Below are positions 1-64,000 of a stretch of DNA of 64,000 bases, piece after piece. Numbering within the stretch: position 1 is the first letter of the stretch; each line of letters opens with the position of its first letter. The notes under the pieces are model-generated. The model was given only the letters and a program-made list of their open reading frames with translations. It was not told the DNA's origin and searched no databases. This DNA comes from Thermoanaerobaculia bacterium (GTDB lineage Bacteria > Acidobacteriota > Thermoanaerobaculia > UBA5066). The translations under genes were made by a program, and so were the position numbers. The DNA lies in NCBI GenBank assembly GCA_963816185.1, contig CAWFJJ010000024.1, positions 160,001 through 224,000 of the forward strand. Direction: 5' to 3'.

Positions 1-56
1 GATCGACCGGTACGGCCTGCGCCGGGACAACGAAACCCCGGAGGGCAGGAGTCGCC

Positions 57-650
57 ATGAACCGAGGACGACGTCCGCCGCCATTTCGAGGATTCGGGAG
101 CGCTCCTCTCGGGGGCATTTCAAGCTCTCCTCGGGCCTCCACTCGGAGGCTATCTCCAGTGCGCGAAGGTGCTCCAGTGGCCCGAACGCGCGGGGCGCTC
201 GGCGCCGCCCTGGCCGCTCTGCTCGCCCCTTTTCGCCCGACCGCCGTCGTCTCGCCCGCGATGGGGGGCCTCCTCATCGGCCACGAGGACGGGCCGCAGC
301 CTCTCCGGTCCGGGCGATTTTCGCCGAGCGCGTCGACGGGACCATTCACGCTTCCGGCGGGGGTTCGCCCTCGAACCGGGCGAGCGCGTCGCCGTCGTCG
401 AGGACGTCGTGACGACGGGGAAGTCTACGCGCGAGGACCTCGCTGTCCGCGCCGCCTTCGCGGTCCCGGTCGCGTGCGGAGCATCGTCGACGGGCTCGGC
501 GGCCGAGAAGGCGCCCGCCCTCGACGCGCTCCCGTATCGTGCCTCCTCGCGCTCGACGTCCCCGCCTGGGACCCGCCGCTTGCCCCCTCTGCGCCTCGCG
601 GGGAGCCCGTCGCCGCCCCCGGCTCGCGCCACCTGGCGGCGAAGACGTGA
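57..650 (+). CDS. pyrE: Orotate phosphoribosyltransferase (several frameshifts, probably sequencing errors)
   Basis: Stitched frames give GHFKLSSGLHS..YLQCAKVLQWP, VVSPAMGGLLIGHE and the PRPP-binding motif VAVVEDVVTTGKST. Confidence 0.85.
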   Translation: MNRGRRPPPFRGFGSAPLGGISSSPRASTRRLSPVREGAPVARTRGALGAALAALLAPFRPTAVVSPAMGGLLIGHEDGPQPLRSGRFSPSASTGPFTLPAGVRPRTGRARRRRRGRRDDGEVYARGPRCPRRLRGPGRVRSIVDGLGGREGARPRRAPVSCLLALDVPAWDPPLAPSAPRGEPVAAPGSRHLAAKT

Positions 651-2086
651 ACCGTCCGATCGGCGGCGCCGCCCACGGCGGTTTTCGCGGTCGTCGCCGC
701 GGCTCTTGCGCTCAAACTCGTCGTGCTTGCCGGCGTCGTCCGGACGAGGCCGCAGGCGGTCGTGTACATCGATACCGGCACGTACCTGCGTCCGGCCCTT
801 GCCCTGCTGCGCCACGGGTCGTTCTCGCCGGGCCCGGAGGCCGTCCCGGAGCCCGAGATCAACCGGACGCCGGGATATCCGCTCCTCGTCGCGGCCGCAT
901 GGCGCCTTCTCGGCGAGCGGCCGTGGTGTGGGGCCCGTCTTCGGAGCACTGCTGTCGGCCGGAACCGCGCTTGTGGCGGCGCGCCTCGCGACGAGGCTCT
1001 TCGGCGGGCGGGCCGGCGTCGCCGCCGCGGTCCTCGTGTCGTGCGAGCCGGGGACCTTCCTGCGGTCGCTCGACGCCCTGTCGGACACGCCCTTCACCTT
1101 CGCCCTCATGCTCTCCACCTCCGCCCTCGCGGGGTACGCCGGCGGCGACGGGAGGAGCCCGGCTCGCGCCGGGTTCTGGCTCGCGCTCGCGACGCTCGTA
1201 CGCCCCCTCTCGTACTACCTCCTCCCGCTCGACGCCCTCTTCGTTCTCGTCGTCGCGCGCCGCCGGGGGCGCTCGGTTCGTGCGGCATGCGGGGCCGCGG
1301 CCGTCTTTCTCTTGCCGGCCATTATCTTGGTCGGGGGGTGGGAGGCGCGGAACCTCGCACGCGCCAACGCGTTCACGCTCTCCCCGATCGGGGGCAGTGG
1401 AGCTTCTCTTCTACCGGGCCGCGCCGGTTCTCGCGCGGGCGGAGGGAGCGTCCGTCTCCGAGATGCAGGAAAGGCTCGGGAACCGGGAGCGGTGGTACCG
1501 CTCGGGCGGCGGGACGGAGCGCGAGATCTTCGTGATGCGCGTTACGGGGATCTCTTCCCTCGTCACGAGTCGCCTCTCACTGGTCGAGTTGAATGCGCGC
1601 TGGCGCCGGCAGGCGATCGCGATCTTCGCCTCGCATCCCGTCCTCACCGCGGCGATGGCGGCGAAAGGGGCGGCCCTCCTCCTGCTCACACCGCCGAGCC
1701 TCATTCTCTCGCAGCAATACGGGCTCTTCGTCCCCGACGCCCACGCTCGTCGCCCTCTACGAAGATCGGCGCGTCGGGCCCTTCGCCCTTCTGCTCGTCC
1801 ATGCGGGCCCCCGTTTTTTGCGATTTCCGCGGGGCTCGTGGTGCTCCTCGCGGCGCTCTGGGGCGCGGCCTGCGGGGGGCTGTGGTCGCTGCGCCGCGAG
1901 GTGCCCGCGCTCGTCCACGTCGCGCTCCTCGGGACGTTTCTCTACGTCCTCGTGGTCAGCGCGGGCTTCGAGGCCTCGGACGACCGCTACCGGCTCCCGC
2001 TCGTGCCGATTGCGTGCGTCTATGCGGCGCGCCGGCTCGCCGGACGGTCCGCCGCCGGGACGGACGGGATAATCGGTGCCGCGTGA
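647..2086 (+). CDS. GT39/ArnT-like (PMT_2) integral-membrane glycosyltransferase, frameshifted
   Basis: YIDTGTYL..RTPGYPLL, LSDTPF, GFWLALATLVRP, C-terminal DRYRLPLVP and many hydrophobic segments; GTGA overlap with the pyrE stop. Confidence 0.65.
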   Translation: MNRPIGGAAHGGFRGRRRGSCAQTRRACRRRPDEAAGGRVHRYRHVPASGPCPAAPRVVLAGPGGRPGARDQPDAGISAPRRGRMAPSRRAAVVWGPSSEHCCRPEPRLWRRASRRGSSAGGPASPPRSSCRASRGPSCGRSTPCRTRPSPSPSCSPPPPSRGTPAATGGARLAPGSGSRSRRSYAPSRTTSSRSTPSSFSSSRAAGGARFVRHAGPRPSFSCRPLSWSGGGRRGTSHAPTRSRSPRSGAVELLFYRAAPVLARAEGASVSEMQERLGNRERWYRSGGGTEREIFVMRVTGISSLVTSRLSLVELNARWRRQAIAIFASHPVLTAAMAAKGAALLLLTPPSLILSQQYGLFVPDAHARRPLRRSARRALRPSARPCGPPFFAISAGLVVLLAALWGAACGGLWSLRREVPALVHVALLGTFLYVLVVSAGFEASDDRYRLPLVPIACVYAARRLAGRSAAGTDGIIGAA

Positions 2087-3221
2087 AGCTGATTCGCGGT
2101 CTCGTCGCGAACCTGGTCCTGCCCTCTCGCCATCGCCGGGAGCGCTGTTTCTGCTCCTCGAAGGCGGTTGCCGCGCGGCGCTTCGCTCTGAAGACGGGGG
2201 GAGTGGCCCGAGACGCAGGTCTCCGGCCTACACGAGGTTCGTCGAGAAGATCGGAAAGGCGTACCGGCCGCACCCGCTGCTCATCGTGGCGGGCCGGCCG
2301 AACGCCGTCCTCGAGGCGGCGGGCCACGTCGTGCACTTCAACGCACGCGGCCAGCGCGTCACGAACGTGCGCGACGTGGGTCCCGAAGCCCGAAGGCACG
2401 TACCGCATCGTGTGCGAGGGCGGCTCGACGACGTTCGATCTGCTCGCGCCGGACGACGCGCGACCTGGCCCGCGCGGCTCGGAACGTCCTCGGTCCCCGC
2501 GCCGACGTCGTGAACGCGGGCTTTCCCGGCTGGACGAGCCTTGAGAGCCTCGTGTCGCTGGAGAACGCGCGATCTCGACCTGACACCCGACCTCGTCGTC
2601 GTGTTCTCGGGCGTCAACGACTTCAACCCGCAGGACACGTGCCGTTCGCGCCCGATTACAGCGTGGGCACGCGGAGATCCTCCCTCGCGTGACGGGCGTC
2701 GTGCCCGTGAAGTGCGCTCTCGTCTCCCGCCTCGTCTTCGTGGAATGGCTCCGCGGGCGGCTGAAGCCGCTGGATCGGGAGGAGACCCGGAGGGATACAC
2801 GCCCTCGTACGAATGGAAGGGTGGGCCGAAGCGCGACGACATCCCGGCCGAGGCCGTCGCGGTCTACGAGCGCAACCTGCGCTCCACGATCGCGGTCGCG
2901 TCCTCTCACGGGGCCCGCACGCTCTCGTGGCCCAGGCCGCCCGCGTGCGCGCGGGGCACGAGAAGGCGGATCTCGAATGGCTGGAAGGGTGGACCCCCGG
3001 GCTCACGGCGAAGGGTTATCTCGCGGGGCTCGCGCGCTACAACGCGGTCGCGAGGAAACTCGGGGACGAAGGGCTCGCCCTCTTTCGATCCGTTCGGCGC
3101 AGGGAACTTCACCGACGCGCATTTCTATGATCCGTGTATTTTCGCCCGCAGGCTCCGAGCTCTTCGCGAAGACGCTGGCGGCATACGTGGATGCGCCCGG
3201 GGTCCCCGCGGCAGGCGGTGA
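2083..3221 (+). CDS. SGNH/GDSL hydrolase family protein, frameshifted
   Basis: Blocks YRIVCEGGSTTFD, VVNAGFPGWTS, PDLVVVFSGVND and HFYDP lie in successive frames; N-terminal hydrophobic anchor. Confidence 0.65.
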
Positions 3222-3265
3222 GGCGCCCCACCATCCCGTAGAATCGAGCGCCTGGAGAAACCCGC

Positions 3266-5124
3266 ATGAGCCCGCCCGTCCCACGCCCCTCCTGACAAGG
3301 TGAACCGGCCGCGCGACTTGCGCCTGCTGGCACCCGACCAGCTTCCGCAGCTCGCGGACGAGCTCCGGACTTCGTCATCGACACGGTCGCGAAGACCGGC
3401 GGACACTTCGCTTCGGGCCTCGGCGCGGTCGAGCTGACGGTGGCCCTGCACTACGTGTTCGACACCCCGCGCGACCTCCTCGTCTGGGACGTGGGCCACC
3501 AGGCGTACCCGCACAAGGTGCTGACGGGCCGGCGCCACCGCTCTGCGACGATCCGCCAGAACGGCGGGCTCTCCGGCTTCACGAACCGCGCGGAATCCGA
3601 GTACGACGTCTTCGGCGCCGCCCACGCGTCGACCTCGATCTCGGCGGCGCTCGGCATGGCGACCGCCGCGACCCAGGGGACGATACCAGGTGGTCGCGAT
3701 CATCGGCGACGGCGGCCTGACGGGCGGCGTCGCGATGGAGGGGCTGAACCAGGCCGGCTACCTCAAGACCGGAGCTCATCGTCATCCTGAACGACAACGA
3801 GATGTCGATCTCGCCCAACGTCGGGGCCATCTCCGGGTACCTCCTGCGGATCGCCCGCGGCCAGATCTACAACCGCGTGCGCGGCGACGTCGGCCACATC
3901 CTGAAGAAGCTCCCGGCGGGCCAGCAAGCTCGCGGCTGGCCCAGCACGCTCGAGGACGGCCTCAAGAAGGCGCTCGTGCCCGGGAACGCTCTTCGAGGAG
4001 CTGGGGTTCAACTACGTCGGCCCGATCGACGGCCACGACTCCCCGGCCTCGCGGCACGCTCAGCAAGGCGAAGGACATGCGAAGGGCCGGTCCTGCTGCA
4101 CGTCCTGCACCACGAAGGGCAAGGGCTACAGCTCGCCGAGCACGACCCCGTCTTCTGGCACGGGCCATCGCCGTTCAAGGTCAGACGGGCGAGGTCTCGA
4201 AGAAGGCCGCGCCGCCGACCTACACGGCCATCTTCGCCGAACGCTGGTCGAGCTGGCCGAGAACGACCCGCGGATCGTCGGCGATCACGGCCGCGATGCC
4301 CGATGGCACGGGCCGACCGGTTCGCGAAGACAATTCCCGGACCGGACCTTCGACGTCGGGGATCTCCGAGGAGCACGCCGTCCTCTTCGCCGCGGGCCTG
4401 GCGACGCGGGCTCAGGCCGGTCTGCGCGATCTACTCGACGTTCCTGCAGCGCGCCTACGATCAGATCGTCCACGACGTCTGCCTGCAGGACCTGCCGGTC
4501 GTCTTCGCCCTCGACCGGGCGGGGCTGGTCGGCGAGGACGGCCCCACGCACCACGGGGTCTTCGACCTCTCCTACCTGCGCGTCTTCCCGAACATCTGGT
4601 CGCCGCGCCGAAGGACGAGAACGAGCTGCGCCACCTCCTCGCGACCGCGCTCGCCACCGGTCACCCCACGGCCATCCGATATCCGCGCGGGGCGGGCAGC
4701 GGAGTGCCGCGCTCGACCCGAGCTCGAAACTGCTCCCGGTCGGAAAGGGCGAGGTGCTTCGCGTCGGGCAGGGACGGCGTGGTTTTCGCCGTCGGCGACC
4801 CGTCTTCCCCGCCTGAAGGCCGCGGAGGGCTCGCCGCCGAGGGGGCGGCGTCGCTCACCGTCGTCAACGCCCGATGGGTGAAGCCGCTCGACCGTGAGCT
4901 CCTCGCGAGTTCGTCAAGTCGGGAACGAGGGTCGTCACGGTCGAGGAGAACGAGTCGCGGGCGGCTTCGGCTCCGCCGTGTCCGAGGCGCTCGACGAGAT
5001 GGGCATCGGCGCGGATGTCCAGCAGGTCGGGATCCCCGACCGGTTCGTCCCGCACGCCACACAGGCGGAGCAGCGGCAGGAGCTCGGCCTCGACGAGGAC
5101 GGTCTCCTCGGCTCGTTCCGCTGA
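3266..5124 (+). CDS. dxs: 1-deoxy-D-xylulose-5-phosphate synthase (many frameshifts)
   Basis: [90 protein letters not shown]. Confidence 0.93.
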
Positions 5125-5184
5125 GGCGACGCCGGCCGTCGTCGGCCGATCCGTCGGGCCGCGGCTCGCGGCAGCCCGCCCCCG

Positions 5185-6298
5185 ATGCGCGCCCTCGTCT
5201 CCGAGGGGGCCGGAGCGCTCGCGCTCCGCGAAGTCGCGACCCCTCGGCCGGGGCCGGGTGAGGTCCTCGTGCGCGTCGGCGTCGCGCTCACGTGCGCGAC
5301 CGACTTCAAGTCGCCGCGCGGCCATCCGAAATTTCCGTTTCCGCTCGCGCTCGGGCACGAGTTCGCGGGGGTCGTCGAGGCGGCGGGCTCCGGAGCGCCC
5401 TTTTCGCCCCCGGGGAGCATGTGACCTCGGCGGTATCCGGCCCCTGCGGGCGTTGCGACGACTGCCATCGGGGGCGGGAGAACCTCTGCGCCACCGCGTT
5501 CGAGAGGCCGCTCTTCGGCGCCTTCGCGGACTTTCTCCTCGTCCCGGAGCGCATCGTGAGGAACGGCCTCAGAAGAATCCCGCAGGGCCTCTCCGATGAG
5601 GCGGCCGCGCTCCTGGATCCGCTCGCGAGCGTGGTGCACGCACTGAATCGGGTGAAGGCGCAGGACGGCGAGGACGTTCTCATCGTGGGCACCGGCCCGA
5701 TCGCCGCCATGATGTTTCTTCTCTTGCGGGGGAAGGAGCGAGAAAGAAGAGAGAGGGAGCCGGAAGCGGAGAAGCACGTCGGATCGTCGTGGCGGGAAGG
5801 AGAGAGGAGAGGCTCGTTTTCTTCGAAAGGATGAACGCTGAGGTTGCGCACATCGCGGGCTCGCCGCGTGACCCGCAGGCCGAAGCTCGGCTACCCCTAC
5901 TCACCTTCGAAGAAATCCACCCTTACCCGAGCGCATCGAACGCAAGCGCGGAGAGGGAGAAAAATTCTCTCTGATCATCGACACGACGGGAGACTCCGGT
6001 GTGATCTCGGAGCTGCCGGCGCTCGCCGCGAATGGGGGCACGGTGCTGCTCTTCGCGGGGATGCACGAGGGCGCGCGCGTGAGCGTGGACGCCTACGCGC
6101 TGCACTATCGCGAGGTGTCGATGGCGGGCTCGTTCCACTACACGCCGGGCGACGTGGATGCGGCCTTCGCGCTTCTCGCCGGCGGCGCGATCCCCGTCGA
6201 GCTCTCTCGTCGAGGAGAGGCGGAGGCTCGCCCAATGGCGCGAAGCGTTCGACCTCGTCGAGAGAGGAGCCGCGATGAAGGTGGCTCTCGTCCCGTGA
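5185..6298 (+). CDS. Zn-dependent medium-chain alcohol/polyol dehydrogenase, frameshifted, with low-complexity insertions
   Basis: TCATDFK, LGHEFAG, structural Zn site CGRCDDC..ENLC, VLIVGTGPIA, C-terminal MKVALVP. Confidence 0.8.
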
Positions 6299-7311
6299 AG
6301 GCCGTCCTCGTCCGCTCGCTCGACGACGTGGCCGTGGTGGAGATGGAGAGGCCGGTCCCAGGCCCCGGCGAAATCGTCGTCGCGATGAAGGCCGTGGGGA
6401 TCTGTGGCAGCGATACGACGCCGTGGTACGTTGCCTCGAAGGCGCCGGTCGTTCTCGGTCACGAGCCGGCGGGAGTCGTCGCCGAGGCCGGAGCTCTCGT
6501 CACTGCGCTCCGGACGGGCGACCGCGTCGTCGTGCACCACCACGCGGCCTGCGGCACCTGCCGCTTCTGCCGCGCCGGGGAGGACGTGATGTGTCCCGAG
6601 TGGAAGAAGGCGCGCCTCCATCCCGGCGGGCTCGCCGAGTACGTCCGCGTCGAGGCGGCCGCCGTCGCCACGGACACCCTGCGGCTTCCGGACTCCCTTT
6701 CCTTCGAAGACGGCGCGCTCGTCGAGCCGCTCGCGTGCGCCGTGAAGGCCGTCCGCCGGGCGCGGGTTAGGGCCGGGGATTCCGTCGCGGTGATCGGACT
6801 GGGGGCCAACGGCATCCTACTTGGCCTCGTCGCGAGGAACGCGGGCGCCGCGACGCTCGTCGGCTGCGATCCCGATCCCGCGCGGAGAGCGCACGCGCGT
6901 CGACTGGGCTTCGATGAGGCGGGAGAGCCCGGAAGAGATTTCTCTGAGAAGGTGAAGAGAGCCTCGGCGATCGGGGCCGACGTGGTCTTCGTACTGCCGA
7001 CCGCCGAAGCGGCCGTGCTTTCTTCTCTCGATGCGGCGGGCTCCGCCGGCCGCGTCGTCTTCTATTCGCCGGTCGAGCCCTCGAAGACGTGGCGGCTCTC
7101 CCCTCATTCGTTGTATCTCCGGGATCTCGCTCTTCTCTTCAGCTACTCCTCCGGCGCGCGGGACCTCCGGGAGGCGGTGGCGCTGCTCGAGTGCGGCGCG
7201 GTCCGTGCCCAGGACCTCGTGACGAACCGCGTCCCGCTCGTGCGGGCCGCCGAGGCCTTCGCGATGGCGCGGCAGGGGGGCGACGTCCTCAAGGTCGTCG
7301 TGACCTTCTGA
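6295..7311 (+). CDS. Zn-dependent medium-chain alcohol/polyol dehydrogenase
   Basis: GICGSD, LGHEPAG, CGTCRFC..VMC, VEPLACA, VIGLGANG; GTG start overlaps the previous stop. Confidence 0.88.
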   Translation: MKAVLVRSLDDVAVVEMERPVPGPGEIVVAMKAVGICGSDTTPWYVASKAPVVLGHEPAGVVAEAGALVTALRTGDRVVVHHHAACGTCRFCRAGEDVMCPEWKKARLHPGGLAEYVRVEAAAVATDTLRLPDSLSFEDGALVEPLACAVKAVRRARVRAGDSVAVIGLGANGILLGLVARNAGAATLVGCDPDPARRAHARRLGFDEAGEPGRDFSEKVKRASAIGADVVFVLPTAEAAVLSSLDAAGSAGRVVFYSPVEPSKTWRLSPHSLYLRDLALLFSYSSGARDLREAVALLECGAVRAQDLVTNRVPLVRAAEAFAMARQGGDVLKVVVTF

Positions 7312-8057
7312 AGAAGCGTCTCGACGTCGTCCTCGTGGAGCGCGCTCTCGCGGAATCGCGGACGCGGGCCGGGGCGCTCATCCTCGCGGGCCGGGTTTCG
7401 GTCGCCGGCCACGAGCGGGTGAAGCCGGGCACGCTCGTGGCGGAGGATGCCGAGATCGCGGTCGGAGAGCCGGAGCATCCCTGGGTCTCGCGCGGGGGCG
7501 TGAAGCTGGATTACGGCCTGACCCACTTCGGGATCGAGCCGAAGGGGCGGATCTGTCTCGACCTCGGTGCGTCGACGGGAGGCTTCACGGACGTGCTCCT
7601 CGCGCGCGGCGCCGCGCGCGTCTACGCCCTGGACGTGGGTTACGGGCAGCTCCATGGCCGCCTCCGTAGCGACCCGCGTGTCGTCTTGCGCGAGAAAGTG
7701 AACGCGCGGTTCCTGACGCGGGCCGACGTGCCCGAGGCTCCCTCGCTTCTCGTGGCGGACCTGTCGTTCATCTCGCTCACCCTCGTCCTGCCGGCGGCCG
7801 TGCCGCTTCTCGCGGAAGAGGCCGACGTGCTCGTCCTCGTCAAGCCGCAGTTCGAGGCGGCGCGTCGGGAGGTCGGTCGCGGCGGCATCGTGCGCGACGA
7901 GGGCGTGCGCGCGCGGGCTCTCGCGCGCGTGACGGCGGCCGGCGAGCGGCTCTCTCTCACGAGCCGCGGGGCGATCCCTTCGCCGATCACGGGAGCGGAG
8001 GGAAACGTCGAGCTCCTCGCGGCGTTCCGCCGGAATCCCGCTACACTTCCGGGGTGA
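7308..8057 (+). CDS. tlyA: TlyA family rRNA 2'-O-methyltransferase (apparent CTG start)
   Basis: KKRLDVVLVER S4 domain, WVSRGGVKL, LDLGASTGGFTD, DLSFISL, LVKPQFEA, SPITGAEGNVE. Confidence 0.92.
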   Translation: MKKRLDVVLVERALAESRTRAGALILAGRVSVAGHERVKPGTLVAEDAEIAVGEPEHPWVSRGGVKLDYGLTHFGIEPKGRICLDLGASTGGFTDVLLARGAARVYALDVGYGQLHGRLRSDPRVVLREKVNARFLTRADVPEAPSLLVADLSFISLTLVLPAAVPLLAEEADVLVLVKPQFEAARREVGRGGIVRDEGVRARALARVTAAGERLSLTSRGAIPSPITGAEGNVELLAAFRRNPATLPG

Positions 8058-8953
8058 AATCCGGGGTGCGGCCGGGCCGTCGCGTGCGGCGAGTGGGTCT
8101 CGTGACGCGCTACAGCAGCGCGGCGGCGATCGCCCTTTCGCGCAAGCTCGAGCGCCAGCTCCGGCGCCGCGGGATCACGGTGATCCACGATGTCGAGTCG
8201 TCGCGGGCCCGCGGCGTCTCGGGCGGGGCGCCCCGCGCGCAGATCGCGCGTCTCGTGGATCTCGTCGTAACGCTCGGGGGAGACGGAACGCTCCTCTCGG
8301 TGGCGCGCCATCCGGCGCCCGGCGTCGCCGTCCTGGGGATCGACATTGGCACGCTCGGCTTCCTGACGACCTGCAGGCCGGACGAGTCGGCGGAGGTGCT
8401 CGAGAGGGCGCTCGCGGGAACGGCGCACATCGAGAGGCGGCGCCTGCTCTCGGTGCGTGTGACGGAGCGCAGTCGCGCGCCGCGGCGCTACCGCGTCGTG
8501 AACGACGCCGTTCTCGCGAAGTCGGCGCTCGCGCGCATCGCGACGATCCGCGTCGACGTCGATGGCCGCATGGTGTCGCGATATCGCGGAGACGGGCTCA
8601 TCGTGTCGACGCCGACTGGCTCCACCGCGTACAACCTCTCGGCGGGCGGGCCCATTCTCGAGCCGACCCTGCCGGCGCTGGTTCTCACGCCGGTGTGCCC
8701 GCACACGTTGACGCTGCGTCCGCTCGTTCTCCCGGACTCCGTCCGCCTCGACCTGTCGGTGGAGAACGACCCCACGGACGTATTCCTGACGCTCGACGGC
8801 CAGGAAGGATTCCCGGTTGGCTCCTTGACGCGCATCGCGATCGCCCGGTCCTCCGAGACGATCTCTCTCGTGCGGGCCTCGGAGGCGTCCTTCTTCGAGG
8901 TCCTCGCCCGGAAGCTCTCGTTCGGCGGCGAGCGGGAGAACGCGGCTCGGTAA
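8054..8953 (+). CDS. nadK: NAD(+) kinase
   Basis: LGGDGTLL, GTLGFL, VVND, GDGLIVSTPTGSTAYNLSAGGP, PVCPH. Confidence 0.95.
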   Translation: MKSGVRPGRRVRRVGLVTRYSSAAAIALSRKLERQLRRRGITVIHDVESSRARGVSGGAPRAQIARLVDLVVTLGGDGTLLSVARHPAPGVAVLGIDIGTLGFLTTCRPDESAEVLERALAGTAHIERRRLLSVRVTERSRAPRRYRVVNDAVLAKSALARIATIRVDVDGRMVSRYRGDGLIVSTPTGSTAYNLSAGGPILEPTLPALVLTPVCPHTLTLRPLVLPDSVRLDLSVENDPTDVFLTLDGQEGFPVGSLTRIAIARSSETISLVRASEASFFEVLARKLSFGGERENAAR

Positions 8954-8960
8954 CGAGGAG

Positions 8961-11900
8961 ATGCGCCGCCTCCCGCACCTCTCCCTCACGCAGGTCCGGC
9001 TCGTCCGTCTCTTCACGCTTCTTCTCGTCTTCACCGTCCTCGTCCTGTATGCGGTTTTCCGCTCCTCGCGTTTCCAGGAACTTCTCCGCCGCCGGACCGA
9101 AAGGCTGGTGACGGCGAAGATCGGACGGACCGTCACCATCGGGAGCTTCGACCTCGCGCTCGTCCCGTTCGCGTTTCTCGTGCGCGATGTCGCCGTGGCG
9201 AACGACCGGCGGGGTCTCTCCGGTCCGGCGTTCTCGGCTTCCGAAATCGAGCTGCGCGGCTTGCCGACCATCACGAGCCGCCACATCGACATCCCGAAGC
9301 TCCGCGTGGTTTCGCCGCGCGTGGTCGTCGAGGTATTCCCGGACGGGACGACGAATCTGAAGCCGGTTCTCGATGCCCTCGTGGGAGGAGGCGGCGGAGG
9401 CCTCGACGTCCGCCTTCAGGAGGCGGTCATCCAGCGCGCGACCCTTCGCTTCCGGGAATGGGACGCCGAGATCGACGCGATCCTCCAGGACGCGGCGGTC
9501 ACGGCCAGAGCCGGCCGCAGCCGGACGGTGACTCACCTTGCGCTCGCGTGTCGCAAGGGGCGCTTCAAGCTCGAGGACAACGAGACACTCGACTTCGCGA
9601 TTGGCGCGGAGGTGACGCTCGCGCCGGGGCGCGTGCACCTGACAGGCCTGAGGCTGCGCGGCGACCGGCTGAAGCTCGAGGCTTCGGGCGGCGTCGACGA
9701 TCTCAAGAAACCGATCCTCGCTCTCGTCGCCCGCGCCGAGACGACCGGCGAGACCCTTTCGAAAGTATTCGGGCTCGGCCTTCCGCTCACGGGCGCCGTG
9801 AGGATGCGCGGCACGCTGCGCTTCGGCGAGCCGGGCGGCTTCCGCATCTTCGGAGCTTTCGATCTCGACGCCGCCGCGTTCGGCCCGTTCCCGATGACGG
9901 GCGAGGGCGTGATTCGCGTGGACCCGAACGGCCTTCTCGTGAACGTGACGCGCGCGAGCTACGCGGGCGGAGCGCTGGAGGCCGTCGTCCGCCTCGAGAG
10001 GATCAAGAACCCGCCGCTTCCGGTTCGCATCGCGCTGCGCGGGCGCGGCCTCGACTTCGAGCAGTTCTTCTCAGACCTCGGGCTCAAGGGAACGGGGCTC
10101 ATGGGACGCGCCGACCTCGACTCGACCCTCACGTTCGGGCGCGGCGGAATCGAGCATGCCGACGGGATCGGACGGATCCACCTGACGGCCGACGGGGGAC
10201 GGCCCTCGGCGGTCAAGGGACGGTTCGCGCTGCCCGTTTCCGGAGGCGGTCCCCTCGAGGTCCGCGACGGCCAGCTCCTCTTCCGGGCGTCACGTTCGCG
10301 ACGGCCGGAGGTGCCCGGATCCGCGTCGACGGTGGGCTGCGCCTCGGAACCTGGCAGCCCGACCTTCAGCTGGAGATCGCCTCCGACGACCTCGCGGAGG
10401 TTGAGCGGATCGCGGACAACTTCTATCCCGCCATCCAGAACGGAGCCCTTGACGCCGCCCCTCGGACCTCGGAGGAGCGGGGCGGATCGTCGCGCACCTC
10501 TCTCGCAGCTTCTCCGATCCGCGGGTCGAGGGGCGGCTGTCCGCTTCGGGTTTCGTGCTTCGAGGCGTGCCGTTCGGGACGGCCTCGGCCGGGTTCTCGT
10601 GGACCGGAACGTGGCGGCGTTCTCGCCTTTCACAGCGACGGACGGAGGCGGCTCTGTCACCGTCACCGGGAAGATCGGCTGGGGCGGGGCCCTCAAGGAC
10701 GAGTATCGCCTGGATGGCCTCGTGGCGGAGTTTTCCGCATGGCCCATCGAGCGCGTGCTGAAGTTCCTCGATCTCGACCTGCCGATCACCGGCGCGGGCA
10801 CCGGACGGCTTCCGCTCGATGGCGTGACCCCGGCTCTGTCGGGCCGGATTCCGCTCGTCCTGACCGACGCGACCCTGTGGGGGCAGAAGCTCGACCGGCT
10901 GGAAGGCATGCTGGCCTTCGAGAAGGACCGGATCGTGGTCGAGAACGCGACGGCGCGTCTCGCGGACGGCGCCGCGACCGGGGGTGGCTTCTATCGATAT
11001 GCCGACCGCGCTTATGGACTCGATCTCGACGTCCAGGCCATTCCCGTCGCCCGCCTGGATGCGGCCGGCGGACTGTCGCTCACGGGGATCCTTTCGGGGC
11101 AGGTGACGGGGTCCGGGACGGTGGACAAGCCGAATCTCGACATCTCGGCGACGCGTCGCCGATGCGACGTGGAGCGGGAGTCCGCTCGAGCGCCAGGGCA
11201 CGGAGCTCGAGCTCCGGGTGACGGCCGACCGAGGCGCGTTCACTCTCTTCGCGCGCGCTCCCGAAGCGGCCGAGATCAGACTCGCGCCAGACGGACCGAG
11301 GGGCGATGGCGCGGCCGTGTCGAGGTGACGTCCCTGGCGCCGTTCGCGTCGCTGCTGGGCCTGCCCGAGGACGCCCGTCTCGATGGGCGGCTCTCCGCCG
11401 AGGCGTCGCTCTCCCCGGGAAGGATATGAACGCCCTGCGAGGGGAGGGCAAGGTTTCGGCGGCGCGCGTCACGGCCTACGGGCGGACGCTCGAGCTCCGC
11501 TCGCCGGCGCCGCTCAAGGTGGAGAACGGAAAGGTCTTTCTCGAACGGCTGACGCTCGCGGAGATGCCGCGCGAGGATTTGCCTCCGGCGCCGCCGACGA
11601 CTCTCACGATCTCGGGCAGCGCCGGGCTGAGCGCGCCGCACGCGCTCGACCTTTTCGCCGTCGGCTCGTTCGACGCCGCGCTTCTCAAGCCGGCGCTCGA
11701 GGGAATGAACGCGGCCGGGCGCGCGACCGTGGACCTCAGGGTGGGCGGAACTGCTGCCAAGCCGGCGCTCCTCGGCCGGGTCGCGCTCGACGGCATAGAC
11801 CTCTCCTCGCCGGGCGGCGCCGCGTTCGAGTCGATCACGGGAACGCTCCTGTTCTCGGAGGATCGCATCACCGTCGGAGAGCCTCTCGGTCCGGTACAAC

Positions 11901-12944
11901 GGCGGGACGGTGGATCTCGGGGGCTTCATCGCACTGACCGGCCTCAAGCCCACGTCCTTCCGGCTGAGCGCGCACGTCGGGCACGTCCGCGCGTCTCCGT
12001 TCGACGGATTCCGGGCAACGTTCTCCGGCGATCTCGTGCTTCTGGGCGACACGCTCCTCCGCACGGCGCGCGGGGACCTCTCCTTCGACCGGGCGGTCTA
12101 CAGCCGCGACTTCTCGCTGGACATCGCATCGCTCCTGGCGCGAAAGCGCGCCGCCGTCACGAGCGGGAACCCGACGGCGTTCGACGCCGTCGAGCTCGAC
12201 GTCCGCCTCGTCGCGCCGGCGTCCTCCATCGAGGTACGCAACAACGTGGCTCGCCTGAAGCTCTCGGGCGAGCTTTTCATGCGCGGAACATGGGGCCATC
12301 CGCTCCTGTTCGGCGAGATCACGGCCGAAGAGGGTGGCCGCCTCACGCTGCAGGGCCAGCGTTACGAGATCCTGTCGGCCAAGGTCCTCTTCTCGAACCC
12401 GCTGCGCATCGAGCCCTTCTTCGAGCTCGAGGCGCGGGGAACCGTGAGCCGGTACCAGATCTCGTTCGGCCTCACGGGCACGCCTTCGCGCCTCGTGCCG
12501 ACGTTCTCCTCGGACCCGCAGCTCTCCGAGGCGCAGATCGTCTCGCTGATGACCTCGGGCGACATTCCGCAGAGCGCCGTCGCGGGAGCGCCCGTCGGGG
12601 CGGTGCCGATCTCGTCCGACGAATCCGTGTCGAAGGCGGCGCGCGAGCTCCTCGCGAGCCTCGCGACCTCGGCGGTCACGAGCCGGACGAAGGAGTTCTT
12701 CCGGCTGGACCGGCTCCAGATCGACCCCACGATCACGGGTACGTCGTTCGACGCGCCGCGCGTCACGGTCGGCAAGAGCCTCGGCAAGAACTTCAACGGG
12801 ACGGTCTCTTTCGTGCTGTCGAGCAACCAGCAGCAGATCATCACCCTCGACTATCAGCTCACCCCCGCGGCCCTCGTTCAGGCCCGGCTCGACGAAAACG
12901 GGATCTACTCGCTCGAGCTGCGCATCCGGCAGCGGCTGCGATGA
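8961..12944 (+). CDS. tamB: TamB/AsmA-like translocation and assembly module protein (several frameshifts)
   Basis: N-terminal membrane anchor, long beta-taco-like repeats, C-terminal DUF490-like region (SDPQLSEAQIVSL, VTVGKSLG); next to an Omp85 gene. Confidence 0.8.
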
Positions 12945-15738
12945 GATCCTCCCGCGCCGTCCTTCTCGCCCTGGGAGCGCTCCTCGTCGCGGCGCGCGGG
13001 TCCGCCGAGACGTTCTACGGAACGGGGATCGCCTCCCTGTCCTTTCGCGGCGACGCGCCGGTCGACGAACACCGGCTCGCGGCTCTGACCGAGCTCACGC
13101 CCGGCCGCACCCTGACGGGCGAGGCCGTGCGAACGAGCCTTCGCAACCTCTTCGCGACGCGTCTCTTCTCCGACCTCGCCGTCGAGGCATCGCCGTCGCC
13201 CGCCGGCTCCATCGTGGTCGTCGTCTTCTCGGCGGCGCCGCGGATCGAGCGTCTCGCGCTCTCCCCCGGAGTCCCCGCCGCGGGCCGCATTCTCGACGCC
13301 ATCGGCCTCGGACCCGGCAATCCGTGGCAAAGCGATCTCAGGCCGAAGTACGAGGCGGAGATCCGCCGCGTCCTGCGCGAGGAGGGCTATTTCGGTCCGA
13401 AGATCGCCACGGCGGTCGAGGCTGGCGCCGACGAAACTTCCGTGGACGTCCGGTTCGACGTGGAGAAGGGGCCGCGCGCCATCGCGGGAGCTCCCCGCTT
13501 CTCGGCCCCGCTCGGCCCCCTCGACGAAGCGACTCTGCTCGCGAAAGCGAAATCGAAGAGGGGCAAACCCTATCGCGGCACCGCGGCCCGGGAGGACGCC
13601 GAGCGCTTCGCGGCCGCTTACCGGCGCGCCGGATACTCGCGGGCGGAGGTGCGCCTCGACGACGAGCCGTACGACGCGGCCTCGGCGACCGTCACGCCTC
13701 ACTACGCGCTCTTCGTCGGGCCGCGAGTCGTCCTGAAGGTCACGGGCGAGAGCGAGAAGGTGGTGCGCGCGCACCCGGACTCGCCCTGGACGCGGGGCGA
13801 GCCTTCGGACGAAGACTCGCTTCAGCTCCTGAAGGACGGGCTCCGCCGCACGTATCAGGAAAAGGGTTACGCGCGCGCGAAGGTGGACGTCACGTTCGAA
13901 ACGACGGCGGACGAGGAGCTCGTGGCGTTCACGATCGAGAAAGGGGAGCGATGGACGATCTCCTCCGTGAAGGTGACCGGCGCCGCCAGCCTGCCCCGAA
14001 GGACGTCTTCGGCGCGCTCCAGATGCGCCCGCGCGGCCTCCTCGACGCCGGACGATACGTGGATGGAGACGCGGCGGCGGACCGTGACGCCCTCGAGGCG
14101 CTCTATCGCGCGAACGGGTTCCGGTACGCGAGGGTCTTGCCTCCGGTCGCGACGGAGGGCGCCTCACGGGACACCCTCGACGTGACGTTCAAGGTCGAGG
14201 AAGGGCTCCGCACGATCGTCGCGACGCGGACCGTGGCGGGCATCAAGACGGTGCCCGAGGACGTGCTCCTTCCGCGGCTCGCCGTCAAGGCCGGCCTCCC
14301 GTATTCGGAGTCCACGGTCAGCGACGACGCGGCTCTCCTGCAGTCCCTCTACGTGGATCGGGGCTACGTGGACGCGAAGGTGGAATCGTCCGTGCGCTTT
14401 CTGGAGCCGGTGCCGCCGGAGGGAGAGCGCGCGGAGGTGACGTACACCGTGACCGAGGGTCAACCCGTGACCTTCGGCAAGACGATTCTGCGTGGCAACC
14501 GGCGCACGCAGCCCTTCATCGTGGAGGACCGCCTCGCGAACAAGGAAGGCTCGCCTTTCTCGCTCACGAAGCTCCTCGAGACGCAGCAGAACCTCGCGCG
14601 CCTCGGCATCTTCCAGAAGATCGAGGTCTCGACGTTCCCGACCGACCCGGAGACCATGTCGCGGGCGGTGGTCGTCACCGTCTCCGAAGCGCGTCCGTGG
14701 AGCATCACGTACGGGATCGGCGCGGAATACCAGCCGCAGTCGCCCGGCACCGACCTCTCGGCGCGCCTTTCGCTCGGCGTGTCGTACAACAATCTCTTCG
14801 GCCGCGCCCTCGAGGTGAGCGGGGAAGGGCGCATCTCGAACCGCGACCCGCGGATCATCCTGTCCGCGCGCGACCGGTCGCTGTTCGGCGGCCTCGTTCC
14901 GGTCTCCGTGGCCGCGTACCGGACGAACGACTTCTTCTCGGACATCCTCGTGAAGCGAACGGGAGCCTTCCTTCAGGTGGAGTATCGCCCCTCGACCTCG
15001 CTGCGCACGGGCCTGCGCTACCAGTACGAGCTCGTCGATCCGAGCTCCGACCCCGGACTCGGCGCGGACCAGCGCGCGAACCAGCCGAGCCGCATCAGCT
15101 CGATCGCGGGCGGCGTGACCTGGGACCGGCGCGACGACCCACTGAACCCGCGCTCGGGCACGTTCCTCGCCGCGGACGTCAAGTACGCCTTTCCCTTCCT
15201 CGCGGCGGACGCGGACTTCGTCAAGACCCTGCTCCAGGCCGCGCTCTATCGCCCGTACGGGACGACACGGCTCGTCTTCTCGGTTCGCGGCGGCATCATC
15301 TGGAACCACCAGGCGTGCCCTCCGGAGCTGCAGGCGGCCGGGACGTGCTCTCCGAATCTGATCGTGCCCGTCCCGGAGCGGCTGTTCGCGGGCGGTTCGT
15401 CCACCCATCGCGCCTTTTCGCGCGACAATCTCGGCATCCCGGGGGAGACCCTGAACGCCGACGGCGTGGGCGAGGGCGGCACGGCGGAGCTCGTCGCGAA
15501 TGCCGAGTGGCGCATCCCGGTCGCGAGCGGATTCGAGGCGGCTCTCTTCTTCGACATCGGCAAGGTCTGGGCCGATCCGAGCAACGTGACCTTGAGTCAG
15601 CTCCGGTCCGGAGCCGGGCTCGGCCTCCACTATCAGACGCCGGTCGGTCCGATCCGACTCGAGTACGGCCTGAAGCTCGACCGCAAGCCGGGCGAGGACG
15701 CCGGGGCCTTCGCGTTCTCGGTCGGCTATCCCTTCTGA
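12941..15738 (+). CDS. Omp85 family (TamA/BamA-like) outer-membrane protein with multiple POTRA domains, frameshift near 13997
   Basis: Signal peptide, POTRA motifs (YRRAGY, YQEKGY, YVDRGY, GNRRT), ERLFAGGSSTHRAF, TPVGPIRLEYG, terminal FSVGYPF. Confidence 0.88.
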
Positions 15739-15748
15739 GGCCCGGGCT

Positions 15749-15754
15749 TAGAAT
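15749..15754 (+). promoter_or_regulatory. Candidate -10 hexamer TAGAAT for a leaderless transcript
   Basis: TAGAAT lies 5 nt before ATG 15760, with no Shine-Dalgarno sequence. Confidence 0.5.
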
Positions 15755-15759
15755 GGTTC

Positions 15760-17239
15760 ATGCCCCGCTTCACGGTTCTCGAGACTTCGGCCCTCTTCTC
15801 GAACCGGGTCAAGTACGACTACCTGTTCGAGATGGAGATGTGGCTGAAAGGCCTCGAGCGGTTCTTCCAGATCGACTGCCTGCCGCTCTCGGCCTTCGAG
15901 CGTTCGCACGCGTCGCTCAAGAACTACGTGGAGGAGGTGGGCGCCGTGCGCGCCGGCGTGGCCTACATGGCGATGCTCACGACGCAGCTCCTCGGGGAGG
16001 GCAAGGAAGACCTCGCGTCGTTCCTCGTGTACCTGGACAGCCAGGTCGCGCGGACGGGCAGCGGCGAGATGCCTGCGCGCCGCCGCGGAGAACGCCGAGA
16101 CGGAGCTCGCGCTCGTCGTCGAGAAGCTCGAGGATTTCGCGAAGATCCTCGACGAGCTCTCGCGCGCGCCGTTCGTCGCGCTCCAGACGTATCTGTCGCT
16201 CGGCCGGATCGTGGTCGGCACGCTCCGGCAGGACCCGAATCTCGGCGTCCTCTTCCGCGAGAACCTGCGGCCGGTCCTCGACAAGGAGTCGAAGCAGTCG
16301 CTCGGCCGGGTGCTCGAGAGCCTGCCCGACCCTTCGCACCGGGGGGCGCTCGCGGCGCTCTTCGTCGCGCTCTTCAAGGGGTTGCGCTACGCGGACCGGG
16401 CTCGCACCGCCGCCGAGTCGCCCGCCACGCGCACCCGCGCGCTTCTCGTCTTCAGCCTCCTCAAGGGAGAGAGCGAGTCCATCGCCTCGTTCATCTCGAA
16501 GCGCCTCGCGCCGCGCTTCCCGGAGGGGTCGCCCCAGGCCGCCGGGCTGCGGCGCATCGTGACCGCGTTCGAGGCGGAGGTGAAGAAGGTCATGGACGTC
16601 GAGCTCGTCGACGTCGTGCTCATGAAGGATCCGGCTCTCGTCCTCACGCGCCTCGAGGATGCGGCCGCCCTCGTGCGCGACCTTTACCAGCAGAGCGTCA
16701 TCTCGCTCGCCGAGACCTTCTCGTCCGGGCTCGACGAGCGCACGCTCTTCCCCGAGTACCGGACGCGGCTCGACCAGAGCCTCGTTCTGAGGGACGAGCT
16801 CTCTCAGCTCGTGAAGGCGACCCATGATTTCGTGAAGACGCCCGACAAGAAATCGCTGCGGACTCTCGTGGCCGAGCTCGAGTCCTTCCGCCGGAGCGGG
16901 ATGCGCCACCTCATGTTCAAGGACTGGTCCTTGTTCGAGCGTTTCCTCGCCGGCTTCTCTCGCGAGCGGCCTCCGAGGTCCTTCCTGCCGGCCGCGCACC
17001 AGTTCGAGGGCTTTCTGAAGACTCTCGTCAAGGAGATCGGCAAAAGGTCCGTCCTCGCGAATCATCCCTTCAAGGGATTCCGCCTCGAGCGGCGGCTCGC
17101 CGGCTGGCGGGCCGGGCGCCTCCCGGTACAATTGACGGCTGGCGGCCGCCGCGCCGTCCCGATTCCGAAAGGAAGAAGAACGTGGGATTCGTTTCCGTCA
17201 CGCAGGCAGCGGCTGCCTACAAGCAGGGCCGCTTCGTGA
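15760..17239 (+). CDS. Hypothetical, largely alpha-helical protein (frameshift near 16085; true stop may be near 17100-17135)
   Basis: Genome-typical codon usage continues from the 15760 frame into the 16211 frame; no recognisable motif. Confidence 0.7.
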
Positions 17240-18385
17240 TCATCGTCGACGACGAGGATCGCGAGAACGAGGGCGACCTCTGCCTCGCGGCCGAGTACGT
17301 CACGCCGGCCGCGATCAACTTCATGGCCCGCGAGGGCCGCGGGCTCGTCTGCGTCTCGCTTGACGGAGGAGCGCTGCGACGAGCTGGATCTGCACCCGAT
17401 GGTCGAGCAGAACACGTCCAATTACGGGACGGCCTTCACCGTGTCCGTCGAGGCGCGCGGCAAGACCACGACCGGCATCTCGGCGGCCGACCGCGCGGTG
17501 ACGGTGAAGACGCTCATCGACCCGAAGACGAAGCCGCAAGACCTGCTGCGGCCCGGCCACACGTTCCCGCTGAGGGCGAGGAAGGGCGGCGTCCTCAAGC
17601 GGGCGGGCCAGACGGAGGCGTCCGTCGACCTCGCGCGCATCGCCGGCCTCATGCCCGCCGCCGTCATCTGCGAGATCATGAACGAGGACGGGACGATGGC
17701 CCGCGTGCCGGATCTCCTCGTCTTCTCGGAGAAGCACGGCGTCCCGATCGTCTCGGTGGCCGACATCATCCGCCACAGGATGCGCACGGAGCGCCTCGTG
17801 CAGCGCATCGCGTCCCCCACGCTGCCGACGCGCCACGGCTCGTTCCGCGTCGTCGCCTATCGGTCCGACGTCACGCACGAGGAGCACGTGGCGCTCGTGG
17901 CGGGAGAGTGGAGCGAGGACGAGCCCGTCCTCGTCCGCGTGCACTCCTCCTGCCTCACCGGCGACGTCTTCGGCTCGGAGCGCTGCGACTGCGGGGCGCA
18001 GCTCGAGCGCGCGATGGAGCTGATCGCGCGGGAGGGAAAGGGCGTGCTCCTCTATCTCCTTCAGGAGGGCCGCGGCATCGGCCTCGTGAACAAGCTGCGC
18101 GCCTACGAGCTGCAGGAGCAGGGCCTCGACACCGTCGCCGCGAACGAGAAGCTCGGCTTCGCGCCCGACGTCCGTGACTACGGCATCGGCTGCCAGATCC
18201 TGCGGGACCTCGGCGTGCGGAAGATCCGCCTCCTCACGAACAACCCGTCCAAGTACGTCGCGATCGACGGCTACGGCCTCGAGATCGTCGAGCGCGTCCC
18301 GCTCGAGATCCCTCCCACGGACGGCACGCGCGACTACCTGACCACGAAAAAAGCGAAGATGGGTCATATATTGAAATTGGTATGA
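17182..18385 (+). CDS. ribBA: Bifunctional DHBP synthase / GTP cyclohydrolase II (frameshift near 17360)
   Basis: [64 protein letters not shown]. Confidence 0.95.
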
Positions 18386-18465
18386 GCAGCTTCGGCCCGG
18401 GGGTCCGGGGGCGCCCGAAGGCAAGCCCCCGGAGAGCGATGGGGCACATCCTGAAGCTGGTCTAG
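18359..18465 (+). repeat. Synonymously recoded direct duplication of the ribBA 3' end (MGHILKLV*) at 18359-18385 and 18439-18465
   Basis: ATGGGTCATATATTGAAATTGGTATGA versus ATGGGGCACATCCTGAAGCTGGTCTAG. Confidence 0.9.
18399..18432 (+). repeat. G-tract hairpin (REP-like) repeat, copy 1
   Basis: GGGGGTCCGGGGGCGCCCGAAGGCAAGCCCCCGG, similar to 38715-38748. Confidence 0.7.
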
Positions 18466-18521
18466 AGGCGCAGGGGGAGGGGTCCGGGGATCTTAGAAGG
18501 AAGGGCCTGTGCGAGCGGCCG

Positions 18522-19261
18522 TCAGCGGCGATATCGCTCCGCAAGCTGCTCGGGCGATTCGCCCCGCCTCGCCTTCCAGAGGATCTTCCAGTTCCCGAGC
18601 ACGGTCTCGTGCGACGCCGCGCTCGAGGTAACGGCGTGGGGAGGTTTCCACCGCGTCCCGGAGAATCTCGATGCGCCCTTCTTTCTTGAGCCTCCTCGCG
18701 AAATCCCAGTCGTCGAGGAGCGGCCAGGGCGGATGGCCGCCGAGCTTCTCGTAGACGTCGCGCCTGACGAACGGAGCCTGGTCGCCGTACGGAACGCGCG
18801 TGAACGCCGTGCGGGCATTCGCCCAGAAGGCGACCCAGCGCATGCGCGCGCCGCCGCCGGAGAAAGACAGCCGGAACGCGCCGCCGACGGCCCGCGAGGC
18901 GATCGCGCGGCGGATCGCCTGCTCCCAGCCGGCGGGCAGCAGCGTGTCGGCGTGAAGAAAGAGGAAGATGTCTGCTGAAGAGGAAGAAGAAGAGGAAGAA
19001 GACGATTCTTTGAAGGTGAAGAGGGCCGCCTCGCGCAGGCGCTGTCCGCGCGCCGCGTGCGACAGGTGGATACGAGCCCCTGCACGCGCGAAGGCCTCAC
19101 ACACATTCGAAGAAATCTCCGAATCTGCCGCGACGACGAGCGAAACGGGTCCCGCCGCCTGCCAGAACCCTCTCGAAGAAAATCCCCGGTGGGGGACCTT
19201 CGCCGGCCGCCACGGGGACGATGACCGCGATGCGATCCGAAGCCGGCGACGGCGGTACCAT
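18522..19261 (-). CDS. Family 2 glycosyltransferase (TIGR04283-like), frameshifted
   Basis: IAVIVPV, FLFLHADTLLP, PYGDQAPFVRRDVYEKLGG, DDWDFARRL, TSPRRY; start uncertain. Confidence 0.82.
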
Positions 19262-19270
19262 CCCGCCACG

Positions 19271-20020
19271 ATGCCATACGGGTTCGTCCTCGTGGGCGGT
19301 CGCTCGGAGCGGATGGGCCGCGACAAGACGCGCCTGCCCTACCGGGGAGTCCCGATGGCGCTCCATCAGGCCGAGAAGCTCGCGGTCGTGTGCGGGCGCG
19401 TCGCCCTCGTCGGGAAGGACCCCAAGGCGTTCGGCGACTCCCGCTTTCCCTACGTGACCGACGGTGCGCCCGAGGCGGCCGCGGCGTTCGGCGTCGCCGC
19501 GGCTCTCGCGTTCTCGCCGGAGGAGACGAATCTCGTCCTCGCGGCGGACGTGCCGCGCTGCCCCGAGTCGTTTCTCGCGGCTCTCCTGGACGTCGCCGAA
19601 GCGATTCACGCGCCCGCCGTGGTGCCGGTCTCGGGCGGGCGGGCGCAGCCGCTCTGCGCCGTGTGGCGGCGGTCCGCGCTCGGGCCGCTCCGCTCGCGGC
19701 TCGAGGCCGGCGATTACTCTCTCATCGCGGCGCTCCATGCTTTTCACGCCGTGCTCATCCCCGAGGAGGTCACGGCCGCGATGGCCGGAGGCGCTCCGGC
19801 GAATTTCTTCAACGTCAACACCCCGGAGGAATATGAAGAGCTCGAAAGGGAAGCCCCGGCGGAAGGCCGCGACCGGCGCGGCCGCTCAGCCACCTCGACG
19901 CTGAGGGCCGGGCCCGCATGGTCGACGTGTCGCTCAAGCGGCCGACCCTCCGCACGGCCCGCGCCCGCGCTCTCGTGTCGCTCGGCGGGGCCGCCTTTCT
20001 CGCGCTCGACGCCGCCGTGA
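19271..20020 (+). CDS. mobA: Molybdenum cofactor guanylyltransferase (homology ends near 19850; run-on due to an indel)
   Basis: GFVLVGGRSERMGRDK, LVLAADVP, QPLCAVW, FFNVNTPEEY. Confidence 0.88.
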   Translation: MPYGFVLVGGRSERMGRDKTRLPYRGVPMALHQAEKLAVVCGRVALVGKDPKAFGDSRFPYVTDGAPEAAAAFGVAAALAFSPEETNLVLAADVPRCPESFLAALLDVAEAIHAPAVVPVSGGRAQPLCAVWRRSALGPLRSRLEAGDYSLIAALHAFHAVLIPEEVTAAMAGGAPANFFNVNTPEEYEELEREAPAEGRDRRGRSATSTLRAGPAWSTCRSSGRPSARPAPALSCRSAGPPFSRSTPP

Positions 20021-20361
20021 ACCGCAAGGGCGACGCCCTCGCCGTCGCGCGTCTCGCGGGGATCCAGGCGGCCAAGCGCACGGCCGAGTGGATCCCGCTC
20101 TGTCATCCGCTCGCGTTCGACTCCGTCGACGTGAGTCTCGAGCCGCGCCATCAGGAGTCCGTGGTCGAGATCACGACCGAGGTCAAGGGGACCGGCAAGA
20201 CCGGATACGAGATGGAGGCGCTCGTCGCCGCATCCGCGGCCGCGCTCGCTCTTTACGACATGTGCAAGGCGGCCGACAAGGGCATCGAGATCCGCGAGAT
20301 CGCCCTCCTCGAGAAGACGGGCGGCAAGAGCGGGCGGTGGCGCCGCGGGCCGGCAGGCTGA
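19918..20361 (+). CDS. moaC: Cyclic pyranopterin monophosphate synthase (frame extends upstream to LSHLD near 19885)
   Basis: LSHLDAEGRARMVDVS, KGDALAVARLAGIQAAKRT, IPLCHP, TGYEMEAL, YDMCKA, KTGGKSG. Confidence 0.93.
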   Translation: MVDVSLKRPTLRTARARALVSLGGAAFLALDAAVNRKGDALAVARLAGIQAAKRTAEWIPLCHPLAFDSVDVSLEPRHQESVVEITTEVKGTGKTGYEMEALVAASAAALALYDMCKAADKGIEIREIALLEKTGGKSGRWRRGPAG

Positions 20362-20389
20362 GTTAGACTCGTTCTCAGGAGGCGGCGAC

Positions 20390-21403
20390 ATGGATCAGGC
20401 GCTCATCGACGGGCACGGACGCCGCATCACCTACGTGCGGATCTCCGTCACGGACCGCTGCAACCTCCGCTGCATCTACTGCATGCCGGAGGACCAGAAG
20501 TTCCGGCCGCTGCCGCACCTCCTCTCGCGCCAGGAGATCCGCCGCGCGGCGCGCCTCCTCGCGGATTTCGGGGTCGAGAAGGTCCGCATCACGGGCGGCG
20601 AGCCGACGACGCGCCCCGATCTCGTGGACATCGTGGGCGACCTCGCCGCGATCGGCTTCCCGGGCGGGATCGCCCTTTCGACGAACGGCGTCCTCTTCCC
20701 GCGGATGGCGCACGACCTCCTCGCGGCGGGCCTCACGAAAGTGAACGTCTCGCTGGACGCCGCCGAGGCCGAGCACTTCCGCAAGCTGACGCGGCGGGAC
20801 CATTTCAAGCCGGTCGTCGAGTCGATCGCCCTCGCCCTCTCGCTGCCCTTCGAATCCGTGAAGATCAACGCGGTGGTCATCCGCGGCCTCAACGACGACC
20901 AGATCCTCCCGCTCGCCGCGATGACGAAGGACAAGAAGCTCGGCGTGCGCTTCATCGAATTCATGCCGTTCGGCGACAACGACTGGAAGGAATCGGACTG
21001 GGTGGGGTGGGAAGAGGTGTGGGACCGCCTCGCCTCCGCCGGCTACGTCCTTTCGCCGATCGTCAAGACGCTCGTGGCCGGGCCCGCCGACGAGTATTCC
21101 GTCACCTCGCCCGCGGGCGTCCACACGGGCTCGATCGGCTTCATCACGCCCGTCTCGGATCGCTTCTGCGACACCTGCAATCGCATGCGGCTCACGCAGG
21201 ACGGGTTCCTGAAGGGGTGTCTCTTCGGGCACGCGGACGTGGACCTTCTGAAGCCGATGCGCGCGGGCGCGAGCGACGAGGAGCTTCGCGCCCTCGTGAC
21301 GAGGGCGGCCGCGATCAAGGAAGAGCGCCACCCCATGTTCGTCGGCATGAGCAAGTCGGCGCTGCCCCTGCACGCCCGGAACATGAGCGAGATCGGCGGC
21401 TGA
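20390..21403 (+). CDS. moaA: GTP 3',8-cyclase (radical SAM)
   Basis: RISVTDRCNLRCIYCMP, TGGEP, RFIEFMP, FCDTCNRMRLT..GCLF, terminal IGG. Confidence 0.96.
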   Translation: MDQALIDGHGRRITYVRISVTDRCNLRCIYCMPEDQKFRPLPHLLSRQEIRRAARLLADFGVEKVRITGGEPTTRPDLVDIVGDLAAIGFPGGIALSTNGVLFPRMAHDLLAAGLTKVNVSLDAAEAEHFRKLTRRDHFKPVVESIALALSLPFESVKINAVVIRGLNDDQILPLAAMTKDKKLGVRFIEFMPFGDNDWKESDWVGWEEVWDRLASAGYVLSPIVKTLVAGPADEYSVTSPAGVHTGSIGFITPVSDRFCDTCNRMRLTQDGFLKGCLFGHADVDLLKPMRAGASDEELRALVTRAAAIKEERHPMFVGMSKSALPLHARNMSEIGG

Positions 21404-21410
21404 TGGCGCC

Positions 21411-21917
21411 GTGCGCGTCGCGATCCTGACGATCTCGGACCGGTCGTACGACGGCGAGCGCGCCGACAAGAGCGGGCCCGCCGTGGCCGAAGGGGTGCAG
21501 CGCCTGCTCACGGGCGCCGTCATCGTGGAGCAGACGATCCTGCCCGACGAGCGCGAGGACATCGCCTGGAATCTCAAGCGCCTCGCGGACACGGGCGCCG
21601 CCGATCTCGTGCTCACGACGGGCGGCACGGGCCTCTCGGCGCGGGACGTCACACCGCAAGCGACGCGCGACATCTTCGATTACGAGGTGCCCGGCCTCGC
21701 GGAAGTCATGCGGGAGGCGACCCGCACGGCCGTACCCACAGCGATCCTGTCGCGGCAGGTCGCGGCCGTGTGCGGGCGGACGCTCATCGTGAACCTTCCG
21801 GGCTCGCCCCGCGGCGCGGTCGAGTGCCTGGAAGCCGTGGCCTCCGTGCTTCCCCACGCCGTGGCGACGCTTCGCGGCGAGGCGGGCGACGCGCATCCCG
21901 GGTCTGCGCGAAGCTGA
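21411..21917 (+). CDS. mog: Molybdopterin adenylyltransferase (MogA/MoaB family)
   Basis: ILTISD, DKSGP, TTGGTGLSARDVTP, AILSR, IVNLPGSP. Confidence 0.9.
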   Translation: MRVAILTISDRSYDGERADKSGPAVAEGVQRLLTGAVIVEQTILPDEREDIAWNLKRLADTGAADLVLTTGGTGLSARDVTPQATRDIFDYEVPGLAEVMREATRTAVPTAILSRQVAAVCGRTLIVNLPGSPRGAVECLEAVASVLPHAVATLRGEAGDAHPGSARS

Positions 21918-21950
21918 CCTCGGCAGGCCGGCCGCTACAATTCATTCCAC

Positions 21951-22850
21951 GTGACCCGGAGGTCCCTGCTCGCTTCGCTTCTTGCGCTTGTCGCGCCGTT
22001 TCGGGCCCTGGCTTCGGCCGCGCGCACGCGGAAGATCCTTCGCCTGAAGACCCATGTGGTCGAAGAAGTCGACCTCGAGGCTTACGTCGCGGCCGTAGTG
22101 CCTCCGGAGATCGGCCGCGCGCCCGCGGCCGCGCTCGAAGCGCAGGCCGTCGCAGCGCGCTCGTACGCCCTCGCGCGGGGAGAGCGCCATCTCGAGGACG
22201 GCGCGGATTTGTGCGACGGAACGCACTGCCAGGTGTTCCACGGGCTCGCCGCCGCTACGGAGGACTCGCGGCGGGCCGCGGCCGCGACCGCAAGGTCTCG
22301 TCCTGACGCAGAAGGGGCGCGTCATCGCGGCTCCTTTTCACGCCGTGTGCGGGGGCCGGACCGCGCGCCCAAGAGATGTCTGGGACGACGAGGACGTCCC
22401 CGAACTCGAGTCCGTCGAGGACGACGCCTGCCTCGGGGCTCCGGGCGCGACCTGGTCGTTCACGATTCGGAGGGCCGCGCTTTCCACGCTCTCTCGGTTT
22501 CGCTCGGGTTCGGGGACGCCCGCTTTCTCGAGGTGTACGGCCAGGACCCGAGCGGACGCGTCTCGATGGTGCGCTTCGCCGCCCGGGGCGGAGCTTCGCG
22601 CGTGGTGCGCGGCTTCGAGTTCCGGAGGGCGGCGTCGGAGCTGTGGGGCTGGGACTCGGTGCGCTCGACGGCGTTCACGCTCGGGGAGACCCGGCCCGCG
22701 TACGTCCTCTCGGGGCGCGGCACGGGGCACGGCGCCGGGATGTGCCAGGCCGGTGCGATCGCGCGAGCGAAGCGAGGCGAAAGTCGGGACGCGATCCTCG
22801 CCCTCTACTACCGGGGAGCCGAGCTGGTCCGGCTAGACTCCGTCGGGTGA
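21951..22850 (+). CDS. SpoIID/LytB-domain lytic transglycosylase with a Tat-like signal (compensating frameshifts ~22295-22500)
   Basis: LEAYVAAVVPPE, ALEAQAVAARSY, DLCDGTHCQVF, FHAVCGGRT, GRGTGHGAGMCQAGA, ILALYY. Confidence 0.85.
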   Translation: MTRRSLLASLLALVAPFRALASAARTRKILRLKTHVVEEVDLEAYVAAVVPPEIGRAPAAALEAQAVAARSYALARGERHLEDGADLCDGTHCQVFHGLAAATEDSRRAAAATARSRPDAEGARHRGSFSRRVRGPDRAPKRCLGRRGRPRTRVRRGRRLPRGSGRDLVVHDSEGRAFHALSVSLGFGDARFLEVYGQDPSGRVSMVRFAARGGASRVVRGFEFRRAASELWGWDSVRSTAFTLGETRPAYVLSGRGTGHGAGMCQAGAIARAKRGESRDAILALYYRGAELVRLDSVG

Positions 22851-24112
22851 CGGCGGCCACTCCCTCGACCGGCCTCGACGTCCTGCTGGCGGAAGGCGGG
22901 AGGGCGGCCGAGATTCTTCGAGGGAAGAGGATCGGACTTCTCGCGAATGCCGCCTCCGTGACGGCCGGCTTCGTCCCCGCGCCCCGCGCGCTCCTCGGTG
23001 CGGACTACGACGTGCGCGTCCTCTTCGGGCCCGAGCACGGCTTCTGGGGCGCGGCGCAGGACATGGAAGCGGTCGGGCCGGGAGAACCTTCCCGTCTGCC
23101 CGTTATTTCCCTTTACGGTGAGACGTTCGACGACCTGTCGCCGAAGGGCGAGCAACTCGAAAGCATCGACGCCGTCGTGTGCGATCTGCCCGACGTCGGG
23201 AGCCGCTACTACACGTTCGTGTGGACGACGGCGCTGATGATGAAGTCCTGCGCTGCGCGTGGAATTCCAGTCGTCGTCCTCGACCGGCCGAATCCGCTCG
23301 GCGGAGAGGCCGTCGAGGGCAACCTGCCCGAGAACAAGCTGCTCTCCTTCGTCGGTTTGTATCCGGTGCCGGTGCGCCATGGAATGACTCCGGGGGAGAT
23401 CGCGCGCTTCGTGAACGCCGAGCACGGCCTTCGCTGCGACCTCACGGTCGTGCCGATGAAGAGCGGCAAGAGGGTCGCGTCGCGCACGGAGATCGGGGAG
23501 ACGCGGCCCTGGGTGCTGCCGTCCCCGAACATGCCGGCACCCGAAACCGCATGGGTCTATCCCGGCGCCTGCCTCGTCGAGGGCACGAATCTCTCGGAAG
23601 GGCGGGGCACGACGCGCCCCTTCGAGCTCGTCGGGGCGCCGTGGCTTTCCGCCGACGACGCGGCGGATGCGGCGAACGCGCTCGGCCTGTCGGGCGTCGT
23701 CTTCCGGCCTCACGTCTTCAGGCCCACGTTCCAGAAGCACGCCGGAAAGACTTGCGGCGGCGTACAGGCGCACGTGACGGACCGCAGCGCGTTCCGGCCC
23801 TTCGAGGCGTATCTGCGCCTTCTGAAAGCCCTTTACGATCTCGATCCGGACCGCTTTCGCTGGCGGACGGAGACGTACGAATACCGCGACGACGTCCCGG
23901 CGATCGATCTCCTGACGGGCACCGCGACGTTCCGGCGCCTCGTGAGCGAAGGGGCGAGCCTGGACCCCTGGATCGGAAGCTTTCAGGCCGACGATCGCGC
24001 GATTCGCTCGGCAATGCGCGACCGCAGCCTGCTCTATCCCTTCGAAGAAATTCCCCGGTCGTCCTCCTCGTCACCGGCGCCCACGAATCCGGCAAGACGA
24101 CGGTCGCCGTGA
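22847..24112 (+). CDS. namZ: Exo-beta-N-acetylmuramidase NamZ (DUF1343)
   Basis: LFGPEHGFWG, DLPDVGSRYYTF, LDRPNP, RHGMTPGE, PSPNMP, EGTNLSEGRGTTRPFE; homology ends at LLYP near 24040. Confidence 0.88.
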   Translation: MTAATPSTGLDVLLAEGGRAAEILRGKRIGLLANAASVTAGFVPAPRALLGADYDVRVLFGPEHGFWGAAQDMEAVGPGEPSRLPVISLYGETFDDLSPKGEQLESIDAVVCDLPDVGSRYYTFVWTTALMMKSCAARGIPVVVLDRPNPLGGEAVEGNLPENKLLSFVGLYPVPVRHGMTPGEIARFVNAEHGLRCDLTVVPMKSGKRVASRTEIGETRPWVLPSPNMPAPETAWVYPGACLVEGTNLSEGRGTTRPFELVGAPWLSADDAADAANALGLSGVVFRPHVFRPTFQKHAGKTCGGVQAHVTDRSAFRPFEAYLRLLKALYDLDPDRFRWRTETYEYRDDVPAIDLLTGTATFRRLVSEGASLDPWIGSFQADDRAIRSAMRDRSLLYPFEEIPRSSSSSPAPTNPARRRSP

Positions 24113-24613
24113 AGCTCATCGAGGCGTTCGTGAAGGCCGGGCTCGAGTGTGGGCTCCCTCAAGCACACGGACCACGAGTACGAGACGGACGCCCCCGGCA
24201 AGGACTCGCAGCGCCACAAGGCGGCGGGCGCCGAACCCGCGGTCCTCGTCGCCGGGCGGAGAAGCGCGGTGCATCGCGGGCCATCGGAGACTTCTGCTTC
24301 GGACCCGGGTGCGGGCGCCGGCGAGGCTCGCGAGAGACCAGCTCTGTCCGTTTTCTTAGAAGGGGAATATGGGCTTGGCTCGTGTGACATCGTCGTCGTC
24401 GAGGGGTTCCGAAGCGAGGCGTATCCGAAGATCGAAGTCTGCCGCGCGGCCACTGGCCGCGCGGCACTCTGCGAGAACGATCCAAACGTCGTCGCCGTCG
24501 TGACCGACCGGCCGACGAATCACCCTTCTTCCATTCCCCGATTCACTTTCGAAGAAATCCCCGGTTCCCTTCTTCCCTTTCTAAGAAGATCTTCAATTCT
24601 CTTTTCTCTCTAA
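24058..24613 (+). CDS. mobB: Molybdopterin-guanine dinucleotide biosynthesis protein B (no own start codon; frameshift near 24150)
   Basis: Walker A motif VTGAHESGKTT, LKHTDH, GKDSQRH..AGA, DIVVVEGFR..PKIEV, VVAVVTD. Confidence 0.82.
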
Positions 24614-24652
24614 GAAATCCCCGGTCTTCTCCTCTTTCTAGGACAATCCCGG
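24546..24652 (+). repeat. Tandem copies of AAGAAATCCCCGGT with pyrimidine tracts
   Basis: GAAGAAATCCCCGGTTCCCTTCTTCCCTTTCTA at 24551 and TAAGAAATCCCCGGTCTTCTCCTCTTTCTA at 24611. Confidence 0.75.
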
Positions 24653-24656
24653 TTGT

Positions 24657-25610
24657 ATGAAAGCCATCCTCGTCCCCAAGCCCGGCGGACCCGAGGCGCT
24701 CGTCTGGGGTGAGACGCCCGATCCGGTGCCCGGCCCCGGCGAGGTCGTCGTGCGCGTGCGCGCGACAGCCGTAAACCGCGCGGACCTCCTGCAATCACAG
24801 GGCAAGTACCCACCGCCGCCGGGCGCGCCGGAGATCCTCGGGCTCGAGGCGGCCGGTGAGGTGGAGGGGACCGGAGAGCGCGTCTTCTTCCTGCTCGCCG
24901 GAGGCGGCTACGCCGAGAAAGTGGCGGTGCCGCGCGGCATGCTCATGCCGATTCCGCGCTCGCTCTCGTTCGCGGACGCAGCCGCGATTCCCGAGGCCTG
25001 GTTCACCGCGTACCTGAATCTGTTTCAGGAAGGCGGCCTCAGGGCGGGAGAGCGCGTTCTCGTCCACGCGGCCGGTTCGGGCGTCGGGACGGCCGCGATC
25101 CAGCTCGCGAGGCGCGCGGGCGCCTCCGTCGTCGCGACGGCGCGCAGCGCGAAGAAGTGTGTCGCGCTCGTGGCCCTCGGGGCGGACCTCGCCGTCGACA
25201 CGTCTCGCGAGGAGTTCCTGAGCCGCATCGAGCAGACCTTCGGCAAGGAGTCGGTGGACCTCATCCTCGATCCCGTGGGCGGCCCTCTCTTCGCGCCGAA
25301 CCTCAAGGCGCTCCGCCGCGGAGGACGGATCGTTCTCATCGCGAGCATGGCCGGGCCCTCGGCGCAGATCGACCTGCGGATCGTGCTCGTCAAGCGCTTG
25401 CGCATCATCGGATCGACCCTCCGAAGCCGGCCGGTCGCCGAGAAGATCGAGCTCACCGCCGGGTTCGTGAGAGACGTCCTGCCCGGCTTCGCGGACGGCT
25501 CGCTCCTCCCGGTCGTGGACCGGAGCTTCCCGCTGTCCGCGGCCGCCGAGGCCCACCGCCGCATGGCCGCGAACGAGAACGTGGGCAAGATCGTGCTCCT
25601 CGCGGACTGA
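24657..25610 (+). CDS. NAD(P)H-quinone oxidoreductase, PIG3 family
   Basis: VNRADLLQSQGKYPPPPGA, LGLEAAG, GGGYAE, IPEAWFTA, HAAGSGVGTAAIQ, GSTLRSR. Confidence 0.92.
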   Translation: MKAILVPKPGGPEALVWGETPDPVPGPGEVVVRVRATAVNRADLLQSQGKYPPPPGAPEILGLEAAGEVEGTGERVFFLLAGGGYAEKVAVPRGMLMPIPRSLSFADAAAIPEAWFTAYLNLFQEGGLRAGERVLVHAAGSGVGTAAIQLARRAGASVVATARSAKKCVALVALGADLAVDTSREEFLSRIEQTFGKESVDLILDPVGGPLFAPNLKALRRGGRIVLIASMAGPSAQIDLRIVLVKRLRIIGSTLRSRPVAEKIELTAGFVRDVLPGFADGSLLPVVDRSFPLSAAAEAHRRMAANENVGKIVLLAD

Positions 25611-25613
25611 GAC

Positions 25614-26273
25614 GTGGCGCCGCTTCCGTCCCATCCGCGCGCGGTCATCTTCGACCTCGACGGCACGCTCGTCGACGCCTACGCGGCGATCCACGAGTCG
25701 CTCGGCGTCGTCCTCGACGCGTTCGGCCGCCCGCCCATTTCGCGCGACGAGACGCGCCGGATGGTCGGCCACGGCCTCGAGGTGCTCGTCGCGAAGGCGG
25801 TGGGGAAGGAGAACGTCGCCGAAGGCGTGCGGCTCTTCCGCGAGCGCTACGAGAGGGTCGGGCTCGAGTCCACGAGGCTTCTGCCGGGTGCCGACCTCGT
25901 CACGCGGCGGCTGTTCGAGGGCGGCGTCCACCTCGCGATCGCCTCCAACAAGCCGGGCCGCTTCACGCGGCCGCTTCTCGAGTGGCTCGGGCTCGCGAGC
26001 CGCTTCGGGTTCGTCGCGGGGCCCGACGACGGTTTTCCGCCGAAACCCGCGCCGCACATGGTCCTCATGGCGCTGGCCCATCTCGCCATCCCGGGGCGCG
26101 ACGCGGTGTTCGTGGGGGACATGCCGATCGACGTCGCGACCGCACGGGCGGCCGAACTTCCCATCATCGCACTTCCGAGCGGCAGCGCGACCCGAAAAGA
26201 GCTCGAAGCCTGCTCTCCGGACGCGATCGTCGAAAACCTCGAGGATCTTCTGCCTCTCCTTCTGGCCTCGTAG
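25614..26273 (+). CDS. HAD-superfamily phosphatase (Gph-like)
   Basis: IFDLDGTLVD, IASNK, KPAP, FVGDMPIDV. Confidence 0.88.
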   Translation: MAPLPSHPRAVIFDLDGTLVDAYAAIHESLGVVLDAFGRPPISRDETRRMVGHGLEVLVAKAVGKENVAEGVRLFRERYERVGLESTRLLPGADLVTRRLFEGGVHLAIASNKPGRFTRPLLEWLGLASRFGFVAGPDDGFPPKPAPHMVLMALAHLAIPGRDAVFVGDMPIDVATARAAELPIIALPSGSATRKELEACSPDAIVENLEDLLPLLLAS

Positions 26274-26283
26274 AATCCCGAAC

Positions 26284-27411
26284 ATGACAAACTTCGATTC
26301 GACCGCCGGCTCTCCCGGCCAGGTGCGCTTCTTCAACCCCGGCCCCGTCTGGGTGAGGCCGCAGGTGATGCACGCGCTGACCGGCCCCATGCTCTCCCAC
26401 CGCTCACAGGCCTTCATGGACCTTTACGGACGCATCCTCGAGAAGCTTCCGAAGGTCTTCCGAACGGCGCGCACGGCCCACACCCTCGCGACCTCGGCGA
26501 CCGGCGTCTGGGAATCGGCGCTCGTCTCCTGCGTCGAGGGCCCCGTTCTCGCGCTTTCCAACGGAGCCTTCTCCGGAAAATGGGGCGAAATGGCTACGCG
26601 CCTCGGCCTCGAGGCCGACGTTCTGAAGTTCGAGTGGGGCGAGTCCGTCAAGCCCGACGCCGTGAAGAAGAAGCTCGCGGAGAAGAAATACGCCGCGGTA
26701 ACCGTCGTTCACAGCGAGACCTCCACGGGCGTGATCTCGGACCTCGCCGCGATCGCGAAGGTCGTCCACGAGAACTCCGACGCTCTCCTCTTCGCCGACG
26801 CCGTGACGTCCGTCGCCGGAACGCGCGTCGAGACCGATGAGTGGGGTCTCGACGTCGTCCTCACGGGCTCGCAGAAAGCCTTCGCGCTTCCGCCCGGGCT
26901 CGCGCTCTTCGCCGTTTCCGAGCGTGCGATGGCGGCGGCGAAGAAGAAGAAATTCCGCGGGCTGTATCTCGACCTCGTGGACATCGAGGCGTACGCGGCC
27001 AAGAAACAGACACCGACGACGCCATGCCTGCCGCTCCTCTACGCCCTCGACGTTCAGCTCGACCACATCCTCACCGAGGGGATCGAGAACCGGTGGGCGC
27101 GGCACGGCGCGATGCGAAAAGCCGTCGAGGATTGGGCGGCGAAGAACGGTTTCCGCGTCTTCGCGGAGGCGGGCGCGCATTCGCCCACCGTCACGTCGCT
27201 CATCCCGCCGGAGGGTGTCAATCCGGAAGAGCTGAACAAGACGCTCCGGGGCATGAAGTGGACCACGGGCTCCGGCTACGGAAAACTGAAGCCGACGAAC
27301 GTGCGCATCGGCCACATGGGCGACGTGGACGTCGCCTCCGTGGAGGCCTACCTGAAGGCTCACGAGGAGGCCATGGCCTCCATGCGGTCGAAGGCGGGCA
27401 GCGCTGCGTGA
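26284..27411 (+). CDS. Class V PLP aminotransferase (serine-pyruvate/alanine-glyoxylate type)
   Basis: FNPGPV, SHRS, VHSETSTG, DAVTS, TGSQKAFALPPG, RIGHMG. Confidence 0.92.
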   Translation: MTNFDSTAGSPGQVRFFNPGPVWVRPQVMHALTGPMLSHRSQAFMDLYGRILEKLPKVFRTARTAHTLATSATGVWESALVSCVEGPVLALSNGAFSGKWGEMATRLGLEADVLKFEWGESVKPDAVKKKLAEKKYAAVTVVHSETSTGVISDLAAIAKVVHENSDALLFADAVTSVAGTRVETDEWGLDVVLTGSQKAFALPPGLALFAVSERAMAAAKKKKFRGLYLDLVDIEAYAAKKQTPTTPCLPLLYALDVQLDHILTEGIENRWARHGAMRKAVEDWAAKNGFRVFAEAGAHSPTVTSLIPPEGVNPEELNKTLRGMKWTTGSGYGKLKPTNVRIGHMGDVDVASVEAYLKAHEEAMASMRSKAGSAA

Positions 27412-28985
27412 CGGGTCAGCGCGTTCTCATCGCCGAGCCGCTTTCGAAGACGGGTCTTGCCGTCCTTGCGAAGGAAGGACTTGCCGCGGACGTCCGCACC
27501 GATCTCTCCCGTGACGCTCTTCTCGCCGCGATCGGCGACTACGACGCCCTCGTCGTGCGCTCGGCCACGCAGGTGGACCGCGAGCTCCTGACCGCCGGAA
27601 AGAAGCTCCGCGTCGTCGGCCGGGCGGGAGTCGGCCTCGACAACGTCGACGTCAAGGCCGCCACCGAGCTCGGCGTCCTCGTCGTCAACGCTCCGTCCGG
27701 GAACGTCGTCTCCGCGGCGGAGCATGCGATCGCCCTCCTTCTCGCGTTCCTGCGCAAGATTCCGGAGGCACAGACTTCGCTGAAAGGCGGGGAATGGAAG
27801 CGCACGAAGTTCGTCGGAACGGAGCTGCAGGGCAAAACGGTCGGCCTCGTGGGCCTCGGACAGGTGGGGGCCCGCGTGGCCGCGCGTCTGCGCCCCTGGC
27901 ACGTCACGCTCCTCGCGTTCGACCCGTACGTGACGCCGGAGCGCACCGCCGAGCTCGGCGTGACGCGCGTCTCGCTGGACGAGCTGCTCGCGAGGTCCGA
28001 CGTCGTTTCGCTTCACGCCCCGGGCGGCTCGGAGACGAAGCACCTCATCGGAGAGAGGCAGCTCGCGGCGATGAAGCCGGGCGCGATCCTCGTGAACTGC
28101 GCGCGCGGCCCTCTCGTGGACGAGGCGGCGCTCGTCAGCGCGCTCGACTCCGGGCACCTCGCGGGCGCGGCTCTCGACGTCTTCTCCGTGGAGCCGCCGA
28201 AGGATTTCTCTCTCATGAAGCACCCGAGAGTGCTTTGCACGCCGCATCTCGGCGCGTCCACCGTCGAAGCGCAGGACCGGGTTGCGGTCGAGACGGTCGA
28301 GATGCTCGCCGAGGCCTTGAAAGGCTCGCCGTTCGTCGCAGCGGTGAACCTGCCGTTTCCCGCCGGGGGCGACCCGCACGCGGCGCTTCCCTGGATGCGT
28401 CTCGCCGAGACGGTCGGCGCTTTCGTGGGGCAGTCGATGCCCGAGGCGCCGAAGCACCTCACCGTCACGCTCGCGGGGATTCCCGAGGCGATCCGAAAAG
28501 CGTGCGTCGTCGCCGCCGTGAAGGGCGTCGTCTCGACGTTCGCCGAAGGCGTCAATATCGTGAACGCGGTCTCGCTCGCGAAGCTGAACGGAATCTCGGT
28601 CTCGGACTCGGTGCGCGAGGATGCGGGAGGCTACGCGAGTCTCGTCAGCGTCGCCGCGGGCGACCGGAGCGCGTCGGGAACGCTCTTCGGCGACGGGCCC
28701 GGGCGGATCGTGGCCGTCAACGGCCTCGCTCTCGAGTTCTCGCCCGAGGGGACGCTCCTCGTGATCGCGAACCGGGACGTGCCGGGGGTCGTCGGGCGCA
28801 TCGGAACGCTGCTCGGGTCGCGCGGGGTCAACATCTCGGATCTCGCTCTCGCCCGGGGGCGGGATGGCCGGGCGGCCGCCGTCGTCCGCATCGACTCGCC
28901 GGACGGCGCGATCGGACAGGATCTCGTCCGGGCGGTCTCGACGCTCGACGGCATCGATTCGGCGCGGCTCGTGACGCTCGGGTGA
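27408..28985 (+). CDS. serA: D-3-phosphoglycerate dehydrogenase (long form with ACT domain)
   Basis: VRSATQV, GRAGVGLDNVD, GLGQVG, NCARG, TPHLGASTVEAQ, NRDVPGVVGRIG. Confidence 0.95.
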   Translation: MTGQRVLIAEPLSKTGLAVLAKEGLAADVRTDLSRDALLAAIGDYDALVVRSATQVDRELLTAGKKLRVVGRAGVGLDNVDVKAATELGVLVVNAPSGNVVSAAEHAIALLLAFLRKIPEAQTSLKGGEWKRTKFVGTELQGKTVGLVGLGQVGARVAARLRPWHVTLLAFDPYVTPERTAELGVTRVSLDELLARSDVVSLHAPGGSETKHLIGERQLAAMKPGAILVNCARGPLVDEAALVSALDSGHLAGAALDVFSVEPPKDFSLMKHPRVLCTPHLGASTVEAQDRVAVETVEMLAEALKGSPFVAAVNLPFPAGGDPHAALPWMRLAETVGAFVGQSMPEAPKHLTVTLAGIPEAIRKACVVAAVKGVVSTFAEGVNIVNAVSLAKLNGISVSDSVREDAGGYASLVSVAAGDRSASGTLFGDGPGRIVAVNGLALEFSPEGTLLVIANRDVPGVVGRIGTLLGSRGVNISDLALARGRDGRAAAVVRIDSPDGAIGQDLVRAVSTLDGIDSARLVTLG

Positions 28986-28989
28986 GCGC

Positions 28990-30111
28990 ATGAGCTCGGC
29001 GCCCCGCGTCCGCGTGCGCCGGCGAGTCGGCGTCGTCTTCGGCGGCCCGTCTCGCGAGCACGGCGTGTCGTTCGTTTCGGCGGCATGCCTTCTCGAGAAC
29101 CTTCCCAAGAAGACGTACGAGGCGATTCCGCTCTTCGTCGGGAAGGATGCGGTCTGGCACGGGCCGTCCGCCTCGAAGGCCGAGCTCGAACGACAGCTCT
29201 CACGTCCCTCGAAGGAGCTGCTCCTCGACGGCATCAAGCCGGGCCACCGGGCGGCTCGCACGCCGGAGATCGTGGATTCGTTCTTCAGCGCCTGGCACGC
29301 GGCGGGGGCGGAGGTTCTCTTTCCGATCGTGCACGGGACGTTCGGCGAGGACGGAGTCCTGCAGGGCCTGCTTGAGTCGCTCGGGATCCCATACGTGGGC
29401 TTCGGCGTCGCGGCCTCGGCCGTGGGCATGGACAAGATTTTCATGAAGGCCGCCTATGCCGCGGCCGGGCTGCCTCAAGTGCAGTACGTCGCCTTCTCTC
29501 GCGCCGAGTGGACGTCGGACCATAGCCAGGCGTCGATCGTCGATCGCGCAAGCCACCTGGGATTCCCGCTCTTCGTCAAGCCGGCGTGCGCGGGCTCGTC
29601 GGTGGGCGTCTCGAAAGTCAAATCCGAAGCCGGGTTCGAATCCGCTGTCGAGGACGCGCTCCTCGTGGACGGGCGCGTTCTGGCGGAGAGGGGAGTGGAT
29701 GCCCGCGAGATCGAATGCTCTGTCCTCGAAGGCGAGCCGGGCCGGCCGACGGAAGCCTCCCTTCCGGGGGAGATCGTGCCGGGCCGCGAGTTCTACGATT
29801 ACGAAGACAAGTACATCGGCACGCTCTCGCGCTCGATCATCCCGGCCGACCTGCCCGTGTCCTTCCGGGAAGAGGTCCGAGGCCTCGCGGTCCGCGCGTT
29901 CGACGTCCTCGGCGGCGCCGGCTTCGCGCGCGTGGACTTCTTCCTCGAGCGCGGCACGCACCGGCTCCTCGTGAACGAGATCAACTCCCTGCCGGGCTTC
30001 ACGCCCATCTCGATGTTTCCGAAAATGTGGGAAGCCACGGGGCTGCCGCTGCCCAAGCTCCTCGACCGTCTCGTCAAGAGCGCGTTCCAACGGCCGGTAC
30101 GCGGGCGCTGA
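28990..30111 (+). CDS. ddl: D-alanine--D-alanine ligase
   Basis: FGGPSREHGVS, HGTFGEDG, MDK, VKPACAGSSVG, FYDYEDKY, ARVDFF, NEINSLPG. Confidence 0.95.
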   Translation: MSSAPRVRVRRRVGVVFGGPSREHGVSFVSAACLLENLPKKTYEAIPLFVGKDAVWHGPSASKAELERQLSRPSKELLLDGIKPGHRAARTPEIVDSFFSAWHAAGAEVLFPIVHGTFGEDGVLQGLLESLGIPYVGFGVAASAVGMDKIFMKAAYAAAGLPQVQYVAFSRAEWTSDHSQASIVDRASHLGFPLFVKPACAGSSVGVSKVKSEAGFESAVEDALLVDGRVLAERGVDAREIECSVLEGEPGRPTEASLPGEIVPGREFYDYEDKYIGTLSRSIIPADLPVSFREEVRGLAVRAFDVLGGAGFARVDFFLERGTHRLLVNEINSLPGFTPISMFPKMWEATGLPLPKLLDRLVKSAFQRPVRGR

Positions 30112-30139
30112 CGACCACCAGGCGGGTCGGGCCCTGACC

Positions 30140-30871
30140 TTACCGATAGATGACGATGACTCCCGCGAGGCCCATCTCGCCGAGGGACTCACGAGCAGCT
30201 TCGGCCTCTTCGCGCGTCTTGTAAGGGCCGAACTTCACCCGCTTGAGCCCGCGATATTCCTCGATGTACGGGTTCGGGTAGCGCGCGGCGAGGCGGTTGC
30301 GAAGGCGGACCGCGTTCGCCTCGTCGCCGAACGCGCCGGCCTGGACGGCGAACGCGCCGACCTGCGCGTCGAACGCCCCTGACTCTGGACGGATTGCCGT
30401 ATTCGCGGCGGTCACGGGCGGCGGTTCGTCGGAGCCAGCCCGGACGCGGAAGTTGTCGCCGAGAGTCACGACGCGCAGCGTGATGGGTACGACGCCGTCT
30501 CCGACGGAGGCGATCTCCCGGGCGGCCGCCTTCGAGAGATCCAGGATGCGCCCCGCGACGAACGGCCCGCGGTCGTTGATCCTCACGCGGACGGTCTTCC
30601 CGTTCTTCTCGTTCGTCACGTCCACGACCGTGCCCAAAGGCAGCGTCCGGTGGGCGGCGGAGATCTTCTCGGGCCGGAACGTCTCGCCCGAGGCCGTCGG
30701 CAGCCCGTCGAACTCCTTCCCGTACCACGACGCGTAGCCGCGCTCGGAAGCGGGGAAGGTGACGGAAACGGGTGGCGCAGTTGCCTTCGGAGCGGACGAG
30801 CACGCAAGGATGGAGAGTCCGAAGAGGACGAGAGAGATTTCTTTGAAAGGAAATGGGGCGGGATGCTTCAG
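30140..30871 (-). CDS. rlpA: Septal ring lytic transglycosylase RlpA lipoprotein with SPOR domain (apparent CTG start)
   Basis: Lipobox ILAC, GYASWYG, TASGE, AAHRTLPLG, RINDRGPF, ILDLS, SPOR motif VQAGAF. Confidence 0.9.
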   Translation of the reverse strand: MKHPAPFPFKEISLVLFGLSILACSSAPKATAPPVSVTFPASERGYASWYGKEFDGLPTASGETFRPEKISAAHRTLPLGTVVDVTNEKNGKTVRVRINDRGPFVAGRILDLSKAAAREIASVGDGVVPITLRVVTLGDNFRVRAGSDEPPPVTAANTAIRPESGAFDAQVGAFAVQAGAFGDEANAVRLRNRLAARYPNPYIEEYRGLKRVKFGPYKTREEAEAARESLGEMGLAGVIVIYR

Positions 30872-32322
30872 ACCCGAACCTCTTCGCGCGTCTCGCCGGA
30901 GGCGGCCTCGGGATCGGTCGCGAGGATGGGATCGATCTCGATCTCGAGGAACTCGTCTACCTGCTCGGGCGCGCGCCCGATGAACCGCGCAGGCTCGGAG
31001 GCGGCGATGACCTCGGCGGGCGTGAGGCCGAAAGCCGGGTCGCTTGCGATGCGGAACAGCAGGTCGTTCTCGCCGCCTTCGGCCTTCATGCGGTCGCCCG
31101 CGGCCTGCGTGAGAACGCGCAGCCTCTCGTGGAGAGCCTGTCGGTCGCCGCCCTTCTTGGAGGCGGCCATGAGGATGTTCTCCGTGGCCAGGAACGGCAG
31201 CTCCGCGTCGAGGCGGCGCCTCACGACGGCCGGATGCACGACGAGCCCGTCCGTCACGGCATCCCAGAGGAGAAGGATCGAGTCGGCGGTGAGGAACGAT
31301 TCGCCGAGCGCGAGGCGCCGGTTCGCGGAGTCGTCGAGCGTCCTCTCGAACCACTGCGTCGCGTGCGTCCAGTTCCCGTTGTCCGAGATCGAGAGGAGCC
31401 AGCGTGCGAGAGCGTTCATCCTTTCGCACTTCATCGGGTTGCGCTTGTAAGGCATCGCCGACGAGCCGACCTGCTTGGCGCCGAACGGCTCCTCGACTTC
31501 CTTGAGGTGCTGGAGCAGCCGGACGTCGTTGCCGAACTTCGAGGCCGAGGCCGCGAGGCCGGCGAGGGCCGACAGGACGAGAGCGTCCTGCTTTCGCGTA
31601 TAGGTCTGACCGGAAATCAGGAGGCGGTCGGTGAAACCCGCCTTCATGGCCACGATGCGGTCGAGGCGCTCGGCTTTGTCGGCGTCGCCGTCGAAAAGCG
31701 CGACGAACGACGCCTGTGTGCCCGTGGCTCCCTTACAGCCCAGAAAACGCAGCTCGTCCGCGCGGCGGACGAGCTCGCGGTGGTCGAGGGCGAGATCCTG
31801 GAGCCAGAGGCACGCCCGCTTGCCGACTGTCGTGGGCTGCGCGGCCTGGAAGTGCGTGAAGCCGAGGCAGGGGAGGTCGCGGTAGGCGCGCGCGAACCGC
31901 GCCAGGCGGCCGATGACGCGCACCGTTCGCGTCGCGAGGAGGCGCAAGGCCGCGCGAAGGAGGAGGAGGTCGGCGTTGTCGCCCACGAAGGCCGAGGTCG
32001 CCCCGAGGTGCAGGACCCCGCGCGCGGCGGGCGCGACGTCGCCGAGCGCGTGCAGGTGCGCCATGACGTCATGTTTCGTTTCGCGCTCGTACCCGTCGGC
32101 GGCTGCGAGCTCGGCCTCGGTCGGCACGAGGTGGGCACGAAGCGCGTCGAGCGAGGCCTCCGGGATCGGAAGCCCGAGCTCTCTCTCGGCCTCGGCCAGC
32201 CAGAGCCAGAGCCTGCGCCAGGTCGTGAATTTCGAACGCGCCGAGAACAGCGCGGACATCTCGGCGGACGCGTATCGGCTCGTGAGCGGGTTCTCGTACC
32301 GGTCGATGGGAGAGTCGCTCAC
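30868..32322 (-). CDS. purB: Adenylosuccinate lyase
   Basis: NPLTSRYAS, HDVMAH, LHLGATS, GFTHFQAAQ, GSSAMPYKRNPM, ERTLDDSANRR. Confidence 0.96.
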   Translation of the reverse strand: MSDSPIDRYENPLTSRYASAEMSALFSARSKFTTWRRLWLWLAEAERELGLPIPEASLDALRAHLVPTEAELAAADGYERETKHDVMAHLHALGDVAPAARGVLHLGATSAFVGDNADLLLLRAALRLLATRTVRVIGRLARFARAYRDLPCLGFTHFQAAQPTTVGKRACLWLQDLALDHRELVRRADELRFLGCKGATGTQASFVALFDGDADKAERLDRIVAMKAGFTDRLLISGQTYTRKQDALVLSALAGLAASASKFGNDVRLLQHLKEVEEPFGAKQVGSSAMPYKRNPMKCERMNALARWLLSISDNGNWTHATQWFERTLDDSANRRLALGESFLTADSILLLWDAVTDGLVVHPAVVRRRLDAELPFLATENILMAASKKGGDRQALHERLRVLTQAAGDRMKAEGGENDLLFRIASDPAFGLTPAEVIAASEPARFIGRAPEQVDEFLEIEIDPILATDPEAASGETREEVRV

Positions 32323-32327
32323 CTATA

Positions 32328-32492
32328 TCACTCCTCGACCTCGTCGTCGGTGGGAAGACGAAACTCCTTCGTCTCGTCGTTTCCGCAAATGCTGCAAAAC
32401 GCGCTCGTGATGCCCCTCTTCTCGTCGTACTCGAAGAAGTAGCACGGCGTGTCGCAGTTGAGACAGACGATGAAGTCGACTTCCTCGCTCAC
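32328..32492 (-). CDS. Small acidic Zn-ribbon protein (54 aa)
   Basis: VSEEVDFIVCLNCDTPCYFFEYDEKRGITSAFCSICGNDETKEFRLPTDDEVEE; two CxxC; fills the gap 5 nt upstream of purB. Confidence 0.72.
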   Translation of the reverse strand: MSEEVDFIVCLNCDTPCYFFEYDEKRGITSAFCSICGNDETKEFRLPTDDEVEE

Positions 32493-32561
32493 GGGCGCGA
32501 TCCTGCAGGCGTTCAGGTTAGCATCCCTCGGGCGGCCCGAGCCGCCCCATCGAGACCCGCC

Positions 32562-33845
32562 ATGACTCTCCGTGTCGACTCCGAGATCGGGCGCCTGCGC
32601 TCGGTCCTCGTCCACGAGCCTGGTCGCGAGATCGACCGGATGGTGCCCTCGATGATGCAGGACCTGCTCTTCGACGACATCCTGTTCGGGGCGCGCGCGC
32701 GCGAGGAGCACCGTCGGTTCCGGCAGGTTCTTCGCTTCGTGGCGGACGAGGTGCTCGACGTCCAGGAGCTCCTCGAGGAGGTTCTGCGAGATCCCGAAGA
32801 TAGGAACGAGGTCCTCTCGGAGCTCGCACGGCTCCTCGCCTGGCCGCCCGCTGTCCTTCTCGCGCTGAACGAGCTGCCCACCGGCAGGCTCGCGGCGGGC
32901 CTCGTGGAGGGGATCGAGCGCGCCGAGCCCGCCATCTCCGGCTCGCTGGATTCCCTTTACCTTCTGCCGCCCCTCCCGAACTGGTTCTTCCAGCGTGATC
33001 CCGCGACGGTCGTGGGCGACCGCGTCGTGAGGGGCTCGATGGCGACCCGCGCCCGCTGGCGAGAGCCTCTGCTGTCCGGCGCGGTCTTCGCCCGGCATCC
33101 CCGATTCGCCGGGCCGGGGCCGCGTTTCTGGTTCCAGGAGTTCGCCGCGGGCGAAGGGCGCGACCTCGCGTGGGCACGCATGCGTCCCACGCTCGAAGGA
33201 GGCGACGTCCTCGTGCTGTCGGACGAGGTCCTCGTCATCGGTTACTCGGAGCGCACGGAGAAGACGACCATCGAACGCCTCGCGGAAGCCCTCAGGCGGG
33301 AGGGCTCGCCGGTCAGGAAGATCCTCGTCGTGGCGATTCCGCCTCAGCGCGCGACGATGCACCTCGACACGGTGTTCACGCGCATCTCGGCCGGCGAGTG
33401 CCTTTGCTACGGGCCGATGATCCTCTCCGGCGGCGCCGAGGAGGCGGACGTGTACGAGGCCGACCTCACGGCGCGCGAGATCACGTGGACGACGAGGGAC
33501 GACCTGCTCTCGGCGCTCGCGGCGCTCGGCATCGATCTCGTTCCCATTCTCTGCGGCGGCGCCGATCCCATCGACCAGCAGCGCGAGCAGTGGACCGACG
33601 GCGCGAACGTGTTCGCGCTCGCTCCCGGCGTCATCCTCTGCTACGACCGGAACGAGCGCACCGCCGAATCCCTCGCGCGCGAGGGATATGCGGTCGTGGC
33701 GGACGACGACCTCCTCCTCGGACGGGAGACGCTCGACTTCAGGAAGAGCGGCAAGCACGCGATCCTGCTCTCGGCGCCCGAGCTGTCCCGTGCGCGCGGC
33801 GGTCCGCGCTGCATGACGATGCCGCTCGTGCGCGATCCGGTGTAA
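32562..33845 (+). CDS. arcA: Arginine deiminase
   Basis: VDSEIGRLRSVLVHEPG, LLFDDI, PNWFFQRD, LEGGD, MHLDTVFT, REQWTDGAN, ELSRARGGPRCMTMP. Confidence 0.93.
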   Translation: MTLRVDSEIGRLRSVLVHEPGREIDRMVPSMMQDLLFDDILFGARAREEHRRFRQVLRFVADEVLDVQELLEEVLRDPEDRNEVLSELARLLAWPPAVLLALNELPTGRLAAGLVEGIERAEPAISGSLDSLYLLPPLPNWFFQRDPATVVGDRVVRGSMATRARWREPLLSGAVFARHPRFAGPGPRFWFQEFAAGEGRDLAWARMRPTLEGGDVLVLSDEVLVIGYSERTEKTTIERLAEALRREGSPVRKILVVAIPPQRATMHLDTVFTRISAGECLCYGPMILSGGAEEADVYEADLTAREITWTTRDDLLSALAALGIDLVPILCGGADPIDQQREQWTDGANVFALAPGVILCYDRNERTAESLAREGYAVVADDDLLLGRETLDFRKSGKHAILLSAPELSRARGGPRCMTMPLVRDPV

Positions 33846-33856
33846 AAAGGAAGACC

Positions 33857-34780
33857 ATGCTTCAGAAAGACCTCGTCTCGATCCACGAATTGACCGCGGC
33901 CGACATCGCGGCCCTCTTCGCCCTCGCCGCCCGGATGAAAGCGCGCCCCGCGGCGTTCCGGACGGCGCTGTCCGGGAAGATCCTCGCGATGATCTTCGAG
34001 AAGTCGTCCACGCGGACCCGCGTCTCGTTCGAGGCGGGGATGACGCAGCTCGGGGGGGCCGCGCAATTCCTGTCGTCGCGCGACATCCAGCTCGGGCGCG
34101 GCGAGCCGATCGCGGACACGGCCCGCGTCCTCTCGCGTTACGTGAACGGCATCATGGCCCGCACGTTCGCGCACGACACGGTCCTCCAGCTCGCCCGTCA
34201 CGCGACGATTCCCGTCGTCAACGGCCTGACGGACCTCCTCCACCCGTGCCAGGCGTTGACGGACTACTTCACGATGAGCGAGAAATTCGGGAAGCTGGCC
34301 TCCCTCAAGCTCGCGTACGTCGGCGACGGAAACAACATGGCCCACTCCCTCATGTACGGCGGGCCGAAGTGCTCCGTCCACGTGGCGATCGCGACGCCGA
34401 AAGGCTACGAGCCCGACGCGACCGTCGCTGCGAACGCGCGGGCCGACGCCGCCGCGGCGGGAACGACGCTTCTGCTCACGCATTCGAAGGAGGAGGCCGT
34501 CGAGGGGGCCCACGTCGTCTATACCGACGTGTGGGCTTCGATGGGGCAGGAGGCCGAGCAGCAGAAACGCGCGAAGGACTTCGCGGGATGGACCGTCACG
34601 AACGAGCTTCTCGTGCGCGCCCACCCCGACGCCGTCTTCATGCACTGCCTTCCCGCGCATCGCGGCGAGGAGGTGGCGGCCGAGGTGTGCGACGGGCCGC
34701 GCTCCGTCATCTTCGACGAGGCGGAGAATCGCCTCCACGTGCAGAAGGCGATCCTCGCGACTCTGATGGGCCGCCCCTGA
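33857..34780 (+). CDS. argF: Ornithine carbamoyltransferase
   Basis: FEKSSTRTRVSF, HPCQ, GDGNN, YTDVWASMGQE, FMHCLPAHRG, AENRLH. Confidence 0.95.
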   Translation: MLQKDLVSIHELTAADIAALFALAARMKARPAAFRTALSGKILAMIFEKSSTRTRVSFEAGMTQLGGAAQFLSSRDIQLGRGEPIADTARVLSRYVNGIMARTFAHDTVLQLARHATIPVVNGLTDLLHPCQALTDYFTMSEKFGKLASLKLAYVGDGNNMAHSLMYGGPKCSVHVAIATPKGYEPDATVAANARADAAAAGTTLLLTHSKEEAVEGAHVVYTDVWASMGQEAEQQKRAKDFAGWTVTNELLVRAHPDAVFMHCLPAHRGEEVAAEVCDGPRSVIFDEAENRLHVQKAILATLMGRP

Positions 34781-35808
34781 CGCGCCGCCGCGCCTTCGCC
34801 GCCGCCTGCTGCGCTCTCGCGCTCGGCGTCGCCTGCCGGAGGAGCGGCCCGGCTGCCCCGTCCCCAGCGGGCCCGCCGGACGATCGGGGTGTCGTCACCC
34901 TCGAACGGGTGACCGCGCGCGTTTCGGCGGAGCCGAGATCCCCCGTTGCCCTGACGCTGCCGCGCGGGACCGCCCTCAAAGTGCGCGAGACCAGCGGCGA
35001 CGCCGTGCACGTCGTGGCGGACGGCCGGGACGTCTGGATCCAGGCCGGCACCTTCGAGCGGATGGCCGACCGCGAGGCGCGCGAGAAGAGGGCGGCCGCC
35101 GTGGCCGGTTTTGCGCCTCAGCGGGCGCGCGCCGTCGAGTCCTGCCCGATCCTTCTCGCCCCCGACTACGGCGCCGCGCGCTGGGGAACGCTCGACGACG
35201 GCGAGGACGTCGACGTCGTGCTCGCGGATCACGATTTCTTCGGCGTGCGTCTCGAAGGGAAGGATCTCGCGTTCGTGCCGGCGCGCTCCGTTCGCCTTCT
35301 GCCGTCGTCCCTTCCGGCGATCGCCTCGGGACCCGCCGCGCGCGGGGTGGTGCCGGAGGTGCAGCCGCTCGGGCCTCCCGGCGGGGACCTCGGCTCCGCG
35401 GCCGGCCCGCAGACGCCGGCGTCGGCCCTGGCCCTCACACCCGCCCCTCCGACACCCGGTTTCGCTGCGGCCGTGCCGTTCCTCCCGCGGGCGCCGCTCG
35501 CCTCGCTTCCGGAGGGAGCCGAGCCTCCCGTCCTCGTGACGCGCGTGGATCCCCGATACCCGGAGGCGGCACGCCGGATGCGTCTGGGAGGCGAGGTCGT
35601 CCTGCGCGTCGTCGTGGAGGCGAACGGCACCGTGGGCAGGATCGACGTGCTCTCTCCGGGGCCCGCCGGCATGACGGAAGCCGCCGGGGACGCCGTGCGG
35701 CGTTGGACCTTTCGGCCGGCGCGCGTCGCGGGACAGGCGGTGGCCGTGTGGAAGGTCGTCCGTATCCGCTTCACCCGAGAGCCCGACCGCGAACCTCCGC
35801 TCGACTGA
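34777..35808 (+). CDS. Lipoprotein with SH3-like domains, Pro-rich linker and TonB C-terminal domain (apparent CTG start)
   Basis: TRRRAF..LALGVAC lipobox; TLPRGTALKV and TLDDGEDVDV; PRYPEAARR..GEVVLRVVV..AVRRWTFRPA. Confidence 0.75.
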   Translation: MTRRRAFAAACCALALGVACRRSGPAAPSPAGPPDDRGVVTLERVTARVSAEPRSPVALTLPRGTALKVRETSGDAVHVVADGRDVWIQAGTFERMADREAREKRAAAVAGFAPQRARAVESCPILLAPDYGAARWGTLDDGEDVDVVLADHDFFGVRLEGKDLAFVPARSVRLLPSSLPAIASGPAARGVVPEVQPLGPPGGDLGSAAGPQTPASALALTPAPPTPGFAAAVPFLPRAPLASLPEGAEPPVLVTRVDPRYPEAARRMRLGGEVVLRVVVEANGTVGRIDVLSPGPAGMTEAAGDAVRRWTFRPARVAGQAVAVWKVVRIRFTREPDREPPLD

Positions 35809-35861
35809 GCCGGCACGGAGAAGAACCGGCTCCCCCGGTCCCTATAAACTCCGTCCTGCCG

Positions 35862-37478
35862 ATGCTGGAGATCGTCTACGAGGTCGAGGGGCAGACCCGT
35901 CGCTTCCTGCTCTCCGGCGGGGACGTGTCCATCGGCCGCTCGAGCGAGAACGGGATCGTCCTGAACGACTTCTCGGTGTCGCGCCGGCACGCGCTGTTGT
36001 CCGAGCGCGGAGGCGTCTGGACGGTCGAGGATCTTAAGTCGACGAACGGTGTCAAGGTGAACGGGGAATTCGCGGCGAAATCGCTCCTCAAGGCGAACGA
36101 CGTCGTCTCGGTCGGCACGTTCACTCTTAACGTGCGCGAGCAGCCCACGACGAGAAGCGTCGCGGCGAAGTCGATCGACTCGAGCTCGACGTTCGTCCGG
36201 TCGATCGCCGATTTCAACCGCGACTTCAATCTCGAGGCCGCGATCACGGACGTCGGGGGAACGCTCGCCGGGCGGAAGCACCCGCCCGAAAAAGCGCGCG
36301 AGAAGATCTTCGAGATCCTCGTCCAGGTCGCCCGCACGCTCATCGAGGCGCCCGACATAGACCAGATCCTTTCCAAGGTCGTGGACCTGCTCTTCGATTT
36401 CCTGCCCGCCGAGCGGGCCGTCGTCGTCCTCCGCGAGGACACCGGCCGGCTCGTCGCGACCCTCTCGCGCCAGAGGGGGCGGGCCGGCGCCGACGCCGCG
36501 GAGGCGTTTTCTCACACGATCGTCGAGACGGTCGTGCGCGAACGTGTCGCGGTGCTGACGTCCGACGCCCTCACCGACGATCGCTTCGAGGCCGGCCAGT
36601 CGATTCGCATCCAGCAGATCCGGTCGGCCATGTGCGTCCCTCTGTGGAACCGCGAAAACGTCATCGGCGCTCTTCACGTGGACACGCCGCTCAAGACCGG
36701 AACGTTCACCGCCGACGACCTCGACCTCCTGACGGCGCTCGGTAACTTCGCCGCGGTCGCGATCGAGCGCGCGCGCCTGCAGGGGCGCGTTGCGAAGGAG
36801 GAGCGAATTCGCGAACGCCTGGCGCGCTATCACTCTCCGGGCGTCGTCGAGGAGATCGTTTCCGAACTGCCCGCGGGCGTCGAAAAGGTGCGCACCCGCG
36901 ACGTGAGCGTGTTCTTCGCGGATATCGTCGGCTTCACGACCGCCGCCGAGGGCATGGCGCCCGAGGAGCTGTCGCGCTTCCTCGAGACCGTATTCACGTT
37001 CGCGGCGGACGCGATTTTCGAGCAGGGCGGCACGCTCGACAAGTTCATCGGCGACGCCGTGATGGCCTTCTTCGGCGCGCCCATCCGGCAGCCGGACCAT
37101 CCGCGCCGGGCGGTGGCGGCGGCCGCGAAGCTCATCGAGAGTCTGACGGCCTGGAACGTCGAGCGCGCCAAACGCGGCGAGGCGAAGGTTGCGGTGCGCG
37201 TAGGCGTGAACACGGGCCACGCCGTCGTGGGCGACATCGGGTCCGATCGCCGCGTCGATTACACGGTCCTCGGCAACACCGTGAACGTGGCGGCGCGGCT
37301 CGAGGACTACGTCGCCGGCCCGAACGAGATCGTCGTCGGCGAAGAGACGGCGCGGCTCGCAGGCGACTCGTTCGTGTTCGAGCCCCTCGGCGAGCAGCGG
37401 TTGAAAGGCCTCACGAAGGGCCTGAAGGCCTATCGCGTGAAGCTCGACGAGAAGGGCACGCCGGTTCGCCAGCGGTGA
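35862..37478 (+). CDS. Class III adenylate cyclase with FHA and GAF domains
   Basis: FHA IGRSSEN..SVSRRHA..STNG; GAF IRSAMCVPL; cyclase FFADIVGFT, LDKFIGDAVMA, DYTVLGNTVNVAARLE. Confidence 0.92.
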   Translation: MLEIVYEVEGQTRRFLLSGGDVSIGRSSENGIVLNDFSVSRRHALLSERGGVWTVEDLKSTNGVKVNGEFAAKSLLKANDVVSVGTFTLNVREQPTTRSVAAKSIDSSSTFVRSIADFNRDFNLEAAITDVGGTLAGRKHPPEKAREKIFEILVQVARTLIEAPDIDQILSKVVDLLFDFLPAERAVVVLREDTGRLVATLSRQRGRAGADAAEAFSHTIVETVVRERVAVLTSDALTDDRFEAGQSIRIQQIRSAMCVPLWNRENVIGALHVDTPLKTGTFTADDLDLLTALGNFAAVAIERARLQGRVAKEERIRERLARYHSPGVVEEIVSELPAGVEKVRTRDVSVFFADIVGFTTAAEGMAPEELSRFLETVFTFAADAIFEQGGTLDKFIGDAVMAFFGAPIRQPDHPRRAVAAAAKLIESLTAWNVERAKRGEAKVAVRVGVNTGHAVVGDIGSDRRVDYTVLGNTVNVAARLEDYVAGPNEIVVGEETARLAGDSFVFEPLGEQRLKGLTKGLKAYRVKLDEKGTPVRQR

Positions 37479-38068
37479 CGGACGCTCTCTTCTCTCTGAC
37501 GTTCGTGACCTCGAACGCGGGCAAGGCTCGCGAGGCTTCGGACTTTCTGGGCCGCGAGGTCGCGGTGAAGGACGTCGACGTCCCCGAGATCCAGTCCCTC
37601 GACTTCGCCGAGGTGGCCCGAGCCAAGGCGATCGTCGCGGCGGGGGCCCTCGGCGTTAGAGTCCTCGTCGAGGACTCGGGCCTCGCGGTGGATGCCTGGG
37701 GCGGCTTCCCGGGGCCGTTCACGAAATGGGTCACGGCGGGGGCGGCAGGCTACGACGGCTTCGCGAAGATGCTCGACGGCTTCACCGACCGGTCCGCCGA
37801 GGCCGTCTCCGTCCTCGCCGTCGCGCGGCCGGGACAGGCCCCGCACGACGTCCTCGTGGCGGAAGGCCGCGTGAGGGGCTCGATCGCGCTTCATCCGCGC
37901 GGCGCGAACGGCTTCGGCTGGGACGTCCTCTTCATTCCCGAGGGCGCGACGCGCACGTGGGCGGAGATGAGTGAGGAAGAAAAGAACAGGGACTCGCACA
38001 GGGCGAGGGCCTTTAAGAGCCTGAGGACTCTCTTGCAGCTCGGGAGGTCCGAAGAGAGACCTGCTTAA
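37475..38068 (+). CDS. rdgB: Non-canonical purine NTP pyrophosphatase (Ham1/ITPase family)
   Basis: VTSNAGK, PEIQ, VEDSGL, FPGPFTKW, GFGWD, EEKNRDSHRARA. Confidence 0.9.
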   Translation: MTDALFSLTFVTSNAGKAREASDFLGREVAVKDVDVPEIQSLDFAEVARAKAIVAAGALGVRVLVEDSGLAVDAWGGFPGPFTKWVTAGAAGYDGFAKMLDGFTDRSAEAVSVLAVARPGQAPHDVLVAEGRVRGSIALHPRGANGFGWDVLFIPEGATRTWAEMSEEEKNRDSHRARAFKSLRTLLQLGRSEERPA

Positions 38069-38078
38069 TCTTCCTTCT

Positions 38079-38693
38079 TCATTTCTTCCCGGCGAGCGTG
38101 CGCAGCTCGACCGCCAGCTCGTCGACCCTCTTCAGCAGCTCTTCCTTCGTCCCGTCCGCGTGGAGGACGATGTCGGCGACCTCCTCCCGAACGGCGTCCG
38201 AGAACTGCGCCGACATGCGGCGGACGAGCTCGTTCGGGTCCGTCTCGCCGCTTCGGCGGATGGCCCGTGCGAGGCGCACGTTCGTCGGGGCGGAGACGGT
38301 CACGAGGACGTCGAAGCGCTGTCGGCCGCCGGTCTCGACGAGGAGCGACGCCTCGACGACGCCGAGCGTCTCGCCCTTGGCCTCGAGCGCGGCGAACCAG
38401 CGAGCCTGCTCGTCGCGCACGAGCGGGTGGATGAGGCCGTTGAGGCGCGCGAGCTCTTCGGGATTGTGGAAGACATGCGCGGAAAGCTTGCGACGGTCGA
38501 CGGAGCTGTCCGGCGCGAGAAACTCGGGCCCGAATGCGTCCGCCACGGCACGCGCGCCGGCGCTGTGCGCGCGATAGAGGTCGTGCACGATGAGGTCCGC
38601 GTCGAGGACCGGGATTCCGTGCTCGCGGAGGCGCCTGGCCACGGTGCTCTTCCCCGAGGCGAGGCCGCCTGTGAGACCGACCTTGAGGATCAC
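38079..38693 (-). CDS. coaE: Dephospho-CoA kinase
   Basis: VGLTGGLASGKSTV, LDAD, VDRRKL, LNGLIHP, EASLLVE. Confidence 0.94.
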   Translation of the reverse strand: MILKVGLTGGLASGKSTVARRLREHGIPVLDADLIVHDLYRAHSAGARAVADAFGPEFLAPDSSVDRRKLSAHVFHNPEELARLNGLIHPLVRDEQARWFAALEAKGETLGVVEASLLVETGGRQRFDVLVTVSAPTNVRLARAIRRSGETDPNELVRRMSAQFSDAVREEVADIVLHADGTKEELLKRVDELAVELRTLAGKK

Positions 38694-39672
38694 TCGCGGC
38701 GTTCCAAGGAGCTAGGGGGGGTCGGGGGGGCGCTGAAGGCGACCCCCCATCAAGGGCCAGTCGTCTTCCTCGGCAAAGGTCCAACGTATTTCGGAGGAGC
38801 ATGGAAATCGTGAGGGGCCCGACTCCGCCGGGGACCGGCGTGTAGCGCGAGGCCTTCGGGAACGCCGTCGCCGGATCGCAGTCGCCCACGAGAGTCGAGC
38901 CGTTCCTCCCGAACGCGGCCGCGCGCTTCGCGTCCCCCGGGAAGAATCTCTCCAGGTCCGAGCGCGAGGTCACGCGGTTGATTCCGACGTCCACGAGAAC
39001 GGCGCCTTCCTTCACGAAATCACCCGTCACGAAGCCGGGCCTTCCAATCGCTGCGACGAGGAGATCCGCCTCGCGGCAGAGGCCGGGCAGGTCGCGCGTC
39101 TTCGAGTGCGCGATCGTCACGGTCGCGTGGCTCTGGAGAAGAAGGAGCGCCGTGGGTTTTCCGACGATGTCGCTCCGGCCGACGACGACGGCCCTCGCTC
39201 CCGGGACCGGGACGCCTTCGCGCCTGAGCAGCTCGAGAATTCCGGCCGGCGTGCAGGGCACGGGCGAGGGCTTGCCCTGCAGAAGCCGGCCGGCGTTCAA
39301 CGGGTGGAGCCCGTCGGCGTCTTTTCGGGGATCGATCGCCTCGAGGGCGTGGGCGGCGTCGAGGTGCTTCGGGAGGGGAAGCTGGACGAGGATCGCATCC
39401 ACGGCGTCGTCCCGGTTCAGGTCGTCGATCGTCCGGAGGAGATTCGGCTCGGAGAGAGAATCGGGGAACCGGAGCGTGCGTTCGGCAATCCCGGCTTCGC
39501 GCGCCGCGGCGCCCTTGTTCGCGACATAGACGGCGCTCGCCGGGTGGTCGCCCACGAGAATGACGGCGAGGCCGGGCACCATGCCGCGCGCCGCGAGCTC
39601 CGCCACTCCGGCAGCCACCTCGGCGCGGATCGCGCGCGCGACCCGCGCCCCGTCGAGAATCGATGCTGTCAT
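38690..39672 (-). CDS. folD: Methylenetetrahydrofolate dehydrogenase/cyclohydrolase (3' end uncertain, indel in the G-tract repeat)
   Basis: ASAVYVANK, ILVQLPLP, KDADGLHP, PCTPAG, GRSDIVGKP, DVGIN, TPVPGGVGPLT. Confidence 0.93.
38715..38748 (+). repeat. G-tract hairpin (REP-like) repeat, copy 2
   Basis: GGGGGGGTCGGGGGGGCGCTGAAGGCGACCCCCC, similar to 18399-18432. Confidence 0.7.
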
Positions 39673-39709
39673 TCCTTCTATTCTGAAGGAGAAAGGACAA
39701 CGGCCTTGC

Positions 39710-39738
39710 TTGACACCGAGGGGTGGGGGGCGTATTTT
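39710..39738 (+). promoter_or_regulatory. Sigma70-type promoter of the rplM operon
   Basis: TTGACA-17 nt-TATTTT. Confidence 0.7.
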
Positions 39739-39902
39739 TCACAACCCTGCGGGTGGATGGTTCGCCGGAAGCCCGCTTATCGTGTGCCGTCGGGGCCTTG
39801 GTCTTTCGATGCTTCCTTGGTCCGCATCACAAGACCGACCCCGGAATCTTCCAGCCGGGGTGACGCACCCCTCAACCGCCCTGATCGGAGACCGCTTCAC
39901 CC

Positions 39903-40337
39903 GTGAGCACTCGCACGCCGCTTCCGAAGATCTCGGACCAGTCCCGACGCTGGATCGTCGTCGATGCCGACGGCAAGGTGCTCGGCCGTCTCGCGACGCT
40001 CGTCGCGCGCCATCTCACGGGCAAGACGAAGGCCATCTACACGCCCTTCCTCGACACGGGCGACTTCGTCGTCGTCGTGAACGCCGAGAAGGTCGCTTTC
40101 ACCGGCACGAAGCTCGGCCAGAAAATGTATCGCCACCACACCGGCTTCCCGGGAGGCCTGCGCTCCATCGAAGCCGGCAAGCTCAAGGCCATCCATCCCG
40201 AGCGCGTCATCGAAGCGGCGGTCCGCGGCATGCTGCCGAAGACGAAGCTGGGCCGGAAGATGTTCAAGAAGCTCAAGGTTTACGCCGGCCCCGCTCATCC
40301 GCACACCGCCCAGTCTCCGGCCGCCGTCGCGGTCTGA
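39903..40337 (+). CDS. rplM: 50S ribosomal protein L13
   Basis: [39 protein letters not shown]. Confidence 0.97.
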
Positions 40338-40379
40338 CCGGGACGACCAGAGACGCAAGGAAAGGGAGAAGCGAACCCC

Positions 40380-40772
40380 GTGACGAACCTCCAGTTTCAA
40401 GCCGTGGGACGCCGGAAAGAATCGGTCGCCCGCGTGTACCTCCGCCCCGGCAAGGGGACCGTGCTGGTCAACGACCGCACCTTCGAGGACTTCTTTCCGA
40501 ACGACGTGCTCAAGATGGTCATCCGCCAGCCTCTGCAGCTCACCGAGACGGTCGACAAGTTCGACGTCGTCGCCCTCGTCGAGGGCGGCGGGAGCGCGGG
40601 CCAGGCAGGCGCGATCCGCCACGGGATCGCCCGCGCGCTCTGCCTCTTCAACGGCGAGCTCCGCGGCGCGCTCAAGAAAGCCGGCCTCCTCACGCGCGAT
40701 TCGCGCATGAAGGAGCGCAAGAAATACGGACAGCGCGGCGCCCGCGCCCGGTTCCAGTTCTCGAAGAGGTAA
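40380..40772 (+). CDS. rpsI: 30S ribosomal protein S9
   Basis: [40 protein letters not shown]. Confidence 0.97.
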
Positions 40773-40782
40773 TGGGGGAGAG

Positions 40783-41610
40783 ATGAGCCAGATCACGATG
40801 AAGGAGCTGCTCGAGGCGGGCGTTCACTTCGGCCACCAGACGAAACGCTGGAACCCGAAGATGAAGAAGTACATCTTCGGCAAGCGCAACGGCATCTACA
40901 TCATCGATCTCCAGAAGACCCTCAAGTGCTTCCGCGAGGCCGCCGCTTTCATCACGGACGTCGCCTCGCAGGGCAAGAACATCCTCTTCGTCGGGACGAA
41001 GCGGCAGGCGCAGGACGCCATCTACGAGGAGGCGAACCGCTGCGGGATGTTCTACGTGAACAACCGCTGGCTCGGCGGCACGCTCACGAACTTCGTGACC
41101 ATTCGAAAGTCGATCAGCCGCCTCAAGGAGATCGAAGCGATGCTCGTGGAGGGGTCGGACGCGATCCTCACGAAGAAAGAACGCATCCAGCTCGACCGGG
41201 AAAAGGCCAAGCTCTCGAAGAACCTCATCGGGATCAAGGAGATGGAGGAGCTGCCGGACGTGCTCTTCGTGATCGACCCGAAAAAGGAGGCGATCGCGGT
41301 GCAGGAGGCCCGGAAACTCAGCATCCCCGTCGTCGCCATCGTCGACACGAACTGCGATCCCGACAGCATCTCGCACGTCATCCCCGGCAACGACGACGCG
41401 ATCCGCGCGATCAAGCTCTTCACGGGCAAGATGGCGGACGCCGTTCTCGAAGGCCTGCACGCCCAGGAAGAGCGTTTCGTGGGCAAGGTCGACCACGCGG
41501 ACGACGAGCCGATGCCCGCCAACTTCCAGGTGACCGATCCCGCTGCGGCAACCGGTGCGAGCAGCGCCGCCCAGAAGCCAGAGGTTCCCGTCGTCCCCGT
41601 CCCGGTCTGA
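40783..41610 (+). CDS. rpsB: 30S ribosomal protein S2
   Basis: [36 protein letters not shown]. Confidence 0.97.
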
Positions 41611-41631
41611 ACCTGAATATTCAGAAAGAAC

Positions 41632-41673
41632 GGGGGCCGGCAGGAGGATGCGCTTCTCCCGCCGGCCCCTTTT
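41632..41673 (+). terminator. Intrinsic terminator/attenuator hairpin between rpsB and tsf
   Basis: GGGGCCGGC..GCCGGCCCC stem followed by TTTT. Confidence 0.6.
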
Positions 41674-41690
41674 GACGTAAGAGGTACCCC

Positions 41691-42608
41691 ATGGCGATTT
41701 CCGCAGTGATGGTCAAGATGCTCCGCGAGAAGACGGGCGCCGGAATGCTCGATTGCAAGCGCGCGCTCGAGGAGTCGAACGGCAACATGGAGGAGGCCGA
41801 GAAGATCCTCCGCAAGAAGGGCCTGGCCGCCGCAGCCAAGAAGGCCGGCCGCGTGGCCGCCGAAGGTCTCATCGGCTACCACGTGGAGCCCGCCCTGACG
41901 GCCCTCGTCGAGCTGAACTGCGAGACGGACTTCGTCGCGCGGACGGACGCGTTCAAGAAGGCGCGCCACGTCCTCGCCGAGCTCGTGTTCCACACGGCGT
42001 CGCTCGGAGACACGGCCGAAGGAGACGTCGAGCTGCTGAAGGCTCTCCCGGCGCCGAAGCACCTCCCGTATGCGACGGGAACCGTCGCCGAGTCGCTCCA
42101 GGCCTTCACGGCCGAGACGGGGGAGAACACGCAGCTTCGCCGCTGGGCGCGCCTCGTGGCCGCACCGGGTTCCGCGCTCACCCTCTACGCGCATCCCGGC
42201 GACAAGACGGTGGTCGTCGTCGAGACGAAGGGCATGGACGAGACGCTCGGGAAGGACCTCGCGATGCACGTGGCCGCCCTGGCGCCGCAGTTCGCGAACC
42301 GGAACGGCGTGTCGCCCAAGGCGCTCGCCGAAGAGCGCGAAATCGCGCGCGCGAAGGCGGTCGCCGCCGGCAAGCCCGAGGCCGTCGCCGACAAGATGGT
42401 CGAGGGCATGATCGGGAAGTGGTACGGCGAGGTCGTGCTTCTCGACCAGGCCTTCGCGAAGGACGACAGCAAGAAGGTGTCCCAGGTCATCGCCGAGCGC
42501 GCGGGCAAGGACGCTTCCGTCGTCCGCTTCGTGCGCTTCAAGGTGGGCGAGGGCATCGAGAGAAAAGGCGGAGACTTCGCAGCCGAAGTCGCCGCGCTGG
42601 CCAAGTGA
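41691..42608 (+). CDS. tsf: Elongation factor Ts
   Basis: [42 protein letters not shown]. Confidence 0.96.
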
Positions 42609-42612
42609 AAAC

Positions 42613-43335
42613 GTGGAAGCCCGCTACCGCCGGGTCCTGCTGAAGCTCTCCGGGGAGGCGCTCCTCGGCAGCCAGTCCTTCGGCATCGAGCCGGCGGTCG
42701 TCGAGCGCCTCGCCGACGAGATCGCCGAGGTGGCGCGCCTGGGCGTCGAGGTGGCCATCGTCATCGGCGGCGGGAACATCATCCGCGGCGTCTCGGCGGA
42801 GACGCAGGGCATCGACCGCGTCACGGGCGACAACATGGGGATGCTCGCGACGGTCATCAACGCGCTCGCGCTGCAGGACGCGCTCGAGAAGCGCAACGTG
42901 CACACGCGTGTCATGACGGCGTTCGAGGTGCGCGCGGTCGCCGAGCCTTTCATCCGGCGCCGGGCGATCCGGCACCTCGAGAAGAAGCGCTGCGTCATCT
43001 TCGCGGGCGGAACGGGCAATCCGTACTTCACGACGGACTCGGCCGCTGCGCTGCGCGCGAACGAGATCCGGGCCGAGGTCATCCTGAAAGCGACGCGCGT
43101 AGACGGCATTTTCACCGCCGACCCGAAGAAGGATCCGAAGGCGGTTTTCCTGCCGCGGGTGACGTACCAGGACGTGCTCGAGAAGCGGCTGGGGGTCATG
43201 GACGCCACCGCGATCGCCCTCTGTCGGGACAACAAGGTGCCCATTCGCGTCTTCAGCCTCCTCGTGCCCGGGAACATCCGGAGGGTCGTCCTCGGAGAGC
43301 CGGTCGGGAGCGTGGTGGACGCCGTGAAGGCCTGA
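42613..43335 (+). CDS. pyrH: UMP kinase
   Basis: [34 protein letters not shown]. Confidence 0.97.
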
Positions 43336-43365
43336 TTCACCGGGCCGGGCGAAGGAGCCGAGAAC

Positions 43366-43929
43366 ATGCCGACGATTGCCGAGATCAAGAAGGAAACCGA
43401 ACGACGCATGCACGCCACCCTCGACGCGCTCAAGACCGAGCTGAAGCACCTGCGCACGGGCCGCGCGTCCGTCGGGATCCTCGAGGGCATTCTCGTGGAG
43501 TACTACGGCACGCCGACTCCGCTGAACCAGGTCGCGAACCTCTCGGCGCCGGACGCGACGCTGCTCCTCGCGTCTCCCTGGGAGCCTTCGCTCTGTCCGG
43601 CCATCGAGAAGGCCATCCGGACGAGCGACCTCGGCCTGAACCCGTCCTCGGACGGAAAGGTCGTGCGCATCCCCGTCCCGCAGCCGACGGAAGAGCGACG
43701 CAAGGAGATCGTCAAGAAGGCTCACGGCTTCGCCGAGCACGCGCGGGTGGAGATCCGTCATCATCGCCACGAGGGAAACGACGCGATCAAGAAAGAATCG
43801 AAGACTTCCGGGATCTCGGCCGACGACGAGAAACGCGCTCTCGACGATGTGCAGAAGATGACCGACAAGAATATCGCCGAAGTGGACCACGTTCTGAAGA
43901 CCAAGGAAGCGGAAGTCCTCGCGCGGTGA
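43366..43929 (+). CDS. frr: Ribosome recycling factor
   Basis: LRTGRAS, VEYYG, IEKAI..SDLGLNP, TEERRKE. Confidence 0.96.
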   Translation: MPTIAEIKKETERRMHATLDALKTELKHLRTGRASVGILEGILVEYYGTPTPLNQVANLSAPDATLLLASPWEPSLCPAIEKAIRTSDLGLNPSSDGKVVRIPVPQPTEERRKEIVKKAHGFAEHARVEIRHHRHEGNDAIKKESKTSGISADDEKRALDDVQKMTDKNIAEVDHVLKTKEAEVLAR

Positions 43930-44603
43930 CTCTCGCGACGGCGTTGATCCCTGCCGCGGGCTTCGGAACCCGCTTTCACGAGGGCGGGCCGAAGGCGCTC
44001 GTCCCGCTTGCGGGGCGGCCCATGCTCCTGCACGCGCTCGAGCGCCTCGTCGCGTCGAAACGCGTGCGCGGGGCCGTGATCGCGATCTCACCGGGTCACG
44101 CAGACGTTTTCCGGAAAGTCCTCGCGAACTCACCGGTCCCCTGCACGCTCGTCGACGGTGGCGTGACGCGGCGTGAGTCCGTCGCGCGTGCTTTCGCGGC
44201 CGCGCAGTTCGAGAGCGACGACGACCTCGTCCTCGTCCACGATGCCGCCCGCCCGCTCGTCGATCCCGTCGAAGTGGCGGCCGTCGTGGACGCGGCGGCG
44301 AAGACTGGGGCCGCCATTGCGGGCTACTCGATCGTCGAGACGGTCAAGCGCGTCACCGGCGGAACCGTGGGCGGAACCGTCCCGCGGGGCGACCTCTTCG
44401 CGGCCACGACGCCGCAGGTGTTCCGCGTCGGCCTCTTCCGGTCCGCCGTGGCGAAAGAGGGCGGACCCGAAGCCACCGACGACGCCGAGCTCGTGGAGAG
44501 AACGGGCGGCACCGTGACCGTCGTCCTCACGTCGCGCTGGAACATCAAGATCACCTACCCCGAAGACCTCGCGTGGGCCGAGGCCTTTCTCGCCCGTGTC
44601 TAG
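43926..44603 (+). CDS. ispD: 2-C-methyl-D-erythritol 4-phosphate cytidylyltransferase
   Basis: IPAAGFGTR, GGVTRRESV, VLVHDAARP, TPQVF, TDD, NIKITYPEDL. Confidence 0.94.
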   Translation: MTLATALIPAAGFGTRFHEGGPKALVPLAGRPMLLHALERLVASKRVRGAVIAISPGHADVFRKVLANSPVPCTLVDGGVTRRESVARAFAAAQFESDDDLVLVHDAARPLVDPVEVAAVVDAAAKTGAAIAGYSIVETVKRVTGGTVGGTVPRGDLFAATTPQVFRVGLFRSAVAKEGGPEATDDAELVERTGGTVTVVLTSRWNIKITYPEDLAWAEAFLARV

Positions 44604-44606
44604 AGC

Positions 44607-45083
44607 ATGAGGATCGGGCACGGCTTCGACGCGCATCCTTTCGCGGCCGGGCGCCCGTGCGTCCTCGGCGGCATCACGATTCCCTCGGACGCCGGGCCCG
44701 TCGGGCACTCGGACGGGGACGTCGTGCTGCATGCCCTCGCAAGCGCGCTCCTCGGTGCGGCCGCCGCAGGAGACCTCGGCTCGGTCTTCGGCACGGATCG
44801 CCCGGAGTGGAAGAGCGCGACGGGTGAGGCGTTCGTGCGCCACGTGCGCGAGCTGACGGACCATCCGGAAATCGAGAACGTGGACGTGACGATTCTCGCG
44901 GCGCGGCCCCTCATCGCGGAGCACCGCGATGCTATGCGCACGAACATCGCGGCGCTTCTCGGCACGTCCGTCGACCGCGTCTCCGTCAAGGCTTCGTCGG
45001 GCAACGGCCTCACCGACTTCGGCCGCGGCGTGGGCGTGGCGGCGACGGTCCTCGTCCTCGTCGCCGGCGACACGGCCGAGTGA
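44607..45083 (+). CDS. ispF: 2-C-methyl-D-erythritol 2,4-cyclodiphosphate synthase
   Basis: RIGHGFDAH, GHSDGDVVLHA, GDLG, NVDVTI, VSVKA. Confidence 0.94.
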   Translation: MRIGHGFDAHPFAAGRPCVLGGITIPSDAGPVGHSDGDVVLHALASALLGAAAAGDLGSVFGTDRPEWKSATGEAFVRHVRELTDHPEIENVDVTILAARPLIAEHRDAMRTNIAALLGTSVDRVSVKASSGNGLTDFGRGVGVAATVLVLVAGDTAE

Positions 45084-45811
45084 TCGTCTCCGGTTTCCAT
45101 CCGGTGCGCGAGGTCCTCGAGCGCCGGCCGCGCTCCGTCGAGGCTCTTCTCGTGCAGCGGGGCCGCAAGGACGCGCGTGCCGCGGAAATCGAGGAGCTGG
45201 CGCGGGGGAAGGGCGTCTCCGTCCGGATCGTCGCGAAGGAGGAGCTCGACCGTGCCGCGGGACGCGCGCACAACGGCGTCGCGGCACGCGTCGCGGAACG
45301 CGACTACGACACCGTGGAGGAGTGCCTCGCGGGGGAGAAGGGGAGCCGCTGCGTCCTGTTTCTCGACGAGGTGACCGATCCCGGCAACCTGGGATCGGTC
45401 CTCAGGACCGCAGCCGCCGCCGGAGCCGCGGTCATCCTGACCGAGCGCCATTCCGCCGGACTCAATGAGACCGTGTCGAAGGCGTCGGCCGGAGCGCTGG
45501 AGCGCGTGAAGGTCGGCAGGGTCGTCAACGCGGCCCGCTTCCTCTCGGAGACGAAGGCGGCCGGCTTCTGGGTGTTCGGGGCTGCCGCAGAGGGTGAAAA
45601 CCTTTACAGCGTAGACATTTCCGGCGACGTGGTCCTCTGCCTCGGCTCGGAGGGAACCGGTCTCAGGCGGCTCACGAAGGAATCTTGCGATCGATTGATT
45701 TCCATACCGATGCGTCCGGGAGCCGGCTCGCTCAACGTGGCGGTGGCCGCTGGGGTTCTCGCATTTGAATGGGTGAGGCGCCGGATCTCGCCGGAGCGTA
45801 GCCCGGCATGA
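45080..45811 (+). CDS. rlmB: 23S rRNA (Gm2251) 2'-O-methyltransferase, SpoU family
   Basis: HNGVAA, LDEVTDPGNLG, KASAGALE, GSEGTGLR, SLNVAVA. Confidence 0.92.
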   Translation: MIVSGFHPVREVLERRPRSVEALLVQRGRKDARAAEIEELARGKGVSVRIVAKEELDRAAGRAHNGVAARVAERDYDTVEECLAGEKGSRCVLFLDEVTDPGNLGSVLRTAAAAGAAVILTERHSAGLNETVSKASAGALERVKVGRVVNAARFLSETKAAGFWVFGAAAEGENLYSVDISGDVVLCLGSEGTGLRRLTKESCDRLISIPMRPGAGSLNVAVAAGVLAFEWVRRRISPERSPA

Positions 45812-45818
45812 AAATAGC

Positions 45819-45848
45819 TTGACGCACCTCGAATCGGGCTGGTATAAA
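45819..45848 (+). promoter_or_regulatory. Sigma70-type promoter of the tRNA-secE-nusG operon
   Basis: TTGACG-18 nt-TATAAA with an extended -10 TG. Confidence 0.65.
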
Positions 45849-45947
45849 CCGTGGTTCGCGCCTTTGCCGAGGTGCGCGAAGCCATGCCACCGCTTCAGTT
45901 ACCAGTCCGGGTCGCACGGTCGAGCCCTCTTCGGCGGGAACGAGAAT

Positions 45948-46023
45948 GCTGGCGTAGCTCAATGGGTAGAGCAGCCGATTTGTAATCGGCAGGTTGCGGG
46001 TTCGAGTCCCATCGCCAGCTCCA
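45948..46023 (+). tRNA. tRNA-Thr(TGT)
   Basis: Cloverleaf; anticodon arm GCCGA-TTTGTAA-TCGGC; TTCGA T-loop; encoded CCA. Confidence 0.95.
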
Positions 46024-46072
46024 GGGTGAGCCTCCGAGGGCCGGAGATCGGGATCGACGAAGAACGGGGAGC

Positions 46073-46161
46073 GGGCAGATGGCCGAGCGGTTAATGGCAG
46101 CAGACTGTAAATCTGCCGCACCTTGCGTGCTACGGGGGTTCGAATCCCTCTCTGCCCACCA
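46073..46161 (+). tRNA. tRNA-Tyr(GTA)
   Basis: GCAGA-CTGTAAA-TCTGC; long variable arm; encoded CCA. Confidence 0.95.
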
Positions 46162-46210
46162 TCTTTCGCGGCGCGAAAGATGGTGGACAGCTGCCGGCTA
46201 TTTTTTTCTC

Positions 46211-46237
46211 GGGGGTACTGTCCCCCCGAACCCCCCC
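46211..46237 (-). repeat. G-tract hairpin repeat, copy 3
   Basis: Reverse strand reads GGGGGGGTTCGGGGGGACAGTACCCCC. Confidence 0.55.
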
Positions 46238-46255
46238 ACAGGAAAAAGTACGCCG

Positions 46256-46331
46256 GCCCACGTAGCTCAGTTGGTAGAGCACGTCCTTGGTAAGGACGGG
46301 GTCAGCAGTTCAAATCTGCTCGTGGGCTCCA
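46256..46331 (+). tRNA. tRNA-Thr(GGT)
   Basis: Anticodon loop TTGGTAA; acceptor stem GCCCACG/CGTGGGC; encoded CCA. Confidence 0.95.
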
Positions 46332-46346
46332 GCTACGTTTTCTCCA

Positions 46347-46381
46347 GGGGGAACCCGGGGGTCGGGTTCCCCCAAGCCCCC
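46347..46381 (-). repeat. G-tract hairpin repeat, copy 4
   Basis: Reverse strand reads GGGGGCTTGGGGGAACCCGACCCCCGGGTTCCCCC. Confidence 0.55.
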
Positions 46382-46418
46382 TCCGCACCAATCGCTCACT
46401 TCTTCACGGCTTCCTTTC

Positions 46419-46493
46419 GCGGGAGTAACTCAGGGGTAGAGTCACAGCCTTCCAAGCTGTTGGTCGCGGGTTCGAATCCCGTCTCCCGCTCCA
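46419..46493 (+). tRNA. tRNA-Gly(TCC)
   Basis: ACAGC-CTTCCAA-GCTGT; acceptor stem GCGGGAG/CTCCCGC; encoded CCA. Confidence 0.95.
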
Positions 46494-46516
46494 AGAGCTT
46501 CTTTCGACCTTCTCAC

Positions 46517-46594
46517 AGGGGTGTAGCTCCAACTGGCTAGAGCGGCGGTCTCCAAAACCGTAGGTTCGGGGTTCGAATCCCCGCACCCCTGCCA
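46517..46594 (+). tRNA. tRNA-Trp(CCA)
   Basis: GCGGT-CTCCAAA-ACCGT; acceptor stem AGGGGTG/CACCCCT; directly upstream of secE. Confidence 0.95.
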
Positions 46595-46668
46595 AAGGCC
46601 GCACGGACCGCACGACGACCAACGAACGAAGTTGACGAGACCAGGAACTTGAGGACGAAGAAAAAGAC

Positions 46669-46881
46669 ATGAACCCGATCGAGCGTTGGCATCACTTTCG
46701 CGGCTTTCTCTCCGAGGTCAAGAAGGAATCGGGAAAGGTCTCGTGGCCCGGCCGTGAAGAGGTCGTCGGCACGACCACCGTCGTCATCATCTCCACGGCG
46801 ATCTTCGGGATCTTCCTGTTTCTCGTGGACGCGGCCGTGACGCCGCTCGTGAACAAGCTCTTCGCGGCTTTCGGCAGCTGA
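46669..46881 (+). CDS. secE: Preprotein translocase subunit SecE
   Basis: FLSEVKKESGKVSWP plus one TM helix; position before nusG. Confidence 0.93.
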   Translation: MNPIERWHHFRGFLSEVKKESGKVSWPGREEVVGTTTVVIISTAIFGIFLFLVDAAVTPLVNKLFAAFGS

Positions 46882-46902
46882 CGACATAAGGACAGGCACA
46901 CC

Positions 46903-47490
46903 GTGAGCACCACCGACCCGCAGGATCAGACGACCGCCGCCCCGGCTCCCGCCGCGGTGCCGATGGACTGGTTCATCGTCCACACGTATTCGGGGTTCGA
47001 GGACCGCGTCGTTCTCGAGCTGACGAACCGCATCAAGGCCCTCGGCATGGAGGCCCACTTCGGCGAGATCCGCGTGCCGAAGGAGACGGTCGTCGAGATG
47101 AAGGCCGGGAAGCGCCGCAACGTCGAGCGGAAATTCTTCCCGGGCTACGTCCTCGTCCAGATGGAGATGTCCGACGAGACCTGGCACCTCGTGCGCAACA
47201 CGCCGAAGGTGACCGGCTTCGTGGGCGGCTCCTCGAAGGCGCCCGTCCCGCTCACGCGGGAGGAGGTGGATTCGATCCTCCACCACACCGCCGAGTCGAA
47301 GGAGAAGCCGAAGCCGCGTTACGTCTACGAGCGCGGCGAGCAGGTGAAGATCACCGACGGCCCCTTCAAGGAGTTCACGGGGCTCGTCGAGGACATCAAC
47401 CTCGAGCGCTCCACGCTCCGCGTCCTCGTCACCATCTTCGGCCGGCCGACGCCGGTTGAGCTCGAATTCGTCCAGGTTCAGAAACTGTAA
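46903..47490 (+). CDS. nusG: Transcription termination/antitermination factor NusG
   Basis: [31 protein letters not shown] domain [14 protein letters not shown]. Confidence 0.97.
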
Positions 47491-47499
47491 GGAAGAGAC

Positions 47500-47925
47500 A
47501 TGGCAAAGAAAGTAACCGGTTACGTGAAGCTCCAGATCGAGGCGGGGAAGGCCACGCCCGCCCCGCCCGTGGGCACGGCGCTCGGCCCGCAGGGCGTCAA
47601 CATCATGGACTTCTGCAAGGCCTTCAACGCGAAGACCGCGAAGGACGCGGGGCTCATCATCCCCGTCGTCGTCACGGTCTTTTCGGACCGGTCTTACTCC
47701 TTCATCACGAAGACGCCCCCGGCGTCCGTGCTGCTGAAGAAGGCGGCGAAGCTCGAGAAGGGCTCGGGCGTGCCGAACAAGACGAAGGTCGGAAAAGTCA
47801 CGAAAAAACAGGTCGAGGAGATCGCGAAGCTCAAGCTCGTCGACCTGAACACCGTCGATCTCGCCGCCGCCGTCAAGTCGGTGGAGGGAACGGCCCGATC
47901 CATGGGAATCGAGGTCGTCGGCTGA
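47500..47925 (+). CDS. rplK: 50S ribosomal protein L11
   Basis: [30 protein letters not shown]. Confidence 0.97.
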
Positions 47926-48059
47926 CGCCGCGACCAAGAGGCGGAAGCCTCCCGCGCCGGGCCTCTCCCGGCGTGCGGCCCGACGGTGCCCGGGATGCCT
48001 CCCGGGGCTTCTCACCGGCGGTCCCGAAGGGGCGCGACCGACTCCGGAGTAGAAACATC

Positions 48060-48767
48060 ATGAGTGGCAAGAAATTCACCGCGGCCGCCGCGAAAGTCGA
48101 CAAGGCGAAGGTCTACGACGTGCCTCAGGCCGTCGCCCTCGTCAAGTCGGCGGCGTTCGCCAAGTTCAACGAGACGGTCGAGATCGCGCTGCGACTCGGA
48201 GTCGATCCCAAGCACGCGGACCAGATGGTGCGCGGCACGGTCGTGCTCCCGCACGGGCTCGGCAAGACGACCCGGGTCGCCGTCGTCGCCTCGGGCGAGA
48301 AGATCAAGGAAGCCGAAGCGGCCGGCGCCGATCTCGTAGGAGGCGACGACCTCGTCGCGAAGATCCAGGGCGGCATGATCGATTTCGAGGCGCTCGTCGC
48401 GACGCCGGACATGATGAAGTCGCTCGGCCGCCTCGGCAAGATCCTCGGGCCTCGCGGCCTGATGCCGAACCCGAAGGCCGGCACCGTCACATTCGACGTC
48501 GCGAAGGCCGTCACGGAGCTCAAGGCCGGCAAGATCGAGTTCCGCGTCGACAAGACCGCCATCATCCACGTGCCGGTCGGAAAGATCTCGTTCGGCGAGA
48601 AGCAGCTCGCCGAGAACACCGAGGCGCTTCTCACCGCGGTTCAGAAGGCGAAGCCGGCGACCGCCAAGGGCAAGTACATGCGCTCGGTCGTTCTCTCGTC
48701 GACGATGGGCCCCGGCGTCGCGGTCGATCCTTCCGCCGCCGAGAAGCTCGTCGGAAAGGGAGTCTGA
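48060..48767 (+). CDS. rplA: 50S ribosomal protein L1
   Basis: [40 protein letters not shown]. Confidence 0.97.
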
Positions 48768-48768
48768 C

Positions 48769-49314
48769 GTGACCGCAACCCGCTCCGCCAAGAACGAAGA
48801 GATCCAGCAGCTCCAGGGCACGGTCGCGAAGGCCGCCCACGCTTTCCTCATCGACTACAAGGGCCTGACCGTCCCGGCCGTCACGGACCTGCGCCGCCAG
48901 ATCAAGGGAGCGAACTCGGGCTACGTCGTCGTCAAGAACACGCTCGCGCTCCGGGCTCTCGAAGGCAAGCCCCTCGGCTCCCTCAAGGAGCACTTCACCG
49001 GGATGACGGGCGTCGCGTACAGCCAGACCGACGTCGTCGCGCTCGCGAAAGTGCTGCACACGTTCGGCAAGACGAACCCCAACCTGAAGGTCAAGGCCGC
49101 CCTTCTCGACGGCAAGCCCGTCGCGGCGAAGGAGCTCGAGACCCTCGCGAACCTGCCCTCGCGCCTCGAGCTCGTCGGCAGGCTCCTCGGCCTCATGCAG
49201 TCGCCCCTGCGGCGCCTCGTGACGGTCCTGTCCGCCCCGCATCGCAACGTCGCGGCGACGCTCGCGGCGATCTCGAAACAAAAAGCCACCGCAACCAAAG
49301 AATCCGCGGCCTAA
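48769..49314 (+). CDS. rplJ: 50S ribosomal protein L10
   Basis: DYKGLTV, VVKNTLA, LANLPSR. Confidence 0.96.
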   Translation: MTATRSAKNEEIQQLQGTVAKAAHAFLIDYKGLTVPAVTDLRRQIKGANSGYVVVKNTLALRALEGKPLGSLKEHFTGMTGVAYSQTDVVALAKVLHTFGKTNPNLKVKAALLDGKPVAAKELETLANLPSRLELVGRLLGLMQSPLRRLVTVLSAPHRNVAATLAAISKQKATATKESAA

Positions 49315-49338
49315 CGCCGAAGAATCAGGAGAAGAACC

Positions 49339-49719
49339 ATGGCTCTCACCGTTGAAACTTTCATCAAGGAAATCGAGTCGATGTCGGTCCTCGAGCTCAA
49401 CGGGCTCGTGAAGGCCCTCGAGGAGAAGTTCGGCGTGTCCGCCGCGATGATGGCCGCCCCGGCGGCGGCTGCGGGCGCCGCCCCGGCCGCCGCCGCCGCC
49501 GAGGAGCAGACCGAGTTCACGGTCGTTCTCAAGGAAGCCGGCGCGAACAAGATCAACGTCATCAAAGCCGTTCGCGAGGTCAACAGCTCGCTCGGTCTCA
49601 AGGAAGCGAAGGATCTCGTCGAAAATCTCGGGACGGTCAAGGAGGGCATCTCCAAGGACGAGGCCGCCTCGATCAAGAAGAAGTTCGAGGACGCGGGAGC
49701 GAAGGTCACGATCAAGTAA
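49339..49719 (+). CDS. rplL: 50S ribosomal protein L7/L12
   Basis: [37 protein letters not shown]. Confidence 0.97.
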
Positions 49720-49803
49720 CCCTCCCAATCCTTCGTTCTTCGCCGCCCCCATCGCGCGCCTCATTCCCCGGCCTGCGCGCGGCCACGAGAGGGACCTGAC
49801 CCA

Positions 49804-54078
<4,275 letters not shown>

Positions 54079-54093
54079 GGAGAAGAGAGTCAC

Positions 54094-58317
<4,224 letters not shown>

Positions 58318-58456
58318 AGAGGGAGACGAGAGAAGAAGAGAGAAAGAAGAAGACGAAGATTTTCTTCGAATAGGAAGAGCGCCGGATCCATAGCCGCTCG
58401 CTTCACTCGATCGCGCGGCGGTCGCCCGCAGCCCTATTGACGTCTAAGAAATCTCC

Positions 58457-58484
58457 GGGGCCGGCGAAAGCCGGCCTCTTTTCT
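58457..58484 (+). terminator. Intrinsic terminator downstream of rpoC
   Basis: GGGGCCGGC-GAAA-GCCGGCCTC followed by TTTTCT. Confidence 0.7.
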
Positions 58485-58731
58485 CTCTAGCTCCCGCCCC
58501 GAATCGAGCCGTAAGGTTTTCGGACGCCGACCGATTCTCTGACACTTCTCGCGCGCGTCCCCGTCCGTCTTCTTTTCGAGCCTGCCCGGTAACTGCTTGG
58601 CCTGTAACCCTCGAGGCTCTCGTGTCGCCCGCGGGTCGCCGCGACGTCTCTTGGCAGCCCGCCTGCATTGCTCCCTTCATCGGATGGCTTTCTCCCCTGT
58701 ATCGCGGCGCCCACCGGCGCAAGGGGTACGT

Positions 58732-59940
58732 ATGGGTTCGGCGCGGCAGCTCTTGCTCTGGGTCGTCATTGCGGCGGCTACATCGGCGCTGCTTGGGGGC
58801 GTTCTCTGGCGCGAACGAGGTCACGCTTCCGCGCGCTGGAGCACGCTTCCGATCGGGAGCGCGCGGGACGGGGCGGAGCTGTTCCAGAAGAAGGGCTGCG
58901 TTCACTGTCACGCCGTGAAGGGGCTCGGGGGCACGTCGGGCCCGGACCTCGGCTCCGCAGGCTCCTCTCGATCGCATCCCGACGAGCTCGTCGTCGCGAT
59001 GTGGAACCACGCCCCGCGCATGTGGAAGCGGATGCAGGAGGAGCGTCTCGACTATCCGACGCTCGACGACCAGGAAATGGCCGACGTCTTCGCCTACCTC
59101 TTCGTGGCGCGACATTTGGACGAGGCGGGAGACGCGGTGCGCGGCCAACAGCTCTACGAGACCAAGGGGTGCACCCGCTGCCATGCCCCCCGCGGATCCT
59201 CGGCCAGAGACACGGCTGGCGGGGGCCGAGCGCTCGGGAAGTCCTCTTCTCCCGTCGAATGGGCTCGGGCCATGTGGAACCACCCGCCTGTGACGGATGG
59301 CGGCAACGAGGCGCCTACGTTCGAGGGCCGCGAGATGAACGACCTGCTGGCATTCGTCCGGGGGGCGAGCGTCCCCGGCCCCGACCCGCTGCTTCTCGCC
59401 GCCGACCCCGAGCGCGGCTGGAAGATCTTTCGAGAGAGATCCTGCGTCGCCTGCCATTCAGTCAAGGATGAGACGGGGAAAGTCGGCCCGGAGCTGGGGC
59501 CCGGGCGCGAACTGCCCGCGACGATCGTGCAGCTCGCGGGCACCATGTGGAACCACTCGGAGGCGATGTCGCGCGCCATGAGGGAGCGGGGACTGGCACG
59601 CCCGACCTTCGACAGCCAGGAGATGGCGGACCTGGTCGCGTTCCTCTACGGCGTTCGCAACACCGAGCCGGGCGGCTCGCCCCGCCTCGGGGAGGTGCTC
59701 TACGCCGGACGAGGCTGCGACCGCTGCCACGGGGTGCGGGCGGAAGGGACCGAGCACGGCCCCGGCTTGAGAGGACGCGGAAAGCGGTTCACGTCGATCT
59801 CCTTCGCGGCGGCGCTCTGGCGACACGGCCACATCTACGGGCACGCCCGCGAGAAGGGCCAGAGCTGGCCCGAGCTCTCCGAGGGCGACGTCGGCGACCT
59901 GATCACGTTCCTGAACTCCTCGGCGACCGTGAGACCTTGA
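58732..59940 (+). CDS. Exported/membrane-anchored tetraheme cytochrome c (four tandem class I-like domains)
   Basis: N-terminal hydrophobic segment; CVHCH, CTRCH, CVACH, CDRCH, each followed by MWNH or LWRH. Confidence 0.88.
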   Translation: MGSARQLLLWVVIAAATSALLGGVLWRERGHASARWSTLPIGSARDGAELFQKKGCVHCHAVKGLGGTSGPDLGSAGSSRSHPDELVVAMWNHAPRMWKRMQEERLDYPTLDDQEMADVFAYLFVARHLDEAGDAVRGQQLYETKGCTRCHAPRGSSARDTAGGGRALGKSSSPVEWARAMWNHPPVTDGGNEAPTFEGREMNDLLAFVRGASVPGPDPLLLAADPERGWKIFRERSCVACHSVKDETGKVGPELGPGRELPATIVQLAGTMWNHSEAMSRAMRERGLARPTFDSQEMADLVAFLYGVRNTEPGGSPRLGEVLYAGRGCDRCHGVRAEGTEHGPGLRGRGKRFTSISFAAALWRHGHIYGHAREKGQSWPELSEGDVGDLITFLNSSATVRP

Positions 59941-59941
59941 A

Positions 59942-60490
59942 GTGGGAATTCAAGCGTCCGTCCGCAGGGAGTACCGCCTCGTCGTCGCGGGCTTCGCCGC
60001 GGCCTTCGTCCTGGCTGGCGGAGCGACGACGGCCCTCAGACTCGGAGGGCGCAACTCCTACTTCAGGCCGGCCGTGCGCCAGCCCATCGCCTTCAATCAC
60101 AAAAAGCACGTCTCGGAGCTCGACCTTGGCTGTACCACGTGCCACCTCACGGTCGAGACGGAGGCGTTCTCCGGCCTGCCGGACGCCGACGTGTGCGCCG
60201 GCTGCCACCTCGAACCGCAGGGGAAGAGCGAGGAGGAGAAGAGGCTCGTGGAGATGCTGAAGAAAGGGACCGCTCTGGCCTGGAAGCCGCTGTTCCGGCA
60301 GCCGGCGCACATCTTCTACTCCCACCGCCGCCACGTGGTCGCCGCGAAGCTCCAATGCCGCGTCTGCCACGGCGCGATCGCGGATACCGTCGCGCCTCCC
60401 GTGCGCGTGAGGCGCCTCGTGATGAATGACTGCGTTTCGTGCCACCGAAAGAACAGTGTGTCGACGGACTGCACGGTGTGTCACCGGTGA
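59942..60490 (+). CDS. Pentaheme cytochrome c (QrcA/ActA-like)
   Basis: TM anchor, QPIAFNHKKH, CTTCH, CAGCH, YSHRRH, CRVCH, CVSCH, CTVCH. Confidence 0.88.
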   Translation: MGIQASVRREYRLVVAGFAAAFVLAGGATTALRLGGRNSYFRPAVRQPIAFNHKKHVSELDLGCTTCHLTVETEAFSGLPDADVCAGCHLEPQGKSEEEKRLVEMLKKGTALAWKPLFRQPAHIFYSHRRHVVAAKLQCRVCHGAIADTVAPPVRVRRLVMNDCVSCHRKNSVSTDCTVCHR

Positions 60491-62928
60491 GAGAGCCGAC
60501 GGACCTCCCGACGGAACCCGAAGTGAAGGGAATGGAGCGGCGCCGGTTCATCGGCCTCGCCATCGGGGCCGCTGCCGGAACCGCCCTCGGTATCCCGGCG
60601 GGGAGCGTCTTCAGCGGGATCCTCGGCTCCGCCGAAAGCCCGATCTATCCGCCGAAGGGGCCGGAGCGGTTCGCGCTCTCCGTTTGCGCTCTCTGCCCCG
60701 GCGGCTGCGGCGTGCGCGTGAGGAAGATCGGCGAGCGCGCCGTCAAGCTGGAAGGCAATCCGCTGCATCCCGTCAACGCCGGACGGCTCTGCCCGAAAGG
60801 ACAGGCGGCGCTGCAGGGCCTTTACCACCCCGACCGCGTCCCCGGTCCGCTTCGACGGGTCGGGCCTCGCGGTTCCCTCCGCTCCTTCGAGCGTACGTCG
60901 TGGGAGAGCGCGCTCGGCGTGATCACGGCACGCCTCCGCTCGCTGCGGGACCGGAGGAGCCCGGAGTCTCTCGTGCTTCTCCGAAGCGGAATGGGCGGGA
61001 TCGGCGTCCGTGTCGCCCAGCGGTTCCTTTCTTCCTTCGGCTCGCCGAACGACGTGTCGCTCGACCGCGGCGAGGCGGCGGCATCCCTCGCCCTCTTCCT
61101 CGGGCAGGGAGTACGCGCGACTCCCGCTTACGACCTGCAGTCGACCGACTACGTGATCTCTCTCGGGGCCTCGCTCCTGGAAGCATCGAGCTCGCCCGTG
61201 CACACGACGCGCGCGTACGGCGAGTTCCGCCAGGGCCGGACGGGACGGCGCGGCAAGCTGGTCCAGGTCGAGCCGCGCCTCTCGCCGACGGCCGCTTCGG
61301 CGGACGAGTGGATCGCCGTCCGGCCCGGTACGGAGGGCATCTTCGCGCTCGGCGTCGCGGGCGTGATCGTCGCCGAGGGCCTCTACGACAAGGAATTCGT
61401 CCAGGAGCGAACGGCCGGCTTCGAGGAGGCGCGTGACGGGCGGCCGTCTTTGCGATCGCTGCTCGAGAGGCATTACGGCCTCGAGCGCGTCGCCTCCGAG
61501 ACGGGCATCTCGGTCAACGTGATCCTCCGTATCGCGCGCGAATTCGCCGCCGCGCGCAGCCGGCTTGCCGTCGGTCCGCGCCGGGGGCCGCTGCTGCCGG
61601 GCCGCCTCTTCGACCATCTCGCGGCGCAGGTCCTGAATGCGCTCGCGGGGAGCATCGACACGCCGGGAGGCGTCCTCGTGCCCGAAGAGGTGCCTCTCGC
61701 GAAGTGGCCGTCGCTCCCGCACGACCCGATCGCCGCGGCGGGCCGCGCGCAAGATCGGCTCGACGGCGACGGAACCGGCTCTCCGCTGGTCGCTTCCGAT
61801 CCGGAACGCCTCGCCGAGGCGATCCTGCAGGGAGTTCCCTACGCCGCCGACGTGGTGATGCTGGCCGGCGCGGATCCCCTCTATGCCTCGGCGGCTCCCG
61901 CGCGGCTCCTCGCCGCGCTCGAGCGCGTGCCGCTCGTCGTCTCGTTCAGCTCGATCGCAGACGACTCGGCGCTCCACGCCGACTGGATCCTGCCCGACGC
62001 GCACTTCCTCGAGCGCTGGGACCTCACCACGTCACCTCCCGGCGTCCCGTTTCCTGTCGCGAGCCTCGCGCAGCCGGCGGTGACAAAGTCGCGGCACGAC
62101 GTACGCCCCGTGACGGAGATTCTCCTCGACCTCGCGGCGCGGGTCGGGCCCGAGATGGCGGCCGCACTGCCGTGGAAGGACTTGCCGACGCTGATCCGGG
62201 CCGAGATGGACGGGCTCTACGGAGCGCGCCGCGGGGCCGTGATGGGTGAACCGTTCGACGAGGCCTGGGTACGGATGATGGAGGGCGCTGGATGGTGGGC
62301 GCCAGGCTACCAGTCGGCCGACGAGCTCTGGAAGAAAGCCGGAGAGTCGGGCGGCTGGTGGGATCCCTTCTACGACCATGGCGACTGGAAGCGAGTGCTC
62401 GCGACCAAGAGCGGCAGGTTCGATTTCCGCCCCGAGCTCCTTTCGCGCGTCGCGCGCGAGACGCCTGTCAGCGCCCCGGGAGAGCGCTCCGAACCGTCGA
62501 GCTCCCTCGCGCTCTACCTCTTCGAGCCGCTCCCGATCGCGGGAGGAACAGGAGCGGAGCTTCCGTTCCTCCCGGGGATCCTTGATCCCGGCCTCGAGGA
62601 GCGCTGGGAGACTTGGGCGGAGATCAACCCGGAGAGCGCGGCGCGGCTCGACATCGAGGACCGCGCCTGGATCCGCGTCGCGTCACCTCAAGGCGCGATC
62701 GTCGCCCGTGCGCGCGTCACGTCTCGCGTCGTGCCGGGCGTCGTCGCGATCCCGCTCGGCCTCGGAAAGCGCGCTGCGGGCCGCTGGGCCAGCGGGATCG
62801 GCGCGAATCCTCTCCAGCTCCTCTCGCCCGCACGCGACCCGCTGTGCGGCCTGCCCGATTTCGACGCGACGAAAGTCCAAGTCTCCGCTTATTCACCTCA
62901 TCGTCTCGTCGGGGAGAGGAGGGCGTAG
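60487..62928 (+). CDS. MopB/DMSO-reductase-fold subunit with Tat signal (QrcB/ActB1-like); alternative start at ATG 60532
   Basis: ERRRFIGLA, CALCPGGC..EGNPLHPVN..LCPKG, ADEW..RPGTEG, ADWILPDAHFLE, WAEINP. Confidence 0.88.
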   Translation: MREPTDLPTEPEVKGMERRRFIGLAIGAAAGTALGIPAGSVFSGILGSAESPIYPPKGPERFALSVCALCPGGCGVRVRKIGERAVKLEGNPLHPVNAGRLCPKGQAALQGLYHPDRVPGPLRRVGPRGSLRSFERTSWESALGVITARLRSLRDRRSPESLVLLRSGMGGIGVRVAQRFLSSFGSPNDVSLDRGEAAASLALFLGQGVRATPAYDLQSTDYVISLGASLLEASSSPVHTTRAYGEFRQGRTGRRGKLVQVEPRLSPTAASADEWIAVRPGTEGIFALGVAGVIVAEGLYDKEFVQERTAGFEEARDGRPSLRSLLERHYGLERVASETGISVNVILRIAREFAAARSRLAVGPRRGPLLPGRLFDHLAAQVLNALAGSIDTPGGVLVPEEVPLAKWPSLPHDPIAAAGRAQDRLDGDGTGSPLVASDPERLAEAILQGVPYAADVVMLAGADPLYASAAPARLLAALERVPLVVSFSSIADDSALHADWILPDAHFLERWDLTTSPPGVPFPVASLAQPAVTKSRHDVRPVTEILLDLAARVGPEMAAALPWKDLPTLIRAEMDGLYGARRGAVMGEPFDEAWVRMMEGAGWWAPGYQSADELWKKAGESGGWWDPFYDHGDWKRVLATKSGRFDFRPELLSRVARETPVSAPGERSEPSSSLALYLFEPLPIAGGTGAELPFLPGILDPGLEERWETWAEINPESAARLDIEDRAWIRVASPQGAIVARARVTSRVVPGVVAIPLGLGKRAAGRWASGIGANPLQLLSPARDPLCGLPDFDATKVQVSAYSPHRLVGERRA

Positions 62929-62931
62929 ACG

Positions 62932-63633
62932 ATGGCGCGCTGGGGAATGGTCATCGATCTCGACCGGTGTACTGCGTGCCAGGCCTGCGTCGTCGCCTGT
63001 CAGGTGGAGAACAACGTCGCGCCTCCGAGCGCCGGGCAGGCGACGAGAGGCCGCGCCATCTCGTGGCTGCGCCTCGTCCCGTTCAAGGAAAGCGAGCACG
63101 GGACGCGCCCCGGCCTCCGGCTGGTGCCGTTGCCCTGTATGCAATGCGACCGCCCCCCGTGCACGAAGGTCTGCCCCGTGCAGGCGACCCAGATCGACCG
63201 GGAAGGGCTCGTGGCCCAGGTTTACCCGCGCTGTATCGGCTGCCGGTACTGCACGACCGCTTGCCCGTACACCGTCCGACACTTCAACTGGGAGCGACCC
63301 GAGTGGCCGGAGCCGATGGCGGAAGGTCTGAATCCAGACGTCTCCGTCCGGCCTCGCGGCGTGGTGGAGAAGTGCAGCTTCTGCCATCACCGGCTCCAGC
63401 GCGCCAAGGACAAGGCGGCCGCCGAGAGCCGGCCGCTCAGGGACGGCGATTACGTGCCGGCCTGCGTCGAGACCTGCCCCGCGGGCGCGATGGTCTTCGG
63501 GGACCTCGACGATCCGCGGAGCGCGGTGGTGCGGCTTTCCGAGAGTCCACGGGCGTTTCGGCTTCTCGAGGAGCTGGGCACTCGGCCGAAGGTGATCTAC
63601 CTGTCGAAAGGGGAATCCGGTGGAAGAGTCTGA
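62932..63633 (+). CDS. 4Fe-4S dicluster electron-transfer subunit (QrcC/NrfC/ActB2-like)
   Basis: CTACQACVVAC, CMQCDRPPCTKVCP, CIGCRYCTTACPY, RGVVEKCSFC..PACVETCP. Confidence 0.92.
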   Translation: MARWGMVIDLDRCTACQACVVACQVENNVAPPSAGQATRGRAISWLRLVPFKESEHGTRPGLRLVPLPCMQCDRPPCTKVCPVQATQIDREGLVAQVYPRCIGCRYCTTACPYTVRHFNWERPEWPEPMAEGLNPDVSVRPRGVVEKCSFCHHRLQRAKDKAAAESRPLRDGDYVPACVETCPAGAMVFGDLDDPRSAVVRLSESPRAFRLLEELGTRPKVIYLSKGESGGRV

Positions 63634-64000
63634 ACGGCGCGCCGAGGCCGGACTCGGCACGGACGCGCACCTGCTGCTCCCGATGTCGCGGACGGGGCCC
63701 CGCTTCTGGCTCCTCGTGGGAGGCCTCCTTGCGATCGCGTGCTGGGGGCTCTTCGCGTGGTCCACGCAGCTCCGCCGGGGCCTGTTCGTCACGGGCCTGA
63801 ACGTGCCTGTCTACTGGGGCCTCTACATCACGAACTTCGTCTTCTTCATCGGAATCAGCCACGCAGGGACGCTCATCTCGGCCATCCTCCGCCTGGCTCA
63901 CGCCGAATGGCGCCGGCCCATCACGCGCGCGGCCGAGGTCATCACGGTCCTGGTGCTCTTCTTCGGCCTGGGGTGCGTCATCCTGGACCTGGGCCGACCG
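63620..64000 (+). CDS. NrfD/PsrC family membrane subunit (ActC/QrcD-like), truncated by the window end
   Basis: Open frame from GTG 63620: WGLYITNFVFFIGISHAGTLISAILRL..WRRPITRAAE..LDLGRP. Confidence 0.9.
   Translation, partial: MEESERRAEAGLGTDAHLLLPMSRTGPRFWLLVGGLLAIACWGLFAWSTQLRRGLFVTGLNVPVYWGLYITNFVFFIGISHAGTLISAILRLAHAEWRRPITRAAEVITVLVLFFGLGCVILDLGRP

Follow-up and report, generated by a model that had tools for sequence, protein, structure and literature searches.

The motif analyzed here forms the core of a polar DNA arm that is specific to one lineage, and we hold with about even confidence that it is a protein-recognition motif that builds up in place through drive or selection. The anatomy of the arm and its phyletic limits are directly observed. 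An AT-rich word with ~900 copies in a GC-rich genome, even in essential genes, looks like the mark of a DNA-reading system, and we infer both the existence of a protein that reads the motif and its possible identity. The original prediction, made from a 64-kb stretch of DNA (the window), took the motif for a DNA-level system not yet recognised and argued against a MITE. This agrees with the strand symmetry of the arms, their lineage restriction, their retention at orthologous sites and the reshaping of proteins that carry them.

All of the ~14 copies first listed are present in the window, at or within 2-3 bases of their given coordinates. The exact pattern TTCNAAGAA has 10 matches within the 64 kb versus 0.8 expected (100 dinucleotide-preserving shuffles; mean 0.80, maximum 4, with 0/100 reaching 10). 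One-mismatch variants among the listed copies are TTCTAAGAT at 18484, CTCGAAGAA at 19171, CTCTAAGAA at 24608 and GTCTAAGAA at 58443. A position-weight scan (PWM, score >= 16) identifies 14 arms in the window. On the purine strand, an arm consists of a purine tail followed by (A/T)TTTCTTAGAAGG and then TGAAGAGGGG; the consensus is a 20-25-nt purine-rich tail, (A/T)TTTCTT(A/C)GAAGG and TGAAGAGGGG, ~45 nt in total. On the opposite strand the expected pyrimidine tail is evident, with C+T at ~0.7-0.85 from +10 to about +30 around 713 genome-wide matches. The core had been described as a TTC-N3-GAA dyad, but TTCT-N-AGAA flanked by polar sequence describes it better. Two inverted arms with tails outward, flanking a unique GC-rich centre of ~44 nt, form a two-fold symmetric unit of ~130 bp.

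A PWM scan of the whole genome, proposed earlier as a check, yields ~930 arms in this GC-rich soil Thermoanaerobaculia bacterium, a density of ~1 per 5.5 kb. The word TTCTAAGAAA occurs 239 times versus 0.6 expected from base composition and is the top 10-mer apart from a poly-T artefact; motif words are the most over-represented 10-mers. The motif 12-mer is found 206 times, and its reversed control twice. Arms lie in both coding and non-coding DNA and on both strands, as initially noted: 578 of the 930 are in ORFs and 352 are intergenic, a split that rests on crude gene calls, with intergenic DNA making up 14% of the genome. There is no gene-relative strand bias, either for pairs or for solo arms. 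The latter (342/930) number 100 sense and 114 antisense in ORFs, and 46 and 43 between co-directional genes. The distribution is patchy. Fifty-nine of 238 20-kb windows are empty versus 5.8 expected (Poisson), unit spacings below 500 bp number 155 versus 41 expected, and two low-GC stretches of ~50 kb contain no arms.

The back-to-back pairing that had been noticed in the window is strong genome-wide. Tails-outward (-,+) neighbours at 20-300 bp form 294 pairs, which account for 588 of the 930 PWM arms, versus 13 pairs of the opposite polarity (+,-) and 112 same-strand neighbours. Pair spacing has a mode of 74-78 bp in intergenic DNA and is 81-100 bp when the pair is carved out of coding DNA. 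The four window pairs with reported gaps of about 75, 90, 180 and 70 bp are all present, with core-to-core spacings of 87, 100, 195 and 83 bp.

The DNA between paired arms is unrelated from pair to pair, as first described; among 180 pair cores, similarity is limited to kinase paralogues and duplicated contigs. Centres are single-copy, with 112 of 137 having no second match in the genome; apart from one short hit, the matches of the other 25 are to kinase paralogues or duplicated contigs. When one centre was traced in 29 genomes, just 18 of them had any match, and the number per genome was 0-3. The claim that the enclosed DNA is in part ordinary coding sequence applies to some of the pairs, but the codon signature of in-ORF cores is on average much weaker than in ordinary coding DNA. 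Since GC1/GC2/GC3 of in-ORF centres is 0.77/0.64/0.79, versus 0.68/0.48/0.88 for ordinary coding DNA, many of these centres are not native coding sequence. A single kinase family accounts for 16 of the 162 in-ORF pairs, and both arms lie in its EFFED...SFEEIPG peptides. Stems of 12-27 bp form when consensus units are folded, with z of -3.2 to -6.0 for three of seven units and -0.7 to -2.2 for the other four; the window's own units fold weakly (z -0.7 to -1.8). Complementarity between the two arms of a pair does not exceed that between arms from different pairs, and the two centre bases of a pair show no correlation.

Intragenic copies are translated, and the centre base of the arm avoids stop codons. 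Intergenic arms have T at this position in 230 cases and G in 96. In the sense frame where T would generate the stop codon TAA the counts are G 100 and T 7; the remaining sense frames are T-rich. Arms do alter proteins, as had been proposed for a mutational or insertion process. In IleRS six of six arm cores, and in a glycogen-debranching-type enzyme four of five, align without indels to homologues from motif-free genomes and coincide with native peptides, e.g., FFE, FL(R/S) and S(R/K)(R/K). The alignments show that 10 of the 11 arm cores in these two conserved proteins arose by substitution, and a graded series without indels is also visible at window position 18578. The tails in both proteins are inserts. 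The choice originally offered was between a binding or wrapping site and the footprint of an insertion or mutational process. The substitution-born cores fit drive or selection on a recognition word. Tails and some whole units are insertions, and the two options are inseparable here.

Within this uncultured Thermoanaerobaculia genus, the motif 14-mer is present in 28/28 other genomes, which stem from many independent studies. It is also present in 5/8 genomes of the sister genus g9 and absent from all 26 genomes of 8 other genera. Genus genomes contain 80-287 copies of the 12-mer, versus 0-3 matches for the pattern read backward and 0-4 copies in 8 genomes from two other families. Genomes of the genus differ 3-4-fold in copy number, and those of the sister genus range from 3 to 39. 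Comparison of orthologous loci in relatives, also suggested earlier, shows an arm kept at the aligned place in 56 of 75 window-arm x genome combinations, and in 27 of 45 for three genomes at ~70% overall identity. In fast multiple alignments, core column identity is 0.84 versus 0.70-0.76 for flanks in near genomes, and 0.64 versus 0.53-0.65 in far ones. Some whole ~130-nt units differ between species: one is found only in G003, with a centre that has no second copy in that genome, one in G034 and G024 lies between nusG and rplK, and one in G034 is in namZ. By hand count these three have the intergenic-mode spacing of ~70-78 bp. The tails are microsatellite-like and differ in length between species.

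Within the window, a minus-strand arm at 5733..5833 (core 5819-5827, PWM 23) has the core TTCGAAGAA on the minus strand and a long purine-rich tail at 5733-5818 on the plus strand. It lies within a zinc-ADH-like gene (ADH_N hits), and an orthologous arm is present in 4/5 syntenic genomes; in the short-read genome G033 the reading frame continues through it. Its plus-strand partner with a pyrimidine-rich tail, 87 bp away at 5895..5935 (core 5906-5914, PWM 33), is kept in 5/5 syntenic genomes and 9/10 aligned species. A solo minus-strand core at 6942..6950 (PWM 20), missing from the first list, is within a second zinc-ADH gene and is kept in 5/5 syntenic genomes. The weak minus-strand arm TTCTAAGAT (18484..18500, one mismatch) is located just downstream of a TIGR04283-family glycosyltransferase gene, and strong arms occur at the corresponding site in G034 and G024. 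Within this glycosyltransferase gene (minus strand; TIGR04283 match) is a minus-strand arm at 18945..19025 (core 19006-19014, PWM 27), whose purine-rich tail (18945-19005) contains a decayed older arm at ~18973. Its plus-strand partner, at 19097..19125 (core 19106-19114, PWM 30; spacing 100 bp), is kept in 4/5 syntenic genomes, and a plus-strand variant CTCGAAGAAAATCCCCGGT at 19165..19195 (core 19172-19180, PWM 17) in 5/5.

A plus-strand arm at 24035..24075 (core 24041-24049, PWM 30) covers the C-terminal end of a NamZ-like gene and the mobB start, reading ...FEEIPRSSSSS in the NamZ frame. A minus-strand arm within mobB (MobB hit) at 24340..24370 (core 24353-24361, PWM 28) reads SVFLEGE and is kept in 5/5 syntenic genomes. 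A plus-strand tandem array of four arms with a period of ~30 nt, at 24540..24655 (cores 24548, 24579, 24608 and 24636; PWM 33, 36, 26 and 18), extends from the mobB 3′ end as far as the start codon of the following gene (ATG, 24657). Its fourth copy, at 24636, is an addition of the PWM scan to the first list; the first two arms are found in 5/5 syntenic genomes and the last two in 2/5. The minus-strand arm with a purine tail at 30815..30852 (core 30839-30847, PWM 30) has lost its centre, partner arm and pyrimidine tail by deletion in the window, and all 5 syntenic genomes have them. As had been reported for the ribosomal-protein and RNA polymerase ORFs, no arm with PWM >= 16 occurs between 30847 and 58362 (nusG, rplK, rpoB, rpoC). 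Uptake sequences likewise avoid such genes, and this avoidance, together with the two arm-free low-GC stretches, agrees with part of the account in PMC2817400. The purine-rich tail of the minus-strand arm at 58318..58375 (core 58362-58370, PWM 32) begins immediately past the rpoC stop codon (58315-58317). Its plus-strand partner, the variant GTCTAAGAAATCTCC at 58436..58460 (core 58445-58453, PWM 15; spacing 83 bp), is directly followed by a conserved GC-rich terminator-like hairpin (~58461-58490). The arm before this hairpin has the exact 8-mer in 6 of the 12 species shown and near-variants in others.

The arm would be the recognition sequence of a putative sequence-specific DNA-binding machine of this genus. 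The word may be gained and kept by molecular drive or by selection on point substitutions, and would accumulate wherever the sequence tolerates it, coding sequence included; low-complexity tails could then lengthen or shorten through slippage and local arm duplication. As leading candidate, we tentatively suggest, by analogy, a signal by which DNA is recognised as self in uptake or recombination; the second candidate, a rather speculative one, is an architectural or topological protein with two-fold symmetry. ComEC, DprA and a ComEA-type HHH domain are encoded, but they are also found in 10-11 of 14 control genomes and are weak support for uptake.

In Haemophilus the USS is flanked by DNA of biased composition and is spaced rather evenly, and the DUS of Neisseria occurs in inverted pairs. 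Such uptake sequences, which the original prediction did not raise, are the closest analogue, and a core plus a compositionally biased flank is a shared trait. In the sections of PMC2817400 on which we draw, uptake sequences are short polar words, hugely over-represented on both strands and common to a genus or family while lacking in relatives. They are there placed in coding and non-coding DNA with a reading-frame bias and a preference for poorly conserved positions, are scarce in recently acquired DNA and originate by point substitution in place; the present arms resemble them in these respects. In contrast to uptake sequences, two-thirds of the copies here face outward in pairs spaced 70-100 bp, the tails consist of long homopurine/homopyrimidine tracts that vary in length and add residues to proteins, and the copies are patchy, about five times sparser and in the phylum Acidobacteriota rather than Proteobacteria. 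Several points count against a recognition word: no known uptake sequence, Chi site or nucleoid-protein site shows such a pair geometry, the arms are distributed very patchily and at a density below that of USS or DUS, core column identity exceeds that of the flanks only modestly, and the whole-unit differences between species look like insertion or deletion.

The main rival, which we consider possible but doubtful, is a non-autonomous palindromic (foldback-type) mobile element like Rickettsia palindromic elements, Correia elements or REPINs. It would insert as a ~130-nt unit (tail, arm, centre, arm, tail) whose arms are ends for a transposase in trans, and would survive inside ORFs because it is free of stop codons; by direct reading, neither the homopurine/homopyrimidine tracts nor the variant TTCGAAGAA has a stop codon in any of the six frames. 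The presence or absence of whole units between species and the common spacing of the three lineage-specific ones fit such an element, as do the clustering, tandem arrays and one nested copy, the stems of consensus units and the unusual GC1/GC2/GC3 of in-ORF centres. However, the centres are single-copy, even in the G003-only unit, and most cores in the two conserved proteins are substitutions. Wide copy-number variation between lineages fits a proliferating element and a drifting specificity equally. The units lack sharp ends, no target-site duplication is definable, and coreless "empty-site" palindromes are absent (TTCTTAAGAA 0, TTCTTCGAAGAA 1). The absence of pair-specific complementarity and of centre-base correlation within pairs also argues against this rival. 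No transposase flanked by arms was found, and three candidate long pairs around a single ORF enclose ordinary host genes. Y1_Tnp (RAYT family) is detected in 0/13 genus genomes versus 6/8 outgroup genomes, and RVT_1 in just 3/13. In the part of PMC10969869 that describes them, Rickettsia palindromic elements are ~100-150 bp long, lie in frame in many unrelated genes, housekeeping genes included, are retained at orthologous sites and add peptide segments. The present units are likewise palindromic, in frame, retained and peptide-adding, but Rickettsia copies share the whole sequence and a conserved peptide, whereas the present copies have just their arms in common, with unique centres, and most arm cores in the two conserved proteins are substitutions, not insertions.

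An improbable alternative is a hairpin acting at the RNA or single-strand level as a bidirectional processing or termination signal. A transcript of either strand would read purine tail, arm, centre, arm, pyrimidine tail. It could fold into a long stem that RNase III might cut, or expose a C/U-rich tail on which Rho might load. Arms do form stems, pair symmetry makes the lack of strand bias compatible with an RNA role, and in several species an arm directly precedes the hairpin after rpoC; RNase III cuts Correia elements at inverted repeats, as part of PMC10969869 describes. Yet solo arms also lack strand bias, complementarity and centre-base matching specific to pairs are both absent, the window units fold weakly, Rfam yields only tRNAs in the window, and units are present within essential ORFs, e.g., that of IleRS, which cleavage or termination would harm. 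That there is no reader, and that purine/pyrimidine microsatellite slippage plus conserved peptide strings (FEE, FFE) in paralogous families produced the pattern, is very unlikely and close to refuted. The variable tails and the kinase family agree with it, but slippage cannot yield a specific 12-14-nt word with an information-rich core, 352 arms are in the small intergenic fraction, related genera of equal GC content lack the word, and the centre base, but no other part of the word, changes with the reading frame. Assembly or sequencing artefact, raised in the original prediction, is refuted. The genome under study (G000) does contain indel errors and one ~1-kb poly-T run, but 28 other genus genomes from independent studies, in short-read and long-read assemblies, have the same motif and architecture, and short-read G033 has both arms of the ADH region in one frame.

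Other repeat systems share some of these traits. REP repeats bind the host proteins gyrase and IHF. Like REP, BIME and REPIN sequences with their RAYT, the arms are lineage-specific repeats in hundreds of copies, with inverted doublets and a spacer of some tens of bases; REPs, however, are extragenic GC-rich palindromes with a family-shared spacer and a RAYT gene, and the arms are AT-rich, polar, mostly in ORFs and with unique spacers, and Y1_Tnp is detected in 0/13 genus genomes. In Correia elements and other MITEs a short core likewise lies between terminal inverted repeats, copies number in the hundreds, hairpins form and presence differs between strains, but here no shared core, target-site duplication, defined ends or cognate transposase was found. 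HIP1 of cyanobacteria is likewise a short word, hyper-abundant in coding and non-coding DNA and kept at orthologous sites, but is a symmetric 8-mer without tail or pairing.

All 14 motif copies listed in the original prediction were located in the window sequence. In the parent assembly (G000, 5.09 Mb in 30 contigs, 67% GC), in which the window is C24:160001-224000, a polar copy, consisting of an AT-rich core and a purine/pyrimidine tail, is here termed an arm, and arms were called with a position weight matrix (PWM) made from genome-wide copies, at a score of at least 16. Fourteen arms in the window reach this threshold, among them a minus-strand copy at 6942, absent from the earlier list, and the fourth member of a tandem array, at 24636. 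Exact matches to the word TTCNAAGAA number 10 in the window against a mean of 0.80 in dinucleotide-preserving shuffles, none of which (0 of 100) reaches 10. Arms lie in two zinc-type alcohol-dehydrogenase-like (ADH-like) genes, a TIGR04283-family glycosyltransferase gene, a NamZ-like gene and mobB. The claim that ribosomal-protein and RNA polymerase ORFs are free of the motif holds at the PWM threshold of 16, with no arm between 30847 and 58362, a stretch containing a tRNA cluster, nusG, rplK, more ribosomal-protein-sized ORFs, rpoB and rpoC. The cluster has five genes (Thr-TGT, Tyr-GTA, Thr-GGT, Gly-TCC and Trp-CCA, 45948-46594) and is directly upstream of nusG-rplK-rpoBC. These five tRNAs are the only Rfam matches in the window, and a known RNA family was rejected as an identity for the repeat.

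Genome-wide, 930 arms are found, 477 on the plus and 453 on the minus strand, while the sequence read backwards gives 223. The word TTCNAAGAA is counted 713 times on both strands of the genome, and a 10-mer of the motif is strongly over-represented, with 239 observed against 0.6 expected. The 12-mer CCTTCKAAGAAA occurs 206 times, against 2 for the reversed control, and is nearly equal on the two strands (106 forward and 100 reverse; control 0 and 2). In purine-strand reading, the components of an arm are, in order, a purine-rich tail (about 20-25 nt), (A/T)TTTCTT(A/C)GAAGG and TGAAGAGGGG. The 9-nt core, TTCT-N-AGAA, is palindromic except for the centre base, and the polarity of the arm stems from its flanks. 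The proposed back-to-back pairing is upheld across the genome: 588 of the 930 arms form 294 pairs in which a minus arm precedes a plus arm at 20-300 bp, tails outward, versus 13 pairs of the opposite order, with a further 112 same-strand neighbors at these distances. Spacing is 70-100 bp in 125 of the 294 pairs and, among intergenic pairs, peaks sharply at 74-78 bp (24 of 92), which leaves a centre of about 44 nt and about 75% GC between the arms. Same-strand neighbors are tandem arrays with a period of about 30 nt, for example at 24548-24644. A decayed older arm is visible within a tail at 18973/19009; thus tails are at least partly degraded or slipped copies of arms.

The repeat is restricted to a narrow lineage. 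Counts of CCTTCKAAGAAA are 80-287 in 12 other genomes of the genus and 0-4 in 8 outgroup genomes from two other families of the order, two of which (G013 and G018) are unpublished and bear on the outgroup counts only. The 14-mer CACCTTCTAAGAAA is present in 28 of 28 other genus genomes and in 5 of 8 genomes of the sister genus, at 2-8 copies each, and is absent from all 26 genomes searched from eight further genera of the family. Four sister-genus genomes have 39, 24, 4 and 3 copies of the 12-mer, and the sister-genus copies show the same paired architecture, with tails. When an 18-mer was scanned against one genome per species of all prokaryotes, the 80 matches listed comprised 70 metagenome-assembled genomes (MAGs) labelled Thermoanaerobaculia or Acidobacteriota, from many studies, 9 other taxa and 1 unlabelled entry. 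The presence of the repeat in all 28 other genus genomes, from many studies, speaks against an assembly or sequencing artefact, an explanation that the original prediction had allowed for and that now has next to no credibility. Single-base indels do break genes of this assembly, at 24144-24150 (mobB), at 17089, at 5125-5975 (ADH-like) and at 18522-19330 (glycosyltransferase). The extra base that breaks mobB (24144) is missing from the contigs of three public runs, and the ADH-like gene, which is in three or four frames in G000, is a single frame across both arms in a short-read relative (G033). Thus the frameshifts are an issue distinct from the repeats. The base at 17089 is likewise missing from the contigs of all four public runs aligned. 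The public runs were used as Logan contigs, in which at most 0.24 of sampled words matched, and represent relatives rather than the source strain. The gene-breaking indels are probably long-read consensus errors, independent of the repeats.

Arms are not spread evenly. At a density of about 1 arm per 5.5 kb, 59 of 238 windows of 20 kb are empty against 5.8 expected (Poisson), and 155 spacings between units are below 500 bp against 41 expected. Arm-free regions include two low-GC stretches of about 50 kb, several small low-GC contigs and one 131-kb stretch of normal GC. For comparison with polar motifs such as Chi and KOPS, whose orientation is skewed with replication direction, arm orientation was set against local GC skew; no link was seen (odds ratio 0.91, p 0.61), in a test whose gene-strand positive control was also non-significant (p 0.11). 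By the calls of our own crude codon-usage gene finder, whose genes cover 86% of the genome, 578 arms are in ORFs and 352 (38%) are in the intergenic 14%. No strand preference relative to genes is seen, either in ORFs (paired arms 183 sense and 181 antisense, solo arms 100 and 114) or between co-directional genes (paired 85 and 85, solo 46 and 43). A ribosome-binding-site or 5′-UTR role, prompted by copies upstream of an ATG (30839 and 24353), was rejected because orientation relative to the gene is random, and a promoter was rejected by eye on the wrong hexamer spacing.

A Pfam scan of the 20 arm-richest ORFs gave matches for 18 and none for 2. Among those identified are isoleucyl-tRNA synthetase (IleRS), the E2 component of 2-oxoacid dehydrogenase, a P-type ATPase, a UvrD-type helicase/nuclease, Ser/Thr kinases and glycosyltransferases. 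In-frame translation of arms was confirmed in IleRS, a glycogen-debranching-type enzyme (GDE) and ADH. In IleRS, for example, one arm reads through YFLSN into a run of about 20 residues, mainly Ser. When tails are translated in the frame of the host gene, S, L, E, A, G and R are the commonest residues. As follows from the genetic code, no stop codon occurs in any of the six frames of pure purine or pyrimidine tracts or of the TTCGAAGAA form. The centre base of the core follows the reading frame: T in 230 and G in 96 intergenic arms, G in 100 and T in 7 arms in the sense frame TTC-NAA-GAA, where T makes a stop, and mostly T in the remaining sense frames (33 T against 4 G, and 78 T against 24 G). 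A Ser/Thr kinase family of at least 16 paralogues (G000:C24:600000-635000 and scattered loci) has both arms in every member, 93 nt apart, with the peptides EFFE(D/E)...SFEEIPG followed by a Ser-rich stretch. This family inflates the number of pairs counted in ORFs.

The origin of arms in coding DNA was followed in two conserved host proteins, IleRS and the GDE, aligned with homologues from repeat-free genomes. In IleRS all six arm cores are at aligned positions with zero indels, over the native peptides FFE(R/K), FL, S(R/K)(R/K) and LL(G/A/S)(R/K), and the FF of FFE(R/K) as well as FL are invariant in five of five IleRS sequences. Insertions adjoin the cores: 20 residues follow YFLSN, 13 precede LLSKKS and 6 precede EFFER. 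In the GDE four of five cores are indel-free and one is within a 5-residue insert. At window position 18578, six genomes display a graded, indel-free series from GAAACGCCAGAGCGTCC through CGCCTTCCAGAGGATCTT to ACCCTTCTAAGAATCTC. Thus the word arises in conserved coding DNA by point substitution, at sites that the protein tolerates, and the tails by insertion. Arms carved in this manner from native coding sequence still face outward, 81-99 nt apart (90 and about 97 nt in IleRS, 81 nt in the GDE, 93 nt in the kinases), which argues that the pair geometry is due to whatever favors the word and is not the remnant of an inserted element.

Gain and loss were compared in a syntenic alignment of six genomes, in which column identity to the window is 82-87% for two nearer and 68-71% for three farther genomes. 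Among 36 arm positions, 7 are common to all six genomes and 13 are private to one. For 15 window arms (PWM score of at least 14), the arm is kept in 56 of 75 arm-by-genome combinations, including 27 of 45 in the three distant genomes. Each arm is either near-intact or wholly gone, so that column identity of the cores (0.84 near, 0.64 far) is only modestly above that of the flanks. Three whole units are polymorphic, found in one or two of the six genomes: a unit of about 130 nt private to G003 (position 39701 of the window), one that separates nusG from rplK in G034 and G024 only, the G024 copy being nearly centreless, and one in namZ that only G034 has. The data are compatible with differential loss of these three as an alternative to insertion. 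At 30865 the window has lost the centre, partner arm and tail that are present in the other five genomes. Downstream of rpoC the centre varies from 27 to about 75 nt across species, and the arm before a terminator-like hairpin is kept; this GC-rich hairpin, GGGGCCGGCG(A/C)AAGCCGGCCCC followed by a T-rich run (58461-58490), is conserved in each of the 12 species listed and resembles an intrinsic terminator. A contig of run X6, from a related organism, is about 90-95% identical to the sequences flanking 18931-19283, 23974-24045 and 24483-24657, and across these three stretches it has replaced sequence of similar length; the same stretches are too diverged for alignment of public contigs at 88%. 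The arm-bearing patches evolve far faster than their flanks.

The centres are unrelated to one another, and single-copy. Among 137 centres from pairs spaced 55-110 bp, 112 have no second match in the genome, and the matches of the other 25 are kinase paralogues or duplicated contigs, except for one short match. The centre of the unit private to G003 has no second copy within G003, and one centre traced in 29 genus genomes has matches in just 18, at 1-3 apiece. The mean best local score among centres (26.9) is slightly above that of shuffled or random genic controls (22-23). Codon periodicity is lacking in intergenic centres (0.189, compared with 0.179 after shuffling and 0.423 in random genic segments). 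Centres in ORFs have GC1/GC2/GC3 of 0.77/0.64/0.79, against 0.68/0.48/0.88 in ordinary coding DNA, and are a mix of native coding sequence and filler in which Gly, Ala, Pro and Arg codons abound. An origin of the centres by capture of coding DNA, whether genomic or foreign, was rejected, both because a source was not found in the genome and because the intergenic centres lack codon periodicity.

Of the known systems compared, DNA uptake sequences (USS/DUS) are the closest analogue. The likenesses are over-representation with near equality of strands (106/100), sharing among close relatives with absence from distant ones (28/28, 5/8 and 0/26 genomes), and coding copies that arise in place, with frame bias, at tolerant positions (10 of 11 arm cores indel-free). 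However, uptake sequences are dense and fairly evenly spaced, whereas the present repeat is patchy. The coding-region features given for uptake sequences (PMC2817400) match those of the repeat. REP/REPIN systems differ in being extragenic and in having a RAYT gene: the Y1_Tnp domain is found in 0 of 13 genus genomes, as against 6 of 8 outgroup genomes, and most arms (578 of 930, by the crude gene finder) are intragenic, on which grounds a REP/RAYT system was rejected. MITEs such as Correia and RPE have internal sequence shared from a master element, unlike the single-copy centres. The repeat has inverted arms, the ends of which fade into tails of variable length; polymorphism between relatives is shared with MITEs. 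A target-site duplication (TA/TWA) and a coreless empty-site palindrome were looked for and not found, and the three long pairs that enclose a single ORF hold host genes in each case. A classical MITE was rejected on the lack of a shared core and of a transposase within the three long pairs; sharp ends, a target duplication and an empty-site palindrome were likewise not discerned. The search of the genus for transposase families covered Y1_Tnp and RVT_1; the latter is in only 3 of 13 genomes, and a process driven by reverse transcriptase was rejected. Full-text literature searches on repeats in Thermoanaerobaculia and Acidobacteria brought up no description of it. The comparison covered USS/DUS, RPE, REPIN, Correia and HIP1, and the repeat is filed with the dispersed recognition repeats as one with features that are not known from other members. 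Its arms are polar and AT-rich within a GC-rich genome and carry homopurine/homopyrimidine tails, its pairs face outward around a centre that is unique and GC-rich, and it reaches deep into essential ORFs.

We give even odds to the explanation that the repeat is a sequence-specific recognition word, built up in place through molecular drive or selection. It is suggested by the extreme over-representation, the strand symmetry and the lineage restriction with unequal copy numbers in neighboring lineages, by the substitutional origin at tolerant coding positions and the avoidance of stop codons with the rest of the word kept, and by the scarcity in the most conserved genes and low-GC stretches. 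It does not account for the outward-facing pairs and their favored spacing, for the patchiness along the genome, or for gains of whole units whose centres are unique. Chief among the rivals is a palindromic mobile element (RPE, Correia or REPIN type), which accounts for unit-sized indels and clustering as well as for hairpin potential and a stop-free design; however, it is weakened by the unique centres, by arm cores of substitutional origin, and by the failure to find a transposase of the Y1_Tnp or RVT_1 families or in the three long pairs, and we consider it unlikely. A role of the pair as an RNA-level hairpin is improbable. Centres were rejected as strong hairpins, the folding effect being weak (mean z of -0.57 and -0.64, compared with -0.08 and -0.10 for controls), and hairpin covariation was likewise rejected, as complementarity between the arms of a pair does not exceed that of permuted arms and the centre bases of the two arms are uncorrelated. 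Slippage alone, with no reader of the word, is very improbable.

Within the recognition-word mechanism, uptake sequences are the best-described example of such a word, and a self-signal for uptake or recombination is a tentative candidate. ComEC, DprA and ComEA-type domains are encoded in the genome, although these genes are widespread and lend the uptake reading weak support. A two-fold symmetric architectural or topological protein is a slightly more doubtful candidate for the reader. The chromosome-organising protein of the original prediction essentially corresponds to this last option. Taken as a whole, the unit may, with some hesitation, be viewed as a self-recognition signal of about 130 bp, two-armed and of two-fold symmetry, with a putative dimeric DNA-binding reader. 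Such a signal would be written into the genome, essential genes included, through molecular drive.

The motif is the most over-represented word across an uncultured genus of soil and sediment Acidobacteriota, and proteins are visibly edited by it, as in the 20-residue poly-Ser insert of IleRS. To our knowledge, words of this kind have so far always been traced to a sequence-specific machine (uptake receptors, RecBCD, FtsK, RAYT), and a reader, once found, would provide access to DNA exchange, or to the organisation of the chromosome, in bacteria that cannot be cultured. The paired architecture and the contrast within the sister genus (24-39 versus 3-4 copies) provide a comparative route to it. 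We know of no uptake sequence outside Proteobacteria; if the reader were the DNA-uptake apparatus, this would be the first, with a new paired architecture. The repeats are also a clean lineage marker, and would explain hypervariable low-complexity patches and apparent gene fusions in MAGs of the genus. In spacers, arms and tails that lack stop codons may join neighboring reading frames or do no more than mislead ORF callers. Long single ORFs run over an apparent asd, amino-acid kinase and dapB (G000:C28:31503-34766) and over an apparent beta-lactamase-type domain and NamZ (G000:C1:325252-327861).

Other observations concern the assembly itself. Contig C10, of 15.6 kb and 62% GC, contains a T run of about 1 kb (G000:C10:1147 to about 2200) that is almost certainly an assembly artefact. 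Small contigs duplicate large ones at 82-98% identity (C14 and C24, C27 and C25, C13 and C30), as where C14:18257-19388 corresponds to window positions 5100-6300. The bin appears to include fragments from another strain or species in the genus, and G000 is the largest genome of that genus.

Follow-up and report, generated by a model that had tools for sequence, protein, structure and literature searches.

In Escherichia coli K-12, e14 supplies the end of icd and leaves icdC behind, and the differences between the two ends are outlined as largely synonymous (PMC13626634). A second kind of structure, the CIME, is described in outline as a decayed element that has retained attL and attR and lost its genes (PMC5704250). 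We analysed a 64-kb stretch of DNA (the window) in which the end of the ribBA gene is present twice, and compared this locus with both systems. It resembles icd with e14 or phage 21, where, in the same outline, a replacement 3′ end keeps the gene whole, the original end is displaced as a fragment and the differences are mostly synonymous (PMC13626634). The two cases differ in scale, since e14 is sketched there as a prophage of 15.1 kb that brings its recombination functions with it and excises on SOS induction, whereas the ribBA insert is geneless and 80 nt long, with no recombinase found in 64 kb. Unlike the ends at icd, every degenerate codon differs at ribBA, and the codons of the tail are alien to the genome. 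As with a CIME, in the general description of such elements, any mobility of the ribBA insert would need a recombinase in trans (PMC5704250), and the geneless, repeat-bounded structure fits. Unlike a CIME, the site carries no related autonomous element in the scanned relatives, the cognate element was not found in plasmids, phages or the relatives' downstream ORFs, and the identical repeat is only 6 nt. Described CIMEs are also far larger than the 80-nt ribBA insert. A further parallel comes from engineering practice: in synthetic-genome refactoring an overlapped segment is duplicated and one copy is synonymously recoded, and ribBA likewise shows a pair of neighbouring copies, of which one is swapped at every degenerate codon. 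This is a look-alike only, because the DNA belongs to an environmental Thermoanaerobaculia-like assembly, there is no overlapping gene to separate, and the trailer behind the gene end is also duplicated and diverged.

The ribBA gene encodes a bifunctional DHBP synthase / GTP cyclohydrolase II and lies on the plus strand at 17182..18385, split into two frames by a 1-nt insertion near 17359 relative to the closest relative, L001. It carries the Pfam domains PF00926 (DHBP_synthase) and PF00925 (GTP_cyclohydro2) and matches NCBIfam NF006803. Read through the frame break, RibBA has 400 aa and is 98% identical to P0001, and close RibBA homologues in public data are intact 400-aa proteins. We found that the tail MGHILKLV* is encoded twice, at 18359-18385 (ATGGGTCATATATTGAAATTGGTATGA) and at 18439-18465 (ATGGGGCACATCCTGAAGCTGGTCTAG), with a start-to-start spacing of 80 nt. 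The copies differ at 9 of 27 bases, all of them silent, and all 7 degenerate sense codons as well as the stop codon are changed. The ribBA reading frame ends in the first copy, whose label as the copy in use presumes that the break near 17359 is a sequencing error. The second copy, hereafter the orphan, lies 53 nt beyond the stop codon and out of frame with ribBA (80 mod 3 = 2). Frame 0, followed past the ribBA stop, fails to reach the orphan in frame, and an extension of the protein by stop-codon readthrough was set aside because the orphan is out of frame. A perfect 9-bp hairpin (18404-18412 / 18425-18433) was located between the copies, and GGAG at 18431-18434 stands 4 nt upstream of the orphan ATG. 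An earlier note on this DNA, made from the sequence alone, had reported two copies 80 bp apart with nine silent differences in 27 bases and a hairpin repeat between them; this description proved exact.

The same note had called for a search of the genome for other recoded C-terminal duplications. We ran it across the 64-kb window by six-frame translation, chaining shared 6-mer peptides at most 400 nt apart. The ribBA pair appeared as four chained 6-mer hits, which cover the whole 8-residue tail and the stop, and it was the only recoded peptide repeat of more than 7 residues within 400 nt; no other pair of gene ends was recovered. The remaining hits were single or double and came from Arg/Pro/Ser-rich off-frame translations, and they were rejected as chance low complexity. 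The recoded duplicate gene end was confirmed as a real feature of the sequence, and it is a single instance, known only from one error-prone assembly.

Codon counts over 7734 codons from 18 confident window genes bore out the claim that the copy in use has AT-rich, alien codons and the orphan typical ones. In these genes ATA makes up 1 of 355 Ile codons, TTG 9 of 754 Leu codons, GTA 11 of 661 Val codons, GGT 41 of 660 Gly codons and AAA 47 of 426 Lys codons, and the product of the codon frequencies was 8.5e-12 for the tail in use versus 4e-3 for the orphan. The GC content of the first copy is 30%, versus 68.4% for the window, where equally AT-rich 27-mers account for 0.03% of the total. Judged by codon shares, the AT-rich patch covers the last 12 codons and the stop (18346..18385), with the recoded tail in use at 18359-18385; its AAA AAA at 18346-18351, left of the GATGGG core shared by the two copies, reads AAG AAG in L001-L004. 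The synonymous sites of the tail are changed at 8 of 8 positions, against the codon bias of the genome and to a greater extent than the adjacent non-coding trailer. Lower-GC ribBA genes resemble the patch in blastn-short (L043 at 20 of 22 bases, L021 at 27 of 32), and these matches show that AT-rich codons of this kind are ordinary in lower-GC genomes; they identify no donor. The exact tail MGHILKLV was present only in L001 and L002 among the 80 related loci and in 20 of 120 close homologues, and it belongs to this high-GC clade. A tail made of the genome's rarest codons thus stands next to a native-like trailer of 77% GC, an odd combination if the structure is real.

Relatives were collected by scanning genome contigs with the RibBA protein, which gave 80 loci, 73 of them holding at least 1.5 kb downstream of ribBA. 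The closest relatives of the window are Thermoanaerobaculia/Acidobacteriota MAGs, and L001, the closest, is a Thermoanaerobaculia MAG with 89.4-89.8% nt identity over 7.3 kb. L001 has a single tail, ATGGGGCACATCCTGAAGCTGGTC followed by TGA, whose sense bases are identical to the orphan at 24 of 24 positions. Its gene end reads ..AAGATGGGGCACATCCTGAAGCTGGTC plus the stop and then passes directly into a spacer orthologous to the one behind the orphan. No second tail-like peptide (at most 2 mismatches in 8) was found within 1.5 kb downstream at any of the 80 loci. Relative to all of these loci the window carries an insertion: because L001 has one tail identical to the orphan and none of the 80 loci has two, the orphan is the ancestral end and 18359-18438 are 80 inserted nucleotides. 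The insertion supplies the working tail and has displaced the ancestral one, as the empty site in L001 supports. Its position can slide only within the 6 nt GATGGG, which stands as a direct repeat on both sides (18358..18363 and 18438..18443, both identified in the sequence and by a repeat scan, as family D1). An empty site in related genomes and an insertion at the shared GATGGG, both put forward in the earlier note, were found as described, with L001 empty and 80 of 80 loci single-tailed. The larger inserts with an integrase that were to be looked for at the ribBA ends of relatives were not found: no integrase or transposase domain (E <= 1e-8) was detected in 100 ORFs downstream of ribBA from 50 related loci, these being 100 of the 153 ORFs chosen as the two longest within 3 kb of ribBA.

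Other differences from relatives were seen in this neighbourhood. The gap between ribBA and the following glycosyltransferase gene is variable, with an extra 1.2-1.9 kb in L002 (5027-6870), L004 (5028-6184) and L003 (5027-6431). Mobile-element genes were considered as the source of this extra DNA and rejected, as it carries PKD/CARDB in L002 and L004 and a Ser/Thr kinase with a receiver domain in L003. About 426 nt of L001 (1949-2375), between a bamA-like gene and the next ORF, are absent from the window at 15739-15743. The glycosyltransferase gene itself is TIGR04283-like, convergent with ribBA and located on the minus strand at 18522..19338, with its stop at 18522-18524 and a frame break near 18606; NCBIfam TIGR04283 positions 69-197 fall in the frame of 18496-19338 and the conserved C-terminus in the frame of 18522-19277. 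Within its region a GAA/GAG-rich repeat (18962-19002) differs from L001 by in-frame lengths of 6, 3 and 6 nt.

Alignment of the inserted DNA with the DNA behind it shows a relationship that is newly recognised here: the insert is a diverged, in-register homologue of the entire next 80 nt, tail and 53-nt trailer alike. The inserted trailer (18386..18438, 77% GC) and the resident intergenic spacer (18466..18521), which is homologous to the L001 spacer as well, share the 11-mer GGGGTCCGGGG, found only at 18400-18410 and 18479-18489 in 64 kb, 79 nt apart. Both also have GAAGG and GAGCG in near register, with 30 of 52 bases identical at offset -1, and about 32 of 53 bases are identical in the trailer alignment. 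Of 39923 pairs of 53-nt segments drawn at random from the window, 35 had a run of at least 11 nt in common within +/-3 nt of register; of 2915 G-rich segments set against the resident spacer, 0 shared a run of at least 9 nt; and 37 of 2000 shuffles reached the global alignment score of the trailers. The locus is made of two head-to-tail units, each consisting of a tail and nearly the whole intergenic spacer, and the resident unit stops 3-4 nt short of the glycosyltransferase stop codon. The register is that of a recent tandem duplication; high identity is missing, as gapless identity at lag 80 is 45%, and Tandem Repeats Finder is silent here. The inserted trailer and the L001 spacer have small blocks in common that are absent from the resident spacer (GAAGGCAA vs GAAAGCAA), which is weak evidence. 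An att scar would account for the homology of the units, but a xenologous duplication in tandem fits it equally well.

The comparison with L001 also bears on timing. Third codon positions of ribBA differ from L001 at 44 of 333 sites, and the chance of zero change at the 24 orphan sites, if all were neutral at 13%, is about 0.035. The orphan, unchanged at 24 of 24 positions, is therefore young or has not long been free to drift. The inserted unit is changed at 8 of 8 free tail positions and at roughly 40% of its trailer. Since all 8 degenerate positions of its tail are changed, it cannot have diverged in place since the split from L001; it would either have arrived already diverged or have been changed by strong selection on the sequence.

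We put a probability of roughly 0.4 on the reading that an already diverged replacement tail was acquired and inserted at a short core, leaving a cargo-less scar comparable to e14-icd/icdC and to a CIME. The incoming 80-nt unit (18359-18438), holding the last 8 ribBA codons, the stop and the 53-nt trailer, would have diverged before arrival and entered the resident ribBA by recombination over the 6-nt core GATGGG, precisely where the two sequences correspond. It would now terminate ribBA with the same eight residues, and the resident end would have been shifted 80 nt downstream as an untranslated relic. Any cargo would have been lost, with only the duplicated gene end, of the attL/attR type, left behind. 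The comparisons show the insertion relative to all relatives, the homology between the units, the alien codons of the tail in use and an orphan that is intact; from these we infer that the unit came from outside, from an element or a related lineage, that it recombined at the core and that any cargo was lost; the 80-nt scar is expected to be without activity of its own today. Because conservative site-specific recombination by its nature yields a pure insertion at the corresponding point, flanked by a short direct repeat, we lean slightly towards a site-specific recombinase acting in trans over a one-off illegitimate join.

The properties of an integrative element that were found at the locus are the direct-repeat bounds with a short core, the empty site and a replacement end that keeps the protein whole; an adjoining recombinase in 64 kb and cargo-filled sites in relatives (100 ORFs, 50 loci) were not found. 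Among 122 window ORFs (at least 100 aa, GC3 > 0.74; 64 kb), none carried an integrase, recombinase, transposase or reverse-transcriptase Pfam domain, in agreement with the claim that no recombinase is nearby. As no 1-kb stretch of the window falls below 60% GC, the GC3 filter hid no AT-rich island. The two origins named in the earlier note fared differently from its observations. A minimal 80-bp integrative element lost support, with no integrase or transposase, no terminal inverted repeats, no second copy in the window and no plasmid or phage match, and a remnant of a larger low-GC element did not agree with the composition, as low GC is limited to the coding tail and the 53-nt trailer is 77% GC. 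What endures of that interpretation is the empty site, the displaced original tail and the GATGGG bounds; the label of an integrative element lacks its defining gene.

Searches for related copies were negative in the sets covered. A MITE or small transposon was rejected, as the termini of the insert, TCATATATTG... and ...CCGGAGAGC, do not form inverted repeats and the window has one copy only. A 22-mer of the trailer matched the window once, at itself, and the G-tract and hairpin were rejected as a repeat family, the 22-mer being unique and the 11-mer confined to the two units. Plasmid and phage collections queried with 18330-18470 gave no match, and when the patch and the two trailers were compared with the 80 loci by blastn-short, nothing significant came back, only chance 11-16-mers and coding look-alikes. 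A diversity-generating retroelement was rejected as well, since the differences (T/G, T/C, A/C and A/G) run both ways and are silent, and the window ORFs contain no RT domain.

At the RNA level, Rfam gave 0 matches at E <= 5 for 18250-18600, our scans detected no promoter-like or terminator-like site around the trailer, and the fold of 18340-18530 was no more stable than shuffles (z = 0.35). The structured RNAs of the whole window are 5 tRNAs only. They form a cluster at 45948-46591, upstream of nusG-rplK-rplA-rplJ-rplL-rpoB-rpoC, with neither partial copies of a tRNA nor signs of an island in evidence. A motif, AAGAAATCCCCGG, recurs intergenically, twice and 60 nt apart, at 24546-24625, which is the lowest-GC stretch of the window. 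Variants of it were seen at 19180-19189 (AAATCCCCGG) and, inverted, on the minus strand at 18484-18494 just after the orphan (AAGATCCCCGG); these sites may have a role in regulation or termination in common.

Several points weigh against an acquired replacement tail. The shared core is only 6 nt, the occurrence is single, and no recombinase was detected in the scanned ORFs of the window or of relatives. An AT-rich tail and a GC-rich trailer would not easily come from one foreign source. The AT shift begins left of the core, at AAA AAA, and a crossover at GATGGG leaves that unaccounted for. If the element was once larger, a deletion must have ended within a few nucleotides of the right core.

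A somewhat unlikely alternative is that the 3′ end of ribBA from a related lineage was taken up as free DNA and inserted once by illegitimate, homology-facilitated recombination, with the left side anchored in the shared coding sequence and the right side joined without homology. Homology-facilitated illegitimate recombination and short-patch insertion of foreign DNA in natural transformation are known from laboratory experiments; such events have one junction in homology and the other without, and they make a dedicated element unnecessary. This explanation accords with the recombinase-negative ORF scans, and AAA AAA left of the core could be a donor-type conversion tract. Tails of the form MGH[I/L]LK[L/M]V are common in the clade, the 20 of 120 close homologues above ending in exactly MGHILKLV, and mosaic RibBA proteins occur among close relatives (P0040, P0002). 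However, a pure insertion placed precisely at the corresponding point, such as is seen at ribBA, is not what this process predicts: by our estimate, a right junction exactly at the recipient position of the left junction is roughly 1 in 80 of the viable outcomes. Moreover, no donor with this tail was found, and relatives of 60-72% GC have GC-rich tails. An acquired replacement tail and a one-off illegitimate insertion both rest on the core claim that the homologous DNA is foreign; what separates them is the enzyme.

The mosaic proteins were seen in their own right. P0040, a protein of 429 aa encoded on a contig of 2018 nt, has about 97% identity to the window RibBA in its first ~318 residues, and its last ~110 residues switch to a very different RibBA lineage; in P0002 the first ~50 residues are divergent. 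They represent either mosaic ribBA alleles or chimeric short contigs.

We consider it unlikely that the 80-nt unit was tandemly duplicated in place and that its upstream copy then came under selection at the level of the nucleotide sequence. The units do stand head to tail in register, such an origin makes donor and recombinase unnecessary, and the two upstream Lys codons are also shifted to the rare AAA. Synonymous change in the tail (8 of 8) exceeds change in the trailer (~32 of 53 identical), and this excess argues for selection on the sequence itself. The selection might have destroyed a DNA or RNA recognition site while the protein was kept, or removed the homology through which the duplication could be deleted. 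Against this, none of the 80 loci, L001 included, has the arrangement, the orphan shows no change from L001, and a unit divergence of ~35-40% would be needed in less time than the 13% divergence of third positions. In addition, no targeting agent is known, and the blocks that the inserted trailer shares with the L001 spacer and not with the resident spacer also tell, weakly, against an origin in place.

An equally unlikely explanation is an assembly or polishing artefact, in which the same 80 nt existed as two alleles in strains that occurred together, both were stacked in the consensus, and the organism has one. The quality of the consensus gives this some weight. In addition to the ribBA break, bamA changes frame near 13999 through a 1-nt indel relative to L001, the glycosyltransferase gene has one nucleotide more than L001 at 18606, and dxs switches frame at least 4 times between 3296 and 5124. 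The breaks cluster in the first 19 kb, and rplA, rpoB and rpoC, further along the window, are whole. Because several essential genes are broken, these breaks are read as consensus errors and not as pseudogenes; they look less like decaying genes than like patchy errors of the consensus, caused by low coverage or a mixture of strains. An artefact at the ribBA site becomes more probable for the same reason, the patchiness is what mixed strains would produce, and the two units are alignable and of similar length, as alleles would be. On the other hand, the junction overlap of 6 nt is far under any assembler k-mer or overlap, and consensus methods that choose one path are not known to stack alleles; nor is any assembler or polisher known to us to place two 80-nt alleles one behind the other over a 6-nt overlap. 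Tandem Repeats Finder and a lag scan of 40-400 nt detected no further stacked, diverged tandem in the window, and an artefact would still require a natural AT-rich allele, which would be no easier to explain.

It is highly improbable, in our judgement, that the recoding is adaptive, with the ancestral ATGGGGCACATCCTGAAGCTGGTC as the target of an integrase or homing-type nuclease, a recoded gene end that would evade recognition and an intact orphan that would serve as a harmless decoy outside the essential gene. The other suggestion of the earlier note, that the orphan is a working 8-residue micropeptide gene, is barely credible: GGAG precedes its ATG and stop codon, but the 4-nt spacing is short, the scan gave no promoter-like site, the orphan is simply the ancestral gene end, with 24 of 24 bases as in the tail within the L001 gene, and a separate ORF of this kind exists in 0 of 80 relatives.

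If the structure is an artefact, it usefully warns that consensus sequences from long-read metagenomes can contain small stacked alleles. If it is real, it would be the smallest replacement-tail scar known to us and a natural gene end with a swap at each free codon position and an unaltered protein. Synonymous change above that of the neighbouring non-coding DNA would point to selection on the DNA sequence, and the adaptive reading, if true, would amount to target-site immunity by synonymous recoding together with a decoy attB. Replacement-tail scars mark harmless entry sites of foreign DNA in essential genes.
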